This document shows positions 1-64,000 of a stretch of DNA of 64,000 bases, piece after piece; positions within the stretch are counted from its first letter, which is position 1, and every line of letters begins with the position of its first letter. The stretch is from Candidatus Bathyarchaeota archaeon (GTDB lineage: Archaea; Thermoproteota; Bathyarchaeia; Bathyarchaeales; Bathyarchaeaceae): the NCBI GenBank assembly GCA_963697165.1, contig CAVOMX010000014.1, forward strand, positions 69,140 through 133,139. The letters are read 5' to 3'. A program made the position numbers and the translations under genes. Under the pieces are notes generated by a model. The model was not told the origin of the DNA and did not search any database. It saw only the letters and a program-made list of their open reading frames with translations.

Positions 1-892
1 GCTTCATAATCCAGGCGAAATCATCTTTTCTAACGTGTTGATTAAAGACGGAAAACCATACTGGTTGGGCATGGGCAGTGAACTTCCTAAAGAAGGAATT
101 AACTTCTCAGGAAAATGGTACGAAGGCAAGAAAGACGAAAAAGGTAACGAAATTCCAGCTGCCCACAAGAACGCGCGATACGCAGTAACTCTAAAAGCAC
201 TGGAAAATTGTGACCCCGAATTAGAAAACCCGTTAGGAGTTGAGTTGAAAGGCATAATGTATGGCGGACGGGACACTAAAGCCTATGTTCCTGTGCAACA
301 AAGCTTTGATTGGGAGCACGGAATTATCGCTTACGGAGCATCTTTGGAAACGGAAACAACTTTTGCTACAATAGGTAAAGAAGGAGTGCCTGAAATTAAC
401 ATGATGAGCATTCAGGACTTCATTTCCATTCCATTAGGAAAGAATGTGCGGAATAACGTTGAGTTTGGAAAGAAGCTCGAGAAACCGCCCGTTGTTTTTG
501 GAGTTAACTATTTCTTGCAGGACAAAAAAGGCAACTACCTCAATGACCCGCGGGACAAACATGTTTGGGTAAAATGGATGGAACTACGAGTCCACGACGA
601 AGTTGATGCAATAAAAACACCCACTGGATACATCCCAAAATATGAAGATTTATGCAAGCTCTTCAAACAGTTACTAGATAAAGACTACAGCAAAGAAGAT
701 TATGTCAAACAGTTCAGCATTCGGGTTCAAGAAAATATGGCTAAAATCAAGCGAGTCAGACAGTTCTATAAGAAGAATGTCACGTATACGCCAGAAGCGG
801 TGTTTTGGGTACTAAACGAGCAGTACGAGCGCATCCTTAACGCCAAAGAAAAATATGGCAACTACATTTCACCCGAAGAATTCAAAGAATAA
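1..892 (+). CDS. pckG: Phosphoenolpyruvate carboxykinase (GTP), C-terminal part (5'-truncated by window)
   Basis: PAAHKNARY, GIMYGGRD and VFGVNYF motifs of GTP-PEPCK; frame open to the window edge. Confidence 0.9.
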   Translation, partial: LHNPGEIIFSNVLIKDGKPYWLGMGSELPKEGINFSGKWYEGKKDEKGNEIPAAHKNARYAVTLKALENCDPELENPLGVELKGIMYGGRDTKAYVPVQQSFDWEHGIIAYGASLETETTFATIGKEGVPEINMMSIQDFISIPLGKNVRNNVEFGKKLEKPPVVFGVNYFLQDKKGNYLNDPRDKHVWVKWMELRVHDEVDAIKTPTGYIPKYEDLCKLFKQLLDKDYSKEDYVKQFSIRVQENMAKIKRVRQFYKKNVTYTPEAVFWVLNEQYERILNAKEKYGNYISPEEFKE

Positions 893-1003
893 AATAGAAA
901 AAAGGGGGAATTCCCCAATTTTTCTTATTTTGCTTTTTTTGAAAACGGAAAATCTATAGGCTAGTCCTAATAAGAACATTAAATAATCCGTTAAGTATGG
1001 CGT

Positions 1004-1080
1004 GCCTCGGTGGCTCAGCCCGGTAGAGCGGCAGCCTTGTAAGCTGTTGGTCGCGGGATCAAATCCCGCCCGAGGCTCCA
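1004..1080 (+). tRNA. tRNA-Thr(TGT)
   Basis: Acceptor GCCTCGG/CCGAGGC, anticodon arm CAGC-CTTGTAA-GCTG, encoded CCA; T-loop reads ATCAAAT. Confidence 0.93.
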
Positions 1081-1180
1081 TTTACATATTCTGAACTTTT
1101 TGAAACATTTTTTAAGTGTAATTTAGATACGTTACTTTTCAAAGACTTTGCCTTGAGTAATCTGGATGTGAAAGAACGTT

Positions 1181-1957
1181 ATGGTGTCGCTTATCGAAAT
1201 TTTGATTCTAGCGGTTATTCAGGGTTTAACAGAGTGGTTACCCGTCTCTAGTTCGGGTCATCTCATAATCATCCAAAAAGTTCTCGGATTGAACCTTCCA
1301 CTAATCTACAGTGTAATGTTGCATGTTGGCACTTTGTTCGTTGTTCTCACAGTTTTTCGGAAAGATATCTTAGACATTATCAAAGCTTTGGTTAAACGCG
1401 ATTTTGGTACTGAAGAGGGAAAACTTGGGTTATTCATAACCGTTGGCAGCGTGCCAATTGCCATTATAGGCTTCGTTTTCTACGATGTATTCGAATCTCT
1501 ATTCTATAACCTCCCTGTCGTAGGTTTAGCCCTATTAATCACGGGTTGGATAATCTTCGTTTCCGAAAAAAGATTAGGCAACAGAAAAATGGGCATCCTA
1601 GATTCACTTATAATGGGACTGGCTCAAGGAGTCACCATAATCCCAGGCATCTCCAGAAGCGGCATAACAATAGCCACAGGATTACTAAGAAAAATTGACA
1701 AAGCAACCGCTTTTAGGTATTCATTCTTGTTATCTGTGCCCGCCGTAATAGGAGCAACAGTCATGGAATCAAAAGACTTGGTGACGGGAAACGTGGACGC
1801 GGTTCCGTTGTTTCTGGGAGCAATAATTTCCATGGTAGTGGGTTACACATCTCTTAAACTTCTTCAGAAGATAATTATGAACGAGAAATTCCACCTATTT
1901 GCATATTACTGTTGGACAGTAGGAATAGCGATAATTCTTTTCACAATCTTTCAATAA
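1181..1957 (+). CDS. uppP: Undecaprenyl-diphosphate phosphatase (BacA family)
   Basis: QGLTEWLPVSSSGH and PGISRSG motifs; multiple TM segments. Confidence 0.95.
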   Translation: MVSLIEILILAVIQGLTEWLPVSSSGHLIIIQKVLGLNLPLIYSVMLHVGTLFVVLTVFRKDILDIIKALVKRDFGTEEGKLGLFITVGSVPIAIIGFVFYDVFESLFYNLPVVGLALLITGWIIFVSEKRLGNRKMGILDSLIMGLAQGVTIIPGISRSGITIATGLLRKIDKATAFRYSFLLSVPAVIGATVMESKDLVTGNVDAVPLFLGAIISMVVGYTSLKLLQKIIMNEKFHLFAYYCWTVGIAIILFTIFQ

Positions 1958-2081
1958 AGTAGGTATATGTTCTCTCTAAAAAAGAGGGAAACTTCTTAAG
2001 GTTGATCGAGATTTTTGAAAAGGAAGACTAACGTATTTAAGCTATGTAACCAATATTGAAAAAGAATGTAGAGGGGATATC

Positions 2082-2381
2082 GTGGGAAGGAAGGTCAAAC
2101 GCGAAGACTATAATGCAATCAAAGTGCCAGCAGGAAACGATGTAATAGGCATAGCCAAAACAATGCTTGGGTTCGACAGACTAATGGTGAGCTGCCAAGA
2201 CGGACATGAACGCCTCTGTAGGATACGCGGAAAAATGAAACGCAGAATGTGGATAAGAGTAGGAGATATCGTTTTGGTTTCTCCCTGGGATTTTCAATCT
2301 GACGAGCGGGGTGACATAATATGGCGTTACAAGAGAAATCAGGGAGACTGGTTGAGAAGAAAAGGCTACATGAAAGTTTGA
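2082..2381 (+). CDS. eif1a: Translation initiation factor aIF-1A
   Basis: RLCRIRGKMKRRMWIRVGDIVLVSPWDFQ signature. Confidence 0.95.
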   Translation: MGRKVKREDYNAIKVPAGNDVIGIAKTMLGFDRLMVSCQDGHERLCRIRGKMKRRMWIRVGDIVLVSPWDFQSDERGDIIWRYKRNQGDWLRRKGYMKV

Positions 2382-2473
2382 CATAACCTGTAACTATCAT
2401 CTTTTTGATTAACAGTAGGATTTAAAAGAGAGTCTATCCAACAATAACAGCACAAATATCGGAGAATCGAAAA

Positions 2474-2770
2474 ATGAGCAAAAAAACTAGTGACTCAAAC
2501 ATTATATACGTAGGAAGAAAACCTCCCATGAATTATGTGTTAGGCATCGTAACCGCTTTCAGCGGATCCGAAACAAAAGATGTTACTGTGAAGGCGAGAG
2601 GACAAGCTATAACAACAGCAGTTGATGCAGTCGAAATAGCTAGGCGCAGATTCGTAAAAGAAATGAAAGTAGACAAAATTGCCATCGGAACCGAAGAGAT
2701 GCCGCCAAGGGAAGGAGAAAGTAACTCAAGGATGATTTCAACCATTGAGATCACCTTGAAACGAAGCTAG
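2474..2770 (+). CDS. albA: DNA/RNA-binding protein Alba
   Basis: VGRKPPMNYV, KARGQAITTAVD, ISTIEITL. Confidence 0.95.
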   Translation: MSKKTSDSNIIYVGRKPPMNYVLGIVTAFSGSETKDVTVKARGQAITTAVDAVEIARRRFVKEMKVDKIAIGTEEMPPREGESNSRMISTIEITLKRS

Positions 2771-2809
2771 ACAACAACTGCTAGCGTATTCTCTACGTAT
2801 TTCGGAAAA

Positions 2810-2905
2810 CGGACAAAATCTCGACTAAAGGTCGCAGTGTCTGGAGCTCCCTAGATGGAGTTCTTTGTGGTTCACTGCAGCAAATGGGTGTTCGCAGATA
2901 GTCCG
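2810..2905. ncRNA. Possible structured RNA / long imperfect hairpin downstream of alba
   Basis: Nested complementarity CGGAC/GTCCG, ATCT/AGAT, GCAGTG/CACTGC, GGAGCTCC/GGAGTTCT in a GC-richer intergenic stretch. Confidence 0.3.
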
Positions 2906-3028
2906 TAATCTAATCGAATTTTTTTCTTTTTTTTGTTTCCAATTAACGTCTTTGTTAATTATTTAACTTATTATTATACCGTAAGACTTAAGACTTGATA
3001 TAGTTTAATAGATAAATAGGGAAAGCGC

Positions 3029-3595
3029 TTGGGAAAAGCCACCTTACTAACACCGGTGTACATCTCCGTAGCATGGACATTGATGACCAGCTACCAGCTT
3101 TTTACTCAAACAACAGTAGATACAGTTACGACATACATCTACACGTATTTGCCTACAGTAGGCGCTTGGATGGCTTCCAGAATAGACATGCTCGTATTCA
3201 TCCATTCATTCGCATGGATCTTCCTTTTGTCATCATTTATTCCTTCATTACTTCTGGGAAAGCAGAGAGGCGTCCTTGTCCAATTCGGTCTATGCTTAAC
3301 ATTGGCAGTTTTGGCAAATATTGTTCAAGGTGCTGTGGCCGACATCAGCCAAGGACCACTAGATCAAATCCTAGGCGTAGCACCATTGTTCCAAAATCCA
3401 GTATTGGCCGCAGGTTATATGTCGTTACCATATCTTTTGATGGTTTGGTTCGATATTCGGGGTAAACGCAAAAAGATAGAAATGTTAAATTTTAAAATGG
3501 AAAGTAACGATTTTCCAGAAGACGTTTTCATTGTTGAAAACGATTTTAGAGAAGAGGAAAAAGCACAAGAATACGAACAAACACATCCACAATAA
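3029..3595 (+). CDS. Hypothetical membrane protein
   Basis: About 4 hydrophobic segments and an acidic tail; stop overlaps the next start. Confidence 0.7.
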   Translation: MGKATLLTPVYISVAWTLMTSYQLFTQTTVDTVTTYIYTYLPTVGAWMASRIDMLVFIHSFAWIFLLSSFIPSLLLGKQRGVLVQFGLCLTLAVLANIVQGAVADISQGPLDQILGVAPLFQNPVLAAGYMSLPYLLMVWFDIRGKRKKIEMLNFKMESNDFPEDVFIVENDFREEEKAQEYEQTHPQ

Positions 3596-4224
3596 TGCAT
3601 GCTCGTAACAAAAATCCAAGTATTGTCTACTGGCTTGGTAACAGCATATACTTGAACGTAACCAACAGGTGTTCCAACAATTGCTATTTTTGTTTCAGAA
3701 AATTCAAGAACGGCATTCAAGAATTTAACCTAAAGTTGCAAAAGGAACCGACCACAAAAGAAGCGATGGAAGAACTGGGAAAGGTCATAAACAGAAAAAA
3801 CTGGAGCGAAGTTGTCTTCTGCGGCTTCGGTGAACCCTTGGAAAGGCTGAATCTTGTTTTGGAAGTAACCCGACGGGTAAAGAAGCAGTATTGGAAGACA
3901 GTCAGGGTTGACACTAATGGTCAAGGATACTTACTTAACAAAGGAATAGATGTAGCGCGGGAGTTGAAGAATGCTGGCGTAGACAAGGTGAGCGTAAGCT
4001 TGAACGCTGACGACAAGGAAACATACAACCAAATCTGCAAACCTGTCTTCGAAGAGGCCTATGAAAACGTTTTGGAGTTCATAAAAAGGGCTAAAGACGT
4101 GGGTTTAGAAACAGAGGCAACAGCCTTAACGATCCCCGAGGTGGATATTACAAAAGTTAGGGAACTGGCTGAAAGTCTGGGAGTTAAATTTGCAGTACGA
4201 GAATATATTCCATTCTTCTGGTAG
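3595..4224 (+). CDS. TatD-associated radical SAM protein
   Basis: YLNVTNRCSNNCYFC (CxxxCxxC), VFCGFGEP, RVDTNGQG. Confidence 0.88.
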   Translation: MHARNKNPSIVYWLGNSIYLNVTNRCSNNCYFCFRKFKNGIQEFNLKLQKEPTTKEAMEELGKVINRKNWSEVVFCGFGEPLERLNLVLEVTRRVKKQYWKTVRVDTNGQGYLLNKGIDVARELKNAGVDKVSVSLNADDKETYNQICKPVFEEAYENVLEFIKRAKDVGLETEATALTIPEVDITKVRELAESLGVKFAVREYIPFFW

Positions 4225-4321
4225 AACACCCAACAACGTAGATGATGTGAACGTTATAACAAGTTAGCGAACTGAAAAACTAATCTTCGAGACTGAAGTC
4301 TAAATCTGAAGAGTATTCATT

Positions 4322-4591
4322 TTAGGGAATATTGAATCCTACTAAACGGATTTTGCTGTTACACTTGTTACACTGAATTTCCAATTCTTCTAGATTGTCA
4401 CCACTAACTATGGTGTCGAGTATCATGTAAACGTCCTCGGTTTCATCTTCAGGAGATATGATTGTTCCACAACATGGACACGGGAAGTCTCCTTCTCCTT
4501 GAAGTTCGGTCAGGTCCATTTTATACACCAGAGGTGGTTGCATAGATTCCATCTTCCTTTGAGTATTGATTCTTTCTGTGTTTCTATTCAA
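4322..4591 (-). CDS. Small zinc-ribbon protein
   Basis: CPCCG...CNKC cysteine pairs. Confidence 0.7.
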   Translation of the reverse strand: MNRNTERINTQRKMESMQPPLVYKMDLTELQGEGDFPCPCCGTIISPEDETEDVYMILDTIVSGDNLEELEIQCNKCNSKIRLVGFNIP

Positions 4592-4764
4592 TAAATAACG
4601 TTTATGAACGCCTCATCCATTTCCATTTTACATATCTAACTTAATGTTGATTCGTCTGGATTCTTATTTCGGAAAATGAATTTAATATATCACTGCAGGA
4701 TTCGGGATACGAAACATATAAAATATGCCTAAGAGCATAAGTGGTATAGTATAGAGGGAAAAAA

Positions 4765-5301
4765 TTGGCCCCAAAAGAACGTTCAGTTAAAAGAACTACA
4801 ATAATTCTGGATGAAAACGAACGTGAATACATCGATTTGCTCATACAAGAAGGTAGAGAACCGGGAATAAAACCCCTCATCTCAAAGATGCTTGACGTTT
4901 ACCGAAGCATGAGCATCTACGACTGGAAATTCCCCGGAGAATACTATATTGGAATCAGTCGCGTAGCCTTTCTAAACGTCGAATTTATCGACATTCTTCT
5001 CAATTATATCCCCGAAAATAAATGGAAAGAAGTTGGACGAAAGATTGGAGAAATGGCTAAAGTTTCTCTGGAGGCAAGCATCGACATAGAAACCACAAAC
5101 AGGGAAAGATGGCCTGAAGTGTTTAAGAGGTTGCGGGTCCAAGGTTTCGGAGACTTTTATCTTAAAAACAAATTTGTGATAATTAGAACACCACTTATAA
5201 GTAATTCCGAGTTTTTATGTGGATTCATAGAAAGTTTGCTTGGAATTAGCTTGGAAGCGAGAACCCTAACACCTCCCCTCGTCTTAGAGATCATCGGCTA
5301 A
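4765..5301 (+). CDS. Hypothetical protein, possible regulator (N-terminal RHH-like, C-terminal V4R-like)
   Basis: KRTTIILD N-terminus; directly upstream of the pilin gene. Confidence 0.55.
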   Translation: MAPKERSVKRTTIILDENEREYIDLLIQEGREPGIKPLISKMLDVYRSMSIYDWKFPGEYYIGISRVAFLNVEFIDILLNYIPENKWKEVGRKIGEMAKVSLEASIDIETTNRERWPEVFKRLRVQGFGDFYLKNKFVIIRTPLISNSEFLCGFIESLLGISLEARTLTPPLVLEIIG

Positions 5302-5559
5302 ATGTATCTTAAGGATGAGGAGCAGAATCTTTGGAGATTCTATTTTTAAAAATAGTTTGGCAAAAATAGTCACAGTTGATGAATTTTTTAATGTGATTCG
5401 TATAACAAATAGCCAAATAATAAGTGGGTAATGGCACAATCAATATTATTTTTATATATTTATATTCTGAATTGAATGGTTATTTGCAGTATATATTCTG
5501 GTTTCATATGTGTTAAATATTTTGTCTTCAGAGTTTCTTGACACAGGAGAAGTCTAATA

Positions 5560-5991
5560 ATGAAGAACATCCTAAAATCGAAGAAGGGAATTTCGCCAAT
5601 CCTCGCTACACTCCTCTTAATCGTAATTGCCGTAGCAGCAGTCATAGTAACCTACGCTTGGGTCATGACATTCACAGGATCCACCACAAATCAGGCAGGA
5701 GCTGTACTAAAAGTTGATAACGTAAGATTCTACAATGACGGAGCTAACATTGAAATTATAATAAGAAACTCTGGAACAGGTGATGCACAGGTCGACACGG
5801 TATATGTAGGTACTACAGTCTCAAGCCTTGCTACACAAACGGGGGTAGCATATAGTCCAATTTCGCAAATTGTCGCAGCAGGTTCAACACTTAACGCCAC
5901 AATCACATACGATTGGACAGATGGAACAACATACTACTTCAAAATAACCACTGAAGAAGGATTTGAAATTCCATTCAGCAGAGAAGCATAA
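5560..5991 (+). CDS. Archaeal type IV pilin (class III signal peptide)
   Basis: KKG|ISPILATLLLIVIAVAAVIVTYAW class III cleavage motif. Confidence 0.92.
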   Translation: MKNILKSKKGISPILATLLLIVIAVAAVIVTYAWVMTFTGSTTNQAGAVLKVDNVRFYNDGANIEIIIRNSGTGDAQVDTVYVGTTVSSLATQTGVAYSPISQIVAAGSTLNATITYDWTDGTTYYFKITTEEGFEIPFSREA

Positions 5992-6095
5992 CATCAACTT
6001 CCTCTCTTTCCCTTTCGTTACGAATAAAACGTAAGTTTTACATCTGAATTTTTATACCCCATTTTTTACAAACATAAACGGCAGATGATCTTAGC

Positions 6096-6890
6096 GTGAA
6101 CCAAATACTAGATGGTGCTCGAATTATCATATGTCTAAGTTTCTTGTTTTACGCTTCTTGGAGCGACTACAAAACCAGAGAAGTAAGTAACAAAGTTTGG
6201 ATCATCTTAGGACCATTAGCCCTAGCACTAACAGGGTTTCAGTTTTTAGTATATTCAGCCCAACCGCTTCAACTTGTAACAACCTACGTCCTATCTTTTG
6301 CAATAACTTCAGGTTTAGCCATAGCCGTCTTCTACGCTGGAGGCTTCGGAGGAGCAGACGCAAAAGCTTTCATGTGCATCGCTCTTGCTTTACCTGTTTA
6401 TCCTGACTATCTTCTTCCACAACCCCCGGGTTTTGTTTCCCCTCTTTTTCCAATAACAATCTTCACCAACAGTGTTCTATTAGGTGCCCTCAGCGTGTTC
6501 TACGCTCTCTTCCGAAATCTTCTATGGATAGTTAGAAACAGAGGAAACGTCTTTGAAGGCTTGAAAACAGAGTCTTTTGGGCACAAAATTCTGGCACTTA
6601 TAAGCGGCTACAAGGTCAAAATGGCTAAACTAGAAAAGGGACACATGTTTCCTCTTGAAGACGTTGAGCTGAAGGATGATGGTGAGAAAAAGAGAAAGTT
6701 GCTAGCGTTTCCGAAATATGAGGAGCGCGAAGATATTATTGCAAGAATCCGAGAAAACGTAACAGATGAAAAACGTGAAGTATGGGTTACCCCGGGTTTG
6801 CCTCTCCTCATCTTTATCACAGCAGGTTTAATCATTGCTTTGGCTTACGGAGACATTGTGTGGGTCCTGCTCGGATCACTCATCACCTAA
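6096..6890 (+). CDS. Prepilin/prearchaellin peptidase (A24, PibD/FlaK-like)
   Basis: ASWSDYKTREV, GGADAK, C-terminal VWVTPGLP. Confidence 0.92.
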   Translation: MNQILDGARIIICLSFLFYASWSDYKTREVSNKVWIILGPLALALTGFQFLVYSAQPLQLVTTYVLSFAITSGLAIAVFYAGGFGGADAKAFMCIALALPVYPDYLLPQPPGFVSPLFPITIFTNSVLLGALSVFYALFRNLLWIVRNRGNVFEGLKTESFGHKILALISGYKVKMAKLEKGHMFPLEDVELKDDGEKKRKLLAFPKYEEREDIIARIRENVTDEKREVWVTPGLPLLIFITAGLIIALAYGDIVWVLLGSLIT

Positions 6891-6989
6891 AAAATTGAAC
6901 TGTTACAAGTTTGCGAGAAAACAGATTTCTTTTTCTCCAGTGTTACACTTGAAGAATTTGTATTGGAAAATCTAAAGTTTAATTATTCT

Positions 6990-7286
6990 TTAGAAGTAAA
7001 GACTGTCTTTGTATAGAAGCCTAGCTTGTAAGAGAACAGTTAGGCCCTTAGCGGTTACTGTGGATGCTATCCAACCCATCACTCCAAGGTATAGGATGCG
7101 GATGGCGGCTTCTATTAGAGGGGACAAGGCTTCTCCGAAGGATGACAAGAGGTTAGGAACGGGCAGGATATTGATTTCTCCATAAAGATGAATAGATGCC
7201 ATAGTGAATGTGATTAATAGGAGAGCGATTCCTGTGAGAAGAATAACTATTCCTGAAGTTTCAGAGGACTTTATCCGCACCCACAA
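6990..7286 (-). CDS. Small membrane protein of the pilus locus
   Basis: Two TM segments; last gene of the operon. Confidence 0.65.
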   Translation of the reverse strand: MWVRIKSSETSGIVILLTGIALLLITFTMASIHLYGEINILPVPNLLSSFGEALSPLIEAAIRILYLGVMGWIASTVTAKGLTVLLQARLLYKDSLYF

Positions 7287-7291
7287 TCACA

Positions 7292-9220
7292 TCAGTCTAC
7301 TGTAACACTTGGGGGATATTCCACCATCACCCAAAGACCATTGGATCCAGAGCTTGGGTAGATCGGCTCACCATTAAAGGTTACGACTGCGCCATACCAA
7401 GTCACATCCAAAGGATCTTTAAAGGGAGATACTGAAATTTGTTCCACTGGATTAAACTCGATACGTGAAGCAGTTACGTTTAGAGCTCCTGTTTTGTCGT
7501 CCACGATAGAATCGAAAGTGTAAAGTTTCTGGTTATATAAGTCAGTGAACATTAGCCCTGCTCCCGAGTTTCCTGAACTGACTTGGCTCCAATGATGATC
7601 CCAACCTGTTGGTGAACCGTCATAGAAGAGAACTGTGGAACTGGAAGTTTCAGGGTAGACTCCATCGGTTCCGTCTTCTGTTAGTGGCGTTCCACTGAGA
7701 CCTGAAATTTGGATGGCGCTAAGATCAGAAACGATCCTGCTCTGGGAGGAGTTTACGAAAATTGTTCTTGCTGCATAGGTATAATATGGTGTGTTTGCCG
7801 GTAATGTCAAAAAGACCTGTGAATAAAAGTTAGGACTACCTGCAACTCCGCCACTGTATTCTGGTTCTTGTTGAATTATGTCTCTGACTACGCCGTTGTA
7901 GATTACATACGCAGGTTGTGCCCCGTACGTAGGCAGTTCATCATTGACACGTAGAAAATCCGCTCTATAGCTAGTTGAGTTGCCTAAAACACGTGAAACT
8001 ACATAGAAATTATTTATGTCTAGTCTTAGAAATCCGTTTCGTAAAATTCCAGAAGACGGATTGTCATTGAAGTAAACGTTTTCCCAAGCATAGGACGTCT
8101 GGATTGCTCTGTCGTTCCCATCCCACCATAACGTAACCTCGCTAATAGCATTATTAACTAAAAATACTAACATTCTATTGTTGTTGAGTAGGCTATTGTT
8201 TCCAGCAAGTCCAAGAGGTATCTGGTAGGAAGATGCCCAATTTTCCACTTGGAAAGGCACCTCTTGGTTAACACCATTGATGGTTGCGTTAACATGAAGA
8301 CCTTTGACTGAAATTGGAGGAATCGGTTTCGTCTGAGGGGTTAGTTCCAGATTTTGGCCAAGCCATCTTAAAGTGCCGTTTTGGAGAAGCTCAATAACCA
8401 TTGTATCCGTGGACAAAGACTCATAAATTGTTTGCATGCCATTAACGTTCCAGTTAAAAGTGTAAGTGTAATGGGGAATTCCTGAGCTAACAGAGTTTTG
8501 TGAATAAAAAGCGGTTACTATTATACCTCTATTGTCTTCAACTTGAACCGAGTATGCATCTTGGTCTACTCCTGAAGGAATTGTTAGGGTATAAACTCCG
8601 TTAGAAGAGATTATAAGGTTAGTTGGATTGACTAGCTCCCAAGTTGAGTCATCATAGTTGTATTTGTAGAACCAGAAGTTTTCTTCGCTTAATCCTAGTT
8701 CAGGCTCGGTATTATCACGAATGACCTTGATTTGGGCTACACCAGAACCTGAGGATAGCATTGTGACTTTCAGGGCTGAAGATGTTTCATATGTTACTCC
8801 CTCGATTCCGAGACTCCCCAATGAATAAGTTAGTGAAATGTTTCCCACACTGTAGCTCTCAGGCATATACCAACGGGTGGAGACTTGGTCAAAACTGAGT
8901 GAGAAGGATGGGTTCCATTCAGGATGCGAATGCGCAATATGGACAAGCCCGCTCGAAAGATAACTGTCAGTGAGGCTCTGGGCGTATGTTGAGTTACCGG
9001 TAACTTTCAGTATTGAACCGTAATATCCAACTGTATGATCCAATATTCGTTTGATATCCGCATTCATTTCTCCCATAGCTGTTAGGACTGTGGGTGAGTT
9101 CTGTATCGGAGCGTAGCGGACCATACTATAAGTGGATATAACTGCAGTTACTAGAATCACAGATACAAGTAACGCCGCGATTATGGAGAACTGCCCCTTA
9201 TTCGCTCTACTACCCTTCAT
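7292..9220 (-). CDS. Large pilin-like/adhesin protein
   Basis: NKG|QFSIIAALLVSVIL class III-like signal; S/T/N-rich beta-rich body. Confidence 0.75.
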   Translation of the reverse strand: MKGSRANKGQFSIIAALLVSVILVTAVISTYSMVRYAPIQNSPTVLTAMGEMNADIKRILDHTVGYYGSILKVTGNSTYAQSLTDSYLSSGLVHIAHSHPEWNPSFSLSFDQVSTRWYMPESYSVGNISLTYSLGSLGIEGVTYETSSALKVTMLSSGSGVAQIKVIRDNTEPELGLSEENFWFYKYNYDDSTWELVNPTNLIISSNGVYTLTIPSGVDQDAYSVQVEDNRGIIVTAFYSQNSVSSGIPHYTYTFNWNVNGMQTIYESLSTDTMVIELLQNGTLRWLGQNLELTPQTKPIPPISVKGLHVNATINGVNQEVPFQVENWASSYQIPLGLAGNNSLLNNNRMLVFLVNNAISEVTLWWDGNDRAIQTSYAWENVYFNDNPSSGILRNGFLRLDINNFYVVSRVLGNSTSYRADFLRVNDELPTYGAQPAYVIYNGVVRDIIQQEPEYSGGVAGSPNFYSQVFLTLPANTPYYTYAARTIFVNSSQSRIVSDLSAIQISGLSGTPLTEDGTDGVYPETSSSTVLFYDGSPTGWDHHWSQVSSGNSGAGLMFTDLYNQKLYTFDSIVDDKTGALNVTASRIEFNPVEQISVSPFKDPLDVTWYGAVVTFNGEPIYPSSGSNGLWVMVEYPPSVTVD

Positions 9221-9223
9221 GAA

Positions 9224-10549
9224 TTATGTTCCTCCTTGCTGACCTAGTTGGAGGGTGACAAGTCTTGAAGTGCCATCCGCTCCGAACTCTGATTGATAGA
9301 TGGTGGGTCTGAAGTGCATTAAGAGAGCCAAGCCGGTGATCCTTATGTCAGGAATCCTTGTTAGCCCGATTGCAGTGAAAGCTCCACCTCGTTGGTGAGT
9401 GAAAGTTGCGCCTGCAATCCATCCTGGGGATACAGTTTCGAAAACATAGTCGTTTGGTTGAACAGTGAGGTTGTATGTATTCAGGATTGAGTCTGGAAGG
9501 GCTCGGGTGGCTGTTTGGTATGGAGAAGGAAATATCCCATAATAATTTGAACTCTCATATGCGTAGGAACTGAATTGTACTACTCCCCCTCCTGGTGGTG
9601 TTCCGGCAATTCCGCTATCACTGAAGCTAGTTGGTGGTGGATTTTGGTATTCGTGATCTAAACCTTCCAGAAACGCATTGAGCCCTGACTGTCCTACCAT
9701 CATCATACCATAGATTCCCCATGTGTTGTCGCTCCCTGAGAATTTTACAGTGTTAGTAACGTAATACAAAGGGTAACCTACGATGCTGACGTATGTCCAA
9801 TTGTATTGGTTTATTTTTTGTCCTAGAACATAGCAATATTGTGCATATGAATCAGCAGAATAAAGGTCTGCATAAGCTGAAGGAATTGGAATAGCCTCAC
9901 CACATGTGTTGATTATAACTCCATTTTCCAAAGTCTCACCAACTAAGGGTGTTCCATCTAGTAGGTTTCCAAACTGAGCGGTAGAGTTCACGAGAATAGT
10001 TGTGCTAAAATATGGAGAGAGAAGATGGTAGAGGTCTAATGCAAGGGTTTGCAGGGAGTATCCTGTAATCCACCATCCGTTTGCGTCATTGCAGTTCAGG
10101 ATATACAGCGTGATGTTTTGTCCTGTGCTTTCTCCCACTTTTTGTGAATCTTGGGCGAATGTAACATCGGGTGATGCCACCATTAATGATGCAGCCTCAG
10201 AATCTGCTCCGAAACTTGCATCTGATTTCGATGTTGCTAATTGATATGTTACAACTTCATCAGTGTCTGAAAGAATGTCATAAACTGTAAGGTTATACAC
10301 TACGTTGGGTGGAAGAGAAGCTGAAAGAGCTTTTTGCAGGTCACTCCATGCAACATCAGATGAGTCTTTGAAAACTGTCTCACTTAAAATACCCTTTTCA
10401 TCCAAAGTTTCAAGAGTTGATTGAGAAAGCCCTCGCAGATTAGTTCCGAAAGCTTGGCGTGGCGTAGGCAAAACAGCAAAATATGATGTGATAACGAAGG
10501 CTCCAAGTAGGATTACGATTACGAATAGCACTTCAACAGTTCTCATCAA
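9224..10549 (-). CDS. Minor pilin-like protein
   Basis: N-terminal TVEVLFVIVILL hydrophobic helix with Glu; pilus operon context. Confidence 0.7.
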   Translation of the reverse strand: MMRTVEVLFVIVILLGAFVITSYFAVLPTPRQAFGTNLRGLSQSTLETLDEKGILSETVFKDSSDVAWSDLQKALSASLPPNVVYNLTVYDILSDTDEVVTYQLATSKSDASFGADSEAASLMVASPDVTFAQDSQKVGESTGQNITLYILNCNDANGWWITGYSLQTLALDLYHLLSPYFSTTILVNSTAQFGNLLDGTPLVGETLENGVIINTCGEAIPIPSAYADLYSADSYAQYCYVLGQKINQYNWTYVSIVGYPLYYVTNTVKFSGSDNTWGIYGMMMVGQSGLNAFLEGLDHEYQNPPPTSFSDSGIAGTPPGGGVVQFSSYAYESSNYYGIFPSPYQTATRALPDSILNTYNLTVQPNDYVFETVSPGWIAGATFTHQRGGAFTAIGLTRIPDIRITGLALLMHFRPTIYQSEFGADGTSRLVTLQLGQQGGT

Positions 10550-10562
10550 CGCTCATCACCAC

Positions 10563-11783
10563 CTAATTGTCCAATTTCCATGTAGAAACCTTCACATTAT
10601 ATGATAAACCGTCGATAGTGACCGCCCTAAGTTCAGTAGCAACAAAATTGTGACCACTAGAATCAAGACCTTCACTAAAGGAAGTTGATGCTCCAAGGAC
10701 TCCAAGACCCCAGGGCATCGAAACACTTCCTAGTTTATTATTCCACCTATATGTAATGAATAGAAATCCTACTTCAGAAGCGGGAATTTGTGTAGTTTCA
10801 AAATCTTTAGAGCCATAATTTAGGTGACCTGTAGAATTATCTACCACAACCTGCTCTAACTGAAAGTCGGGAGTCAAAACATAAAAGGTGGCGTTATAAT
10901 TAACGCTCGGCACTGGATTTTGTGTATACTCGTGAACACCCCAGCTATGGGCAATCATAATTATTCCTTCATTGTAGTCTTTAATCAGCGGTACAACATA
11001 TTCAGGATAATCACCAATATCATCCTGAGAATAATATCCTACACCAGTAAGCCCACTTAGACGAGCATATACCATGAACTGGTATGCATCATCCTCATCA
11101 TCAATATCCTCAAATTCTAGTAGAACTGAACCTAACGAGTCAGTTTGACTAACTCCCGAATAAGGGACAATTGTAGAAGTAGAACCTCCTCCCTTGTCGA
11201 CTTGAAAAAGATAATAATTCAAGGTTGCACCACTCAAAGGATATCCTGACCCACTTACATCAACTTCAAGAGCAAGATGACCAAAACCCAGAACCTTTGA
11301 AATGCTAACGTTCACAATTGGCCTAATATCCAAACTGAAGCCATATGTCCCATTTATCCCCAGCAACTTCGAAGCCGTGGAGTAGTTTATACAATCACCC
11401 AGGGGAGTTAGTATCGAATTTCCAAAGTTTGCAGTAATATTGTTATAGAAATTACCAGAGTCAGGAGGGTATTCAACAAGTTGGCTACCAGTAGAATCAA
11501 CTCTCAATCGCATCATCGAATACGGACTAAGAGAATATCCACCAGCCACAGGATCTTGAAGACCAAAACCTAAAACAGAACTGTTTGTTGCCCCCCAATC
11601 TACAGGACTTCCAGGAGACAGACATATTGTATTCATTATATCTACGGCTTTTGTGGCAACTTGAGTGTTGGTTTCATAAGCAACTGCGCTGCTGAACATC
11701 TGATTGAAGCTGGTCATGGCAAAAAGCAATGCAGCTATAAGAATTATAAGTGATACCATGTGGTCTATTGTAGCTCCAGCCAT
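10563..11783 (-). CDS. Minor pilin-like protein
   Basis: N-terminal hydrophobic helix, SPGSPVDW...FGL motif; operon context. Confidence 0.7.
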   Translation of the reverse strand: MAGATIDHMVSLIILIAALLFAMTSFNQMFSSAVAYETNTQVATKAVDIMNTICLSPGSPVDWGATNSSVLGFGLQDPVAGGYSLSPYSMMRLRVDSTGSQLVEYPPDSGNFYNNITANFGNSILTPLGDCINYSTASKLLGINGTYGFSLDIRPIVNVSISKVLGFGHLALEVDVSGSGYPLSGATLNYYLFQVDKGGGSTSTIVPYSGVSQTDSLGSVLLEFEDIDDEDDAYQFMVYARLSGLTGVGYYSQDDIGDYPEYVVPLIKDYNEGIIMIAHSWGVHEYTQNPVPSVNYNATFYVLTPDFQLEQVVVDNSTGHLNYGSKDFETTQIPASEVGFLFITYRWNNKLGSVSMPWGLGVLGASTSFSEGLDSSGHNFVATELRAVTIDGLSYNVKVSTWKLDN

Positions 11784-12265
11784 TTAATTAACCTCCAAAA
11801 GAAAAAATAAGAGGTACTGTTAGAAAATTTTTGGACATTAATTGAAGCACCAGCAGAATTGCTCCTAAGAGTCGAATCTATCCATTCAACATTAGGACCA
11901 AGCAAAGCCGACGCCGACAAAGTGTTACCTAATTCATCCAATGTTATTGTGACAATGAGAATCTTAACCGACCCGGGTTCGGAGATGCTACTTAACGACG
12001 CCGTGGCTGTGTAAGGATAAGAAGCAACAGTTACTGGAAGTGTTGAAGCTTGATTAACGTTTCCCGCCAATATTTCATCCCGATTTACTGTCAGATAAAG
12101 CTGCTGAATAGTACTCGCTAAATGGTTTGCTACATCCTGCAAAGCAACATCCCTTTGAGAATCCTGCCAACTGGAGGTCATTGTACTCGCCACAAAAGGA
12201 AACACTATCACCTGACTGAAAAGCAAAGGAATCAAAATCACATACTCAATCGTAACACTTACCAT
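11765..12265 (-). CDS. Minor pilin-like protein (C-terminus probably frameshifted)
   Basis: TIEYVILIPLL helix; alternative frame ends ...TLIFSFGG* just before the next start. Confidence 0.65.
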   Translation of the reverse strand: MVSVTIEYVILIPLLFSQVIVFPFVASTMTSSWQDSQRDVALQDVANHLASTIQQLYLTVNRDEILAGNVNQASTLPVTVASYPYTATASLSSISEPGSVKILIVTITLDELGNTLSASALLGPNVEWIDSTLRSNSAGASINVQKFSNSTSYFFFWRLIKWLELQ

Positions 12266-12293
12266 CTATGAACTATCTCCTGTTTTGTTGTTT

Positions 12294-13178
12294 CTAGTAA
12301 TTAATTCCAAATCCAACTGACACCTCGCTTAAGTAAAGCTCCAAAACCACATTGTCGAACCCGGAAGTTGGAACTGGAATATCCTCAGAATCAAAGGGAA
12401 AATTGAAGAATGTGGAATTGAAATTCTCGGGTGAATCTTCTCGAGGAAAATCAACACTAACAGTTATGCCTGTAACGCTGTCTATAGTGTTGGCCGTGAA
12501 AGAGTCCCCAGTTAAAGTAAGGGATTGAGAAAATCTTGGCGATTCTCCTGCACTAAGAACCGGGAGGTACATTCTAACATAGTATGTTGAACCTAAAGAA
12601 GTGTTAATGGAAGAATAAAGAACTCTAACTGCCGGGGCTACAACCACTCGTATGTAACTTCCGTCAGCCATAGGCAACTTTTCAACAGCAAACACGCGGG
12701 CGACCGGAGCAGAAGTACCCTTCAATGTAAGAGATTCGTTTTGAAGTGGAGAGATGTTTTCCCAGTAATCATTGGTTATAGTGTACTTAGAAGTTGGAAG
12801 ATTAAAGAGGAGAGCTCCAGTCTCAATAGTAAAGTCATGATATGGCACATCATTACGTTCAACAGAAACTGTGTAACGTAGTACCGATGGTTCAAACACA
12901 ACTTCACCATACTGGCTCGCGTAATTTGTCGTCTCAGTACGTCCCATAGTCCAAGATACATCGTCTATTTGAAGACCTACAGTCTGCATCAACTGTTTTG
13001 AAGAGTTAAAGTCGCCTTCCGCAACTCTGGCCCACAAGAAATTGTTTGCAAAAACCACAGTAACGCTCAGTATAGCAATCATAGCTCCGGTCATAATTAC
13101 CGAGGAGATAACTGGACTAAGCGCCTTTTTACCTGATCCTTTTTTGTTAATCTTGCCAAACATCACTAAAGTCTCCAC
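12294..13178 (-). CDS. Type IV pilin-like protein
   Basis: KKA|LSPVISSVIMTG class III signal. Confidence 0.8.
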   Translation of the reverse strand: METLVMFGKINKKGSGKKALSPVISSVIMTGAMIAILSVTVVFANNFLWARVAEGDFNSSKQLMQTVGLQIDDVSWTMGRTETTNYASQYGEVVFEPSVLRYTVSVERNDVPYHDFTIETGALLFNLPTSKYTITNDYWENISPLQNESLTLKGTSAPVARVFAVEKLPMADGSYIRVVVAPAVRVLYSSINTSLGSTYYVRMYLPVLSAGESPRFSQSLTLTGDSFTANTIDSVTGITVSVDFPREDSPENFNSTFFNFPFDSEDIPVPTSGFDNVVLELYLSEVSVGFGINY

Positions 13179-13190
13179 CTATTTTTCCTC

Positions 13191-14879
13191 CTAACCCAGT
13201 AACGCCGGAACAACCTTTGATGCAACGATGGCAATAAGGACCAGCAATGCAGCATGCTTGAAACCAGCAGCCAAAGACTCTTCACTGATTTTTCCACAAA
13301 CCAATCCAATCAAGTAACAGTGGGTAATTACTGACACAGTAAAGATCAGACTAAGCATGCTTGTGTCGGTGGAGGTAGCCACAGCCTCACCACCCATAGC
13401 AATTGTATTGGTAGTGAAAAGAAGAGTCATGAGAGTTGTTGATACTAGCAATATAGCACCGAAGTAGGGCATGATCATGTAAGGTCTAACGCTCATCTTC
13501 TTCTCTTTCTCAACTTCTTGAGTCATGTTGTTGAATCTTGCAAGAGACTCAATCATTGATATTGTACCGCCCCCCACATCAACCGCTTCCAAGAGCAAAA
13601 ACATTACAATCTGGGACATCCAACTCTTGGTTTTCTTCACAAAATCCATGATAACTTTTCTCATGGGAATACCCCAACCAATATCAGAGGACATCTTCCG
13701 CAATTCATTAGAGAATGCCCCGTAATCCCTACCCGAAAGATTCGAAATACACGCTTCTGGAGAAAGCCCAGTCTTTCGAGTTTCGGTTAGGTCCCTAAGA
13801 AAGTTGGATATACCCTTCTCCATGCTCGCTTTTCTACCCGCAATCTTTTGGTGCACAAGAGCGGGAGGCACAACAGAGACTATCAAAGTGATAGAAACCG
13901 CGATTGGCAGATCAACAAGATTTTGGAACGGTGTTGGGATCATGCCAAAGAATCCGGTGAGAAGCATTAGAATTAGAACTCCTATAGCTGACGAGATAGC
14001 ATACACCTTGTAGGGCCTATTCTCGCTGAGTGGACTTTTTGGTTGCATGCCGTGAGCCATCCATATGAAAACAATAGAGAGCAGAGGAGTGAAAACGTAT
14101 GTATACATAATCACTCCGGAATTCATGTCCAGTCCTGTGCTGTATATAGCCTCGACACTGAAAAGTATGTACATACAGAGGGACATGAGAACCATTACAA
14201 TGATAAATGATTCCAGAAGCATACCCATACGCTCGGCAGCAGCCTTAACCTTCATTGATCCTGCCTTGAAGATTTCCTGCGCCTTTGTTTCAAGGAAGTG
14301 AATAACGTCACCACCTATAATAACTGTAGAAGCATATCCCGAAATGAAATCTCTAAAGATATCCAACGGATTGTACTTAGCCATTTTTTCCAGAGCACTA
14401 AGCGGGTCTACCCCAAAAATTTCCACATCACGGATTAGAGCTCTAGCTTCTCTACGTGTAGAAGGCAACAATTCAACACCTGTAAGGCGTTTAAAACTCA
14501 TGTAAGGGGGTATACCTCCTGACGCCATGACAGTAACGTATGTTGCTGCGAAAGGCATCTCCCGATCCAAGGCACTAGCCCGTTCGCCGGCTTTTGAACT
14601 AGGAACAACCAGGAAACCAATCATAACATAGATTGGCATTGGCACCAAAAAAATAAGAAAGAGAATTTTGGTAAAGTATACGAGAACAAGTGCTGCGATG
14701 GATATAGGTATAGTTAGTGTGGCCATCAAAAACATTAAGGAAATGTAAGTTTCAGGATAGATTTTGATTCCTGCTTTCGCTAAGTGACCCTTAAACTCGA
14801 AGACTCCATTTAGGAACTTTGGAGCAATACCGCCGAAAAGGCGGTAGGAAACTCCTTCAAGAGTTTTTAATAGGGGCAT
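13191..14879 (-). CDS. Type IV pilus/T2SS membrane platform protein (TadC/ArlJ-like, two T2SSF domains)
   Basis: LDREMPFA...MASGG and FLRDLTETRKTG repeats; multiple TMs. Confidence 0.9.
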   Translation of the reverse strand: MPLLKTLEGVSYRLFGGIAPKFLNGVFEFKGHLAKAGIKIYPETYISLMFLMATLTIPISIAALVLVYFTKILFLIFLVPMPIYVMIGFLVVPSSKAGERASALDREMPFAATYVTVMASGGIPPYMSFKRLTGVELLPSTRREARALIRDVEIFGVDPLSALEKMAKYNPLDIFRDFISGYASTVIIGGDVIHFLETKAQEIFKAGSMKVKAAAERMGMLLESFIIVMVLMSLCMYILFSVEAIYSTGLDMNSGVIMYTYVFTPLLSIVFIWMAHGMQPKSPLSENRPYKVYAISSAIGVLILMLLTGFFGMIPTPFQNLVDLPIAVSITLIVSVVPPALVHQKIAGRKASMEKGISNFLRDLTETRKTGLSPEACISNLSGRDYGAFSNELRKMSSDIGWGIPMRKVIMDFVKKTKSWMSQIVMFLLLEAVDVGGGTISMIESLARFNNMTQEVEKEKKMSVRPYMIMPYFGAILLVSTTLMTLLFTTNTIAMGGEAVATSTDTSMLSLIFTVSVITHCYLIGLVCGKISEESLAAGFKHAALLVLIAIVASKVVPALLG

Positions 14880-16479
14880 CAGCTAAAACCTCCTTCGCGT
14901 AGAACTCTTCAGGTTTGGAGTTGTATTCGGTTATGACCCCCGCAACATCTTTGTAACTTCTAATGTTACGTTCCCGCATCCAACGCAACACGTTCTCTCG
15001 ACGTTTCATCTCGTCCATCAATTCTTTCCAAGATATCCCTCTACTTTCGGTTATGGCATTAAGCATTATACCGTTTTTTAAATGGGAATCATGAATGTCA
15101 CCAGCGGCTTTCCATTTGAAAGTGTTTCTGTAATCCTCGTAATCTGCAATTTCGTCCACAGAAAGTATTCTTCGGTAAGCGGTCATTTCACCAGTTTTCG
15201 ACTGGGGCAAGTGTACTCTCTGAATGGATGCAACAACGTTCATAAGAGGCATGTATGCAGGTGCGATGTCCATTGGCTTCTGGATCAAACGCTTGACAGC
15301 TGATTCTATAGAATCTGCGTGCATGGTAGCCATACCACCGTGCCCCGTTGCCAAGGCTTGGAACAAGGTATATGCTTCGCTACCTCGAATCTCACCAACT
15401 ACAATCAAATCTGGACGGTGTCTCATCGAGGTCTTAACTAGATCGAAGAGTGTTACTTCTCCGGTGAGGTTTTCTCCTAGACCATAACTTCTCCTCGCGA
15501 TAAGTGATACCCAGTTTTCATGAGGTAGATTAAGTTCTGCGGTTTCCTCAATTGTGATTATCTTGCTGCCCGGCTTAACCAAGCAGGCCACGGCGTTTAG
15601 GAATGTTGTTTTTCCGGAGGCTGTTCCGCCTAGCACCATGAGGGAGGCTCTGTTCTCTAGACAAGTCCAGAAATAGGCTGCCATTTCCTCGGATAGGGTG
15701 CCCAGGTTTATTAGATCAATAATTGAGTAGGGATCATCTCGGAACTTCCTAATGGTGAAAGCTGTCCCGAACGGTGTTACTTCACGTCTGTAACAGACAG
15801 CGAGTCTGTGTTTTCCGGGTAAAGATGCGTCAACTATTGGGAAGGCTGAGCTTACGTGCTTTCCAGCCATGTGAACCAGTTTAACCACGGCATCGTCTAC
15901 TTCTTGATCGTCGTGAAAGACCAAATTTGTTTCAAGGTTCTCATATTTTCTGTGCCAAATGTAGACGGGCTTTTCGACACCGTCACATGAAATATCTTCT
16001 ATGTTTTGGTCTCTCATCAAGGCGTCGATTGTGCCAAAACCGACAAGGTTTCGTTGAGCGTGATAAAGGATTTTGGACCAAGAAACGTCAGGTAACCAAC
16101 CTAAACTAATTCGGTATTTGCCAACGATCTTTTCAGCTTCAGTAACAAAGAATTGTCGAGGGTCATCGATTTCGTGTTCGGGTGAAGCAATCTCAGCTAG
16201 AAGGATGTCTAATATTCGGTCGTACACGTTTCGTTCTAGTATGTCTAAACGGAGTTCATCTAGAATGTATTTGTACTCACCGCTTACGGAGTTTCGGGCA
16301 ATTGCTGCGTGAGCGAAGGGTTCGTATAGTGGGTACCTTTCAACGATTTTGTAACCCCTTTCCAATGGTCTTGGGGGAGGTGTTGGAGGTATTGCTTTTA
16401 GTTTAGTTTTTTTAAAAACTCTACCTGCAGACTTTAGTCCTGATGTAACTTTCTCATTAAATCCCTTTATCCGTTGCAT
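14857..16479 (-). CDS. Type IV pilus assembly ATPase (VirB11/TadA/ArlI family)
   Basis: GGTASGKTT Walker A, TIEETAEL, RHRPDLIVVGEIRG, ATGHGGMATMHA. Confidence 0.95.
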   Translation of the reverse strand: MQRIKGFNEKVTSGLKSAGRVFKKTKLKAIPPTPPPRPLERGYKIVERYPLYEPFAHAAIARNSVSGEYKYILDELRLDILERNVYDRILDILLAEIASPEHEIDDPRQFFVTEAEKIVGKYRISLGWLPDVSWSKILYHAQRNLVGFGTIDALMRDQNIEDISCDGVEKPVYIWHRKYENLETNLVFHDDQEVDDAVVKLVHMAGKHVSSAFPIVDASLPGKHRLAVCYRREVTPFGTAFTIRKFRDDPYSIIDLINLGTLSEEMAAYFWTCLENRASLMVLGGTASGKTTFLNAVACLVKPGSKIITIEETAELNLPHENWVSLIARRSYGLGENLTGEVTLFDLVKTSMRHRPDLIVVGEIRGSEAYTLFQALATGHGGMATMHADSIESAVKRLIQKPMDIAPAYMPLMNVVASIQRVHLPQSKTGEMTAYRRILSVDEIADYEDYRNTFKWKAAGDIHDSHLKNGIMLNAITESRGISWKELMDEMKRRENVLRWMRERNIRSYKDVAGVITEYNSKPEEFYAKEVLADAPIKNS

Positions 16480-16692
16480 TGGGAGCTCACATATACAGTA
16501 GGATTTGCAACTAAGTATTAAATCTTGTGTCTCAATAAAGCATAGTATAAATAAAGTATTTACAAGTCAAACCAACACACTCCAGCAACACCACACAAAA
16601 ACAGTAACCAAAAAGAAGCCTAATGTTGGGAAGCCTAAAAACTGGGCATACATGCAATCTCCATTAGCTTCAAATCAAAAAAAGCATTCGTG

Positions 16693-17190
16693 TTACTTAG
16701 CCTCAAAACAACAGCAGCGTCTGCTCCACTCCAAAGAGCCACCGATCACAATAACCTCCTCATCCGTTCTGATAAGACCTGCATCAGCCGCCATGCAAGC
16801 AATCTCGCATCTAACCTTCACAACCTGACAGAAGAGACGAAGAACACCGGTAACAATTAGGTCAATTTGAATGCCTCCAAACTTTTTGTTGACAGCTCTC
16901 CCTAGGGAACCAAATGCATGTGCCGATGTCATGATTTTCGCGCCGCTATTTTCAATAATGTTGCGGTTCTTGGAACTGAGTTGTTGAACGTCAGGTTTTG
17001 TGAATCTAGTAAAACGTATTACCCCCCACCAGAGTGTAACCTTTGAAAATCTGGGAGGCTTTAACTCCTGTTTCACCGGTAGAATAAGCCACAACAATGC
17101 TTTTTATGTCAACTTTTTCAGCCCACTCTTTTGCTAATTTGAGGGCTTCCTCAGTGTTTTCAGGACCATGATTCTCAAAATAAACAATCT
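16693..17190 (-). pseudogene. Pyruvate kinase alpha/beta-domain protein (MTH1675-like), disrupted
   Basis: IVYFENHGPENTEEALKLA...VVAYSTGETG in one frame, then frameshift to ...EIACMAADAGLI; no clean start, degenerate end. Confidence 0.75.
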
Positions 17191-17427
17191 ACAAATGATG
17201 TTCGTTACACCAAACAGCTTCAATCAACTTTTTTCGACGTGAAAATGCAATAATAGTAAACCAAGCGAACCCATATCTGTTATAAACGTGTAAACAGTTG
17301 TTCTGCTGGTTTTCTGTTTCAGAACATATCAAATTTATAAACGTGGCAGGCGATTTTATCTGAAAGGCGCTGTGGAATGAAGACAAGTTTCATCCGTTCC
17401 TCTTTGAGATTAAGTGTGGTTTAGGAT

Positions 17428-18513
17428 TTGGTTTACGCCGAAAAAAACGAAGTCTTTAGCATCCAGACAATAAATCTGACTAAAAGATTTGTCAAAAAAA
17501 AGCATAGGGGTGTTTTCGGTGTTCTACGAAGAAATCAATCGAAGAATAACCATAAAGAAAACGATCATGTTACAATAGCCTTGAACCAAATCAACATCGA
17601 AATTCGTCCCGGAGAACTTTTTGGGCTTCTTGGACCAAACGGATCTGGAAAAACTACAATGATTAAATGCTTATCCACAATCTTGATTCCAGACGAAGGC
17701 ACTGCCATAGTGAACGGTTTTGACATCAACAAAGAAACAACCATGGTCAGAGCGAGTTTGGGAATGGTTGTGGGTGGGGAGAGAACATTATATTGGAAAC
17801 TTACAGCCAGAGACAACCTCATGTACTTCGCTTCATTGTACAAAATGCAAAAAAAACACGCAAAAGAAAGAACTGAGGAACTCCTAGAAACTTTTCAGCT
17901 CTCTGACAGGGCAGACGAGAGGCTTGAGGACTATAGCACAGGCATGCGGCAAAAAGTCTCGATAGCTCGAGCACTACTTCATGATCCATCGATTCTGCTG
18001 TTGGATGAACCCACCTTAGGTTTAGACCCAAATTTTTCGAGACAGATTCGCAGTCAAATAAAAGAGCTTTCAGAGAAACGCGGAAAAACGATTCTTTTGA
18101 CCACACACTACATGGACGAAGCAGACCAATTGTGTGATCGTGTAGCATTCATAAACAACGGCAACATAGTCGCAGTTGACACACCAAACAAGCTCAAGTC
18201 CATGGTAAAAGAGACAGAGCTAGTAGAGGTTACTGTTTATCGTCCACCTGTAGACATTGAAAAGCATATCCATTCCCTGTTGCCAGACGTAGAAGTTGTC
18301 AAGCTTATTCCCGGCGATGAAGGTGAAGGATGTCCTTCGAGAATTAAGGTAATCGGAGGAACCGCAGAAGAACATGTGGGAACAATAATTGATGCTCTTA
18401 GACAGAAGAACGTTCGAATTGGCAGTTTAAACGTTGGTGTGCCTACACTCGAGGATGTCTTCATCAAGTTAACCGGCACAAAACTCACGGAGGACGAATG
18501 CAATAGATGCTAA
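17428..18513 (+). CDS. ABC-2 exporter ATP-binding subunit
   Basis: GPNGSGKT, YSTGMRQ, LLLDEPT, TTH. Confidence 0.93.
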   Translation: MVYAEKNEVFSIQTINLTKRFVKKKHRGVFGVLRRNQSKNNHKENDHVTIALNQINIEIRPGELFGLLGPNGSGKTTMIKCLSTILIPDEGTAIVNGFDINKETTMVRASLGMVVGGERTLYWKLTARDNLMYFASLYKMQKKHAKERTEELLETFQLSDRADERLEDYSTGMRQKVSIARALLHDPSILLLDEPTLGLDPNFSRQIRSQIKELSEKRGKTILLTTHYMDEADQLCDRVAFINNGNIVAVDTPNKLKSMVKETELVEVTVYRPPVDIEKHIHSLLPDVEVVKLIPGDEGEGCPSRIKVIGGTAEEHVGTIIDALRQKNVRIGSLNVGVPTLEDVFIKLTGTKLTEDECNRC

Positions 18514-19361
18514 AAAGCGTCTATCATCAGTCTCCGTTACGAAGCAACTTCTACATTGTCTGGAACGAACTAGTTAAAAACATAAAGTCTCTGCTGGCAT
18601 ATCCAACAATCATAGTTTTCTGGGCTATATTTCCCATTTTCTGGTTTATTCCATTCATTCTTCAGGGGCAAGCTTTTGTAGGAGGTTTAGAGAGCTCAAA
18701 TTTTGCACAAATCGCTGGCACTGGAGAATACATTCCTTTCATTGTTATAGGCGCAGTCCTCAACAGTTACGTAAACACTCTACTTCATGGCATGGGAGAA
18801 AACATAAGACGTGAATCATACCAAGGAACCTTGGACTACATACTCGCAGCTCCATGTAACAAGGCTTATGTACTAATTGGAAAAGCCCTAAGTGAAAGCG
18901 TATCCAGCACAATCTTCGCCGCTAGCCAACTTGCCATCTCCGTAATCCTTTTTGGAATGAACATAACTTTGGGAATGATACTTCCGGTATTTTTCATAGT
19001 TATTCTGCTTATATTGGGATTGTATGGCATGTCCCTAATGTTGGCTGCTTTATCTCTCATGTACAAACAATCTTATGACATCGCAGATAGCATTGGATAT
19101 GTTTTTTACATTTTTGCTCCTGTACGCTATCCGATTGAGAGCCTACCAACTTGGGCGCAAATCTTCAGCAAGCTCATTCCTCTTACGTACGCGCTCATTA
19201 TTGTGAGAAGCATCATGCTTCTAGGAGCAAACTTTTCAACAATCTACGTGGATGTTATAGCGCTCATAATCATTGATATCGTCTTGTTAATCGCTGGCTT
19301 CTACCTGTTCAGTTGGATAGAGAAGAAAACGAAGATATCTGGAACAATAAGCCATCACTAA
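18507..19361 (+). CDS. ABC-2 exporter permease
   Basis: Six TMs; ESYQGTLD motif. Confidence 0.88.
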   Translation: MLKSVYHQSPLRSNFYIVWNELVKNIKSLLAYPTIIVFWAIFPIFWFIPFILQGQAFVGGLESSNFAQIAGTGEYIPFIVIGAVLNSYVNTLLHGMGENIRRESYQGTLDYILAAPCNKAYVLIGKALSESVSSTIFAASQLAISVILFGMNITLGMILPVFFIVILLILGLYGMSLMLAALSLMYKQSYDIADSIGYVFYIFAPVRYPIESLPTWAQIFSKLIPLTYALIIVRSIMLLGANFSTIYVDVIALIIIDIVLLIAGFYLFSWIEKKTKISGTISHH

Positions 19362-19373
19362 GGAGAAAACAAA

Positions 19374-20270
19374 TTGGACAAAAACAATAAAGAATACAGG
19401 TTGCGGGAAGTCAACTGTCCAACCGGATTCAACTGGAGCAACTTAAAGGCTGAACTAGAAGCCGTCTGGGAATCCAACATCAAAGATTGGAAGATCGAGT
19501 TTGCTTACCCAGTAAGTTTCATCCGGCAACTGATTTCTCCAGTTGTATTCCTGTTGCCTTTTCTCATCTATGGCATTGTCTTAGTTGGAGAAGGAGGATA
19601 CAGCGAGAATTTGGCAAAGCTTGTGGGAACAGGAGATGTGGTAGCCTTCATCTTCACAGGCTATATGATGATAGGGTTCATTGGAACAGCCGTTTGGGCA
19701 ATGGGATTTAGCATACGAAGAGAACGTTGGTTTGGGACGTTAGAGGCAATTTACGTGACGCCTACAAGCCGATTGGTCCAAGTATTAGGGATGGCGCTAC
19801 ACAGCACAGTTCATCAAATCTTGGGCACAATCATCCAGTTAATTGTCATATACCTCACCTTCGGTTTAGCACTAAAAATGGATGGAGTATTGCCTGCTCT
19901 AGGGATTTTTGCTCTAATGATGCTTGCATTATACGGCTTTGGAATAGTAATCTCTGCCTTGGGTTTGCTTCTAAAGGAAGGGTGGGTAGTCTCTGACATT
20001 CTCTACAGCACCATGACAATTCTCTCGCCGGTAGCTTACCCGCTAATTGTGCTTCCCACCGTGGCTCAACAGGCAAGTGCCCTCTTTCCAACGGCACCAG
20101 CTCTGATTGGAATGAGAAGTTTCCTTATAGAAAATTATCGGGCAGAGGCTTTCGGCAACGTTTTCCTACACCTGTTAGTTCTGGGCGCAGCTTGGATTCT
20201 CTTTGGCGTATTTGTGTTCAAATTGACAGACAAATATGTACGAAAGAGGGGAATGCTCAACAAATTCTAA
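19374..20270 (+). CDS. ABC-2 exporter permease
   Basis: Six TMs; ERWFGTLE motif. Confidence 0.88.
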   Translation: MDKNNKEYRLREVNCPTGFNWSNLKAELEAVWESNIKDWKIEFAYPVSFIRQLISPVVFLLPFLIYGIVLVGEGGYSENLAKLVGTGDVVAFIFTGYMMIGFIGTAVWAMGFSIRRERWFGTLEAIYVTPTSRLVQVLGMALHSTVHQILGTIIQLIVIYLTFGLALKMDGVLPALGIFALMMLALYGFGIVISALGLLLKEGWVVSDILYSTMTILSPVAYPLIVLPTVAQQASALFPTAPALIGMRSFLIENYRAEAFGNVFLHLLVLGAAWILFGVFVFKLTDKYVRKRGMLNKF

Positions 20271-20314
20271 CCATCATAAAAACAAGAGGATAAGAACAAA
20301 CGGGGGGTGTTTAG

Positions 20315-20914
20315 ATGATACGTGTCTGCTATCAAAAAAGAAAGAACATTTGGTTTGGTGCAGCGGTTCAGAATGAACAGGTTGTTGCCGCTGACTTTTC
20401 CCTTGAAGAACCAGATTTGAGGCAACTAATAAGAAAGCTTCCACAGGATACTCCGTTTCATTTTATTGAAGAACCTGATCAGTTTCTAGCAGATGTTCTG
20501 AGCGCTTTGGAGACGGCTTTCAACGGAAAGGGCAACAAAGTCTATGGGTTCAAAATAGACATGACTCATCTTTCCAGTTACACACGAAAGGTGCTTAACT
20601 GCACGCGTCTGGTTCCTGTTGGATACGTGACAACATATGGTAACTTGGGCAAGGTTGCTGGTGGAATTGCAAGATCGGTGGGGCGCGTTGAGGCATCAAA
20701 TCCGTTTCCTTTGTTGATTCCCTGCCATAGGGTTGTGTGTTCTGATTTGAGTTTAGGCGGCTACGGATACGGAGAGCAGACAAAGAGGGAAATTCTTCAA
20801 CGGGAAGAAAGAGGCTACGAAGAGTCAAAAAGACTAAAAGTGGATGACAGGGAACTGGTTCTGTTTCCAGCAAAATGGGTTAAACAAAAACATGGAGAGC
20901 TTTTAAGAGGCTAA
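20315..20914 (+). CDS. ogt: Methylated-DNA--protein-cysteine methyltransferase
   Basis: NPFPLLIPCHRVV active site. Confidence 0.9.
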   Translation: MIRVCYQKRKNIWFGAAVQNEQVVAADFSLEEPDLRQLIRKLPQDTPFHFIEEPDQFLADVLSALETAFNGKGNKVYGFKIDMTHLSSYTRKVLNCTRLVPVGYVTTYGNLGKVAGGIARSVGRVEASNPFPLLIPCHRVVCSDLSLGGYGYGEQTKREILQREERGYEESKRLKVDDRELVLFPAKWVKQKHGELLRG

Positions 20915-20962
20915 GGAACATCATATACACCAATAAAGGTTTAGGCTCTTCAGTGGGGAAAA

Positions 20963-21490
20963 ATGGTGAAACGCGGGGTCTTTGTGGGAAGATTTCAGCC
21001 ATTTCACAATGGACATTTGGAAGTTATAAAAAAAATTGTGGAAGATGTTGACGAACTTGTTATAATTGTTGGGAGTGCCCAGTACAGCCACAGGCTAGAT
21101 AATCCATTTACTGCAGGCGAACGCATCACCATGATACGAAAAGCCCTAGAAGAAGAGGGCATCCAGTTGTCAAAAATTTGGATCATACCGGTGCCGGACG
21201 TCCATCAACACTCACTCTGGGTCGCCCAAATTGTTGGTTACTCCCCAAAATTTCATTTTGTCTACGCTAACGAGCCGTTAACTAGTAGACTCTTTATCGA
21301 AGCTGGATTCAAAGTCGAGCCAATGCCGCTCATAAAGCGGGAGATTTACGGGGCTACAGAAATTCGGAAAGGCATGATTGCTGGAGAAAAATGGGAAGAA
21401 CGTGTCCCAAGGAGCGTTGCCAACTTCATAAAAGAGATAGAGGGCGACGTGAGGCTTAGGGACCTTAATAAAACTGACAAAGTGAACTAA
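20963..21490 (+). CDS. nadM: Nicotinamide-nucleotide adenylyltransferase
   Basis: GRFQPFHNGH, NPFTAGER. Confidence 0.93.
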   Translation: MVKRGVFVGRFQPFHNGHLEVIKKIVEDVDELVIIVGSAQYSHRLDNPFTAGERITMIRKALEEEGIQLSKIWIIPVPDVHQHSLWVAQIVGYSPKFHFVYANEPLTSRLFIEAGFKVEPMPLIKREIYGATEIRKGMIAGEKWEERVPRSVANFIKEIEGDVRLRDLNKTDKVN

Positions 21491-21601
21491 AGTTTTGCTT
21501 CATTTTAGAACCGAATAAGCCAATGGTGTCTTGGTCCAAGAGCAGTTAGCAATTCACTGACAACAAAAACGGAACATCAAGGTATACATAAATACGTCGG
21601 G

Positions 21602-22213
21602 GTGTTTGCTTTTGACGATGTTTCTAAAATGAGAACTTCGCTTAAGTTAACACCAACAACCCTTCTGGTAACCGTGAACGTGTTGGTTTACATTTATACT
21701 TCGCTGGCTGGTGGAAATTTAATCACAACAAACACCAGCGTCCTCCTTCAGATAGGGCAATACAACATCGGCGTATTGAATGGTGAGTACTGGCAGCTCT
21801 TAACATCTATTTTTGTTCATGTGGATATACTTCATATTGCACTAAACATGCTATTCCTGATCATATTCGGCTTAAGAGCCGAAGAACTTTTCAAAACAGA
21901 AGAATATTTTTCTGTCTATATTATCTCGGGGCTCACAGGCAGTCTATTGACCCTTGTTCTGATGTCCCCATATACGCTCTCCGCTGGGGCTTCAGGAGCA
22001 ATATTCGGAATGTACGGCGCAGGCATCATATACATGCGAAAAACATTCGGTCAATCCATTGTAGGAGCCCTGCTCTATTCATTTCTGTTTTTAATGCTGT
22101 CCACAGGCTCAGGCGTAAACGTAGTCGCTCACTTCGGGGGCCTCGCAGCTGGATTGATAATTGGTTACGCATTGGCAAAATCCCGCAGAGACATTTACTG
22201 GATAGAAAACTAG
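21602..22213 (+). CDS. Rhomboid intramembrane serine protease
   Basis: HIALNM, GASGA, AHFGG. Confidence 0.93.
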   Translation: MFAFDDVSKMRTSLKLTPTTLLVTVNVLVYIYTSLAGGNLITTNTSVLLQIGQYNIGVLNGEYWQLLTSIFVHVDILHIALNMLFLIIFGLRAEELFKTEEYFSVYIISGLTGSLLTLVLMSPYTLSAGASGAIFGMYGAGIIYMRKTFGQSIVGALLYSFLFLMLSTGSGVNVVAHFGGLAAGLIIGYALAKSRRDIYWIEN

Positions 22214-22236
22214 TGGCACCAGAAAGTTGAGTTCAA

Positions 22237-23040
22237 CTAGCGGGAAATCACTCCAGAGATACGAAAAGCATCTCCAACATTTACATCAAAAATTTTGAGA
22301 GCAGTTCCTTGATTAACTGCTACTTCAAGAAAGTTGCTACTGCCAATTAATGCCAAGAGAGCGCCAGCGTGAACCTCGCCGTATGCTGAACAGAACGGTA
22401 GGTTCAAGGTTTTGTTGCCGAGCGTGACCAGAAGAGAGTCCCCTTCATGAAAGCCTGCATCCTTAATTGTTTTTTGCGAAATGTTACAGATGATGTTGCC
22501 AAAGTCGTCTATGTGAAGAATTTCTCCAAGCAGTTCTCCCCCCTTCGACTGTGCTTCAGCGAATTCAGGAAAAACGTAATCACGTATTGCAGGTCCAAAA
22601 TCAGACGGCTTTATTCCTGTTGATAGATGCGCGGCTGCTGGGGCGAATATGTCTCTTCCGTGAAAAGTTTTCGATATTTTGGTTAGCATGTATTTTGTGT
22701 TGCATATTGTGTAAACGTTTGTTATGTCTTCTTTGTGTGCAGCCAGCATGAGAAGCCCGTTGTCTGGTCCAACATAGATGCCATGGTTGGTTTCTGCAAT
22801 TATTGAGCGTCTTTTTGTTCCGACGCCCGGGTCTACGACTGCCACGTGAATTGTTTTTGGAAGAAAGTATGGGGCTGCTGAGGCTAAAACATAGGCGCCC
22901 ATGCGGACGTCAAACTTTTCAATTTCATGACTTATGTCAACGATCTGGGCTTGTGGGTTAATTGAGAGGATAACAGCTTTCATTTCCGCTACGTATGGGT
23001 CTTTATGACCGAAATCAGAGAGCAAAGATATTATGGACAT
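22237..23040 (-). CDS. SAM hydroxide adenosyltransferase (DUF62, chlorinase/fluorinase family)
   Basis: LLSDFG, VVDPGVGT, GPDNG, TFHGRD, DDFGN. Confidence 0.93.
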   Translation of the reverse strand: MSIISLLSDFGHKDPYVAEMKAVILSINPQAQIVDISHEIEKFDVRMGAYVLASAAPYFLPKTIHVAVVDPGVGTKRRSIIAETNHGIYVGPDNGLLMLAAHKEDITNVYTICNTKYMLTKISKTFHGRDIFAPAAAHLSTGIKPSDFGPAIRDYVFPEFAEAQSKGGELLGEILHIDDFGNIICNISQKTIKDAGFHEGDSLLVTLGNKTLNLPFCSAYGEVHAGALLALIGSSNFLEVAVNQGTALKIFDVNVGDAFRISGVISR

Positions 23041-23119
23041 TTATTCTGCCCTGAATCCAAATGTTGAATTGCCATATTTAATAACTGTTCTTTGAGAAGT
23101 AGTTTCTGAGTGAGAATGT

Positions 23120-23896
23120 TTGAAAGCGGGTGAAGTGATCTTCCTGAAGGGACTATTTGAAAGAAAGCACTGCAAAGTTCTTTGTTATCCAAGATGTGAT
23201 CAAGAAGAATTGGAGAGACGCCTCAAGGAGTTGGAGAAGCTCGGAGTCCAATCTCTAGAATTCGCGGGAGAGAAGAGCATTTTTGATGTGCCGGTTCTGG
23301 GGAAGGGCTGCGTAGGCGTCGTTGTTGTAGCATACACGAATTTGGGGAGAGCCGCTTTGAAGATTCGCAGAGTCGACGCTGACCGGAAGGGAATGTTCCA
23401 TGAAGGCGAGATGCTACAGAGAGCTAATGCAATAGATGTGGGACCAAAACTGCTTGAAATCAGCGAAAATTTTCTTCTTATGGAGTTAGTTGAAGGAACC
23501 CACTTTCCAGAATGGATCGAATCAGTAGAAGGAAGAGAAACCCATTTGCGGATTCGCATGGTTTTAGAGGATGTTTTGGAGCAGTGTTACAGGCTTGATG
23601 AATCTGGCTTGGACCATGGAGAACTGAGCAAAGCGCCAAAACACATTATCGTTGACGCGGACGACATTCCATATTTGATTGACTTTGAGACAGCCAGCAT
23701 CAATAGAAGAGTGTCAAATGTCACTTCAGTCTGCCAATATCTTTTCTTGGGAAGCCAGATTGCAGACAAAGTAAAGGATAAACTTGGGAAAGTTAACGAA
23801 AAAGAACTGATAAACGTTTTACGAAATTACAAAAGGGAACGGACAAGAGAAAACTTCGAAAAAATCGTAGAAAATATTGTAACAGAAAAAGCATAA
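23120..23896 (+). CDS. RIO1-like Ser/Thr protein kinase
   Basis: LGKGCVG, ALKIRR, DHGELS, IDFE. Confidence 0.85.
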   Translation: MKAGEVIFLKGLFERKHCKVLCYPRCDQEELERRLKELEKLGVQSLEFAGEKSIFDVPVLGKGCVGVVVVAYTNLGRAALKIRRVDADRKGMFHEGEMLQRANAIDVGPKLLEISENFLLMELVEGTHFPEWIESVEGRETHLRIRMVLEDVLEQCYRLDESGLDHGELSKAPKHIIVDADDIPYLIDFETASINRRVSNVTSVCQYLFLGSQIADKVKDKLGKVNEKELINVLRNYKRERTRENFEKIVENIVTEKA

Positions 23897-23915
23897 AACA
23901 AGATGCTTTTGTGAA

Positions 23916-24515
23916 TTATTTTTCTCCAAAAACTAGGCGGTCAGTAACTAAACATACAGCATAAAAGACATCTTCGGGATCAAGTTCGTCTGTTGCAAGA
24001 ACAAGATTGAAGGGTGTAAGGTCGTGACCTAAATCGAAGCCGTAGAGGTTCTTGTATATCTGCCTAGTTTGTTCATCTTTTTCTGTTAGAGCTTTTAATG
24101 CCTCTTCATTGCTGATGTGGTCCCGAGTTACCACCCGCGTGGCTCTAACCTGAGGCGAACCCTCCAACCATACTTTAAATCCTTCATTTAAAAGCCAAGG
24201 TATTGTCCAACTGTCAAGAACAATGTTCCCTTCCTTCGCCAGCTCCAACAACGTTTCGTCAATTCTCTTGTCAAAGGCAGGGTCTCCCATCCTCTGTTGT
24301 AGAAAATTTAGACCCCCAGCGGTTTCCCACCATCCTCTTACCTCAGAGTTGTACCCCTCTTCTTGCGCTAATATTCTCAAAGCGTTCCCTCCAGAAAAGT
24401 AGCCAAGTCCATACTTGTCGGCTAGCCTCTTCGCCACTGTGCTCTTTCCGGAGCCAGTCATTCCGCTAATACAAATTACAACTTTTTTATTCTCGTCTCT
24501 ATCACGGTCTTTCAC
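23916..24515 (-). CDS. cmk: Cytidylate kinase (archaeal)
   Basis: ISGMTGSGKST P-loop; canonical position at the end of the spc operon. Confidence 0.9.
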   Translation of the reverse strand: MKDRDRDENKKVVICISGMTGSGKSTVAKRLADKYGLGYFSGGNALRILAQEEGYNSEVRGWWETAGGLNFLQQRMGDPAFDKRIDETLLELAKEGNIVLDSWTIPWLLNEGFKVWLEGSPQVRATRVVTRDHISNEEALKALTEKDEQTRQIYKNLYGFDLGHDLTPFNLVLATDELDPEDVFYAVCLVTDRLVFGEK

Positions 24516-24538
24516 AGTCTGACAGCCGCCATATCAGC

Positions 24539-24808
24539 TTAAAGATTTCTTGCCGCTGGTTTTAAGAGGCTTCGGAGACAACCGTGCCACAGATTACTGC
24601 TGTGCATATGTTCAACTCGTCTTTGATTTCTGGGAATATTGCTTTTTTTAAATGAATCTTGCCGTGGAAGCCCAGCTAGTTTTTGACCAGAACTGGAAAA
24701 ATATGGAAAACTTGCTTTTCCGGTTCCATATTGGATAACTGTTTGTGGATCAGAAGATTTTGGTTGACAACGTTTCTTGTTTCGAGCTAGCCTAGAAGAG
24801 TTTGACAT
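24539..24808 (-). CDS. rpl34e: Ribosomal protein eL34, divergent (Zn ligands lost)
   Basis: Syntenic between DUF106 and cmk; TVIQY...GQKLAGLPR...NLWHGCLR resembles eL34 but only one ligand Cys remains. Confidence 0.7.
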   Translation of the reverse strand: MSNSSRLARNKKRCQPKSSDPQTVIQYGTGKASFPYFSSSGQKLAGLPRQDSFKKSNIPRNQRRVEHMHSSNLWHGCLRSLLKPAARNL

Positions 24809-25336
24809 CTAATCGGTTCCTCCTGTCAATCCAAAGATACGCGAGAATAGTGTCCCGAACAGGAAAGAGCAGATGAGGTACCAATAGAACAGGCTTAGTT
24901 GCATTACCCCACCCAACCATGGAAGATAGGCCACAGGGTCGGGTCCAATGAATGGGCTTTCGAACAATTTAATACCGAGAATACTTCCAGTTAGCAAGAG
25001 CCAAACAACGAAAAAAACTCCCATTGTAATAGGTAAAACTCTAAACTGCTTAGATGATAAGGAAAGGACTTGAGATTGAAGTTGAAGAAGCTGTTTCTCC
25101 TGTTTCTCAGCCTTCTTGAGCAGTTTTTTGTCGCCAGTGCTCTTCGCCTGTTTCATGTTTTGATTTTTTTCCGCCTTTAAAGCAGCAACCTTACGGTTCA
25201 AATCCTTGACTTTTTCGCGGTGCTCCTTAGGCATGAAACGGCTGTTAATGAACGATGAGGCGAAGGACATGGTTATGGAAACAAAAAGAATAATCAGTGT
25301 TACATAGGGAGGTTGTGCCAAGAATGAACTCATCAT
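24809..25336 (-). CDS. DUF106 (EMC3/TMCO1/Oxa1-family) membrane insertase
   Basis: TM-coiled coil-TM architecture, WYLICS motif, synteny. Confidence 0.88.
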   Translation of the reverse strand: MMSSFLAQPPYVTLIILFVSITMSFASSFINSRFMPKEHREKVKDLNRKVAALKAEKNQNMKQAKSTGDKKLLKKAEKQEKQLLQLQSQVLSLSSKQFRVLPITMGVFFVVWLLLTGSILGIKLFESPFIGPDPVAYLPWLGGVMQLSLFYWYLICSFLFGTLFSRIFGLTGGTD

Positions 25337-25467
25337 TTACTCCTCCAGTAAATTTGAATTCCTGTGTTAAATTCTTTTCCCGCGTCTTCTTCGAGTTTTG
25401 ATGCCTCACAGTAAACAAACGTTTCCACTGGTCTGTTCATTCCTGTGATGCTAATAGGTCTACTCAA
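25333..25467 (-). pseudogene. Probable adenylate kinase remnant (44 codons)
   Basis: Sits at the usual adk position; LSRPISITGM and PVETFVYCEASKLEEDAGKEF resemble the termini of archaeal AdkA. Confidence 0.4.
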
Positions 25468-25473
25468 CTTTTA

Positions 25474-26892
25474 TCATCCCAATACACGACCGAAAGCGGG
25501 ATACATCTCGGCAACTTGTTCCTGCACAAGTAGTTGATAATATTGATATAATATACCCACGGCAAGCAGTATACCCATACCTGTTCCGAACACTCCAAAG
25601 AACCCTGCAACCGAGGCTATCAATCCTATTATTGCGCCTCCAAGGACTGTGACTACAGGTATGTAGCGTTTGAGAATTATTTCTATGGATTTACTTGACC
25701 TACGGAACCCTGGAACTTGCATGCCTGAATCAACAAGCTGTTTTGCAACGGTGCTGGGTCCTAAACCTCCTACTTCTAGCCAAGTTATCGAAAAGATTAC
25801 GGCGAATGTGACCATGATGCCTACGAAAATTAAGGCTCTATATGGATCGGCGGCGACTTGTCCCAGACTTCCAGGGGCAGTCACGTAATATGCAAGACCT
25901 CCGGTGGGAGCTCCTCCTTCGCCTCCGAAGGTACCTATAAGGTTGACCCAAAAGTTGTTCGTGCCAAATTGGCTTGATAGGAGTTGTGCGACGACATAGA
26001 TGTTAGCGAAGAGGGCAGACGCGAATATTACAGGCAGGTTAGAGACATAGAGAAGTTTGATTGGATATTTGCCTCGGAATCCTCGATAATTAGCGTGTGA
26101 AATTGGAAGTTCAACTCTAACGCCTTCAATGTAAATTACTATAACGAAAACGACAATTGTGGTTATGAAACCTAACATAGTTGGAAGAGTTGTAAGTGCA
26201 CCAGCGGAATCATACCTGAAAAAAGCGTTGGTTAAAGATTGTCCACCCATAATAATCTCGCCAAGAGCAATGAAAGCCCCATAGGTGTGCCCATCTGCCA
26301 TACTAGGCGTTATCCCAATGCTGTCCCACATGATACCTTGTGCTACTCCGGCTAGAATAAAAAGGCTGATTCCGCTTCCAATTCCCCAACCTTTCTGCAT
26401 CATTTCGTCCAAGAGCATAAGCACTATACCAGCGACCAGAAGTTGACAGAAAATTATTACGGCTGTAAATAGATCCAGAGAACCATACACTCCGCCTATG
26501 AGGTAGGCAGAAGCTTGGACTCCAGTGAGAAGTATAGAAAAGAATTTGGTGGCTGCTGTGAAGAGAGCCCGATCTTCGGTGTTTCCTAGATCAGCTGATA
26601 TAATGTTGGAGCCGATGAGCAACTGCAAAATGAGGCCACCCGTTACTATAGGACCAATTCCGAGTTCAGTGAGAGTTCCTCGGTTAGAAGCAAAAATTAT
26701 TCGAAGGTTTTCGAGGTCCCAGCCTCCACCTCCAACATTGAATAGGGCTATCTCGCTCATGACAAGAAAGATTATCAGCGCCATGGCGGTCCAGAAGAGT
26801 TTTTCGTTAAAGCTCACTTTCCGGGTTGGTGAACTTACTTCAGGCATAAATCTTGATAGTGGTCCGAATAGTGAAAGGAATCTGCCAGCCAT
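25474..26892 (-). CDS. secY: Preprotein translocase SecY
   Basis: GTLTELGIGPIVT, GIGSGISLFI, YPIKLLYVSNLP. Confidence 0.97.
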   Translation of the reverse strand: MAGRFLSLFGPLSRFMPEVSSPTRKVSFNEKLFWTAMALIIFLVMSEIALFNVGGGGWDLENLRIIFASNRGTLTELGIGPIVTGGLILQLLIGSNIISADLGNTEDRALFTAATKFFSILLTGVQASAYLIGGVYGSLDLFTAVIIFCQLLVAGIVLMLLDEMMQKGWGIGSGISLFILAGVAQGIMWDSIGITPSMADGHTYGAFIALGEIIMGGQSLTNAFFRYDSAGALTTLPTMLGFITTIVVFVIVIYIEGVRVELPISHANYRGFRGKYPIKLLYVSNLPVIFASALFANIYVVAQLLSSQFGTNNFWVNLIGTFGGEGGAPTGGLAYYVTAPGSLGQVAADPYRALIFVGIMVTFAVIFSITWLEVGGLGPSTVAKQLVDSGMQVPGFRRSSKSIEIILKRYIPVVTVLGGAIIGLIASVAGFFGVFGTGMGILLAVGILYQYYQLLVQEQVAEMYPAFGRVLG

Positions 26893-27025
26893 GATTTCAT
26901 CGCCTTAATTTTTAGGTTTATTATTGTATAAGCTGATTTGTTAAGTTGCGTATGTTGAACGCAAATATAAACACTTTGACATCTTAAGTTACTCAATAAG
27001 ATAATTTTTAGGAAAACATCGGGGA

Positions 27026-27470
27026 CTACTCGTTTTCTTTGAGAATTGCTCCTCCGGCTTCTTCCAATTTTCTAGAAGCAGACTCTGAACATGATGCAAC
27101 CTTAACAAGCATAGGCTTGACTACGTTCTCCAGTTCCCAAAAGCTTGTCGTACCCAAGGCTTTCCAAGTCCAAAAAGATCTTTTTCTCTTTTCTTTCCAG
27201 TTTTTTCTCGGATTCCAGTCTGTCAGCTAGGTCATCCAATTTTCCCACATTAATAATGTTAACCGTTTTGCCGAGGGTTCTGGCGGACACAAAACCTTTC
27301 TTTTCCCAGTATGTGGGATCATGCTTTATTACATATGTCCATTTGTGTTTATCGAGTCCAGCTTTCCCAGTTCCTCCTCTCCCACCTCTGGCTCGGTGCT
27401 GGCCTATCTGACCCCATCCATGGGTTCTGGATCCACGTTGTCTTCTTACTTTTCTATCTTTAGTTGGCAA
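27026..27470 (-). CDS. rpl15: Ribosomal protein uL15 (apparent frameshift near 27130)
   Basis: RGSRTHGWG...GGRGGTG; conserved C-terminus NVVKPMLVKVASCSESASRKLEEAGG is in another frame. Confidence 0.9.
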
Positions 27471-27480
27471 ACGTCAAACC

Positions 27481-28014
27481 TCACTTTTTAACAGATATTT
27501 TACCTTCTCTAATTAGCTTCTCTAATTTTTCTAGTCTTACTTCCAACACTCCATTTTTGTATGACGCTCGCGCCGACTTTGGCTTCACCCTAGTTGGAAG
27601 ATTCAATTCGTCATACCATTCAAAGTCATCAGTATCAACGGTAACAGTTAAACAATTCTCAGTTACACGCAGATCAATATCATCCTTATTGATTCCCGGA
27701 AGCGCGGCCAAAACCACCAATAATTTTCCATCCTCGATGATGTCAACCAGAGGCTCAACATCATCACTAATCTCTTCTTCATCCTGCGGGGGTTGACGGC
27801 TATCAAGCTCTCGAACAATAGGCTTTCCGTCAGGACCAATTTTTATGGAGAAACCTTGGACATGATTACGTCTGACTGGCGAATTTTCGGAGAAATTTTC
27901 AAAGAACCTCTGCATAGTGTCATCTATCATTTCGCCGAGTCTTTCGAGTTCTTCATAAATATCATTGAACCAAGGACTTTTTTTCTTTCTTCGTTTCCAC
28001 CACGGATCACTCAA
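27481..28014 (-). CDS. Small heat-shock protein Hsp20 (archaeal)
   Basis: GFSIKIGPDGKP, EPLVDII, ASYKNGVLEV. Confidence 0.92.
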   Translation of the reverse strand: MSDPWWKRRKKKSPWFNDIYEELERLGEMIDDTMQRFFENFSENSPVRRNHVQGFSIKIGPDGKPIVRELDSRQPPQDEEEISDDVEPLVDIIEDGKLLVVLAALPGINKDDIDLRVTENCLTVTVDTDDFEWYDELNLPTRVKPKSARASYKNGVLEVRLEKLEKLIREGKISVKK

Positions 28015-28075
28015 GGGAATTCCTTCCTTAACTGAGATTGTGCTGATAAGGTGACTATAAAGATTATCGCTTTTG

Positions 28076-28555
28076 CTACAGCATACGTTTCAGGAGATCG
28101 TTAATTGCATCTCCTCTATATCCGGCTTCTCCTCCAGCTGCATAACTCTTTTTCACTTTCCCTTTGAAGCCTTTTGTTGGTGGACGAAGACGGAACAGAG
28201 GTTTCAATTCTGGAAGACTGCTAAATTCAACATTCACATTGAATAATGCTTCTGCTAAGTCATCCAACGACTTGTAGCCCAACTCTTCGGCGTATTCGTC
28301 CGTCAATTTTTTGTCGCCCGTAAGTTTTCCTCTCTTCTTCAGAAGGAAAGCGATTGTCTCTTGGGAAACTTCACCCCAAGTTAAGCAATTCTTACTTTTC
28401 TGTAACATACCAATGTAGGCGGGACGGTCATCAAGCAATGTTGCGTGACAGTTTCGGGTTAGCCGCAGCATCATTAACGTATCTTTGGTTTCCTGAGGGA
28501 TATCACTTAAACCGCGAATCCGAACAGCCACCAAACATTTCCGTTGTTCTGCCAT
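28076..28555 (-). CDS. rpl30: Ribosomal protein uL30
   Basis: AVRIRG, TWGE, FRLRPP, GYRG. Confidence 0.96.
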   Translation of the reverse strand: MAEQRKCLVAVRIRGLSDIPQETKDTLMMLRLTRNCHATLLDDRPAYIGMLQKSKNCLTWGEVSQETIAFLLKKRGKLTGDKKLTDEYAEELGYKSLDDLAEALFNVNVEFSSLPELKPLFRLRPPTKGFKGKVKKSYAAGGEAGYRGDAINDLLKRML

Positions 28556-28556
28556 C

Positions 28557-29189
<633 letters not shown>

Positions 29190-29191
29190 GT

Positions 29192-29806
29192 TTATTCCTT
29201 CTGTTCTTTCACCTTTTTCTTAAACGAAGATGTAATTTTGTCTTTCACCGTAGAAAAGTGGTCAGATATCTCTTCTGGACGTGTTCCTTTCAAAAGATAC
29301 TTTGAGAACTTCTTCTTATAGACCTCGGGGTCTGAAGAAAGATTACTTCCATATTCTGCGATGTGATTTCCGCTTATTCTACTCTCGTCGGGAAGTATAT
29401 CTTCACTGTGGGGAACTTCAAAACCTGCATCGACAGCACCTTTCATGGCAGCGAAAACTCGAGTTCCCTTGGAGGGAATATGCAGACCAATATCCAAGAA
29501 GGCCTTGTCCACACCATTAGCCATTGCCTTGAAGCCACACAGTAGACCAGTAAGATAGGCTGATGGAAGGTTTCCGCCGTTGCCCATCCAACCATATGTT
29601 TTAGCTAATTCTCCGGAATGTGCCGAAACAAGAACCTTGTCACCTATGGCTTGGGCTTCGATTACCTGAACGATCGCATGTTTCAGAGTAAGTCGAACTA
29701 CTAGACGAGGCACCCCTGACAGAACAAGGGCTTTACGTGAACGATAATTCGTTTTTCCTTCTTTTCGTCTTCGATAAGGAACTCGATATCTGGGACCAGT
29801 TGCCAT
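29192..29806 (-). CDS. rpl18: Ribosomal protein uL18
   Basis: MATGPRYRVPYRRRKEGKTNY; NLPSAYLTG. Confidence 0.96.
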   Translation of the reverse strand: MATGPRYRVPYRRRKEGKTNYRSRKALVLSGVPRLVVRLTLKHAIVQVIEAQAIGDKVLVSAHSGELAKTYGWMGNGGNLPSAYLTGLLCGFKAMANGVDKAFLDIGLHIPSKGTRVFAAMKGAVDAGFEVPHSEDILPDESRISGNHIAEYGSNLSSDPEVYKKKFSKYLLKGTRPEEISDHFSTVKDKITSSFKKKVKEQKE

Positions 29807-30258
29807 TAACGTCTCCTCCACAAATCATGAGTTCTGATGTAACGTTCTAAATCAGCCTTCGACTCGAAGACACCGCTTTCTGACATGTCATAGAGTTTAC
29901 GGTAAGCACTTTCTGTAATAGCCCGAGTGTCCTTCAATTCGGTTAATCGCTTCCTCAGGGGTCTAATTCTGTTCATCCAAGCCTGTTTTTTGGAGATTTT
30001 TGACCGGGCAGAACCACTCTTTCCTCCGGGTCCTCGCCTCAAACCTTTTTTACGCTTTTCTGCGAAAACTCTGGCTCGAGCACGACAAACTCCTTTCTCG
30101 GGAAGTGGTTTGACAACTTTTTCGTGAATTAACTTTCTGATTTCTTCTCGGGTTATAGCTGCTTCAACGTAATCTATTCTGTCTGGGTCTATCCAAACTC
30201 GGCCTTCACCGACCTTTAATATATCGGCAGCTAACCGACGCTGACTTTTTAGACTCAA
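29806..30258 (-). CDS. rpl19e: Ribosomal protein eL19
   Basis: QRRLAA...RVWIDP...AITREEIR. Confidence 0.96.
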   Translation of the reverse strand: MSLKSQRRLAADILKVGEGRVWIDPDRIDYVEAAITREEIRKLIHEKVVKPLPEKGVCRARARVFAEKRKKGLRRGPGGKSGSARSKISKKQAWMNRIRPLRKRLTELKDTRAITESAYRKLYDMSESGVFESKADLERYIRTHDLWRRR

Positions 30259-30260
30259 CT

Positions 30261-30731
30261 TTACTTCTCTCCAGCCGATAAGCTTTCTGTTTCTTCTAGT
30301 TCCGCACTTTCTTTTAGCGCTTCAGAATCCCGAGTTGTTCTTGGATTTAAAACGTGAATTCCTTTTTCTTCAGCTAATGCTAAGATTTCAACTCTTTTTC
30401 TGCCCCCAACCGTGCGAGCTATCCGTATAGTCTGCATTTCAGGGTCGATTCCCACCAAATCCTCAACTGTTTGAACACGAGTTTCTACAAACCCTGAAGG
30501 ATGCAGTCCTCTTGTGTTCTTTGGGCTTCGGTAACCAGTGGTTGGAGAGGCAGGCCATCCCTTGACTTTTTTGCGCATTTTACTGTCTACGCCATGAGGT
30601 CTTCTCCATCGATCTGTAACCCGTTTGTATCTCCAGCTTTCTTGTCGCCTAAATTTGGGTTTTTTGTGTCCACTATGAGCCTTTTTTGGAAGTTGTTTTT
30701 CTGTGATTGTCTCATGCTCTCCAGTTGTCAT
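30261..30731 (-). CDS. rpl32e: Ribosomal protein eL32
   Basis: FRRQESWRYKR, WRRPHGVDSK, RGLHPSG. Confidence 0.96.
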   Translation of the reverse strand: MTTGEHETITEKQLPKKAHSGHKKPKFRRQESWRYKRVTDRWRRPHGVDSKMRKKVKGWPASPTTGYRSPKNTRGLHPSGFVETRVQTVEDLVGIDPEMQTIRIARTVGGRKRVEILALAEEKGIHVLNPRTTRDSEALKESAELEETESLSAGEK

Positions 30732-31276
30732 TCTTGGAATCCCTCATGTTTTTCGTAAACGTAGATACCATCTAAGAAAACCCGTGGGTCTTTATTTTTA
30801 ATTTTTGTTGAATTTTGGATATTCGCAGCAGTTTGGCTAACATCTTCAAGGTTGATACCTTGTACTATGATGTCGTCCCCTTTGAGGATAACTTTGGTGG
30901 TTCCCATTATCTTGGCTTTTCGCGGGTTTCTTTCTCCAGTGAAGTTCGTAATAGTTAAGTGATTCCCCACCACTTTGACGGTTATTGGAAAGTGGGAGAA
31001 AACGATTTTCAGTTTGTATGTGAATCCCGTTGTTACTCCCTTTATCATGTTCTGAATATGAGAACAAATAGTTCCCACAAGGGCTGCTTCCTTTTTGCGG
31101 GGCCAACTCGCCTTAACAGTTACGGTTTTCTCCTCTAGTTGAATCTGTATGGGTGCATGAGAAAAGTCTCGGATTAACTCTCCTTTTTCACCCTTAATCT
31201 TGACTATTCTACCATCTAACGTACCATCTACATTTTCAGGGATTTGAACAGTTGACACGGTTTCGATTGAACGCAT
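30728..31276 (-). CDS. rpl6: Ribosomal protein uL6
   Basis: NMIKGVTTGF, KDPRVFLDGIY. Confidence 0.97.
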   Translation of the reverse strand: MRSIETVSTVQIPENVDGTLDGRIVKIKGEKGELIRDFSHAPIQIQLEEKTVTVKASWPRKKEAALVGTICSHIQNMIKGVTTGFTYKLKIVFSHFPITVKVVGNHLTITNFTGERNPRKAKIMGTTKVILKGDDIIVQGINLEDVSQTAANIQNSTKIKNKDPRVFLDGIYVYEKHEGFQE

Positions 31277-31288
31277 TTTCTGTTTCTC

Positions 31289-31681
31289 CTAATAAACGAA
31301 GGCCAAAAGACGCCCACCGATCTTTTTCTCTTTAACCTCTTTATGAGATAAAACTCCTTGAGAGGTGGAAAAGACCAGCACTCCTATGTCTCTAGAGGGG
31401 AGAAACTGTTTTTCCCAGTTCTCTATTTCTTTAGAGCTTACAGGAATTCTAGGCTTTATGGCGCCACATTTATTGACTCGACCAAGAAGCTGTACTCTAA
31501 ATTTCCCAGAGCGCCCATCATCAATAAACTCGAACTCTCCGATGTAACCGTTAAGCTGCATTACTCTCAAAACACGCCCTAATACCTTGGAGGCTTGATT
31601 GATTATGCATTCGCGTTTTCGCCGCATCTCATTATTAATGATTGTTGTCAATCCATTTGCGAGCGTGTCCATCATAGGCAA
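31289..31681 (-). CDS. rps8: Ribosomal protein uS8
   Basis: [29 protein letters not shown]. Confidence 0.97.
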
Positions 31682-31698
31682 ACTTGTAACATCTCCTT

Positions 31699-31863
31699 TT
31701 ACTCATACTTCCTGAAACCTAGCTCCGGAGCAATCTCCCTGAAGCATTGACGACATAGGTTTAACCCGTACCTACGAACTAGTGAACCGTAAGAGCCGCA
31801 TCGTCTACAGGGTCGACTACCCTTACCAAACTTTCGCGCTGTCTTAGATTGCTGCTTCACCAT
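31699..31863 (-). CDS. rps14: Ribosomal protein uS14
   Basis: [11 protein letters not shown]...LCRQCFRE. Confidence 0.96.
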
Positions 31864-31876
31864 AGATTCACCATTT

Positions 31877-32914
31877 TCACAGTATTTCAACATCAAACTC
31901 GTCTTTAATAAACAGTATCGCTTCCGTGGAGGTTAGCAGATGGTCTTTTCCGATTTTACACTTGGTACGATGTCTACGCTTAACACGATACCCTGCTCTA
32001 CCAAGGGAAACCGAGACATCCATACCGTGGATGCCAAGTTCAGGCACGTATTTGGTGCCGGGAATGTCTATATGCTCCTTGATTCCAAAGGAAAAGTTGC
32101 CTTGACGGTCAAAACAGTATTTTGAAAGCTTCTTTTCGACGGCATACAAAGCTTTTTTGAGGAATTCTTCTGCTTTTTCGTCTCGAAGAGTTACTAGGCA
32201 CGCTATGGATTCCCCTTTTCTGATACCAAATTCACGTATGGTCTTTTTGGCTTTCCTTTTGGATGGATTTTGGTTTGTTAGTTGTTTTATAACGGTCACA
32301 GCCTGTTCCAGAGGTGCTCCAGACTTTCCAACCGACATGTTGACAGTTACCTTTTCAATTATAGGCTTAAGCATGGGGTTTCCAGTCCATTCTTTGCGTG
32401 GCGGTCTAGCTACTTTAGGCGTTACTTTCGCCTCTGTTGCTGCCTCTTTCTCAACAGACGGAATCTTTGTTTCTGCCACAGGCGTTTGTTTGGTAGGAGT
32501 AACAGCAGGCTCAGATGCCTTCTCTTTCGGCACCACTTTCTCTTCTACTTTCTTCTCCGCCACAGGCTTCGCTGCAACAACAGGCTTCGCTGCAACAACA
32601 GGTTTCGCTGCAACAACAGGTTTCGCTGCAACAACAGGTTTCGCTGCAACAACAGGTTTCGCTGCAACAACAGGTTTCGCTGCAACAACAGGTTTCGCTG
32701 CAACAACAGGTTTCGCTGCAACAACAGGTTTCGCTGCAACAACAGGTTTCGCTGCAACAACAGGTTTCGCTGCAACAACAGGTTTCGCTTCGGTCTTAAT
32801 TTCCTTCTTTTCCGCTAGAACTTTTGGTTTAACATCAGGAACCATTGCTTCTTCAACTTTCTTTGCAGTGACTGCCTTCTTCTCCACAGGAGGAGCCGCT
32901 TTCTTTTCTGCCAT
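31877..32914 (-). CDS. rpl5: Ribosomal protein uL5 with ~175-aa low-complexity N-terminal extension
   Basis: uL5 core NPML...IEKVTVN...FGIRKG...GNFSFGI; N-terminal K/E/A/P/V-rich region. Confidence 0.95.
32562..32789 (-). repeat. 18-bp tandem repeat, 12 full units + partial (KPVVAA)n inside uL5
   Basis: Plus-strand unit ACAGGYTTCGCTGCAACA, nearly perfect copies. Confidence 0.97.
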
Positions 32915-32916
32915 TT

Positions 32917-33675
32917 TTAATCTGCCTCCGGTAGGGATATTAAAGGTTCAGTTTCGCCCAAAATGAAAACGAAATCAAGGATTGTTTGGAATTGATCTCC
33001 ATTTACGTTTTTGAGAGTGACAAGTAGATCTCTACGTTTTTTATTTGGCTTCTTTTCGATGGAAATAATCTTGCCAATCTGGCCAATGTTTTTTCCGCCG
33101 ATTACTATTGCAGGTGCTCCTACAGTTAACTTTGTGTAATCAATAATCTCTCTATCAGTGACGCTAAGCTTTAGGACATCAAGAGTGTGATAGATGTCTT
33201 CCTCTGCATTCTGAGGATTGTCCACAGCAATCAGGAAGTTTGATCCGTCATGAAGATTGAGCTGTATATTTCCACCGTTTACGACGGTTTTGTCTTCTAT
33301 TCTCCAGAGCTTGAAAACAGCATCATCAGAGCCAATTGGATGAAGAAAGAGACCCTTCCCAGAGGGCAATACCCGATAAGACTTCTTAGTGTCAACTATT
33401 GAGATGACATCCATCAAACCGACAAGAAAACGCTCGTCTCGTCTAACTTTTCCGTCAACCATTATCTTTCCTTTAGAAATTATGTTCTTGGCTTCCTTAC
33501 CAGTTTTGGCGAATCCAAGAATATCCCGTACAATAAGGGCTAGCGGTAAAGAACGTGAAAGGGAATGTGGACCAGGCTTTGGCATAACAGTCCAAACAGC
33601 TTCCTTTCTATGAATAGGCCACATCTTTGGCGCAGGTTTCCTCTTCAAATGTCCGCTTTCGCCTTTTCTTCCCAA
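32917..33675 (-). CDS. rps4e: Ribosomal protein eS4
   Basis: HLKR..AP..WPI.RK, PGPH, VGLMDV. Confidence 0.96.
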   Translation of the reverse strand: MGRKGESGHLKRKPAPKMWPIHRKEAVWTVMPKPGPHSLSRSLPLALIVRDILGFAKTGKEAKNIISKGKIMVDGKVRRDERFLVGLMDVISIVDTKKSYRVLPSGKGLFLHPIGSDDAVFKLWRIEDKTVVNGGNIQLNLHDGSNFLIAVDNPQNAEEDIYHTLDVLKLSVTDREIIDYTKLTVGAPAIVIGGKNIGQIGKIISIEKKPNKKRRDLLVTLKNVNGDQFQTILDFVFILGETEPLISLPEAD

Positions 33676-33676
33676 C

Positions 33677-34132
33677 TTATGTTCCTCCAGATTGTTTAGT
33701 TACTTTACTTGTCTTTTTCTTCTTTTTTGCTTCTTTTTTCGGAGGCTCTTTTTTGGCGATTTCAGATTTCTCGCTTACAGCCTTTCTTTCCAGAGTCTTT
33801 TTTCGCCATTTGTCATCAAGATTTAGGCGCGTTATCATTACCTTTGAAGGATGAACATGAACAGGGATCGAAGTTCCATCCACCTTCTCACGAGTCGCTC
33901 CTTCAACGAATATCCTATAATTTTTCCGATCAATCTGGGTTATCTTTCCTTCTGAACCCTTACGGTCTCCCCTCATGATCATAACAGTGTCGCCGTTTCT
34001 CACCTGAACCGAATTGGTGCCGTGAGACTCCTTCAATTTAGATGAAAGAGGCGCAGAGAATCGTCTGTATCGCTCGGTAACAGGAGCCTGATACATCCTT
34101 TTTCTCTGTTTAGTAGGTTTTGTTGTCTTCAT
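33677..34132 (-). CDS. rpl24: Ribosomal protein uL24
   Basis: KPTKQRK, GDTVMIMRG, HPSKVMI; Lys-rich tail. Confidence 0.96.
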   Translation of the reverse strand: MKTTKPTKQRKRMYQAPVTERYRRFSAPLSSKLKESHGTNSVQVRNGDTVMIMRGDRKGSEGKITQIDRKNYRIFVEGATREKVDGTSIPVHVHPSKVMITRLNLDDKWRKKTLERKAVSEKSEIAKKEPPKKEAKKKKKTSKVTKQSGGT

Positions 34133-34144
34133 CTGTTAAATCTC

Positions 34145-34594
34145 CTATACGATAATACTGGCAGCGCTGGCGACTCTAGGCCACTTCTCTGCTGCCTCCT
34201 TCGCAATGGGTCCCCGAATCTCTGAGCCACGCATTTCGCCCTCAGGGGTCATTATTACAGCGGCATTATCTTCGAATTGGACCCAGACTCCGTCAACACG
34301 CCGGAACGGCTTTTTCTGCCGGACCACAACGGCGTGAAAGATTTTTTTCCTCAGGTCGGGTGTACCTTTTCTGATTGAAACGGTGATCAGGTCTCCAACA
34401 GAAGCTGACGGAACACGTCTTAATCGTCCATGGTATCCCATAACTTGAATTAGCCGAATTTCTCTTGCACCAGAGTTGTCTGCACATTTCAAGATGGAGC
34501 CGTTTGGTAATCCTCGAGAAATTTTTGGCTTCTGACCTACGACGCCTTTCGCCATAAATGCTCGAGACTTAGCTCTTGCTGCCACTAGAAGCAT
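34145..34594 (-). CDS. rpl14: Ribosomal protein uL14
   Basis: [26 protein letters not shown]. Confidence 0.97.
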
Positions 34595-34907
34595 CCTCCA
34601 GTTTTTCGATTACAACGAACGATACGGTTTTGCTTAATGGACGGCACTCTGCTAATTTCACTTTGTCTCCTGCTTTGATTTCTAGGCAGGGAGGACTGTG
34701 TGCAGGTACGTTGCCGCGTCTTCGTTCGTATCTTTTGTATTTTGGTACATAATTTAGGTAGTCACGGCGGACTATGATGGTTTTTTCCATCTTGTTGCTG
34801 ACTACAATACCTTCCAGTGCGTGTCCCCTTAGGGAAAGGGTTCCGTGAAAGGGACAATCTATATCGTCACATGTTTTCTTTGGTTTTTTTGCAGTAAGGG
34901 ATGACAT
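34569..34907 (-). CDS. rps17: Ribosomal protein uS17
   Basis: [21 protein letters not shown]. Confidence 0.97.
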
Positions 34908-35189
34908 TTACCATAGCCTCCTAGGTCGTTTCTTAAGTCGATCTTCAGGTCGCCCAATTATGACTTTGCCGTCCATCTCTACAACCGTTCCATCTGGCAA
35001 GACAAAATCAAAAACCGAAGTTTCCTTGACGATGACTCTTTTCTTGTTATCTCGTAGGATCGTAAATGTGTTTCGGGTTTCGTCTACTACTATACCCGTG
35101 ATTCCCACTATATCAGGGTTTGAACTGTTAACCACCGTAGTTTCGAGGCCAATGAATTCATCCTGAACTATGCTTGGAGTTACAGTCAT
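34908..35189 (-). CDS. rnp1: RNase P protein component 1 (Rpp29)
   Basis: EFIGL, GIVVDETRNT, GRPEDRLK. Confidence 0.93.
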   Translation of the reverse strand: MTVTPSIVQDEFIGLETTVVNSSNPDIVGITGIVVDETRNTFTILRDNKKRVIVKETSVFDFVLPDGTVVEMDGKVIIGRPEDRLKKRPRRLW

Positions 35190-35401
35190 TTCTTTTCGTT
35201 CCCCCGTTTTACTTCTGTTTCGATTGTTAGTAAACGAGCAACGGTTTTACGTAATTCACGTATTTGAGTGGGGTTGTCTATGGCACCGCCTGCCGCAACC
35301 ATTGTTTTCAATCTTGCGAGTTCTGTGCGTAACTCGTTTATCTTTTCTGTCCGTTGATCAGAAGACATTTCGCGGATGTCTTTTAACCGTAAGATAGCCA
35401 T
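35186..35401 (-). CDS. rpl29: Ribosomal protein uL29
   Basis: IREMS...ELRTEL...IRELRKTVARLLT. Confidence 0.95.
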   Translation of the reverse strand: MAILRLKDIREMSSDQRTEKINELRTELARLKTMVAAGGAIDNPTQIRELRKTVARLLTIETEVKRGNEKK

Positions 35402-35427
35402 CTTATTCGCCTACCTCTTTCTTTTCT

Positions 35428-36507
35428 TCAGTTGCAGATTCTTTTGTTTCGGCTACCTTCTTCTCTGTTGCAGGCTGCTTCTTTGGCAGGAGCAACAGCA
35501 GGCTCAGATGCCTTCTCTTTCGGCACCACTGTCTCTTCTACTTTCTTCTCCGCCACAGGTTTCTCTACAGGATTAGCCTCTGTCTTAACTTCCTTCGTTT
35601 CTGTTACAACTTTTGGTTCAGCAACAGCAACCACTGCTTTTTCAACTTTCTTTTCAGTTACAGCCTTCTCCACAGAAACAACTGGTTTTTCTTCAGTTAC
35701 GGCTTTGTCTTCAGCAGAAGGAACAGCTGTTTTGACTGCTTTCTCGACAGACTTTGTCATTTCTGTAGAAGAAGGAACTGTAGATTCAGGTGCAGGTTCT
35801 TCAACTACCGCTGTTTCTTCAACAAGAGAAACCGCTGGTTCAGCTATTTTTTCTTCGGTTACTGCTGATTCCTCAACTATTTCTCTTTCTGATGTGCGTT
35901 CAACTTCTTCTTCAACCACTTGAACTTTTATTTGGTCTGGAAACTGTGCATCAGGAGGAAGTAGACTCACTCTTACACCCAAGGTTCCAGGTTTCAGTTG
36001 GACGTGTAACTCCGCTTTTCTAAGGTATTTTCTTGGAGGTTCCCCACTTTTAGGCAAGTAGCCTTCGCTGAATTTTTCGTAGCGAGCACGGTCAGTCCGT
36101 AACTTACCGCTTATGATAATTTCTATTCCCAGTGCTCCTGCTTCCATAGCCTGAGTTAGTCCCCAGAATCCGGCTCTTCGATAGTGAATTCCCCGTTTCA
36201 AGGCTGAGGAAATCCGCGAAGCAACAACGTATGCGTTGAGTTCTGGGACTTCGATTTCAGCCACCGAAATTTGTGGACTGGGAAGCTGGAACTTTTCTTC
36301 AAGGACGGTAGCGAGCGCTCTTATGGTTTCGCCGCCTCGTCCGATTACTAGACCGGGGCGCATGGTGTACACGACTAAGTGTGTTCCCAGAGGGGTTTTT
36401 GTGATGCTTACGCCGCCGTATCCTGCTCTCTCGAATTCATTCCGTAAAAATTCGTCAATCTCTGTCCTCTTTATTGAATCTTCTATAAAATGTTTAACTA
36501 CTGACAC
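35428..36507 (-). CDS. rps3: Ribosomal protein uS3 with ~165-aa low-complexity C-terminal extension
   Basis: RPGLVIGRGG, ISGKL; E/K/A/V/P-rich tail whose last ~15 codons appear frameshifted. Confidence 0.95.
   Translation of the reverse strand: MSVVKHFIEDSIKRTEIDEFLRNEFERAGYGGVSITKTPLGTHLVVYTMRPGLVIGRGGETIRALATVLEEKFQLPSPQISVAEIEVPELNAYVVASRISSALKRGIHYRRAGFWGLTQAMEAGALGIEIIISGKLRTDRARYEKFSEGYLPKSGEPPRKYLRKAELHVQLKPGTLGVRVSLLPPDAQFPDQIKVQVVEEEVERTSEREIVEESAVTEEKIAEPAVSLVEETAVVEEPAPESTVPSSTEMTKSVEKAVKTAVPSAEDKAVTEEKPVVSVEKAVTEKKVEKAVVAVAEPKVVTETKEVKTEANPVEKPVAEKKVEETVVPKEKASEPAVAPAKEAACNREEGSRNKRICN
35494..35559. repeat. 66-bp block shared with 32501-32566 (uS3 tail / uL5 head)
   Basis: 65/66 identical by direct comparison. 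Confidence 0.95.
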
Positions 36508-36509
36508 GT

Positions 36510-36980
36510 TTAGTTTCCTTCCATCTCTTCCAAAACAAGCTCTACATGAGAAAGAGTGTTAAATCGCGGTGATGATTTCCCGAAGGCTCGGGGAATGAAA
36601 CGTTTTATCTTCATTCCAGGGTAAGCTGAGGCATGTATTATTCGTAGTCGTTCCATTTCAAGTCCTTTATATTCGGCGTTTGCTTCAGCGCCTTCAAGCA
36701 CCATTAAAATGTGTTGTGCAGCTTTAACAGGGTATCTGCCAGAGAAGCCCTTTTCTAAGCCATGGCGATGTCCTACTTTTTTGTTAAATCTCCGGAATGG
36801 AACAGGTTTTTTCTTCAGGATAACTTGACGAAGGTAGTCTTTGGCTTGACCGAGTTTCATTCCTTTTATGGTATTACACACTTCTCGCGCGTGTTTGGGT
36901 GACACTCTCATTTCGCGTCCGCTAGCTTTTGCTGTCTTCTCTAGATTCATATCGGTTATTGAGTATCCCCATTTTGTCAT
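36510..36980 (-). CDS. rpl22: Ribosomal protein uL22
   Basis: RVSPKHAREVC, GRYPVKAA, PRAFG. Confidence 0.97.
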   Translation of the reverse strand: MTKWGYSITDMNLEKTAKASGREMRVSPKHAREVCNTIKGMKLGQAKDYLRQVILKKKPVPFRRFNKKVGHRHGLEKGFSGRYPVKAAQHILMVLEGAEANAEYKGLEMERLRIIHASAYPGMKIKRFIPRAFGKSSPRFNTLSHVELVLEEMEGN

Positions 36981-37324
36981 ATCTATCGTCCAAGTCAGTA
37001 ACCAGCAGGATATTTAAGCCTTTATGGCGAAGGGAAACAATTTGGCACTCAAAAACCGTCACAAAAGAATTGAAAATAATGGTTTCAAAGTATAGGCATG
37101 TACTTCAATTGTGTAACAGAAGCTTAAGGCTTTAAAGTGCTAGAAGATTGAGGCGATTCAGGGGGTTATGAAGGTAACGAAATATATCTATATATTGCGT
37201 TTAGGTTTTATTTACATCAGAAAGGCAGACAAAACTCTGTACATTCTGAGGGTGTAGAAACGGGTCTGGAAGACTTTAGTGGAATAGTGTGTAAAAGTTT
37301 GAAGATAGTAAGGTGTGAGATACT

Positions 37325-38338
37325 TTGATGGTTCAGAAGCAGGTGGTAGAGGCTTTGATGAAGCCTGAGGCTTACGGGGAAGAAATGGGGGAAATTGAAT
37401 TGAAACAAACCCACATTTCATTTGTTTTCTTAACCAGAAATTTTGTTTACAAGGTTAAAAAGGCTGTAGATTTTGGGTTTCTAGATTTTTCGACTCTTGA
37501 GAAGAGGCGTTTCTTTTGCGAGAAAGAGTTGGAGCTAAACAGGCGGTTATGTGGAGGCATGTATCTGGAGGTTGTTCCCGTCAATAAATCAGCAGCAGAT
37601 GTTATCAAAGTAAACGGTGAAGGAGAAATCATCGAATACGCCGTGAAGATGAAAAGAATTCCTGAAGAAAAGATAATGACTCGGCTTCTTGAAGAAGGCA
37701 AAGTTGACAAAAGTCTTGTTGATAAAATGGCGAAGATTATCGCTGAATTTCACTTGAAGGCAAGAACAAGCAATAGAATTTGCGAGTTTGGGTCATTGTC
37801 TATGATAGAGACGAACTGGCGAGAGAATTTTGAGCAAACCGAGAAGTTCGTCGGCGAAACGATATCTCCGGAAGGTTACAGGTTAATCCGTGAAAGAGTA
37901 GACGAGTTTATGCGGGAAAATGTGGCTTTTTTTGCGAAGAGAGTAGAGGATAACAGAATCAGAGAGTGCCATGGGGATGTTCATTCGGGTAACATCTTTG
38001 TTGCGGATAAGATTTACATTTTTGATGCGATAGAATTTAACGAAAGATTCAGGCATTGTGATGTTGCCTCGGAAATTGCTTTTTTAGCCATGGACTTGGA
38101 CTTTAAAGATCGAAGTGACTTGTCTAGCTTTTTTGTTGAAAAATATGTTCAGTATTCTGGAGACAATGAGTTAGTGAGAATTCTTCAGTTCTACAAGTGT
38201 TACCGAGCGTATGTTCGCGGAAAGGTTATCAGTTTTAAATTAAACGACCCCACCGTGGGTATCAAAGAGAAGAGTGATGCAAAGAGAAGGGCCGGGGCTT
38301 ATTTTGAGTTGGCTGCAGAGTATGCTAAACAGTTTTGA
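37325..38338 (+). CDS. Aminoglycoside-phosphotransferase-like kinase (COG2187-type N-terminal domain only)
   Basis: QTHISFVFL, YKVKK.VDFGFLDFST, ECHGD.H..NI, DAIEFN, YRAYVRGKV. Confidence 0.88.
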   Translation: MMVQKQVVEALMKPEAYGEEMGEIELKQTHISFVFLTRNFVYKVKKAVDFGFLDFSTLEKRRFFCEKELELNRRLCGGMYLEVVPVNKSAADVIKVNGEGEIIEYAVKMKRIPEEKIMTRLLEEGKVDKSLVDKMAKIIAEFHLKARTSNRICEFGSLSMIETNWRENFEQTEKFVGETISPEGYRLIRERVDEFMRENVAFFAKRVEDNRIRECHGDVHSGNIFVADKIYIFDAIEFNERFRHCDVASEIAFLAMDLDFKDRSDLSSFFVEKYVQYSGDNELVRILQFYKCYRAYVRGKVISFKLNDPTVGIKEKSDAKRRAGAYFELAAEYAKQF

Positions 38339-38354
38339 TTGTGAAAAGGAGGTT

Positions 38355-39227
38355 CTATTTGAGGAATTGTTGTGCCACAAAAGCGGGGACTTTAACTGTT
38401 CCCATGATGATGGGGTTCTGGTGGCAGTCGCTTCCTCCGGTCATGATTAGTCCGTGTTTTTTTGAAAAGTTTAGGTAATGGTTTGTTGTTTCTGTGGTGT
38501 TTCTGGAGTGCCAGCATTCTATACCATCAATGTAGGGTAGCATCGATTCTTTGATTATGGTTGTTTGTTCTTGTAGTGATTTGGTTAGTTTAGTGAGTGA
38601 TGTTCCGTATGGGTCGTTTGGGTGGGCTAACACGAATATTCCGCCAGCGTTTCTCAGCAAAATCGATGCTTCTTTGAGGTAAAGGGGATATTTGGGAACG
38701 TTGCATTTTAGGAGGTATTTTTCGAAGGCTTCTTTTCTGTCTGCGACGATTCCTTTGTTAATCATGTAGTCTGCTATGTGTGGTCTGCCTAGAGTGCCAT
38801 CGACGGAGTTTTGGATTTTGGTTAAGTCGTTTTTTGTGAAGTTTTTGTGTCCCTCTTTTTTGAATTCTGTGTTGAGGTTTTCTAGGATTTTTGCGGCTCG
38901 TTCTTCTCTGTATTGGCTGATTTGTTCTAGTTTTTTCTGTAATGGCTTGTTGTTTATGTCAAATTGGTAGCCTAGCAGGTCTAACGAGGTGGGTTTGCCG
39001 TTGTCGAAGTCTGGGTGCGAAAAGGATATGTTTAGTTCGATGCCGTAGATGTAGCTGATTTGGTTTTTTTTGGCTAGGTTCATGGCTTTTTTTTGGCAGT
39101 CAATCGAGTCGTGGTCGGTAATCGATATTAAGTTGATGTTTCTGGCTTTGGCTTCTCTGATGATTTCTTCTACAGTCAGGTTTCCATCAGAGCAGGTTTT
39201 TGAGTGAATATGCAAATCGATTAACAT
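38355..39227 (-). CDS. PHP-domain phosphoesterase (TrpH/YciV-like)
   Basis: DLHIHS..SDG, ITDHD, GRPH, LAHP, GGSDCH. Confidence 0.92.
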   Translation of the reverse strand: MLIDLHIHSKTCSDGNLTVEEIIREAKARNINLISITDHDSIDCQKKAMNLAKKNQISYIYGIELNISFSHPDFDNGKPTSLDLLGYQFDINNKPLQKKLEQISQYREERAAKILENLNTEFKKEGHKNFTKNDLTKIQNSVDGTLGRPHIADYMINKGIVADRKEAFEKYLLKCNVPKYPLYLKEASILLRNAGGIFVLAHPNDPYGTSLTKLTKSLQEQTTIIKESMLPYIDGIECWHSRNTTETTNHYLNFSKKHGLIMTGGSDCHQNPIIMGTVKVPAFVAQQFLK

Positions 39228-39242
39228 ACAGTCTAAGTCCGA

Positions 39243-39845
39243 TTATTTGACTTCTTTTCCGATGATGTACCAGTCTTTGGGATTGTCATTTTCTGTGTCA
39301 ACTGTTAGGTGGATTAGCTCAAGATTTGGGTGCCTCTCTTTCAGGTCGTCTAGGTTGACGGACTCAAACTTGTTCTTGTTGACGATGTAGGCTTCCTTGG
39401 TTAGGGCGTTAGATTCATAGTTTTCTTTGGTTCTCCGCAAAATTCGGTTAATGGATGCCTTTTCGGAGCAGTTGGTCTGGAGTATAACAAAGGGAATCTT
39501 GGTTTTTGCGGCGATCTCAGCGGCGCGTCCTCTTAGGTCACGGGTTACAAAGGTGGCGTCTAGGATTACGCCTTTGCCTTTTTTTGCAAGAGTTTCGGCT
39601 TGTCTAAACATTTCGTCGTAGACGAGTTGTCGTTTGTTCATGTTTCCTGCAACTTTTACGTCAAAGATGTCCTCGTTTTTTAGGACTTCTAGTCGGATTA
39701 TGTCGGTTCTGAGGATTGGGTAGCCTTTGATTTTTGAGATTTCTTGTGAGGTTTCTGTTTTCCAGGTTCCTGGAAGTCCACATGTGATTAATAGGATGTT
39801 GGAACTTAGTTGGGTTTTAACAAATTTGGCGAAAGGTTCCTTCAA
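39243..39845 (-). CDS. AAA_33 P-loop kinase (COG0645-type)
   Basis: CGLPGTWKT, LRTDIIR, VILDATF. Confidence 0.85.
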   Translation of the reverse strand: MKEPFAKFVKTQLSSNILLITCGLPGTWKTETSQEISKIKGYPILRTDIIRLEVLKNEDIFDVKVAGNMNKRQLVYDEMFRQAETLAKKGKGVILDATFVTRDLRGRAAEIAAKTKIPFVILQTNCSEKASINRILRRTKENYESNALTKEAYIVNKNKFESVNLDDLKERHPNLELIHLTVDTENDNPKDWYIIGKEVK

Positions 39846-40119
39846 TCTGGTGCACCCTGTAATTGTGGTGAAGTAATGAAAACATAAACTTTTGCATGAT
39901 GAACATGCTGTGTGGATATTACTGCTTTATGGTTTTTTGGAGGCACTGGTTATAAATAAATTCCACGATTCTGTTCTCTGATGCAGAACAGAGAAAACAG
40001 AGCGCACAATCTTAGGTTTTGTCTTTGTTTGTTTGGGCTTGCTTAGTGTCGTTCATCATCTTCTAATCAGCGGCAGACTCTGACTTGGACGATGTGCTTA
40101 ATCACGAATTATTTGAGGG

Positions 40120-40255
40120 AATACTTCTCACATCTAAAATTATTAGGTTTGGATAACTACCCATCAATAATCATATTTCGGGCAGTAACCACAGCCATAT
40201 TTGAAGGCATACTATCAACCATCTTTACTGAGATTAAAAAAATATGTCCGAGAAT
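40120..40255 (-). pseudogene. Truncated rhodanese remnant (paralog of 44249-44605)
   Basis: MVDSMPSNMAVVTARNMIIDG/SYPNLIILDVRS versus MIDNMPYTDIDAITTHNMITDDNYPNIVILDVRT. Confidence 0.7.
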
Positions 40256-40328
40256 AAAATTGTTAGTGAAAGAATATTGAATAATTAAAAGGGATTATTT
40301 TACTGCTTAGTATATAAACAAATTTTAT

Positions 40329-40480
40329 TTTGACAAATGATTGAGCCGGAAGTTCCTGAAAGTGTTATCGCTTTTATTCAGTGAAGAGTTCCCCGTAGCA
40401 TTGTAGGGCGGAATTAAGCAGATTATTCTCCAGAGAAACTTGAACAGATTTATAAAAAAGCAAACTTGAAAATCCTATGT
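40329..40480 (+). repeat. Integrase 3'-end remnant (copy 1)
   Basis: MIEPEVPESVIAFIQ*RVPRSIVGRN*ADYSPEKLEQIYKKANLKIL. Confidence 0.9.
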
Positions 40481-40613
40481 TTTTCTCAGATTTCATTGTA
40501 TTTAAATAATTAAAAAAAGGTATTATACAAATTTCAAACACATATCGAATTACGTAATAACAGATATATTAAGACTTAAGTTATATAGCATGTTGAGAGG
40601 ACTGTGTTAGGTT

Positions 40614-40823
40614 ATGCATATTCGAAAAAATAAAACCGTTTTTAGGGAACGAAAAAAAGAAAACTTGGAATCCACCAAAGAAACAGTGAATAAAGAAAAA
40701 GTTTCAATGGCATGCTCTCACGCTTATGGATATTTGGCAGTTCGCCCTAAGAACTCTCCAATTCCTCAAGAATGTCTTTTCTGCCTGCAATTGATCGATT
40801 GCCTATACAACACTAAAAAATAA
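40614..40823 (+). CDS. Small Cys/His protein (CxHxxGYL...PIPxECxxC family)
   Basis: CSHAYGYL..RPKNSPIPQECLFC. Confidence 0.7.
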   Translation: MHIRKNKTVFRERKKENLESTKETVNKEKVSMACSHAYGYLAVRPKNSPIPQECLFCLQLIDCLYNTKK

Positions 40824-40963
40824 AAATTAGATATTCTTGAGTGCAATGAGCACGCATTGTTTTTCAAGGTTAAATAGGCTGAAACTGCCTCTAAGCAGAA
40901 ATTACTGAAGCAGTAAACAATAAACTCTAATAAGGATTATTTTAAATATGTAAAAGAACCAAA

Positions 40964-41248
40964 TTGCAGGATCAAGAAAAAAAATACACCTGCGAAAATC
41001 CCAAGTGTAAACATATTTTTGATACTCCAAAGTTAGTTCAGTACTATGCATGCCCTTTATGTTCAACTAAAGTAGCAAAGGAAACGATTGAACAGGGATG
41101 TTTACATTATTTTGGCTATCTTAGGGAACGTGAAAGTGGTGAACCTATACCAAGTGAATGTATAGAATGTAAAAAGAGTGTAGAATGTATGCTAACAAAT
41201 CTAACCTCAAAAGATGCGGTTGAAGAAATTCAGAAATGGTATAAATAA
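40964..41248 (+). CDS. Small Zn-ribbon + CxHYFGYL protein
   Basis: CENPKC...CPLC then CLHYFGYL...PIPSECIEC. Confidence 0.75.
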   Translation: MQDQEKKYTCENPKCKHIFDTPKLVQYYACPLCSTKVAKETIEQGCLHYFGYLRERESGEPIPSECIECKKSVECMLTNLTSKDAVEEIQKWYK

Positions 41249-41262
41249 GCAATGCGAGCGTG

Positions 41263-41368
41263 TTTTGTAGGAGCCCCCCGCTGCATTTTAGGAACACATT
41301 ATAGGGATTATTCTCCATAACGATTGAAAAGAATAAACGAAAAGGCTAATATGAAGGTGTTAAGTTGA
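41263..41368 (+). repeat. Integrase 3'-end remnant (copy 2)
   Basis: PRCILGTHYRDYSP*RLKRINEKANMKVLS*. Confidence 0.88.
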
Positions 41369-42089
41369 GGTTTTTCTTCTTTTTTAACACTGAAATCAGA
41401 AGTGTCACTGTAACTATTGTAAATATAAAGACTGGTATAGTAAATTCAGGAACGTTCTCTATTCTATTGGATTCGATTATTACCAATGATGCAGAAGCAT
41501 CCATAGAAGTTCCATTTACTAGAACGTCTGCCTCGAATGACAGTTCAGTGAGAACCCCCATTTCTTGATCCCAGAACATATCTACACTGAGATCGGAATA
41601 ATCTTCCCCTGAACTAAAATTATATGAATATACAAGATGGTTAGTTTCTCGAGAACCCCAATGATACATTTGAATTATGGTTTCATTTATTCTTTCATTA
41701 ATTTCTGATGCATAAAGCGAATCATTAGCATTCAAATCTGCTGAAACCAACCAATTCCTCAAATCTCCTTCACCAGTGATTAAATCTACCGAACCATTCT
41801 GGAAATGTTCTGTACCATTCTCAAAATGTACTGTAAACTGGCCTGTAACATTTATATCAGAAACATCCTGAATAGTTAGTGTAACCCATTCTCCCAGCAT
41901 AAAATCAGCAAAGGGAAAATCTTCAGAAGTCATATTTAATTCTGAATCCCATTGAAAACTAAAACCGTATTTGAACCAATCGCCTTCAGAAACGCCTGCT
42001 GTTCTAACTTGAGCAAAACCTAACTGGATGAGCAATGCAGTTGATAAAAGTAAAAAAAAATAAATCAAAAAGGATTTTTTCAATTTCAA
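41346..42089 (-). CDS. Secreted protein with PEF-CTERM-like sorting signal
   Basis: Signal peptide, GVSEGDWFKY, C-terminal VPEF + TM + KKKK. Confidence 0.8.
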   Translation of the reverse strand: MKLKKSFLIYFFLLLSTALLIQLGFAQVRTAGVSEGDWFKYGFSFQWDSELNMTSEDFPFADFMLGEWVTLTIQDVSDINVTGQFTVHFENGTEHFQNGSVDLITGEGDLRNWLVSADLNANDSLYASEINERINETIIQMYHWGSRETNHLVYSYNFSSGEDYSDLSVDMFWDQEMGVLTELSFEADVLVNGTSMDASASLVIIESNRIENVPEFTIPVFIFTIVTVTLLISVLKKKKNLNLTPSY

Positions 42090-42172
42090 ACTGAAAACCG
42101 CCTCGTAATAAATCTAGGAAATAATTTACTTTAGAAGAAATATGAGTTGTGACCTTACAATCCGTAATTATA

Positions 42173-42291
42173 AGATATATTGGTGCTTTCTGTGGAAAGC
42201 TCCCCCAAATCAGTACTGGGGAGGCATTATAATGACTAGAATCCTGAAAGGCTACAAAAAATCTATGAAAAAGCTAACCATGAGGGTGCTG
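42173..42291 (+). repeat. Integrase 3'-end remnant (copy 3)
   Basis: RYIGAFCGKLP/KSVLGRHYND*NPERLQKIYEKAN. Confidence 0.9.
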
Positions 42292-42350
42292 TTTTGGTTT
42301 TTTGTAAAAAAAAGTTCTAACTACTATTTAGAGGAAATGTTATAGCTAAA

Positions 42351-42770
42351 TTGCTCTTAAAACAGACGGGGGATGGATTTATGGATCTTGAAGAAGACGA
42401 GAATGTGATTTTAGATGAGGGCTTTTGGGGTTATAGGAAAAAGTTGGTATTAACTAATAAGCGTCTATTAGTTCAGAAAGGAAAAGGACTATTTCGGTTA
42501 ACATGGAAAATTGAAAATGAAATTCCTCTTGGAGAAATTGAAGAAGCTTATGGGATGATGGAAACTTTTACATCTCTTTCACTCTTAATTTTGAAGTTAA
42601 AAAATAATGAACAATTACATTTCAATTTTAGACTAACTGACTCTCAAATGCCTAGCTTAATGGGAGGTGCTGGAGCTTTAATTCCCTTGGAGGCCAAGGC
42701 AATTACAGACAAATATGTGACTGCAATCAATCACCAAATACAAAACAGAATTGGATGTTGTGGGATTTGA
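42351..42770 (+). CDS. PH-domain-like protein
   Basis: LEEDENVI...KLVLTNKRLL...EIPLGEI. Confidence 0.65.
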   Translation: MLLKQTGDGFMDLEEDENVILDEGFWGYRKKLVLTNKRLLVQKGKGLFRLTWKIENEIPLGEIEEAYGMMETFTSLSLLILKLKNNEQLHFNFRLTDSQMPSLMGGAGALIPLEAKAITDKYVTAINHQIQNRIGCCGI

Positions 42771-42988
42771 ATCCAGAAACATTTGAAAAAATTTCATCAA
42801 AATCACTAACTTTCATTAATGATTCAGCATTCATATATGAAAATGTATGCGGTCGTTTTTACGGTTTACTTGTGGGATTTTTTTGCTTGAATGAATGCGA
42901 AATCTAAAAGACTGGGAATTACGTAGCGAATTGCATCAAAAATTTTGTGTCGAGATCTTTATGGGAAGTCTCTTCAAAGATTGTTAAC

Positions 42989-43618
42989 CTAAATGTAAAG
43001 CATTGTAAATTCTACAACACCAACAGTCAATGAGATTAGTGTTCCTACGAGCGTTTGTGCGAAAGTGTGGTTTTTTAGTTTTATTCTGGACCAACCTACT
43101 AAGCCTACAATCAAAGATAATGGTAGGGCATTTATGCCAAATACGAAAATAAGCGCAAAAATTGGTCCAGTTACGCCAGCACAATGAACACTGACCTTCC
43201 AGAACAAATTAACAACCATAAGAATTATTGAAACAAGTGTGTAACCTAAAGCCAATAAATACATTATTTTGGTGTTGGTAACTAAGAAAATTACAGCCGC
43301 AAATGAATAACTGGTTATAGCAATCAAGAAAAAAGGTGTTCTGGCTTTTCTTTTTGAAACGTATAAATCGCCAACATTCTTTCGATACACATAAAGTACT
43401 GATAAAAAGGGGAAGAAAGCAAAGCAGAAAAAACAGAGCAGGATGCTAAAAGGTGCAGAAAGTAAACCCAAGCCAATAGGCGACCAGAGAGAAAAAGAGA
43501 CAGTTGCCACAAGGGCCAATGTTGGGGGAGCAACAAATATTGAGATGATATTTGCTAAATCATAGCCAATTTCGGTTTGAGAACTTTGGTTAGTGTGAGT
43601 CTTCTTTTTGAACACCAT
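42989..43618 (-). CDS. PAP2-like membrane protein
   Basis: WKVSVH, WSRIKLKNHT motifs; multiple TMs. Confidence 0.75.
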   Translation of the reverse strand: MVFKKKTHTNQSSQTEIGYDLANIISIFVAPPTLALVATVSFSLWSPIGLGLLSAPFSILLCFFCFAFFPFLSVLYVYRKNVGDLYVSKRKARTPFFLIAITSYSFAAVIFLVTNTKIMYLLALGYTLVSIILMVVNLFWKVSVHCAGVTGPIFALIFVFGINALPLSLIVGLVGWSRIKLKNHTFAQTLVGTLISLTVGVVEFTMLYI

Positions 43619-44248
43619 TCGGTTTATCTCTATTTTAGTTCATTCAATAGGTTTTTAAAATTTTATGAAAGGAAAATAAATAGTGGTAATTAGTCGTCTT
43701 CCTCATCAATAAGTGCAAAAAAATGCTTTTTTATTACTTTTTCTTTTTCACAAAATAACAGTAATATTAGATTATTTTTTTCTTGTTTATAATGACGTTA
43801 TTTATACTTTTTAATAGAACAAAAACTAATTTATGAGGATGTGAAATAATCGACCTAAAACGAAAAGGAAATCCCAATGTACTCAAAGTTGTTAACAAAT
43901 CAAATGTAAAAGATTTTAGAAAACTTCTAACATTGATGTCCATCACTTTTCATTTCCTTTTTGATTTATTTCAAATATTTTGGGTATTTTTCAACCACAC
44001 ATAGGAGAATCATCGTGATAAATCTGAATCTCAAACTTTAAATGTGTTCAGAATTGCATATTCAGATTTATAGCCCAGAGTCTACGCGGAATGAGCCACA
44101 AACTAACATCCAGCTTTAAAAACTGAAGCTACAAATTCAATGTAGGCGACAAGGTCACACACCAACAGAGACAAAGCCATAACCGCTATTTCTGCCCTGA
44201 ATGCTCAGAAAAACTAAGAATATCGAAACTCTTCAACCTCAATTACAA

Positions 44249-44605
44249 CTATGAAAACTTTGAAATAATAGGGTAGTTTGCAGCTTTCCAAGCTGTAATT
44301 CCGCCAAGAACATTATAAACTTTAGTGAAATTGTTGGAATCCAGAATTCTTGATGCATCAGAACTTCGAGCTCCAATATGACAGTAAACTACTATTTCTG
44401 TATCTTTGTATTGTAATAATTCATCAATTCTTGATTTCAGTTCTGTTACAGGCATTAAAATGGCATTGTCTAAATGTCCTTTATCATACTCGCTCTGAGT
44501 TCTCACGTCTAAAATTACTATGTTTGGATAATTGTCATCAGTAATCATATTGTGGGTAGTTATTGCATCTATATCTGTATATGGCATGTTATCAATCATA
44601 TTCAC
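44249..44605 (-). CDS. Rhodanese-like protein
   Basis: LDVRTQSEY..GHL..A, YCHIGARS, GGITAW. Confidence 0.9.
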   Translation of the reverse strand: MNMIDNMPYTDIDAITTHNMITDDNYPNIVILDVRTQSEYDKGHLDNAILMPVTELKSRIDELLQYKDTEIVVYCHIGARSSDASRILDSNNFTKVYNVLGGITAWKAANYPIISKFS

Positions 44606-44859
44606 GGATCTTAAAAAGAATATACATAGAATACTATCTTTAGCGTATAAACAGTATGGATAAAAGGGATTGTTTGACTGCTAAAAAGAGAAGAGCGACT
44701 AACCATTACTTCTGCTCCGACTGTGCCTCTAAATTTGGAAAGAGAAGTTATGTCTGGCACAAAAATGATGGAAAATTACTTAGATTTCTGGTAGTTAATT
44801 ACTGGTAATAATAACCTCCCCAATTCAAGCTCCAATCAACAAAATGTTGTGAAACAAAA

Positions 44860-44895
44860 GTGGACGGGGCGGGATTTGAACCCGCGGCTTCAGCG
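44860..44895. repeat. att direct repeat = 3' half of tRNA-Ala(GGC)
   Basis: 36 bp identical to 51251-51286. Confidence 0.93.
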
Positions 44896-45768
44896 CCAAA
44901 TTTAGTACATCAAAATAAGTTAAATGATTCTGAAATTGAAGGTGCACTAGAAAAATTCAGTGAATGGTTAGAAGTTAACGAACTTAGAAAACCAAGAATT
45001 ATACAACATCACACTCAATGAATTAGAAGTCTGTTAAGTGATGTGAGAATATGTCCCCCAACCAAAGAAGAATTCAGAAGTTACTTAAAAAAGGGGAAAA
45101 GAAGTTCTGGTGTTTATCATTATTCAAATACGATCAAAACGTTAAGAGTTTTCACTCGTTTTCTTGGACGTGAAGAAATAGGTAAAGTTTCAAGTTTCCA
45201 AGAATTGACAGGCCTATACTAGTTGCCAAAAATAAAAGTGAATTACAAAAGGTCTACAACGAAGGATTTTCTAATCTGGGTGATAGAGCCTTATTTCTAG
45301 TATTGGCAACATCTGGGCTTAGGCATCATGAAGCAACAGAACTAACACCAAATGATGAAAATTTAGATACGGGTATGGTTATTCCGAATAATGAACAAGC
45401 AATTATTAGGGGAACAAAAAATACTTTTGTAACTTTCATTAACTCAAGCAAAAATGGTTCTGAAGAAATTTATGGCTTCTCGAGAAAGTGGTGCGGACAG
45501 CAGAATATTCAGAAAAGGTTTTGGAAAGTCTGGGATAACGTATCGTTAGCATATAGCTTCCGAAAAGTCAGGAGTTAAGTTGATACTGAGTGATTTGCGT
45601 GATTGGTTCTGTAATGAAATGGGAAAGCGTGGAGTTGCCGATAGATATATCGATGCTTTCTGCGGTAGAGTCCCTCGTAGTATCGTGGGAAGAAATTACA
45701 CGGATTATTCTCCAGAAATATTGAAAGAAATCTATGAAAATGCAAACTTGACAATAGTATCAGACTAA
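44860..45768 (+). pseudogene. SSV1-type tyrosine integrase int(C) fragment, disrupted (contains tail copy 4)
   Basis: Frame starts in att (VDGAGFEPAAS); LATSGLR, TKNTFVTFIN, DLRDWF, FCGRVPRSIVGRNYTDYSPE; internal stops and frameshifts. Confidence 0.92.
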
Positions 45769-46250
45769 ACAATGATTCATCCCAAAGGCCTTCTTTCTAT
45801 TATAATTTTTCACATTATCTAATTAATATAAGATAAAGGTAACAATTTAAGTGACTCCGTTTAAAAAAATATAGTTTAACATAAACGCATATAAAACAAA
45901 GTTACAATTAATGTCACTAATTCTTTAACAAATCGTAGTGGATAGTGATTAAAAATATCCACAGATAAACACTATAGTAATCCAAAGAGTACTTGACTGA
46001 TAGTAAAATTTTAAAGGTCTCAAACCGAGGCCTTTAGCTAATCAGTTTAAGTATTCTTTCCCTGGGATGAGAATTGGAAAGTGTCATTATCGGTGACGAC
46101 ATGGAGGGTTTATCATTTCCCTTCCTTCCTTTCCAATGTCTCATCCAACAATAATTAAATTGCTTAATTTAACTATTTCTGCAAAAAATTCTCCTATTTT
46201 TTAAATCAATTACTACCTCTCCTCAATAATTAACATTTAAAGGGTTTGTT

Positions 46251-46402
46251 TTTGACAAATGATTTGCGGAAAGTTATTGAAAGTGCCAAATATTTTATTC
46301 AGTGAAGGTTTTCCCAAAGTATTCTTGGGAAGACATTATACGGATTATTCGCCAGAAAGGTTGAAAGAAATCTATAAAAAAACAAACCTGAAAGTATTAT
46401 CG
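46251..46402 (+). repeat. Integrase 3'-end remnant (copy 5)
   Basis: ...FIQ*...LGRHYTDYSPERLKEIYKKTNLKVLS; shares lesions with copy 1. Confidence 0.92.
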
Positions 46403-46485
46403 GGATTTAGAAGTCGTTCTCAGGATAATTTGCCAACAACCTTAAATTATTTTCAATTATAATAGATGCATTTAGGGGAAGGAAT

Positions 46486-46971
46486 ATGGCAATAGCTTCA
46501 GAATTCTTTACTACTTTACTGCTTTGGTTTACTCGAGCATTCATTTCAAGCTTAATTTGTTTAATAATCGGGATTATTTCAATAAAAGCCCTAACTCATA
46601 TCACAACTAAAATCAACGAATTCAAAAGCATTAAAGGAAATCCAATTGCGACAAGTCTGTTTGTAAGCGGTTTTCTAATCTTCGCAGGACTCGTTGTTTA
46701 TGGATCGATGGTTAATCCCTTTTTTCTAGGACAATCAGTCTTGTTTGCTTCATTTTTCAATCTGCAGCGACTCTTTGTTGTCGGATTAAGTTTTTTTGTA
46801 AGTTTAATTTTTGGGTGGCTGTTTTATTTTGTATTTGCTAAATTGACTCCTTTTGGAATTGATTTGGATGATATAAACAAATCACCTATAGCTGTAGGGG
46901 TTTTTCTTTTTGGATATGAAGTGTTCTTGGGTTTACTGATCTATGGAAGCCTTATGATCCCTCTAGGATGA
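46486..46971 (+). CDS. DUF350-like membrane protein
   Basis: Two repeats, INEFKSIKGNPIA and IDLDDINKSPIAVG; 4 TMs. Confidence 0.65.
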   Translation: MAIASEFFTTLLLWFTRAFISSLICLIIGIISIKALTHITTKINEFKSIKGNPIATSLFVSGFLIFAGLVVYGSMVNPFFLGQSVLFASFFNLQRLFVVGLSFFVSLIFGWLFYFVFAKLTPFGIDLDDINKSPIAVGVFLFGYEVFLGLLIYGSLMIPLG

Positions 46972-46984
46972 AAGTGGAAAATAA

Positions 46985-48049
46985 ATGAGACTTTCTAGAA
47001 AACTAAAACTATCTACTTTTATTATTACTATTTTATTGAGCATAAATATTGCTTACGCAATCCCTAGTGGAGGAGTATACCCTCCAGAATTTATCTATAA
47101 AAATGGATATTGGTATGATAGTTGGGATTATAACAGAAACTTCTACGCGGGGGAAGATGGATTTCTACCACATGTTGCGTATGAATCGCTTGGCTCTAAC
47201 AAAGAACTAGCATATGAAATTGGAGAATGGTTTGAAGAAAATTATGATAATAAAGTGGAAAGAGCTGAAGCAATTCTAAATTATGTCAAAGATGGACAGA
47301 TTATGGTTATGACGAAGATAATGTTTTCAGAAATGGCGTAGCTCAAGAAGAATGGGCATGGAATGCAGACGAAATGGCTTACATGTTTGATGAAACCACA
47401 TATTCAGTGGCAATCGGTGACTGTGAGGATATGGCTTTTCTATGTGCTACTTATATCTTGCTTCAAAAATTGAAGTAGCACTAGTTGAACCACCAGAACA
47501 TGTTGCATTACTTATTTGGCTCCCAGAATATGATAATGCAAACTATTATTGGGATATTCCAGATGATGGAAGAGATTATGGATGGATATGGGTTGAAGCA
47601 ACGAGGGAAGTTAATCCAATAGGTTGGACACCTCCGGATTATTCTGATGGAGACTGGATTTCTTACATTCTTGGATTCTCTAAATTTAGTATCGAATATT
47701 CACCAAAAAATCCGAAAGCAGAAGACGATGTAATAGTAAAGGCAACAATAGAAAGCGCAATCTCAACAATCAATACAGTTTTTCTTAATTACAAATTGGG
47801 AGCAATTCTCAGGAAATTCAAATGATTAAAAAGGGATCATACTATGAAGCAGTAATTCCAAATCAACCCGATGGAACAAAAGTAATAGGTACAGTTTATG
47901 CAATAGATTACGAAGATTTTACTTCAGAACAAAAATTCGAATACATAGTAGGGCAAGAATTTCAATTTCCTCCTTTTCTTTTCGAGGCAGGCATCATACT
48001 CTTCATAATCTTTCTATTAATTGTGGTTTTAGCACGCTCCAATAAATAA
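46985..48049 (+). pseudogene. Secreted transglutaminase-like protein split by frameshifts
   Basis: Signal peptide; GDCEDMA (intervening frame) ... HVALLI ... WIWVEAT; C-terminal TM; three ORF pieces. Confidence 0.7.
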
Positions 48050-48062
48050 GGATGGTAACAAG

Positions 48063-48166
48063 TTTTGTGGTAATCCACTTAACATTTTTGAAGACATTAT
48101 ACTGATCATAGCCCAGAAAGATTGAAGAAAATCTATGAAAAAGCAAACAGCAAAGTATTATTTTAA
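48063..48166 (+). repeat. Integrase 3'-end remnant (copy 6)
   Basis: FCG...RHYTDHSPERLKKIYEKANSKVLF*. Confidence 0.92.
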
Positions 48167-48439
48167 ATTCCTTTTCTGCTAAATAGACACAATATATAAA
48201 AATGAATATCGAAATTTACCAAAATTTAATGCAGATGCAAACTTCTATAGAATTAAGGGGGAATAAGGGAAGCGTAGGAAAGGAAAAAATGATTAACCCA
48301 ACCATGCATTTGAGGGGAAAGATATCATGGACGCTTCCCTTAGCATTTAAATAAGCGTATGTAGGCGCATAAAAATTCGAGATGATAACAATCACTATAG
48401 GTACTGATTTGCACATAGTTGATAGTAATTTCTGCTTGT

Positions 48440-48516
48440 GAGGGCATTACACCGATTTTAGTCCAGAACGGTTGAAGGAAATTTATGAAAAGGCTAATCT
48501 AAAGATATTTGATTAG
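48440..48516 (+). repeat. Integrase 3'-end remnant (copy 7)
   Basis: GHYTDFSPERLKEIYEKANLKIFD*. Confidence 0.92.
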
Positions 48517-48802
48517 TTTTTTACTATAATTGGTGGAAGCATATTTGAAGAGAATACTTTCAATAACGTTTCTAAATTTTTTGGTTTTTGGAGGACTTGC
48601 ACTAATTATTCCATTGGTTTCTTTTACGTCGTCGGGTAGGTTTAGGTATTCTAGCACTTGAGCCTAGGTTTTTGTTTTGTCAGTAGTTTTCATGATAAAA
48701 AATAATGACATCCAATAATTCAATTTAATTTTCTTCCACAATATTTAAGTTATCCCATAGAAATTTAAACAATGATTAGAAGCAGATTCTCTGGGAAAAA
48801 AC

Positions 48803-49066
48803 ATGGTTGAAGATATTGTATGGCAAAAAAGACAACTGAGTTTTTTGAAAGAAAAATGGTTTTCCGAGAAAACAGAGTTAAAAGAAGTGACGAACCTACT
48901 AAAATGTGAACAATTACGCTCTACTGTGAAAATGTTCCATCACAACCAAGATGATATGCTGATTAAAAAACATCAAGTGGAAAGAAGAAGAATCATCGCT
49001 GAAATCGAAAAACTTGAATTTGAAATCGCGGATTTAGAATCAGAGCTTGAAAATATTTCTCATTAG
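48803..49066 (+). CDS. Hypothetical coiled-coil protein
   Basis: Clean 87-aa ORF, heptad-rich. Confidence 0.55.
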   Translation: MVEDIVWQKRQLSFLKEKWFSEKTELKEVTNLLKCEQLRSTVKMFHHNQDDMLIKKHQVERRRIIAEIEKLEFEIADLESELENISH

Positions 49067-49104
49067 TAAATCGTGAAAAAATCTTTGCTTAGGAGCTCAA
49101 ATCT

Positions 49105-49416
49105 TTGTTTCTTAGGAGAAGCAGAAAGTTAGATGTAGACTTGGGAGAGTTGAGGGATGAATGCCAAACCTTGTCCAGTTTCTTGATTTCTAAACTCAAG
49201 GCAGATGTAACTTCAAGCAACAATAAGATCTTTATTAAAACTGATTATTCATCTCCAAACGAATTAAAGAGACTAGTTAACAAGTTTATTTATCGTAGAC
49301 ATTTGAATTATCACTATTGGGTTGAGTTAGACGGTAATACTGTGAAAGTAAACAAGTACAAACGTTTTAAGAAAAAGGAAGAAGATGAGAAAAAAACTCG
49401 TGCCTCCAACAATTAA
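49105..49416 (+). CDS. Ribosomal protein eL22-like protein
   Basis: LSSFL..KL...ELKRLVNKFIYRRHL...WV resembles eL22 (YLKYLTKKYLKKNNL...RV). Confidence 0.5.
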   Translation: MFLRRSRKLDVDLGELRDECQTLSSFLISKLKADVTSSNNKIFIKTDYSSPNELKRLVNKFIYRRHLNYHYWVELDGNTVKVNKYKRFKKKEEDEKKTRASNN

Positions 49417-49509
49417 ATATGGCTGATTGGGCTATTTTGTTATCACAATGTAGCTTTTTTCCAAGGATAAAGCCAATCAATAAACTTGAGGGTCATCTTT
49501 TCGTCATTC

Positions 49510-49555
49510 GATAGGGCAGGAATACGCGAAAAAATCTATGGAAGCAAACTTTCGA
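49510..49555 (+). repeat. Possible highly degenerate integrase tail (weak)
   Basis: GGGCAGGAAT...AAAAATCTATGGAAGCAAAC resembles the tail consensus. Confidence 0.35.
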
Positions 49556-49744
49556 CTCTTTTATTGAAAGTTGGCCTAAGAAGTAGATTGATTTCTTTGT
49601 TCTATTGGGTTTTGAGGTGATTGATTTTGAAGGAGTGGAAATGCGTGATAGTTGGTGATCATAAGAATGTTGGTGAAGTGATTTAAGAATGACAAAAGAA
49701 AGGCTGGCATCTCCATACTTATGCTTGTGCTGGAATTGGGGGAA

Positions 49745-49816
49745 TGATGGCCGTAAATCATTACTTGCTATTTGAAAAAGGTGAATAGGATAAAAGCAAA
49801 CTTGGTGATTCTCTAA
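49745..49816 (+). repeat. Degenerate integrase tail (weak-moderate)
   Basis: HY...LKKVNRIKANLVIL*. Confidence 0.5.
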
Positions 49817-50226
49817 TCTGATTTCAATGAAGAAATTATGTTAATTGCATTCTCAACCATTTTTTCATATTTATTGTTAGCTTTTTCACCAAAATACACT
49901 GGAATTCTGGTTCCTCTTGGATGAATAATTCTATTTCTCTCTTTTCGAATTTGGTTGATTTGGGTAAATTCTTTATCTTTAATTTGGTGCAACGTATAAA
50001 GAAAAACGGATAGATCATTAAGGGAAAGATTATCCAATTTCTTACCAAGTTTAATTCTACGATTCTTTAGAAATTCGGATATTCTCAAAACTCCAAACTT
50101 TTCCAGATAGGCAGCTGACAATATAATCGCTGGTTTCCAATCAATTTCTTTTGTTTTAATGGCCATCTCTGAAAGAACTTCCAATTCCATCTCTTCACTA
50201 TAAATAACTGTTGCATTGGACAACAT
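49813..50226 (-). CDS. Putative HEPN-like protein
   Basis: AIILSAAYLE helix plus RNRIIH (R-x4-H) motif. Confidence 0.55.
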   Translation of the reverse strand: MLSNATVIYSEEMELEVLSEMAIKTKEIDWKPAIILSAAYLEKFGVLRISEFLKNRRIKLGKKLDNLSLNDLSVFLYTLHQIKDKEFTQINQIRKERNRIIHPRGTRIPVYFGEKANNKYEKMVENAINIISSLKSD

Positions 50227-50256
50227 GTTTGATCACATTGAAGTATCGTTCTCAAT

Positions 50257-50301
50257 CTTAAAGAAATTTATGAAAAAGCTGATTTAAAGATGATTGGATA
50301 A
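50257..50301 (+). repeat. Integrase 3'-end remnant (copy 8, short)
   Basis: LKEIYEKADLKMIG*. Confidence 0.75.
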
Positions 50302-50344
50302 GTAGGTTCAGAAAACCAAAATAACTGTTCCTATCTACAAGTAG

Positions 50345-50842
50345 TTAGAAACTGTTGAAGCTAAACATTTCTTCAAATGGTTTCTTCTTTCTTGGTTTTG
50401 GCTGTTCGGCAGGATAACCAAAGGTTACCAACGCAACAATTTTCCATTTATCAGGGATTTTCAGCAATTCCTTAACTTTTTCTTCGTTGCAAGCTCCTAT
50501 CCAACATGAACCGATCCCTAAAGTCCACGCGGCAATAACCATGTTCTGCATTGCAATTGTAGCGTCAACAACGGCCCATTTTCCAGTCAAAAGCGATTTT
50601 ATGTCTGCACACCCAACAATAGCGACGGGAGCATATTTGACAAAACGGGTAATCAAATTATCGCACAAGTTCTTTAGTATATCATGATCCTTCACAACGA
50701 CGAAACGAATAGGCTGTCTATTAGCAGCTGAAGGAGCCTGTCTGCCAGCCTCAAGAATTTGCTGCAAAACCTCTTCAGGTATATCTTTGTTTTCATAGCG
50801 TCTAATGCTCCTTCGGCTGAGAATCAAATCAAGAAGAGACAT
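50345..50842 (-). CDS. Nitroreductase family protein
   Basis: RRSIRRY, APSAANRQP, GIGSCWIG, GYP. Confidence 0.93.
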   Translation of the reverse strand: MSLLDLILSRRSIRRYENKDIPEEVLQQILEAGRQAPSAANRQPIRFVVVKDHDILKNLCDNLITRFVKYAPVAIVGCADIKSLLTGKWAVVDATIAMQNMVIAAWTLGIGSCWIGACNEEKVKELLKIPDKWKIVALVTFGYPAEQPKPRKKKPFEEMFSFNSF

Positions 50843-50911
50843 AAAACCTCACATTCTTCCTAAACTCTTCTTTGTATTTCCAGCAACAACTCTTAAAAAT
50901 GTTTGTGAGTA

Positions 50912-51015
50912 GGGCAGAATCTGGAAACGTTCTGGCTAAACACTACAATCCACATTGAATAGAGAGATTAAAAGAAATCTATGAAAAAGCGAACTTAATG
51001 ATGCTTAATCAGTAA
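50912..51015 (+). repeat. Integrase 3'-end remnant (copy 9)
   Basis: GRI/GNVLAKHYNPH*IERLKEIYEKANLMMLNQ*. Confidence 0.85.
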
Positions 51016-51248
51016 TATCTGACATAATTAACATACGCATTAACCACGCCTTCTTTATAGGAATTAGACCAGCCTTCGCGACTTGCAATAAAACGATTAA
51101 CAGAATCAGAATCGTCCAGATTTGTGTTTTTGGCTAACAGCTTCAATTTTTTGCTATACCCTTTAATTTTCTTTTGTAATATCCTCTATTCTTCAAATCC
51201 CATAATACCCCAAAAACGCGTCCATTACAAATATATGGGGTTCGCGCG

Positions 51249-51326
51249 TGGTGGACGGGGCGGGATTTGAACCCGCGGCTTCAGCGATGCCAACGCTGCG
51301 ATCATTCCAGGCTGATCTACCCGCCC
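51249..51326 (-). tRNA. tRNA-Ala(GGC)
   Basis: GGGCGGG acceptor with G3:U70, arm CAGCG-TTGGCAT-CGCTG, encoded CCA. Confidence 0.95.
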
Positions 51327-51468
51327 AATTGACATTTTAAACCATACAAGAATGCTATTAAGCGTTATGGGAAAAAGAATCCCAGGTTTCTGTATATGAA
51401 CCATTACATTTTAGGCATCTAAAGAAACTGAAACTTAAATACGAGAAAAACATCCTAAAAAGGCTGTA

Positions 51469-51543
51469 GGGCCGGTCGTCTAGTCTGGTTAGGACATCTG
51501 CTTGACGTGCAGAAGGTCGCCGGTTCAAATCCGGTCCGGCCCA
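51469..51543 (+). tRNA. tRNA-Val(GAC)
   Basis: GGGCCGG/CCGGCCC acceptor, TCTGC-TTGACGT-GCAGA arm. Confidence 0.95.
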
Positions 51544-51745
51544 CCTTTGAAATTTCTCTTTTTCTTAAAAGAGAACATTCACTAAGAGAAAATGGCTTGT
51601 TTTGGTCGCTTAAATAGCTTAAAATTTTATTTAAGGATTTTTCTGTGACTCTTGATAGATTTAAGCTTTGATCTCTGGCTTTTTTGACAAGTTTCCTATT
51701 GAGATATAGACTAATGGTCGTTTTGGTTGCAGTATTAATGGTGTT
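51500..51745 (-). pseudogene. Integrase int(N) fragment reading into tRNA-Val
   Basis: TTISLYLNRKLVKKARDQSLNLSRVTEKSL...KVGRTGFEPATF in frame; homologous to 57583-58104. Confidence 0.85.
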
Positions 51746-52065
51746 TTACTTACAATATAAGTACTTAAAAAAGGAAAAGGGGGAAAGTGTGTCTTTTTTG
51801 GTTGGATTGTGGATATATGTTTGATAGCAAGGTATTCAATGCTATTCTCGTAAGTTTGAACCGGTGTTACATAGCCTCGGGTTATTTCAAAGTATTTTCC
51901 AGAGATTTGAGGCACTAACGAATTATAGACTTTAACTCTTTCCCCAAGGTAATATATGGTTGAGAAATAATTTAAGAATTATGTTTTTTAAATAAGAAGA
52001 CTGAATCACAAAGATTGATAGTATTATTTCATTTACATGCGAACCCACATAGTGAAAGATTGATG

Positions 52066-52173
52066 TTATGCTAACACTATGAGGTTAGCCTCTTCGTAGA
52101 TTCTAAGTAATCTTTCAGAATTATAGTCAGTATAATGGCGGACCAAAACAGACGTGGCTGTACGACCACAGAC
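52066..52173 (-). repeat. Integrase 3'-end remnant (copy 10)
   Basis: VCGRTATSVLVRHYTDYNSERLLRIYEEANLIVLA*. Confidence 0.92.
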
Positions 52174-52651
52174 CCGAACGCATAATATTTATTTCAAAAT
52201 AATTGATTTGAAAAGGTATATGCGACATAATTAATATAATCAGAATGTGCATGTAATTTGAGAATAATGTGGTATTGATGGCGAGTGGTTTACTGGTTTC
52301 AATAAAAAATGGCTGCAATTTGAAACTTGAAAACGTTAATCCTGTATAAGAATTTGAAGGCTTAAAATTACGTAACAAGTATGGTTTCGATTTGGGCGGG
52401 TATACTTTGGGGGAGAAGATTCACGTTATTTTGAAGTATGTTAACAAGAGGTGAAACCAAAATTTATCTGGAGGATAATAAAATTGAGGTGGAGTCAATC
52501 ATGAACAAAGTGATAAATAAAGCGGTTGAAGATTTTAGTGTTGATGAAAAAGATCAAAAAGAAATATACATCATGCTAAAGAAACATGGTTGTTGCTATT
52601 TTTAATAAGAAACTGCCTGTATGGTGTGACCCCGCAAAAAAAGAGGGGCAG

Positions 52652-52870
52652 TTAATCTTTCAATCTATTACTGGTCATCATTAGAACATAAAACATAAGG
52701 CTACGTAAAACAAAGGCAAGAATAAAAAGAATTGCCGTTAGCAGCAATGCGTCTGTATAGGAAACTGCACCCCATATTACTTGAGACCAAATAATAATCA
52801 TTGAGATAGCTAAAATGAGTTCAATTGTCCAATTAGGAATACTCATTTTCTCCCCAAATGAACTACTCAA
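52652..52870 (-). CDS. Small 2-TM membrane protein
   Basis: Two hydrophobic helices. Confidence 0.5.
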   Translation of the reverse strand: MSSSFGEKMSIPNWTIELILAISMIIIWSQVIWGAVSYTDALLLTAILFILAFVLRSLMFYVLMMTSNRLKD

Positions 52871-53055
52871 GAATTAGAATATTAGCATTTCCACTGCGGG
52901 AATCCTAAAAGAAGAGAAATAGGCAAGTTATTTCCTTTTGCGGAACAGCTTTAGCCCATCCATATCGGTCACATACATAAAACCCGATTGAAAAAGTTTA
53001 CATAGTTTTGCGAACGTTCTAATTAGTGGATAAAATTTGCATAAATTAGTAATAG

Positions 53056-53424
53056 ATGGGGGTTGTAAAGATGCCAAAATATTTAGTTCAAATTGAATAT
53101 CAAATCAAGGCTTGGACTGCTCTGGTAAGGGAGCCTCAAGACCGCCTGGAAATTGCAGGTCCAATCGTAAAGACTCTTGGAGGAAGCATAGAATGTGCTT
53201 ATTTATCATTTGGTAAGTATGACTCAATGGCAATTCTTGACATGCCCGATAACGTATCAGCATCATCCCTTTCTATGGCTCTCCTAGCAAGTGGAGTATT
53301 CAAAAGAATTAAAACCACTCCACTTTTGACATGGGAAGAAGGTGTGGAAGCCATGAAAAAAGCAAAAAAAGCAGCTTATCAACCTCCAGACGACGGTTCG
53401 GTTTATCTCGACAGATCAAGCTAA
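53056..53424 (+). CDS. GYD-domain protein
   Basis: MPKYL...LGGSI...SFGKYD...TTPLL. Confidence 0.85.
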   Translation: MGVVKMPKYLVQIEYQIKAWTALVREPQDRLEIAGPIVKTLGGSIECAYLSFGKYDSMAILDMPDNVSASSLSMALLASGVFKRIKTTPLLTWEEGVEAMKKAKKAAYQPPDDGSVYLDRSS

Positions 53425-53484
53425 AATGGTCAAATTTGAATTCTCTTCACCCAATAAAAATCCATCCAAATTGTTGATGTCTCA

Positions 53485-53892
53485 ATGGCAATTAAAAAAT
53501 CTACAATAATTCAAAAGATCATTGTCAAGGCTTCACCCAAAGAAGTTTATGAAGCTTTAATAGATCCAAATAAACACTCCGAGTTCACGGGAAGTAAAGC
53601 TACTGGAAATCCGAATATAGGTACTAAGTTTACAGCTTGGGACGGATATATACATGGTAAGAATCTTGAACTTGTAGAAGGCAAAAAAATTGTCCAAAAT
53701 TGGGTTACAACTGACTGGCCTCAAGATTTTCCTCCCTCGAGATTAGAGTTGTCATTTAAAGAGTTAGAAGATAAAACAGAAATCACAATGGTACATTCGG
53801 ATGTCCCAATCACCCAAGAGGCTGATCTAAGGCAAGGGTGGATCGACTTCTACTGGGAACCATTAAAAGAGTATTTTGAAAGAAAATCATGA
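53485..53892 (+). CDS. SRPBCC/AHSA1-domain protein
   Basis: ASPKEVYEAL, FTAWDG, KIVQNW, GWIDFYW. Confidence 0.9.
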   Translation: MAIKKSTIIQKIIVKASPKEVYEALIDPNKHSEFTGSKATGNPNIGTKFTAWDGYIHGKNLELVEGKKIVQNWVTTDWPQDFPPSRLELSFKELEDKTEITMVHSDVPITQEADLRQGWIDFYWEPLKEYFERKS

Positions 53893-54164
53893 AAACGTGC
53901 AAATCTATTTCAGGTGGTTTATGTTTCTTTAATTGGTGCACAAAAAAATCAGTTGTTTAATTAATGTTTCTGGATTAAAGATAACCTAAGTCTGCCCGCA
54001 AAACGAAAAACTTTAAATTGCTATATATGAATTTGACATTTCAAGTTGGATGGTTGGGACTCGGAGAAAAACCCATTCTCTTTTCGTCAGGAGATTTACC
54101 AACTCTGTGGCGAACTTCGTGTTCAGCGACGTGGACCCAACCACACCAGCCCAACTTAGGCATG

Positions 54165-54382
54165 CATTTAAAAAACCTTCAAAGCACCAAGAACATTCTT
54201 GTAGACATAGCTTGAACTATTCAAATCTCCTAGATAATGGTGAACAGACTCAATCCTAACCTTTCCAGGATTAACTTCGTTAAAGAATCTGCAAATACAG
54301 TATACTTTTTATTAGCTGTTTTCTCTTATCTCTGCAAATCCACAATCTCAAACCCCAAAAAAACTCTAAGGACAGACTGAAC
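54165..54382 (-). pseudogene. Integrase int(C) fragment (core-binding part) downstream of Val att
   Basis: VLRVFLGFEIVDLQR*EKTA...ICRFF...HYLGDLNSSSYVYKNVLGALKVF. Confidence 0.75.
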
Positions 54383-54429
54383 GCTTGACGTGTGGAAGGT
54401 CACCGGTTCAAATCATGTCCGACCTACCA
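54383..54429 (+). repeat. Degenerate att = 3' half of tRNA-Val(GAC)
   Basis: 39/46 identical to 51500-51545. Confidence 0.88.
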
Positions 54430-54489
54430 TATTAGTTATGGAAAACAATTTTACTCTATACTACACAAGGGTATGGTTGTGGTCTTTGG

Positions 54490-54738
54490 ATGTCTGGCGT
54501 TGATGTTTCGAAGGAACCAAAAGAGAATAGGTTGCTTGCGTGCGAGTCATGCATGAATACGGTTATTCAATCGTTTAGCCATTTTCAGGAGCAGATTGCA
54601 CAGCTACAACGAGAGAGGATGAAGCTTCAGATGGAACTAGAGAAATCCCGGGAAGAGCAGAAGGAGCAGAAGCGGGTTTTGTTTGACGAAATCATGGCGC
54701 TGGAGAAAAAGGTGGCGGCGCTAAAGAGCGAATCATAA
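54490..54738 (+). CDS. Hypothetical coiled-coil protein
   Basis: CESC followed by coiled coil. Confidence 0.55.
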   Translation: MSGVDVSKEPKENRLLACESCMNTVIQSFSHFQEQIAQLQRERMKLQMELEKSREEQKEQKRVLFDEIMALEKKVAALKSES

Positions 54739-54944
54739 ATTTTTGGAATACAATAGTTGCTGTTTTTTGTTTTAGTGTGAACGATATGGGTTGTCCAAAG
54801 GCAGATCTAACTGTAGAGTCATAGATAACTGGGGGAGATTGCTTGTTTGAATGTCCAGATTGTAAAGAAAATAAATTAAGTTACCTGATAATTTGTTATA
54901 TTTTATTAATCCTCTAAAATATTAACAGACTATAATAGAAGGAG

Positions 54945-55874
54945 TTGGCTTTCATGGAGCGAGAGATTCTGGTCAAAGCAGAGAAGCTAACCAAAAAGTT
55001 TGGCGACCTCGTTGCAGTAGACGGAGTCAACTTCGAAATCTTCAAGGGCGAAAATTTTGGATTTCTTGGACCCAATGGCGCCGGAAAAACCACAACAATG
55101 AGAATGATCCAAAGCGTCTCTCCCATAACCGAGGGAAAACTAACTCTGGCGGGAATGGACGTTACAGAACATGGCAGAAGAATAAAAAGCATGGTCGGTG
55201 TTGCCCCCCAAGAAGACAATCTGGACCCCGACTTCACAGTTTTCCAGAATCTCATATTTTACGCTAGATACTTTGACATTCCAAAAGAAAAAGCAAAAAC
55301 AAAAGCAGAAGATCTCCTAACCTTTCTGCAGTTAACCCAAAAAAAAGACGTCATAATAACGTCTCTCTCTGGAGGCATGAGACGCAGACTAATCCTCGCC
55401 AGAGCCTTGATGAATGACCCCCAGATACTAATTCTAGATGAACCCACAACAGGTCTAGACCCGCAGGCCCGCCACCTCATATGGACTAAAATCAGAAACC
55501 TGAAAAAACAAGGTGTCACTGTCATACTGACAACTCACTACATGGATGAGGCAGCCCAGCTCTGCGACAGAATAATAATCATGGACCACGGAAAAATCAT
55601 TGAAACAGGCGAACCAGCAGAACTTGTTAAGAAACATGTAGGAGAAGAAGTTCTTGAAGTTCTCTACAGTGAAGAAGCAATGAAGTGCCTAAAAGAGACC
55701 TTTCCTGACGCTAGAATAGAAGTTGTTGGCGACAAAATTTACGTATTCGACAACAAACCCAGAGGATATTTCGCAGAAGTGCTCAAGAAAACTTCGTTTA
55801 AAGGAGCAGCTATACGAGACAGCAACCTTGAAGACGTATTCTTGAACTTGGCAGGAAGAAGCTTGAGGGACTAA
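54945..55874 (+). CDS. ABC exporter ATP-binding subunit (NodI-like)
   Basis: GPNGAGKT, PQEDNLDPDF, LSGGMRRR, DEPTTGLDPQARH. Confidence 0.92.
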   Translation: MAFMEREILVKAEKLTKKFGDLVAVDGVNFEIFKGENFGFLGPNGAGKTTTMRMIQSVSPITEGKLTLAGMDVTEHGRRIKSMVGVAPQEDNLDPDFTVFQNLIFYARYFDIPKEKAKTKAEDLLTFLQLTQKKDVIITSLSGGMRRRLILARALMNDPQILILDEPTTGLDPQARHLIWTKIRNLKKQGVTVILTTHYMDEAAQLCDRIIIMDHGKIIETGEPAELVKKHVGEEVLEVLYSEEAMKCLKETFPDARIEVVGDKIYVFDNKPRGYFAEVLKKTSFKGAAIRDSNLEDVFLNLAGRSLRD

Positions 55875-55876
55875 TA

Positions 55877-56671
55877 ATGAATAACACTTTTACACTCTTT
55901 CGAATCCCAAAACTCAGCTACAGAGTATGGAAGGTTTGGAAGCGAAACAAAGACGTTTTCATGAAAACTTACAAAACCAATTTCATTCCCTCACTATTGG
56001 AGCCCATCCTTTACCTACTCGCTTTAGGCGTTGGACTCGGAGGTTTTGTTCAACCAATCGACGGACAACCATACATCAACTTTATTGCTCCGGCGCTGGT
56101 CGCAGTCTCAATGATGTTCTCCTCATTCTACGAATGCACATACGCCTCCTTTGTAAGAATGTACTACCAGAAAACATTTGACGCCATAATAGCCACGCCA
56201 GTCACCATCGAAGAAGTCATAACCGGCGAAATTCTATGGGGTGCAACCAAAAGTCTCATCAACTCATCAATAGTTCTAGCAGTAATAGTCACCTTTGGAT
56301 TGGTTCTTTCCCCACTGTTTCTTCTGATTCCTCTAGTATCATTCCTTGTTGGACTCCTATTCTCATCCATAGCCATGTGCTTCACAGCCATCGTCCCAAA
56401 CATTGACGCCTTCAATTATCCCGGATTTCTCTTCATAACTCCAATGTTCCTATTAAGCGGAACATTCTTCCCACTAACATCAATGCCCCAAATTCTACAA
56501 ATGGCAGCACAAATCTTTTTCCCACTCACCAACGCTGTAACAGTAACCCGATCCTTAGCACTTGGCAACATCCAACTATCCATCATCCTGAACCTAGCAT
56601 GGATACTAATACTCATACCAATCTTCTTTGTTCTGGCAATAAACCTCATGAAGAAAAGACTCATCAAATAA
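55877..56671 (+). CDS. ABC-2 permease (NodJ-like)
   Basis: LEPILYL, YECTY..FVRM..QKTFDA, SGTFFP. Confidence 0.9.
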   Translation: MNNTFTLFRIPKLSYRVWKVWKRNKDVFMKTYKTNFIPSLLEPILYLLALGVGLGGFVQPIDGQPYINFIAPALVAVSMMFSSFYECTYASFVRMYYQKTFDAIIATPVTIEEVITGEILWGATKSLINSSIVLAVIVTFGLVLSPLFLLIPLVSFLVGLLFSSIAMCFTAIVPNIDAFNYPGFLFITPMFLLSGTFFPLTSMPQILQMAAQIFFPLTNAVTVTRSLALGNIQLSIILNLAWILILIPIFFVLAINLMKKRLIK

Positions 56672-56933
56672 CACAACCCATACACATTGTACGCCAAAAA
56701 ATGTTGTTCGGTGAATGAACAGCAATAACAGAAAACCATGAAACTCCATCATATTCTAAAATAAACAACAGAACATTGTTAAAAACAGACTTTTTTTCCG
56801 ATGTTCTCAAAAAAACCAGATCTAGGCAGTGGTATCTAGCTTTGAAAAATGTAAAAGATAAACAATCAATGAAAAAGAAGAAGAATTTACAAAAGATATA
56901 AAGGAATCATGCAACCGTTTAGGTTCATAGAAT

Positions 56934-57028
56934 GGGCCCGTGGTCCAGTTGGTTAACTCCATTTGAGGCCAAAAGACGCTTCCCTCACGCGGAAGAGATC
57001 GCCGGTTCAAATCCGGACGGGCCCACCA
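56934..57028 (+). tRNA. tRNA-Val(CAC) with 18-nt D-loop intron (56956-56973)
   Basis: CTTCC-CTCACGC-GGAAG arm; BHB with central helix TGGT/GCCA; encoded CCA. Confidence 0.9.
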
Positions 57029-57057
57029 CCAATTCGATACCAGTTCAGAGGTTTTCC

Positions 57058-57482
57058 TTATTTTCTTCGCAATCTCATCCAGCTCGCTTCTTTCGGATTT
57101 ATGAATCCATGTTGCCCAATCATCGCCCAGGCTCTGGAGATGGAGTCACCCCTGAATCGGGGTATAACATGAACATGAAAATGCATCACCATCTGACCTG
57201 CAGCCTTCCCATTAAGCTGAATGACACTTATTCCGTCTGCGCCAACAGTTTTCTTCACAGCAATGCTGACTCGCTTAATCACACAGCAATTTCAGCTAGT
57301 GTTTTTTCGGGAACTTCATAGATGTTTTCCCAATGTTTTCGGGGAACAACTAAAGTGTGTCCAACACTAGCAGGGTTCAGGTCCATGAATGCAATACAGT
57401 GTCGTCTTCGTAGACGATGCTTGCTGGTGCTTTGCCTGAGGCTATATTGCAGAAGGGACAAACATCGCTCATCGTTTTTCAA
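57058..57482 (-). pseudogene. HIT family hydrolase, frameshifted
   Basis: AFMDLNP..GHTLVVP.KH and NGKAAGQMVMHFHVHVIPR in different frames. Confidence 0.85.
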
Positions 57483-57596
57483 CCCTCATTTAGGATTATT
57501 TCTTACGTGTTAATAGTTTATGGTTTATCCTCAGAGCAGATAAAAGAACGGTTTTCAAAAAGATTAAAAAACAAGTTATGATTCATGATGTGTGTC

Positions 57597-57699
57597 GCCG
57601 AGGTAGCTCAGCTTGGGAGAGCACTCGACTCAACACACAAAGTTGAGGGTGAAGCTGAAGACCGAGTTGTCGCCTGTTCAAATCCGGCCCTCGGCACCA
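57597..57699 (+). tRNA. tRNA-Phe(GAA) copy 1, 26-nt intron at 30/31 (57628-57653)
   Basis: Splicing gives CTCGG-CTGAAGA-CCGAG; hBHBh' with CACT/GGTG; one T-stem mismatch. Confidence 0.85.
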
Positions 57700-57755
57700 C
57701 CCTGCACCTTTTTTCAAAAAGCTTAAAAAACCAGTTGTTGTTCTTGTTGAGTGGC

Positions 57756-57854
57756 GCCGAGGTAGCTCAGTTTGGGAGAGCACTCGACTCAACAAAGTTG
57801 AGGGTGAAGCTGAAGACCGAGTTGTCGCTGGTTCAAGTCCGGCCCTCGGCACCA
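57756..57854 (+). tRNA. tRNA-Phe(GAA) copy 2, 22-nt intron at 30/31 (57787-57808)
   Basis: Same BHB, intact T-stem, encoded CCA. Confidence 0.92.
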
Positions 57855-58104
57855 TTACACTTTCTTTCAGAAAAGAACCTGTACTAAGAAAAACTGAGGT
57901 TTGTTTATCGTTTTGTGGTTCTAAATAGTCTAAAATGCTGATTAATGTCTGTTCTGTTATTCTACTTAAATTTAGATTGTTTTTTCTAGCCCTTTTAACT
58001 AAATTAGTGGGTAGAGTGATACCTACTGTCTTTTTCCTTATTTTCACTTTCACTCGAGTATTCTCGGGTTCATTACTCGAGTAATTATTTTTTATTGGAA
58101 TCAT
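57810..58104 (-). pseudogene. Integrase int(N) fragment (RHH/CcdA-like N-terminus) reading into tRNA-Phe
   Basis: KKTVGITLP.NLVKRARKNNLNLSRITEQ...VPRAGLEPATT. Confidence 0.85.
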
Positions 58105-58664
58105 GTTTTATTATTTCCTTTTTTTAATATATATGATTCATTTTTAACTTGAACAATATCAATTATTTTCAGTCCTTCTTTCTTTCTTTTCTCTTGTAAT
58201 TTTTTTATTAAATCAATTTGAATCTGAGCGATTCCTAGTTTAAGAAGTCCTTTATCATCCAATTCCACAGGAAATTTTGATGTTTTTGATAAATCCTGCC
58301 AAAATGGCTCCATTTTCTCTATTTCTTTTTTGGTTAGGATTCTAGCATGTCCTTCTTGAGACAGATTTGCTATGGTTTCTAACCATTGTATGTTAGCTTT
58401 TTCAAGTTCATCATTTGAGTAGTTAAGAAGCAATTGTTTTCCTTTTAACTCAATGAAATATTTTCCACGTCTACCTTCTCGAGAAATATTGCCTTTTTCA
58501 TATTCTTCGTTTAAATATTTGTTAATAGTTCCCCTTGAATAGCGATCTTTTCCTTCTTCAACCAATTCCTCAAAACTCATTTGTCCTTTTTTTAAAAGAG
58601 TGTTCAATATCCAAATTGGACACGCTTCTCTTGCGGATTTGCCCTGCATCCAATAAACATCCAA
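58101..58664 (-). CDS. Winged-helix DNA-binding protein
   Basis: MSFEEL...YSRGTINKYL...GNI.R..RGKY HTH pattern. Confidence 0.7.
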   Translation of the reverse strand: MDVYWMQGKSAREACPIWILNTLLKKGQMSFEELVEEGKDRYSRGTINKYLNEEYEKGNISREGRRGKYFIELKGKQLLLNYSNDELEKANIQWLETIANLSQEGHARILTKKEIEKMEPFWQDLSKTSKFPVELDDKGLLKLGIAQIQIDLIKKLQEKRKKEGLKIIDIVQVKNESYILKKGNNKT

Positions 58665-58704
58665 ACTTTATACTAAATATAAACTATATACTTGTATTTT
58701 AGTT

Positions 58705-58911
58705 TTGTTAGTGTATAAGTGGAGCGTGTTATCGTTAAGTCCCCTGATTAAGAAAATCATCGACATTGGAGGAACAAGTAGAGGGATTATTTTACCTAAG
58801 TCTTGGTTACACTATTTTGAAAAACTCAACGGGCAACCAATCAAAAAGGTTGGCATGGAGATCAATGGGAAAATCGTGATTTGGCCGATTTTGAAGGAGT
58901 GGGAGACTTAG
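58705..58911 (+). CDS. AbrB/MazE-type DNA-binding protein
   Basis: KKIIDIGGTSRGIILPKSW. Confidence 0.75.
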   Translation: MLVYKWSVLSLSPLIKKIIDIGGTSRGIILPKSWLHYFEKLNGQPIKKVGMEINGKIVIWPILKEWET

Positions 58912-59072
58912 AGAAAGTGGTGAGTGTGTATGTTTGTGTGTTGTCGTCTGTCTTCTCTTACTTCTTATCTTCTATCTTCTATGTACTACATAATTCTCTT
59001 CATTCATATTCTACCACTCATTCACAACCCTTTCAATACACACATACAGACACACTCGCATGGAGGCTTCTA

Positions 59073-59312
59073 ATGGTTAGAAGAGATGGAGCAGAAGTCA
59101 GAAAAGAACGCATTCAAGAGATTGCTCGACTGATTCATCGTTCTCTTCATACTCACGGAGAAATTCCTTTGTCAAAAACTCTGGCAACAATACAATACGA
59201 GTTTGGATTAACCCGAGACAAAATCCAAGATTATATAGGAATACTGGAAGGTTTAGGCCAGTTCGTTATCGAGAAAGAACAGGACAAAATCAAAAAGATA
59301 ACAGATGGCTGA
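59073..59312 (+). CDS. Small wHTH-like MGE protein
   Basis: MVRRDGAEVRKER...FGLTRDKIQDYIGILE; upstream ORF part is low complexity. Confidence 0.6.
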   Translation: MVRRDGAEVRKERIQEIARLIHRSLHTHGEIPLSKTLATIQYEFGLTRDKIQDYIGILEGLGQFVIEKEQDKIKKITDG

Positions 59313-59317
59313 AAACA

Positions 59318-59659
59318 TTGGTTTTGCTGACACTTGTTGATGGCAAAAAGGGCCCCGAAGATATTCTTGTTTTGGTGACTTCGTATAATGAACCCTTAAC
59401 TTTCGCTGAATGGCTTTTTATCGGCAAGTGTTACTTAGATTCAGAAGCTAGTTATTATCCAATTAAAGAAGGGTACATTGGCCAGGCAATGTTAATTCAT
59501 GCAATAAACGAGTTAGCTCTTGGAGTAGATTTTGAGCAAGTCCTGAAAAGATACAAGTTGAAACGGAAAGGAAAAAATCTCAAAGTAATTGACAAACGAA
59601 AGAGTTTGAAAACTTTAGATTACGCTAAGTATAGAGGGGGCATTGTTAATCAAGTATGA
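59318..59659 (+). CDS. Hypothetical MGE protein
   Basis: 113-aa ORF in a tight operon. Confidence 0.55.
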   Translation: MVLLTLVDGKKGPEDILVLVTSYNEPLTFAEWLFIGKCYLDSEASYYPIKEGYIGQAMLIHAINELALGVDFEQVLKRYKLKRKGKNLKVIDKRKSLKTLDYAKYRGGIVNQV

Positions 59660-59955
59660 AAAATTCTCCAAATCTCAAAAGAAGCCTAAAAAACTGTTCT
59701 TCAAAATCTAATGAGGTTGTTAATCGGAATCTAATTCTCCAATGGTTAAAAGAAGACATTGAGTTTCTTCGATAGATGGCTCGATGTAAAAATCCGATAA
59801 AGAATCCAATTCGTGTCAAATTGTTAAGAGCTTCGATTTATGGTTGCTCTGTTTTGCTTTCCGGTTTGAAGGATGAAGAGTTGGAGCTAAGAGTTGTTGA
59901 GTTAGAAGAAAAACTGAAAAATGGAGTGTTAATCCCAGTTGAAAAGCGTAAATAA
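59656..59955 (+). pseudogene. Small MGE protein with one internal TAG (~59772)
   Basis: Single frame from ATG overlapping the upstream stop to ...LKDEELELRVVELEEKLK...*. Confidence 0.55.
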
Positions 59956-60544
59956 GAAACTAAATGAACTGGAGAATAATGTTCTCCCCGAATTACCTGA
60001 GCAAGCTAAAATTTACATAAAGAATGAGGCTGAAATCGAATTATCAAGAAACGCTCAAGCAATCCGAAATATGCTTCCTGATGTTTCAAAGATCTGGAAA
60101 AATCCAAATTTAACACTCCAAGAAAAAGAAGAGAAAACAACAGCAATCTATCAGGAACTTTCAGCTAAACAAAAACTAATACTTAGTAGAGACTCGGCAT
60201 TTATGACTCGACGATTACGGGATTTAGTTGTGACGTATTTTAAAACAAGTTTTCCAGAGAACAGTGAAAAACCATTCCTGAGAGTTGAATGGTTCTTTAC
60301 CGAGATGGATAAACTAGCTCATGCTGAGCATATAATAGATTCAGAATGGAATCATGATAGAGACGAGGATAACCCAGATTTTGACGATTTTATCTGGTGG
60401 GATCGAGTGGACTTGAAAATACAAGAACTTTATCCGGAAGGAATATTCACCGAAGAGAGTTGGAATAAAACACGTGAGCTATATGACAAAATACAATCAG
60501 AATATATGGTTCAATACTGGCAAGCATCATCCAGAAGAGTTTGA
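59939..60544 (+). CDS. Hypothetical MGE protein
   Basis: 201-aa ORF overlapping the previous gene. Confidence 0.6.
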   Translation: MKSVNKKLNELENNVLPELPEQAKIYIKNEAEIELSRNAQAIRNMLPDVSKIWKNPNLTLQEKEEKTTAIYQELSAKQKLILSRDSAFMTRRLRDLVVTYFKTSFPENSEKPFLRVEWFFTEMDKLAHAEHIIDSEWNHDRDEDNPDFDDFIWWDRVDLKIQELYPEGIFTEESWNKTRELYDKIQSEYMVQYWQASSRRV

Positions 60545-60604
60545 AAGACTAACAAAGAAACTGGAACATGTCTAACATTCACCCCAAAATAGCAATTGCA
60601 TTTT

Positions 60605-61666
60605 TTACCAGTACCATCTCAAAGTAGAAAACAACATAGTACCTACAAAAAGAAGAATGATCATCAAATTAAGTAAAAACATACCAACATTTGGTTTAGC
60701 ATTAAAGATTTTAGCATAAATCCAATATATAGGCAATATTACAATGGCGTATCTGTGCACATTTGCAACTATGGAATAAAAAAGTAAAATTATCAAATTC
60801 GCTAAAGAATAGCCATAGTATTTTGCATCTTTACTTGTTCCTTTCCAATTTAATGTGAATATAGTTAAGGCTAGATCTTTTGACAGAAAGATGAAAAAGA
60901 ATGGAAGAATAACTAAACAGTATTCAATCGAAAATAATATTGCATATTCTATTTCAATGTCAGCTAATTGAATTAAGAAAAAAGATGGGGTTCCCCAATA
61001 TTGTCTAGACACTATCTCACGTATTGGAAAAAGTCCAGTAGATAAATACCCATAAAGATTGAACAGCAAGTATGGTGTAAAAACAAGAAAGGCTTGAAAA
61101 ATAATTTTAAGGCTACGTTCTTTAAATCCGTCATAGAGAAATGGGATAAAACTAAGAAACCCGTTACTTCTTGTTAAACCTGATAAGAAACCGAAAAGTG
61201 TTAATTTTATAATTTTTCCTTTTTCGAGAAAATAAAATGCGACTAAAGTTAAAGTCATGAATAAACTTTCTGAATATACACAAGAATAGAATAGTGAACC
61301 CGGCCAAAAAGCGAAAAAGAGTGAAGAATAGAAACCCAACTTCCTATTTCCTAATACCAACTCACTAAGTTTGTAGAACAGAATCAGATTGACAAAGAAA
61401 AGAATATTACTTATCAAAAAACCTGCCAGAATAACTGCTTGAATTGAGTTTAGTAGTCCAAAAAAAGGCTGTCCTAGAACACGCATTGAAACGGGAAATA
61501 AGGGAAACCAAGTCCAATGATGACTCAAGGGATTGATTATGGAAGGATAACCTCTGAGAGCGATTTGAGCATACCATCCGCTATCCCACCGACTGAAAAG
61601 ATTTACAATGGGCATTCCTAATTCCCATAATTGCTCAGTCGGTATCTTTGGATTAACTCCAATCAT
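60605..61666 (-). CDS. GT-C mannosyltransferase (PIG-V/Mannosyl_trans2-like)
   Basis: RWDSGWY..IA..GY, FPLFP, YSESLF, TRSNG; multi-TM. Confidence 0.85.
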   Translation of the reverse strand: MIGVNPKIPTEQLWELGMPIVNLFSRWDSGWYAQIALRGYPSIINPLSHHWTWFPLFPVSMRVLGQPFFGLLNSIQAVILAGFLISNILFFVNLILFYKLSELVLGNRKLGFYSSLFFAFWPGSLFYSCVYSESLFMTLTLVAFYFLEKGKIIKLTLFGFLSGLTRSNGFLSFIPFLYDGFKERSLKIIFQAFLVFTPYLLFNLYGYLSTGLFPIREIVSRQYWGTPSFFLIQLADIEIEYAILFSIEYCLVILPFFFIFLSKDLALTIFTLNWKGTSKDAKYYGYSLANLIILLFYSIVANVHRYAIVILPIYWIYAKIFNAKPNVGMFLLNLMIILLFVGTMLFSTLRWYW

Positions 61667-61841
61667 AGAATCCGATACTATAGCAATAAAGAAAACTAGT
61701 GCTCTTGAAAGTAATCCTATAAAAAGAACCTTTACATAACCTGTGATTCGCCAATGGTAATCCAGTTTTTCACTGAAATTATGAAAAATTTGACTTCCCC
61801 CAAATAGCCTTTTTACTATTTAGGCATTCAATTTTTAAGTT

Positions 61842-61979
61842 TTAGCTAAGAATTCTCAAGTTTGCATTTTCATAAATTACTTTTAATCGTTCTGGACTAT
61901 AATCCACATAATACCTCTCTAAGATACCGCTGGGTACTCTTTCACAAAAGTATCAATACGTCTATCAGAAGAACTAAGA
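61842..61979 (-). repeat. Integrase 3'-end remnant (copy 11)
   Basis: SSDRRIDT/FCERVPSGILERYYVDYSPERLKVIYENANLRILS*. Confidence 0.92.
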
Positions 61980-62035
61980 CATCTTCAAATCTGACTAATA
62001 ACATAATACAAAATCTCTTAAAGTAATCATATAAA

Positions 62036-63075
62036 ATGTTTAAATCGGATTCAATCATGTCGAGTCTTCCTGAAGAAATAAGAGAAAAAATAAAACGTTT
62101 AGTTTCAGAGACAACAGATGAGGCTTTTGATTTAATCGTTAATTTGAGTGGGAAGTACGTTAGCAAAAAGAAAATGGGTGATATTAAGAGAGAAGCTGAA
62201 CTTGAAGTAGGACAAGAAATCGAGAAATCTATTGCAAAAGCTTATCAAATTGGGATTAACCTTGAAAATCAATATCAAAATATGAAGTCGGATGTGGAAA
62301 CAGCTAAAGAGAATATTTATTCGATAACAGACTCTGTTTTCAAATCCTTGTATTCTGAAATCCCAGGTGATATACATGCTTTGGATTATTTTTTCCAATT
62401 TTTCGAGGAATTAGATAGAGAATTTCGTTTTGATATGTCCTATCTGTCCACAACCAAATATTCGGAATATCTGGAAGCATTGGAAGAATTAATAGTTGAA
62501 TTGAAAAGAGAAAAAGCTCGGAGAAGTATTTTCGATTTTTTCCGAGTTTAGAAAATCTAACGATCTATATTATAGTTCAAGTAACTCTGCAGAAACTAAT
62601 AAAATATTATGAATTTCTTCAAACCGATTATTCAATAATCAAGAAGAAGCATGTGGATAAATATTTGGAAATTTATGATGAATTATCTGGAGTTTATGAA
62701 AAACTTCTTTCTTTAATCAGAACATTAGTTCATCTTCTGAACTCTGGCTTGAATATTAAATATGAACAATTTAGGAAACAAGGACTTCATAGTAATATTA
62801 AGTATATCCATAAAACAAGATGGCGAATATTTACCTATGGATTTAATACGAATATGAGAAATGCAATTGCACATAAAACATATAAAATTGATATTTTGAA
62901 AGAAAGGATTGAGTATATCGACAGAACAAAAACTCTAATTTTAACTTTCAAAGAAACCCAAGAAAAAACCCGAGAACTAGGCACCCTGATTTTGCTATTT
63001 CCACACTTATTTATTTCGTTTTTCGTTTCAGTAGCATTCTCAATAAAAGAATCGTTACAAAGCTCGCCAAACTAA
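62036..63075 (+). pseudogene. Split hypothetical protein with HEPN-like motif
   Basis: Two co-oriented ORFs (62036-62551, 62653-63075); MRNAIAH R-x4-H motif. Confidence 0.5.
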
Positions 63076-63198
63076 TAAAATGGGGGGGATCTCTCAATTA
63101 CCAAACCTTGGCAAACTGTAGAGCATGGAAGAAAAAACGTGCAGAGTTCATTAAAGGAAAGAAATAAAATAATTTATTTTCTTTTGAGGATTGAAAAT

Positions 63199-64000
63199 AT
63201 GAGTTTAGAATACAAAAAAAAGAATTATAAAAAATTCATTGAAAGTGAATCCTTTACAATTTCGACTTTTACTCAATTGTTGCTTTTCCGTCGAAATATA
63301 AATGCCTTATACCAATTAATAAACTCTGAAACTAAACTTTTAGATGACTTACTAACTTCCGAAGATAAAACTAATTCTTTTGAAAAAAATGAAAAAATTG
63401 GATTCATTCACCTGGATATTATGAGTAAAGTTATGATGATGATAGAGGGTTTATCTGCCTTACTTTTTGCTTTGAGTAAAGGAAAAAAAAGGTAGCTAAA
63501 ATAATGTCCTACTATTCCCCTGCAATAGTTAGAAAACTTGTAAAATATTTTTAGATGACAATCGTGAAAACAAAGAATTGTTATGGAACTTATTGGCATT
63601 TCCTGATTTAAATCAAATAAAATCTTTAGATAGCGAAGAAAAGTGTTTAATAAAAAAATATCTTGAGCGAAACTCTTGAAATTTGGAACATAAACTTGAG
63701 ATGTTTGTTAAGTTTTTACCTTTCCAACTCGATTGGATACAATAAGTTCAAACATGGATTGTCTTTTCTATTCCCAATTATTGAACTTCCATCAAATAGT
63801 ATAGAAGAAATGAAAATACCAATGATATTGACGTTGCGCCGAGCAAGAGGGAGTTCCAAAAAGTGGTAATGTGTTAAAAGTTGAGGAAGATTTTTTCCCA
63901 AAAGAATTTGAATGGTTTAATACTGTTCAGTTTAATTCCAATTGGAATGAAAAATCCAAACATCTTGAAGAATCTCTCAAATCTTGCCGATTTGAACTAT
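63199..64000 (+). pseudogene. Fragmented hypothetical gene
   Basis: Several short co-oriented ORF pieces with stops/frameshifts; YNKFKHG motif. Confidence 0.4.

Follow-up and report, generated by a model that had tools for sequence, protein, structure and literature searches.

Tyrosine integrases of the SSV type (SSV1, pTN3, pT26-2; PMC8371274, PMC7253208) carry a PF16795 domain, hold their att site within the gene and use many tRNA genes as targets; integration splits the gene, leaving int(N) beside the tRNA and int(C) at the opposite end. The sets summarised in these reports show no tandem insertions at one site, whereas single islands of the Bathyarchaeia studied here bear up to 8–10 orphan 3′ ends of different integrases between cargo genes. 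The Bathyarchaeia lineage also differs in being mesophilic and sediment-dwelling, and in an int(N) that is a CcdA-like ribbon-helix-helix. In tycheposon islands and tRNA accretion (bioRxiv 10.1101/2020.12.28.424599; PMC6563490), small integrase-plus-cargo elements reuse one tRNA and leave degenerate remnants. Their scars consist of partial tRNAs together with integrase fragments that are not further specified, whereas the Bathyarchaeia scar is specifically the integrase 3′ end, and it recombines. Partial tRNA copies do not regularly separate successive elements as in tycheposons or CIMEs; one att copy for nine clear remnants was found at tRNA-Ala, and at most two per island in relatives. Int-pTN3 (PMC5495485), a suicidal integrase able to recombine non-att homologous segments, is a candidate enzyme for recombination between such ends. 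The shortest segment given in its account has 104 bp of shared sequence, whereas the ends described here share at most 43 identical bases (longest run among 5,253 remnant pairs), and none had a partner with about 100 bp in common.

Integrons, with IntI, attI and attC, are known also from archaea (bioRxiv 10.1101/2022.02.06.479319). They share with the present arrays short accessory units common to several lineages, a co-oriented, loosely conserved repeat and an adjoining tyrosine recombinase gene. They differ in that the repeat here (the tail) is a piece of the integrase gene without a folding attC, the integrase is not IntI, the cargo lies on both strands with its own promoters, and there is no single crossover base. 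A literature search, mainly of open texts, returned no paper describing integrase-tail arrays.

The window is the whole analysed stretch of 64,000 nucleotides, from a Bathyarchaeia genome of 2 Mb (81% complete). It contains 3′ ends of integrase genes of the suicidal type (PF16795), 11 of them clear and 2 weak, and every copy is directed towards tRNA-Ala, tRNA-Val or tRNA-Phe (Table 1). All 11 clear tails reported in an earlier note on this DNA were recovered at the same positions and strands, both weak copies were located, and the left-array spacing, given there as ~0.3–3.4 kb, measured 0.38–3.4 kb from start to start. Of the clear copies, described in the note as spanning the likely catalytic Tyr, the shortest (50257) is without the Tyr codon. 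Among the proposed cargo labels, rhodanese, nitroreductase and DUF350 were above Pfam cut-offs and HEPN was below; PAP2 and PEF-CTERM had no match in Pfam or NCBIfam, and eL22-like is a lead only (Atlas rank 7, score 0.87, family on 33% of members). The frameshifted int(C) was indeed the only tail joined to an integrase body. The listing had named 3′ ends alone, but the tRNA-Val element also holds a 5′ int(C) piece, so one non-3′ segment exists in the window. It had also omitted the 36-nt tRNA-Ala copy at the start of the frameshifted int(C); with this att copy counted, the att pair encloses five clear tails and leaves three outside.

Table 1. Features of the three tRNA-anchored islands (positions in the window)
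Feature	Position	Strand	Remarks
Integrase 3′ tail	40329..40480	+	5′ part resembles second integrase subfamily
Cargo: two small Cys-containing proteins	40614..41248	+	Pair present without tails in G003
Integrase 3′ tail	41260..41368	+	
Cargo: predicted secreted protein	41346..42089	-	C-terminal PEF-like motif; no Pfam/NCBIfam match
Integrase 3′ tail	42173..42296	+	
Cargo block, no tails between genes	42351..44605		139-aa protein (+), 209-aa membrane protein (-), rhodanese (-)
att copy	44860..44895	-	36 nt identical to tRNA-Ala(GGC) 3′ part
Frameshifted int(C) pseudogene	44896..45768	+	Suicidal-type tyrosine integrase; body joined to tail
Integrase 3′ tail	46251..46405	+	75% like 40329 tail
Cargo: DUF350 and frameshifted downstream gene	46486..48049	+	
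Integrase 3′ tail, left end of 1.4-kb indel	48063..48166	+	Crossover within 48128-48137
Integrase 3′ tail inside 1.4-kb indel	48440..48516	+	
Indel cargo: 87-aa coiled-coil protein, 103-aa protein	48803..49416	+	103-aa protein: eL22-like lead only
Weak core-only tail, right end of 1.4-kb indel	49529..49552	+	Crossover within 49531-49540
Decayed small DUF4177-like gene	49590..49788	+	Intact homologue below cut-off for DUF4177
Weak scar	49792..49816	+	Last 8 tail codons only
Cargo: HEPN-like protein	49813..50226	-	Below Pfam cut-off
Minimal tail	50257..50301	+	15 codons
Cargo: nitroreductase	50345..50842	-	
Integrase 3′ tail closest to tRNA-Ala	50912..51015	+	
tRNA-Ala(GGC)	51249..51326	-	Left-array anchor
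tRNA-Val(GAC)	51469..51545	+	
int(N) remnant	51596..51736	-	CcdA-like ribbon-helix-helix; runs into tRNA-Val
Integrase 3′ tail, tRNA-Val element	52066..52190	-	
Cargo, tRNA-Val element	52652..53892		Small membrane protein, GYD-domain and AHSA1/SRPBCC genes
5′ piece of int(C), tRNA-Val element	54171..54358	-	Model positions 32-97
att copy	54383..54428	+	85% identical to tRNA-Val 3′ part
Two tandem intron-containing tRNA-Phe(GAA) genes	57597-57699, 57756-57854	+	
int(N)	57898..58032	-	CcdA-like (weak match); runs into tRNA-Phe
Element core-like genes	58101..60544		
Integrase 3′ tail, tRNA-Phe element	61842..61979	-	

For the chance control, reversed translations were searched with 30-residue profile windows at a threshold of at least 12 bits, and none of the 19 windows gave a match. 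A DNA matrix derived only from intact integrases found 22 matches scoring at least 14 across the 2-Mb genome; all were on contigs C14, C12, C5 and C8, each at an integrase remnant. Tails also occur in relatives across the order. Strict pattern scans found one locus in metagenome contigs and four in genome contigs, the patterns being too strict, and viral contigs gave only four distant relatives (25–33% identity).

The integrase protein of locus L003 scored 39.7 bits for PF16795 (cut-off 27) and 43.3 for PF00589 (cut-off 27.1). R161, K190, R248, R271 and Y281 were invariant in alignment A1, and we take these to be the tyrosine-recombinase catalytic residues. Structure comparison matched the SSV1 type at 5e-7 and XerA better, at 9e-24. 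The integrase reading frame encloses the att site (a tRNA fragment), and the gene is split into int(N) and int(C); int(C) starts with att in the window and also in L021, L027-L031, L080, L081, L093-L096, L102 and L103. At islands of this suicidal-type family int(N) adjoins the tRNA, and none was found beside tRNA-Ala. No intact integrase copy was found in the source genome. Islands usually run att-int(C)-tails-core-int(N)-tRNA, the intact copy lying at the greatest distance from the tRNA. Tandem elements were also seen: L096 and L070 each have a rebuilt int(N)-att-int(C), and L022 has two att copies. From the integrase stop codon to the next gene the median distance was 69 nt for convergent genes (n = 15) and 223 nt for same-strand genes (n = 17). 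At tRNA-Phe, positions 58740-60550 were 83% identical to the block adjoining int(N) at tRNA-Val in genome G019. The tRNA at 57756 was read from its anticodon arm as Phe(GAA) with a non-canonical intron, ARAGORN giving no call. The tRNA-Phe island reaches the contig end at 64000.

Each repeat is the 3′ end of a suicidal-type tyrosine integrase gene, and many different such genes are represented. Tails were 53–84% alike, and pairwise differences among 10 window remnants were 0.33, 0.18 and 0.46 at codon positions 1, 2 and 3; the highest value, at third positions, indicates derivation from different functional integrases. A local (target-site) duplication of the integrase end was rejected, as the best identity of a tail to its own island's long integrase was 0.80 and no tail among the pairs listed exceeded 80%. 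The sole long likeness of a tail to its own integrase was a 43-nt patch in L066. In the source genome about 21 remnants were 3′-only and 2 were 5′-only, so other integrase segments are not as frequent as the 3′ end, and simulated decay does not explain this excess. The 5′ starts of 70 remnants were spread over model positions 212–283, which rules out a shared 5′ breakpoint and favours deletion sparing the cargo-proximal end, the second of two options in the earlier note; scars start further on, at 285–292. Remnant lengths were bimodal, with 70 short remnants (68 starting at position 235 or later) and 33 long ones, of which only 3 started between 120 and 170. In size, remnants fell into a near-full class and a class below about 180 bases. 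The last, tRNA-proximal tail was the only tail junction at which an int(N) remnant was found, and one G019 island carried seven internal tails with a single core and int(N). The GC-rich alternating filler seen by eye at tail 5′ junctions of some loci was not significant (p = 0.06).

A second copy of the locus on contig C12 is 95–97% identical to the window. It lacks 1.4 kb present in the window, with a tail-to-tail crossover within 10 shared bases, by loss or by gain. The tail at 40329, with a probable start about 40310, is missing from the C12 copy. Contigs of four sequencing runs, aligned at 85%, gave mixed-population joints, and one of these appears to skip 48147-49625 like C12. In other genomes, five of the cargo blocks lie next to different tRNAs, with their ends in tails. 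The secreted-protein gene at 41346 recurs with the same downstream tail junction in the tRNA-Val island of G003 and in metagenome locus L106, and the HEPN-like gene with its tail junction in the tRNA-Gly island of G003. The nitroreductase is tail-bounded in G019 (tRNA-Met island, 86%) and in G076 (another family, 92%). The DUF4177-like gene comes after a tail or int(C) in other genomes; it is the 220-nt conserved piece after the weak tail that was at first suspected to be an RNA. The DUF350 unit was found without tails in 5/5 genus relatives examined.

Tail 50257 is a mosaic, with a G003-like left half and a G019-like right half and flank. In L066 the intact int(C) and the first tail share the 43-nt identical patch, and its flanks belong to different subfamilies. 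Microhomology deletions were seen at three loci: L106 joins att and 5′ int to a tail core via 12 shared bases, also present in the related L021 integrase; in L073 a tail is joined to int(N), and on contig C8 the end of a second-subfamily integrase is joined to a tail core. Identical runs of at least 22 nt occurred in 7/112 same-array, 2/120 same-genome and 6/944 other-genome pairs (permutation p = 0.001). Crossovers and patches fell at model positions 285–288, about 264–276 and 262–275, and a preference for 282–288 is possible. The shuffling is documented by a single tail-to-tail indel, the five tail-bounded blocks in common with other genomes and a single conversion-like patch. Units bounded by tails undergo loss or shuffling among close strains and among lineages, and this modular turnover favours the first option of the earlier note, tails as recombination or homology sites. 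The tails act as joints where genes are lost and swapped; the arrays are integron-like in effect and no integron.

Searches for integron features in nine window tails gave folding z values of −1.9 to +1.4 over both strands, with no attC-like hairpin, and no tail with both paired core boxes (the motifs searched being those we presume for attC). The best 11-nt arm match of a dyad in the core was 6.33 against 6.49 in codon-shuffled controls. Rfam gave no noteworthy match other than tRNA-type. TIGR02249, for IntI-type integrases, scored 47.7 bits against a cut-off of 265, and the IntI4 structure match was limited to profile positions 39–171. Crossovers were scattered over model positions and not at a fixed base, and genes after 62 tails were convergent in 34 cases and same-strand in 28, which departs from the generally uniform orientation of integron cassettes. 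The first option is favoured by the segment bias and the tail-bounded turnover; the second is favoured for the origin by the scattered 5′ ends, the lack of an attC-like fold or dyad, the crossovers at more than one base and the intermediates with deleted body and spared tail. The two together, homology-type joints made by decay, fit better than an attC-like site-specific system.

We give an even chance to an origin by repeated arrival of small elements, cargo-sparing microhomology deletions and then short-homology shuffling at tails. Small att-int(C)-cargo-(core)-int(N) elements are observed, and they would reach the same tRNA repeatedly. Tandem arrival would rebuild a whole integrase and att site in mid-island, an arrangement expected to be unstable, and islands would persist once microhomology-mediated deletions, of which single cases are seen, removed the middle block. 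The int(C) 3′ end would be spared because cargo begins within tens of bases of the stop codon. Tails would then be left as the only sequence common along and between islands, and short-homology recombination of tail with tail and tail with int(C) could delete, swap and carry cargo blocks, mostly through the least degenerate codon run (the I-Y-E-K-A stretch). Host MMEJ/HR is the assumed candidate enzyme route; for Haloferax, MMEJ using 2–50 nt of homology has been described (PMC12281630). Several observations count against this origin. Ku was not found in the source genome (81% complete), and the Thermococcales and Archaeoglobales sets presented in PMC7253208 showed no tandem insertion of suicidal elements. 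Random deletion should leave many intermediates, yet the lengths are bimodal. The absence of internal int(N) and the single core in G019 mean that many several-kb deletions are needed, and 3/4 of the C12-window indels are not tail-bounded.

The bimodal lengths and missing internal int(N) keep alive growth by insertion at the integrase's own tail, which we consider unlikely though by no means negligible. Cargo-plus-tail circles or fragments would enter the int(C) 3′ end, restoring int(C), or any tail, so that one element accumulates cassettes and deletions seeded the first tails only. The layout with the intact copy farthest from the tRNA agrees with such growth, as do the distance of 88 nt between int(N) and the last tail in L023, the cargo and downstream tail junctions common across tRNAs and families, and the patch between int(C) and its first tail. 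Against it, the weak contig joints from the four runs showed no circle or gain, identical runs between these divergent tails are mostly below 25 nt, and the same cargo often lacks tails in relatives. An internal att and int(C) with tails on both sides (window, L022, L023) further indicates that tandem arrival also happens. A second, independent integron-like route is a tentative possibility: the last ~30 integrase codons would be the insertion site and orphan ends the joints, excision and insertion would restore the 3′ end, and selection for mobility would keep tails in Bathyarchaeia. The mover on such a route would be the integrase itself or host short-homology recombination.

Ordinary decay alone, with tails as inert debris of serial integration and shared blocks as composite elements moved and randomly deleted, is improbable. 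It agrees with the scattered 5′ ends, with the three indels not bounded by tails and with the like debris described for tycheposon islands in the main account (bioRxiv 10.1101/2020.12.28.424599). Stop codons within the core too (7/660 codons versus 15/855 upstream) and C12-window substitutions not clearly lower in the core (7/207 versus 18/352 in the 5′ part) also suit it; detection favours the core. Against it are mosaic tail 50257, the tail-to-tail indel, the 43-nt patch and the excess of long identical runs within arrays. We regard as still less credible that the I-Y-E-K-A-N-L codons form an attC- or dif-like site used by the family integrase or by host XerA. Model codons 282–288 do contain five junctions whose partner can be recognised, and many minimal tails begin at 283–287; however, position 283, where starts pile up, coincides with the detection floor, plain microhomology is present at each junction, some scars begin beyond the core, other crossovers lie upstream of it (nitroreductase tail, L066 patch), and dyad and hairpin are lacking. 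Very improbable is retention of tails as a terminator (T-rich reverse strand) or promoter for adjoining cargo: convergent genes end a median of 27 nt from the tail (n = 34), but the 28/62 same-strand genes do not fit, and such a role sets no upper tail length and leaves the mosaics unaccounted for.

Bathyarchaeia are abundant in sediments, and to our knowledge their gene-exchange routes are poorly described. Tails make it simple to mark the accessory-gene islands of this group, and they show cargo units moving between different tRNA islands, with one nitroreductase at 86–92% identity across families. Tandem insertion of suicidal integrases was thought too unstable to see, and ends from as many as about ten different integrases are present in these islands. 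Should the integrase's own tail prove to be an insertion site, Bathyarchaeia would possess a cassette system without attC or IntI.

All eleven tails (orphan 3′ ends of suicidal-type, PF16795, integrase genes) that an earlier note had listed were recovered on their strands by repeat finding, six-frame translation, and tblastn, and its two weak copies were located at about 49529 and 49792. As it had stated, the left array is aimed at tRNA-Ala and the other two tails at tRNA-Val and tRNA-Phe. Judged from what its homologues are called, the host is of Bathyarchaeia type. In the left array, a frameshifted int(C), the 3′ part of an integrase gene split by att, is opened by 36 nt copied from the 3′ part of tRNA-Ala (44860–44895). 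The tRNA-Val element retained an att copy (54383–54428), a 5′ integrase piece (54171–54358), cargo, a tail, and int(N), the 5′ part that stays at the tRNA. The intron-containing tRNA-Phe(GAA) is tandemly duplicated (57597–57854); its intron lies at a non-canonical place of the anticodon loop, and it was miscalled by ARAGORN. A further tRNA-like 3′ fragment (56982–57027; 78% to tRNA-Val, with a longer insert before it) may be a tRNA with an intron that ARAGORN did not call.

A rhodanese 5′ remnant (40125–40307) stands immediately upstream of tail 40329, and an intact rhodanese gene (at 44500–44682) lies upstream of att-int(C) and tail 46251. Tails 40329 and 46251 show 75% likeness, and the arrangement hints at a tandem of two related arrays, or at a product of deletion. 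The spacer after int(C) (45770–46220) was conserved (75% to genome G019) and non-coding-looking, and the stretch 48255–48345 resembled a stem-loop and had a motif like that of the spacer; neither matched Rfam. The ribosomal-protein region holds two repeated stretches (32479–32889 and 35471–35675), 78–91% identical.

Target tRNAs in the window, and cargo units shared between genomes (G003, G009, G019, G076: other genomes; L106: a further locus)
Feature	Position or occurrence	Strand	Remark
tRNA-Ala	51249–51326	minus	target of left array
tRNA-Val	51469 (start)		
tRNA-Phe	57756 (start)		intron-containing
Nitroreductase unit	window, G019 tRNA-Met island, G076		ends in tails
HEPN-like unit	window, G003 tRNA-Gly		ends in tails
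PEF-like gene unit	window, G003 tRNA-Val, L106		ends in tails
DUF996-like gene unit	G019/G003		ends in tails; label by eye
M16-peptidase-like gene unit	G003/G009		ends in tails; label by eye

Intact int(C) frames of relatives start with a tRNA fragment and passed the PF16795 and PF00589 cut-offs, and the integron-integrase profile score (47.7) was far below its cut-off of 265. Full-length homologues showed a CcdA-like domain at the N-terminus, and a CcdA-like int(N) was located beside the tRNA in many loci. This layout is the suicidal (SSV-type) design, as described in PMC8371274 and PMC7253208. Simple elements ranged from a few kb up to about 11 kb and had the order att, int(C), cargo directly after the stop, int(N), and tRNA. 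A second, more divergent suicidal subfamily was observed at tRNA-Gly, on contig C8 of the host genome (about 30640–31520) and in L023 (10699–11566); in both, its 3′ end is fused to the tail core (the I-Y-E-K-A-N-L codons) of the first subfamily. Beside an integrase island of G009 we observed Ku-like and LigD ligase/polymerase-like genes (L028:5060–8112; labels by eye), and Ku was not found in the host genome, which is 81% complete.

The preferential keeping of the 3′ end held over the whole host genome. With 19 profiles of 30 residues each along an alignment of 128 integrases (≥12 bits), 21 clear 3′-only remnants and one doubtful were found, against two 5′-only remnants (one orthologous pair); there were also two long remnants, three weak middle matches (one within another recombinase), and two matches on tRNAs. 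In simulated decay of six intact genes, detection just upstream of the tail was 0.83 and 0.93 against 0.83 for the tail at 10% change, and 0.26 and 0.38 against 0.23 at 20%. The truncation of the remnants is therefore real. Searching the 25 genomes of the genus with the full-length profile gave 92 matches, of which 37 were short 3′-only pieces by hand count (15 in the host genome, 22 in six of the 24 others); outside the host genome the family left two 5′-only pieces, and most of the remainder were long copies or other recombinases. Among the matches listed, 3′-only pieces were also present beyond the family, both elsewhere in the order and in further orders of the class.

Together with the window, 55 further loci, chosen for holding matches and thus not an unbiased sample, contained 70 short remnants and 33 long ones (the near-duplicates C12 and L074 left out). 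The expected orientation bias was present: 40 of the 46 short remnants with a tRNA within 12 kb point at it. Co-orientation with a nearby long integrase was seen for 29 of 30, the exception being the tRNA-Val tail of the window. In the usual order, att-int(C) is most distant from the tRNA, the tails are in the middle, and int(N) is at the tRNA. In L068, L069, L097, and L104, some family integrases have the orientation of the tRNA, begin at it, and are aimed away from it. As a tail in L068 keeps this direction, what tails follow is the orientation of the integrase, not the side on which the tRNA lies. The common 5′ breakpoint that the earlier note had looked to did not appear; 5′ ends were spread over model positions (integrase profile codons) 212–283, and further scars begin at 285–292. 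Remnant lengths were bimodal, with few between about 180 and 650 nt. Window tails were 53–84% alike, with the largest differences at third codon positions, and their likeness to the integrase of their own island was at most 80%, which indicates that they derive from different once-functional genes.

Tail-bounded cargo turnover was also observed. Contig C12 of the host genome carries a second copy of the whole region (181159–203109 versus window 36635–57701; 95–99% identical), probably of a co-binned sister strain. It is without the 1.4 kb that separates tail 48063 from the weak 49529 tail, and the crossover falls within 10 bases that these two have in common in the I-Y-E codons. The three other indels were not tail-bounded; one (2.45 kb) adjoins tRNA-Ala and has a further tail, without att duplication. 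The 27 listed blocks that different genomes share near their arrays include five cargo units ending in tails (table). Window tail 50257 is a mosaic, its left half like G003 and its right half and flank like G019. The nitroreductase tail has an unchanged upstream junction and a different integrase subfamily in the window and in G076, placing the crossover upstream of the core. In L066, an intact int(C) and its first tail have 43 identical bases in common, the longest run among 5253 remnant pairs, with flanks of different subfamilies. Long identical runs were enriched in same-array pairs (7 of 112, versus 2 of 120 same-genome and 6 of 944 other-genome pairs), an excess that may be overstated owing to kinship and common gene pools.

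Copies of the nitroreductase gene (window 50345–50842) with 89–93% DNA identity were seen in three or more families of the order; those in L118 and L120 keep a few bases of tail junctions between GC-alternating filler. In G003 (L149), cargo blocks 46436–48036 and 40501–41248 lie next to each other beside tRNA-Phe, with no tails, which indicates one ancestral block split between two tail-bounded places in the window.

For the origin of the tails, the evidence gives an even chance to deletion followed by tail shuffling. In L106, a stretch made of att and the ~35 initial int(C) codons is joined to a tail core via 12 bases also present in the related L021 integrase, and in L073 a tail is joined to int(N). 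These joints and that of C8 are direct intermediates and point to microhomology deletion. Tandem arrival was visible in L070 and L096, where int(N), att, and int(C) form a rebuilt frame, and in L022, which has two att copies. It is argued in the available text of PMC7253208 that a tandem reconstitutes a working integrase and is therefore unstable, and no case is reported there; such instability would select for loss of the middle block. Microhomology-mediated end joining using short homology is shown for Haloferax in PMC12281630. Microhomology deletion leaves unexplained why intermediate lengths are almost absent, why internal int(N) is lacking, and how islands can have seven tails and one core. 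These features fit better with short tails spreading with cargo through tail recombination, also into the int(C) end. No gain of a unit at a tail was observed, so we hold this growth by insertion to be a tentative second, well behind deletion with shuffling.

Inert debris is improbable given the turnover at tails, but cargo was often tail-free in relatives (the DUF350 unit in five of five genus relatives examined, and most nitroreductase copies), and between C12 and the window conservation of the core did not clearly exceed that of the sequence around it. Slightly less probable still is a true site-specific recombination site at the core; the tails folded no better than shuffles, had no dyad, and matched no Rfam family. 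We consider a terminator or promoter role for neighboring genes very unlikely; 34 genes after tails were convergent and 28 same-strand.

The proposed archaeal analogue of integron attC arrays stands only in that the islands work partly like an integron. Each defining feature (available part of bioRxiv 10.1101/2022.02.06.479319) was looked for, and no IntI, attC, fixed crossover, or common orientation was found. The islands are members of the suicidal-integrase elements and do not belong to the integrons. Tycheposon islands (bioRxiv 10.1101/2020.12.28.424599) and thaumarchaeal elements (PMC6563490) likewise show tandem accretion and fragments but, as far as the accessible texts go, no selective 3′-end scar. 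For Int-pTN3, recombination of non-att homologies as short as 104 bp is described (PMC5495485), a length above any identity among the tails here. The accessible portions of PMC11697101, PMC11529989, and bioRxiv 10.1101/2024.05.22.595293 have nothing of such a tail pattern, and literature searches, partial in coverage and without supplements, returned no description of integrase-tail arrays. The tail islands are thus a real, lineage-wide variant of suicidal-integrase islands, apparently new to the literature, in which the integrase's own 3′ end is turned into a joint between cargo units.
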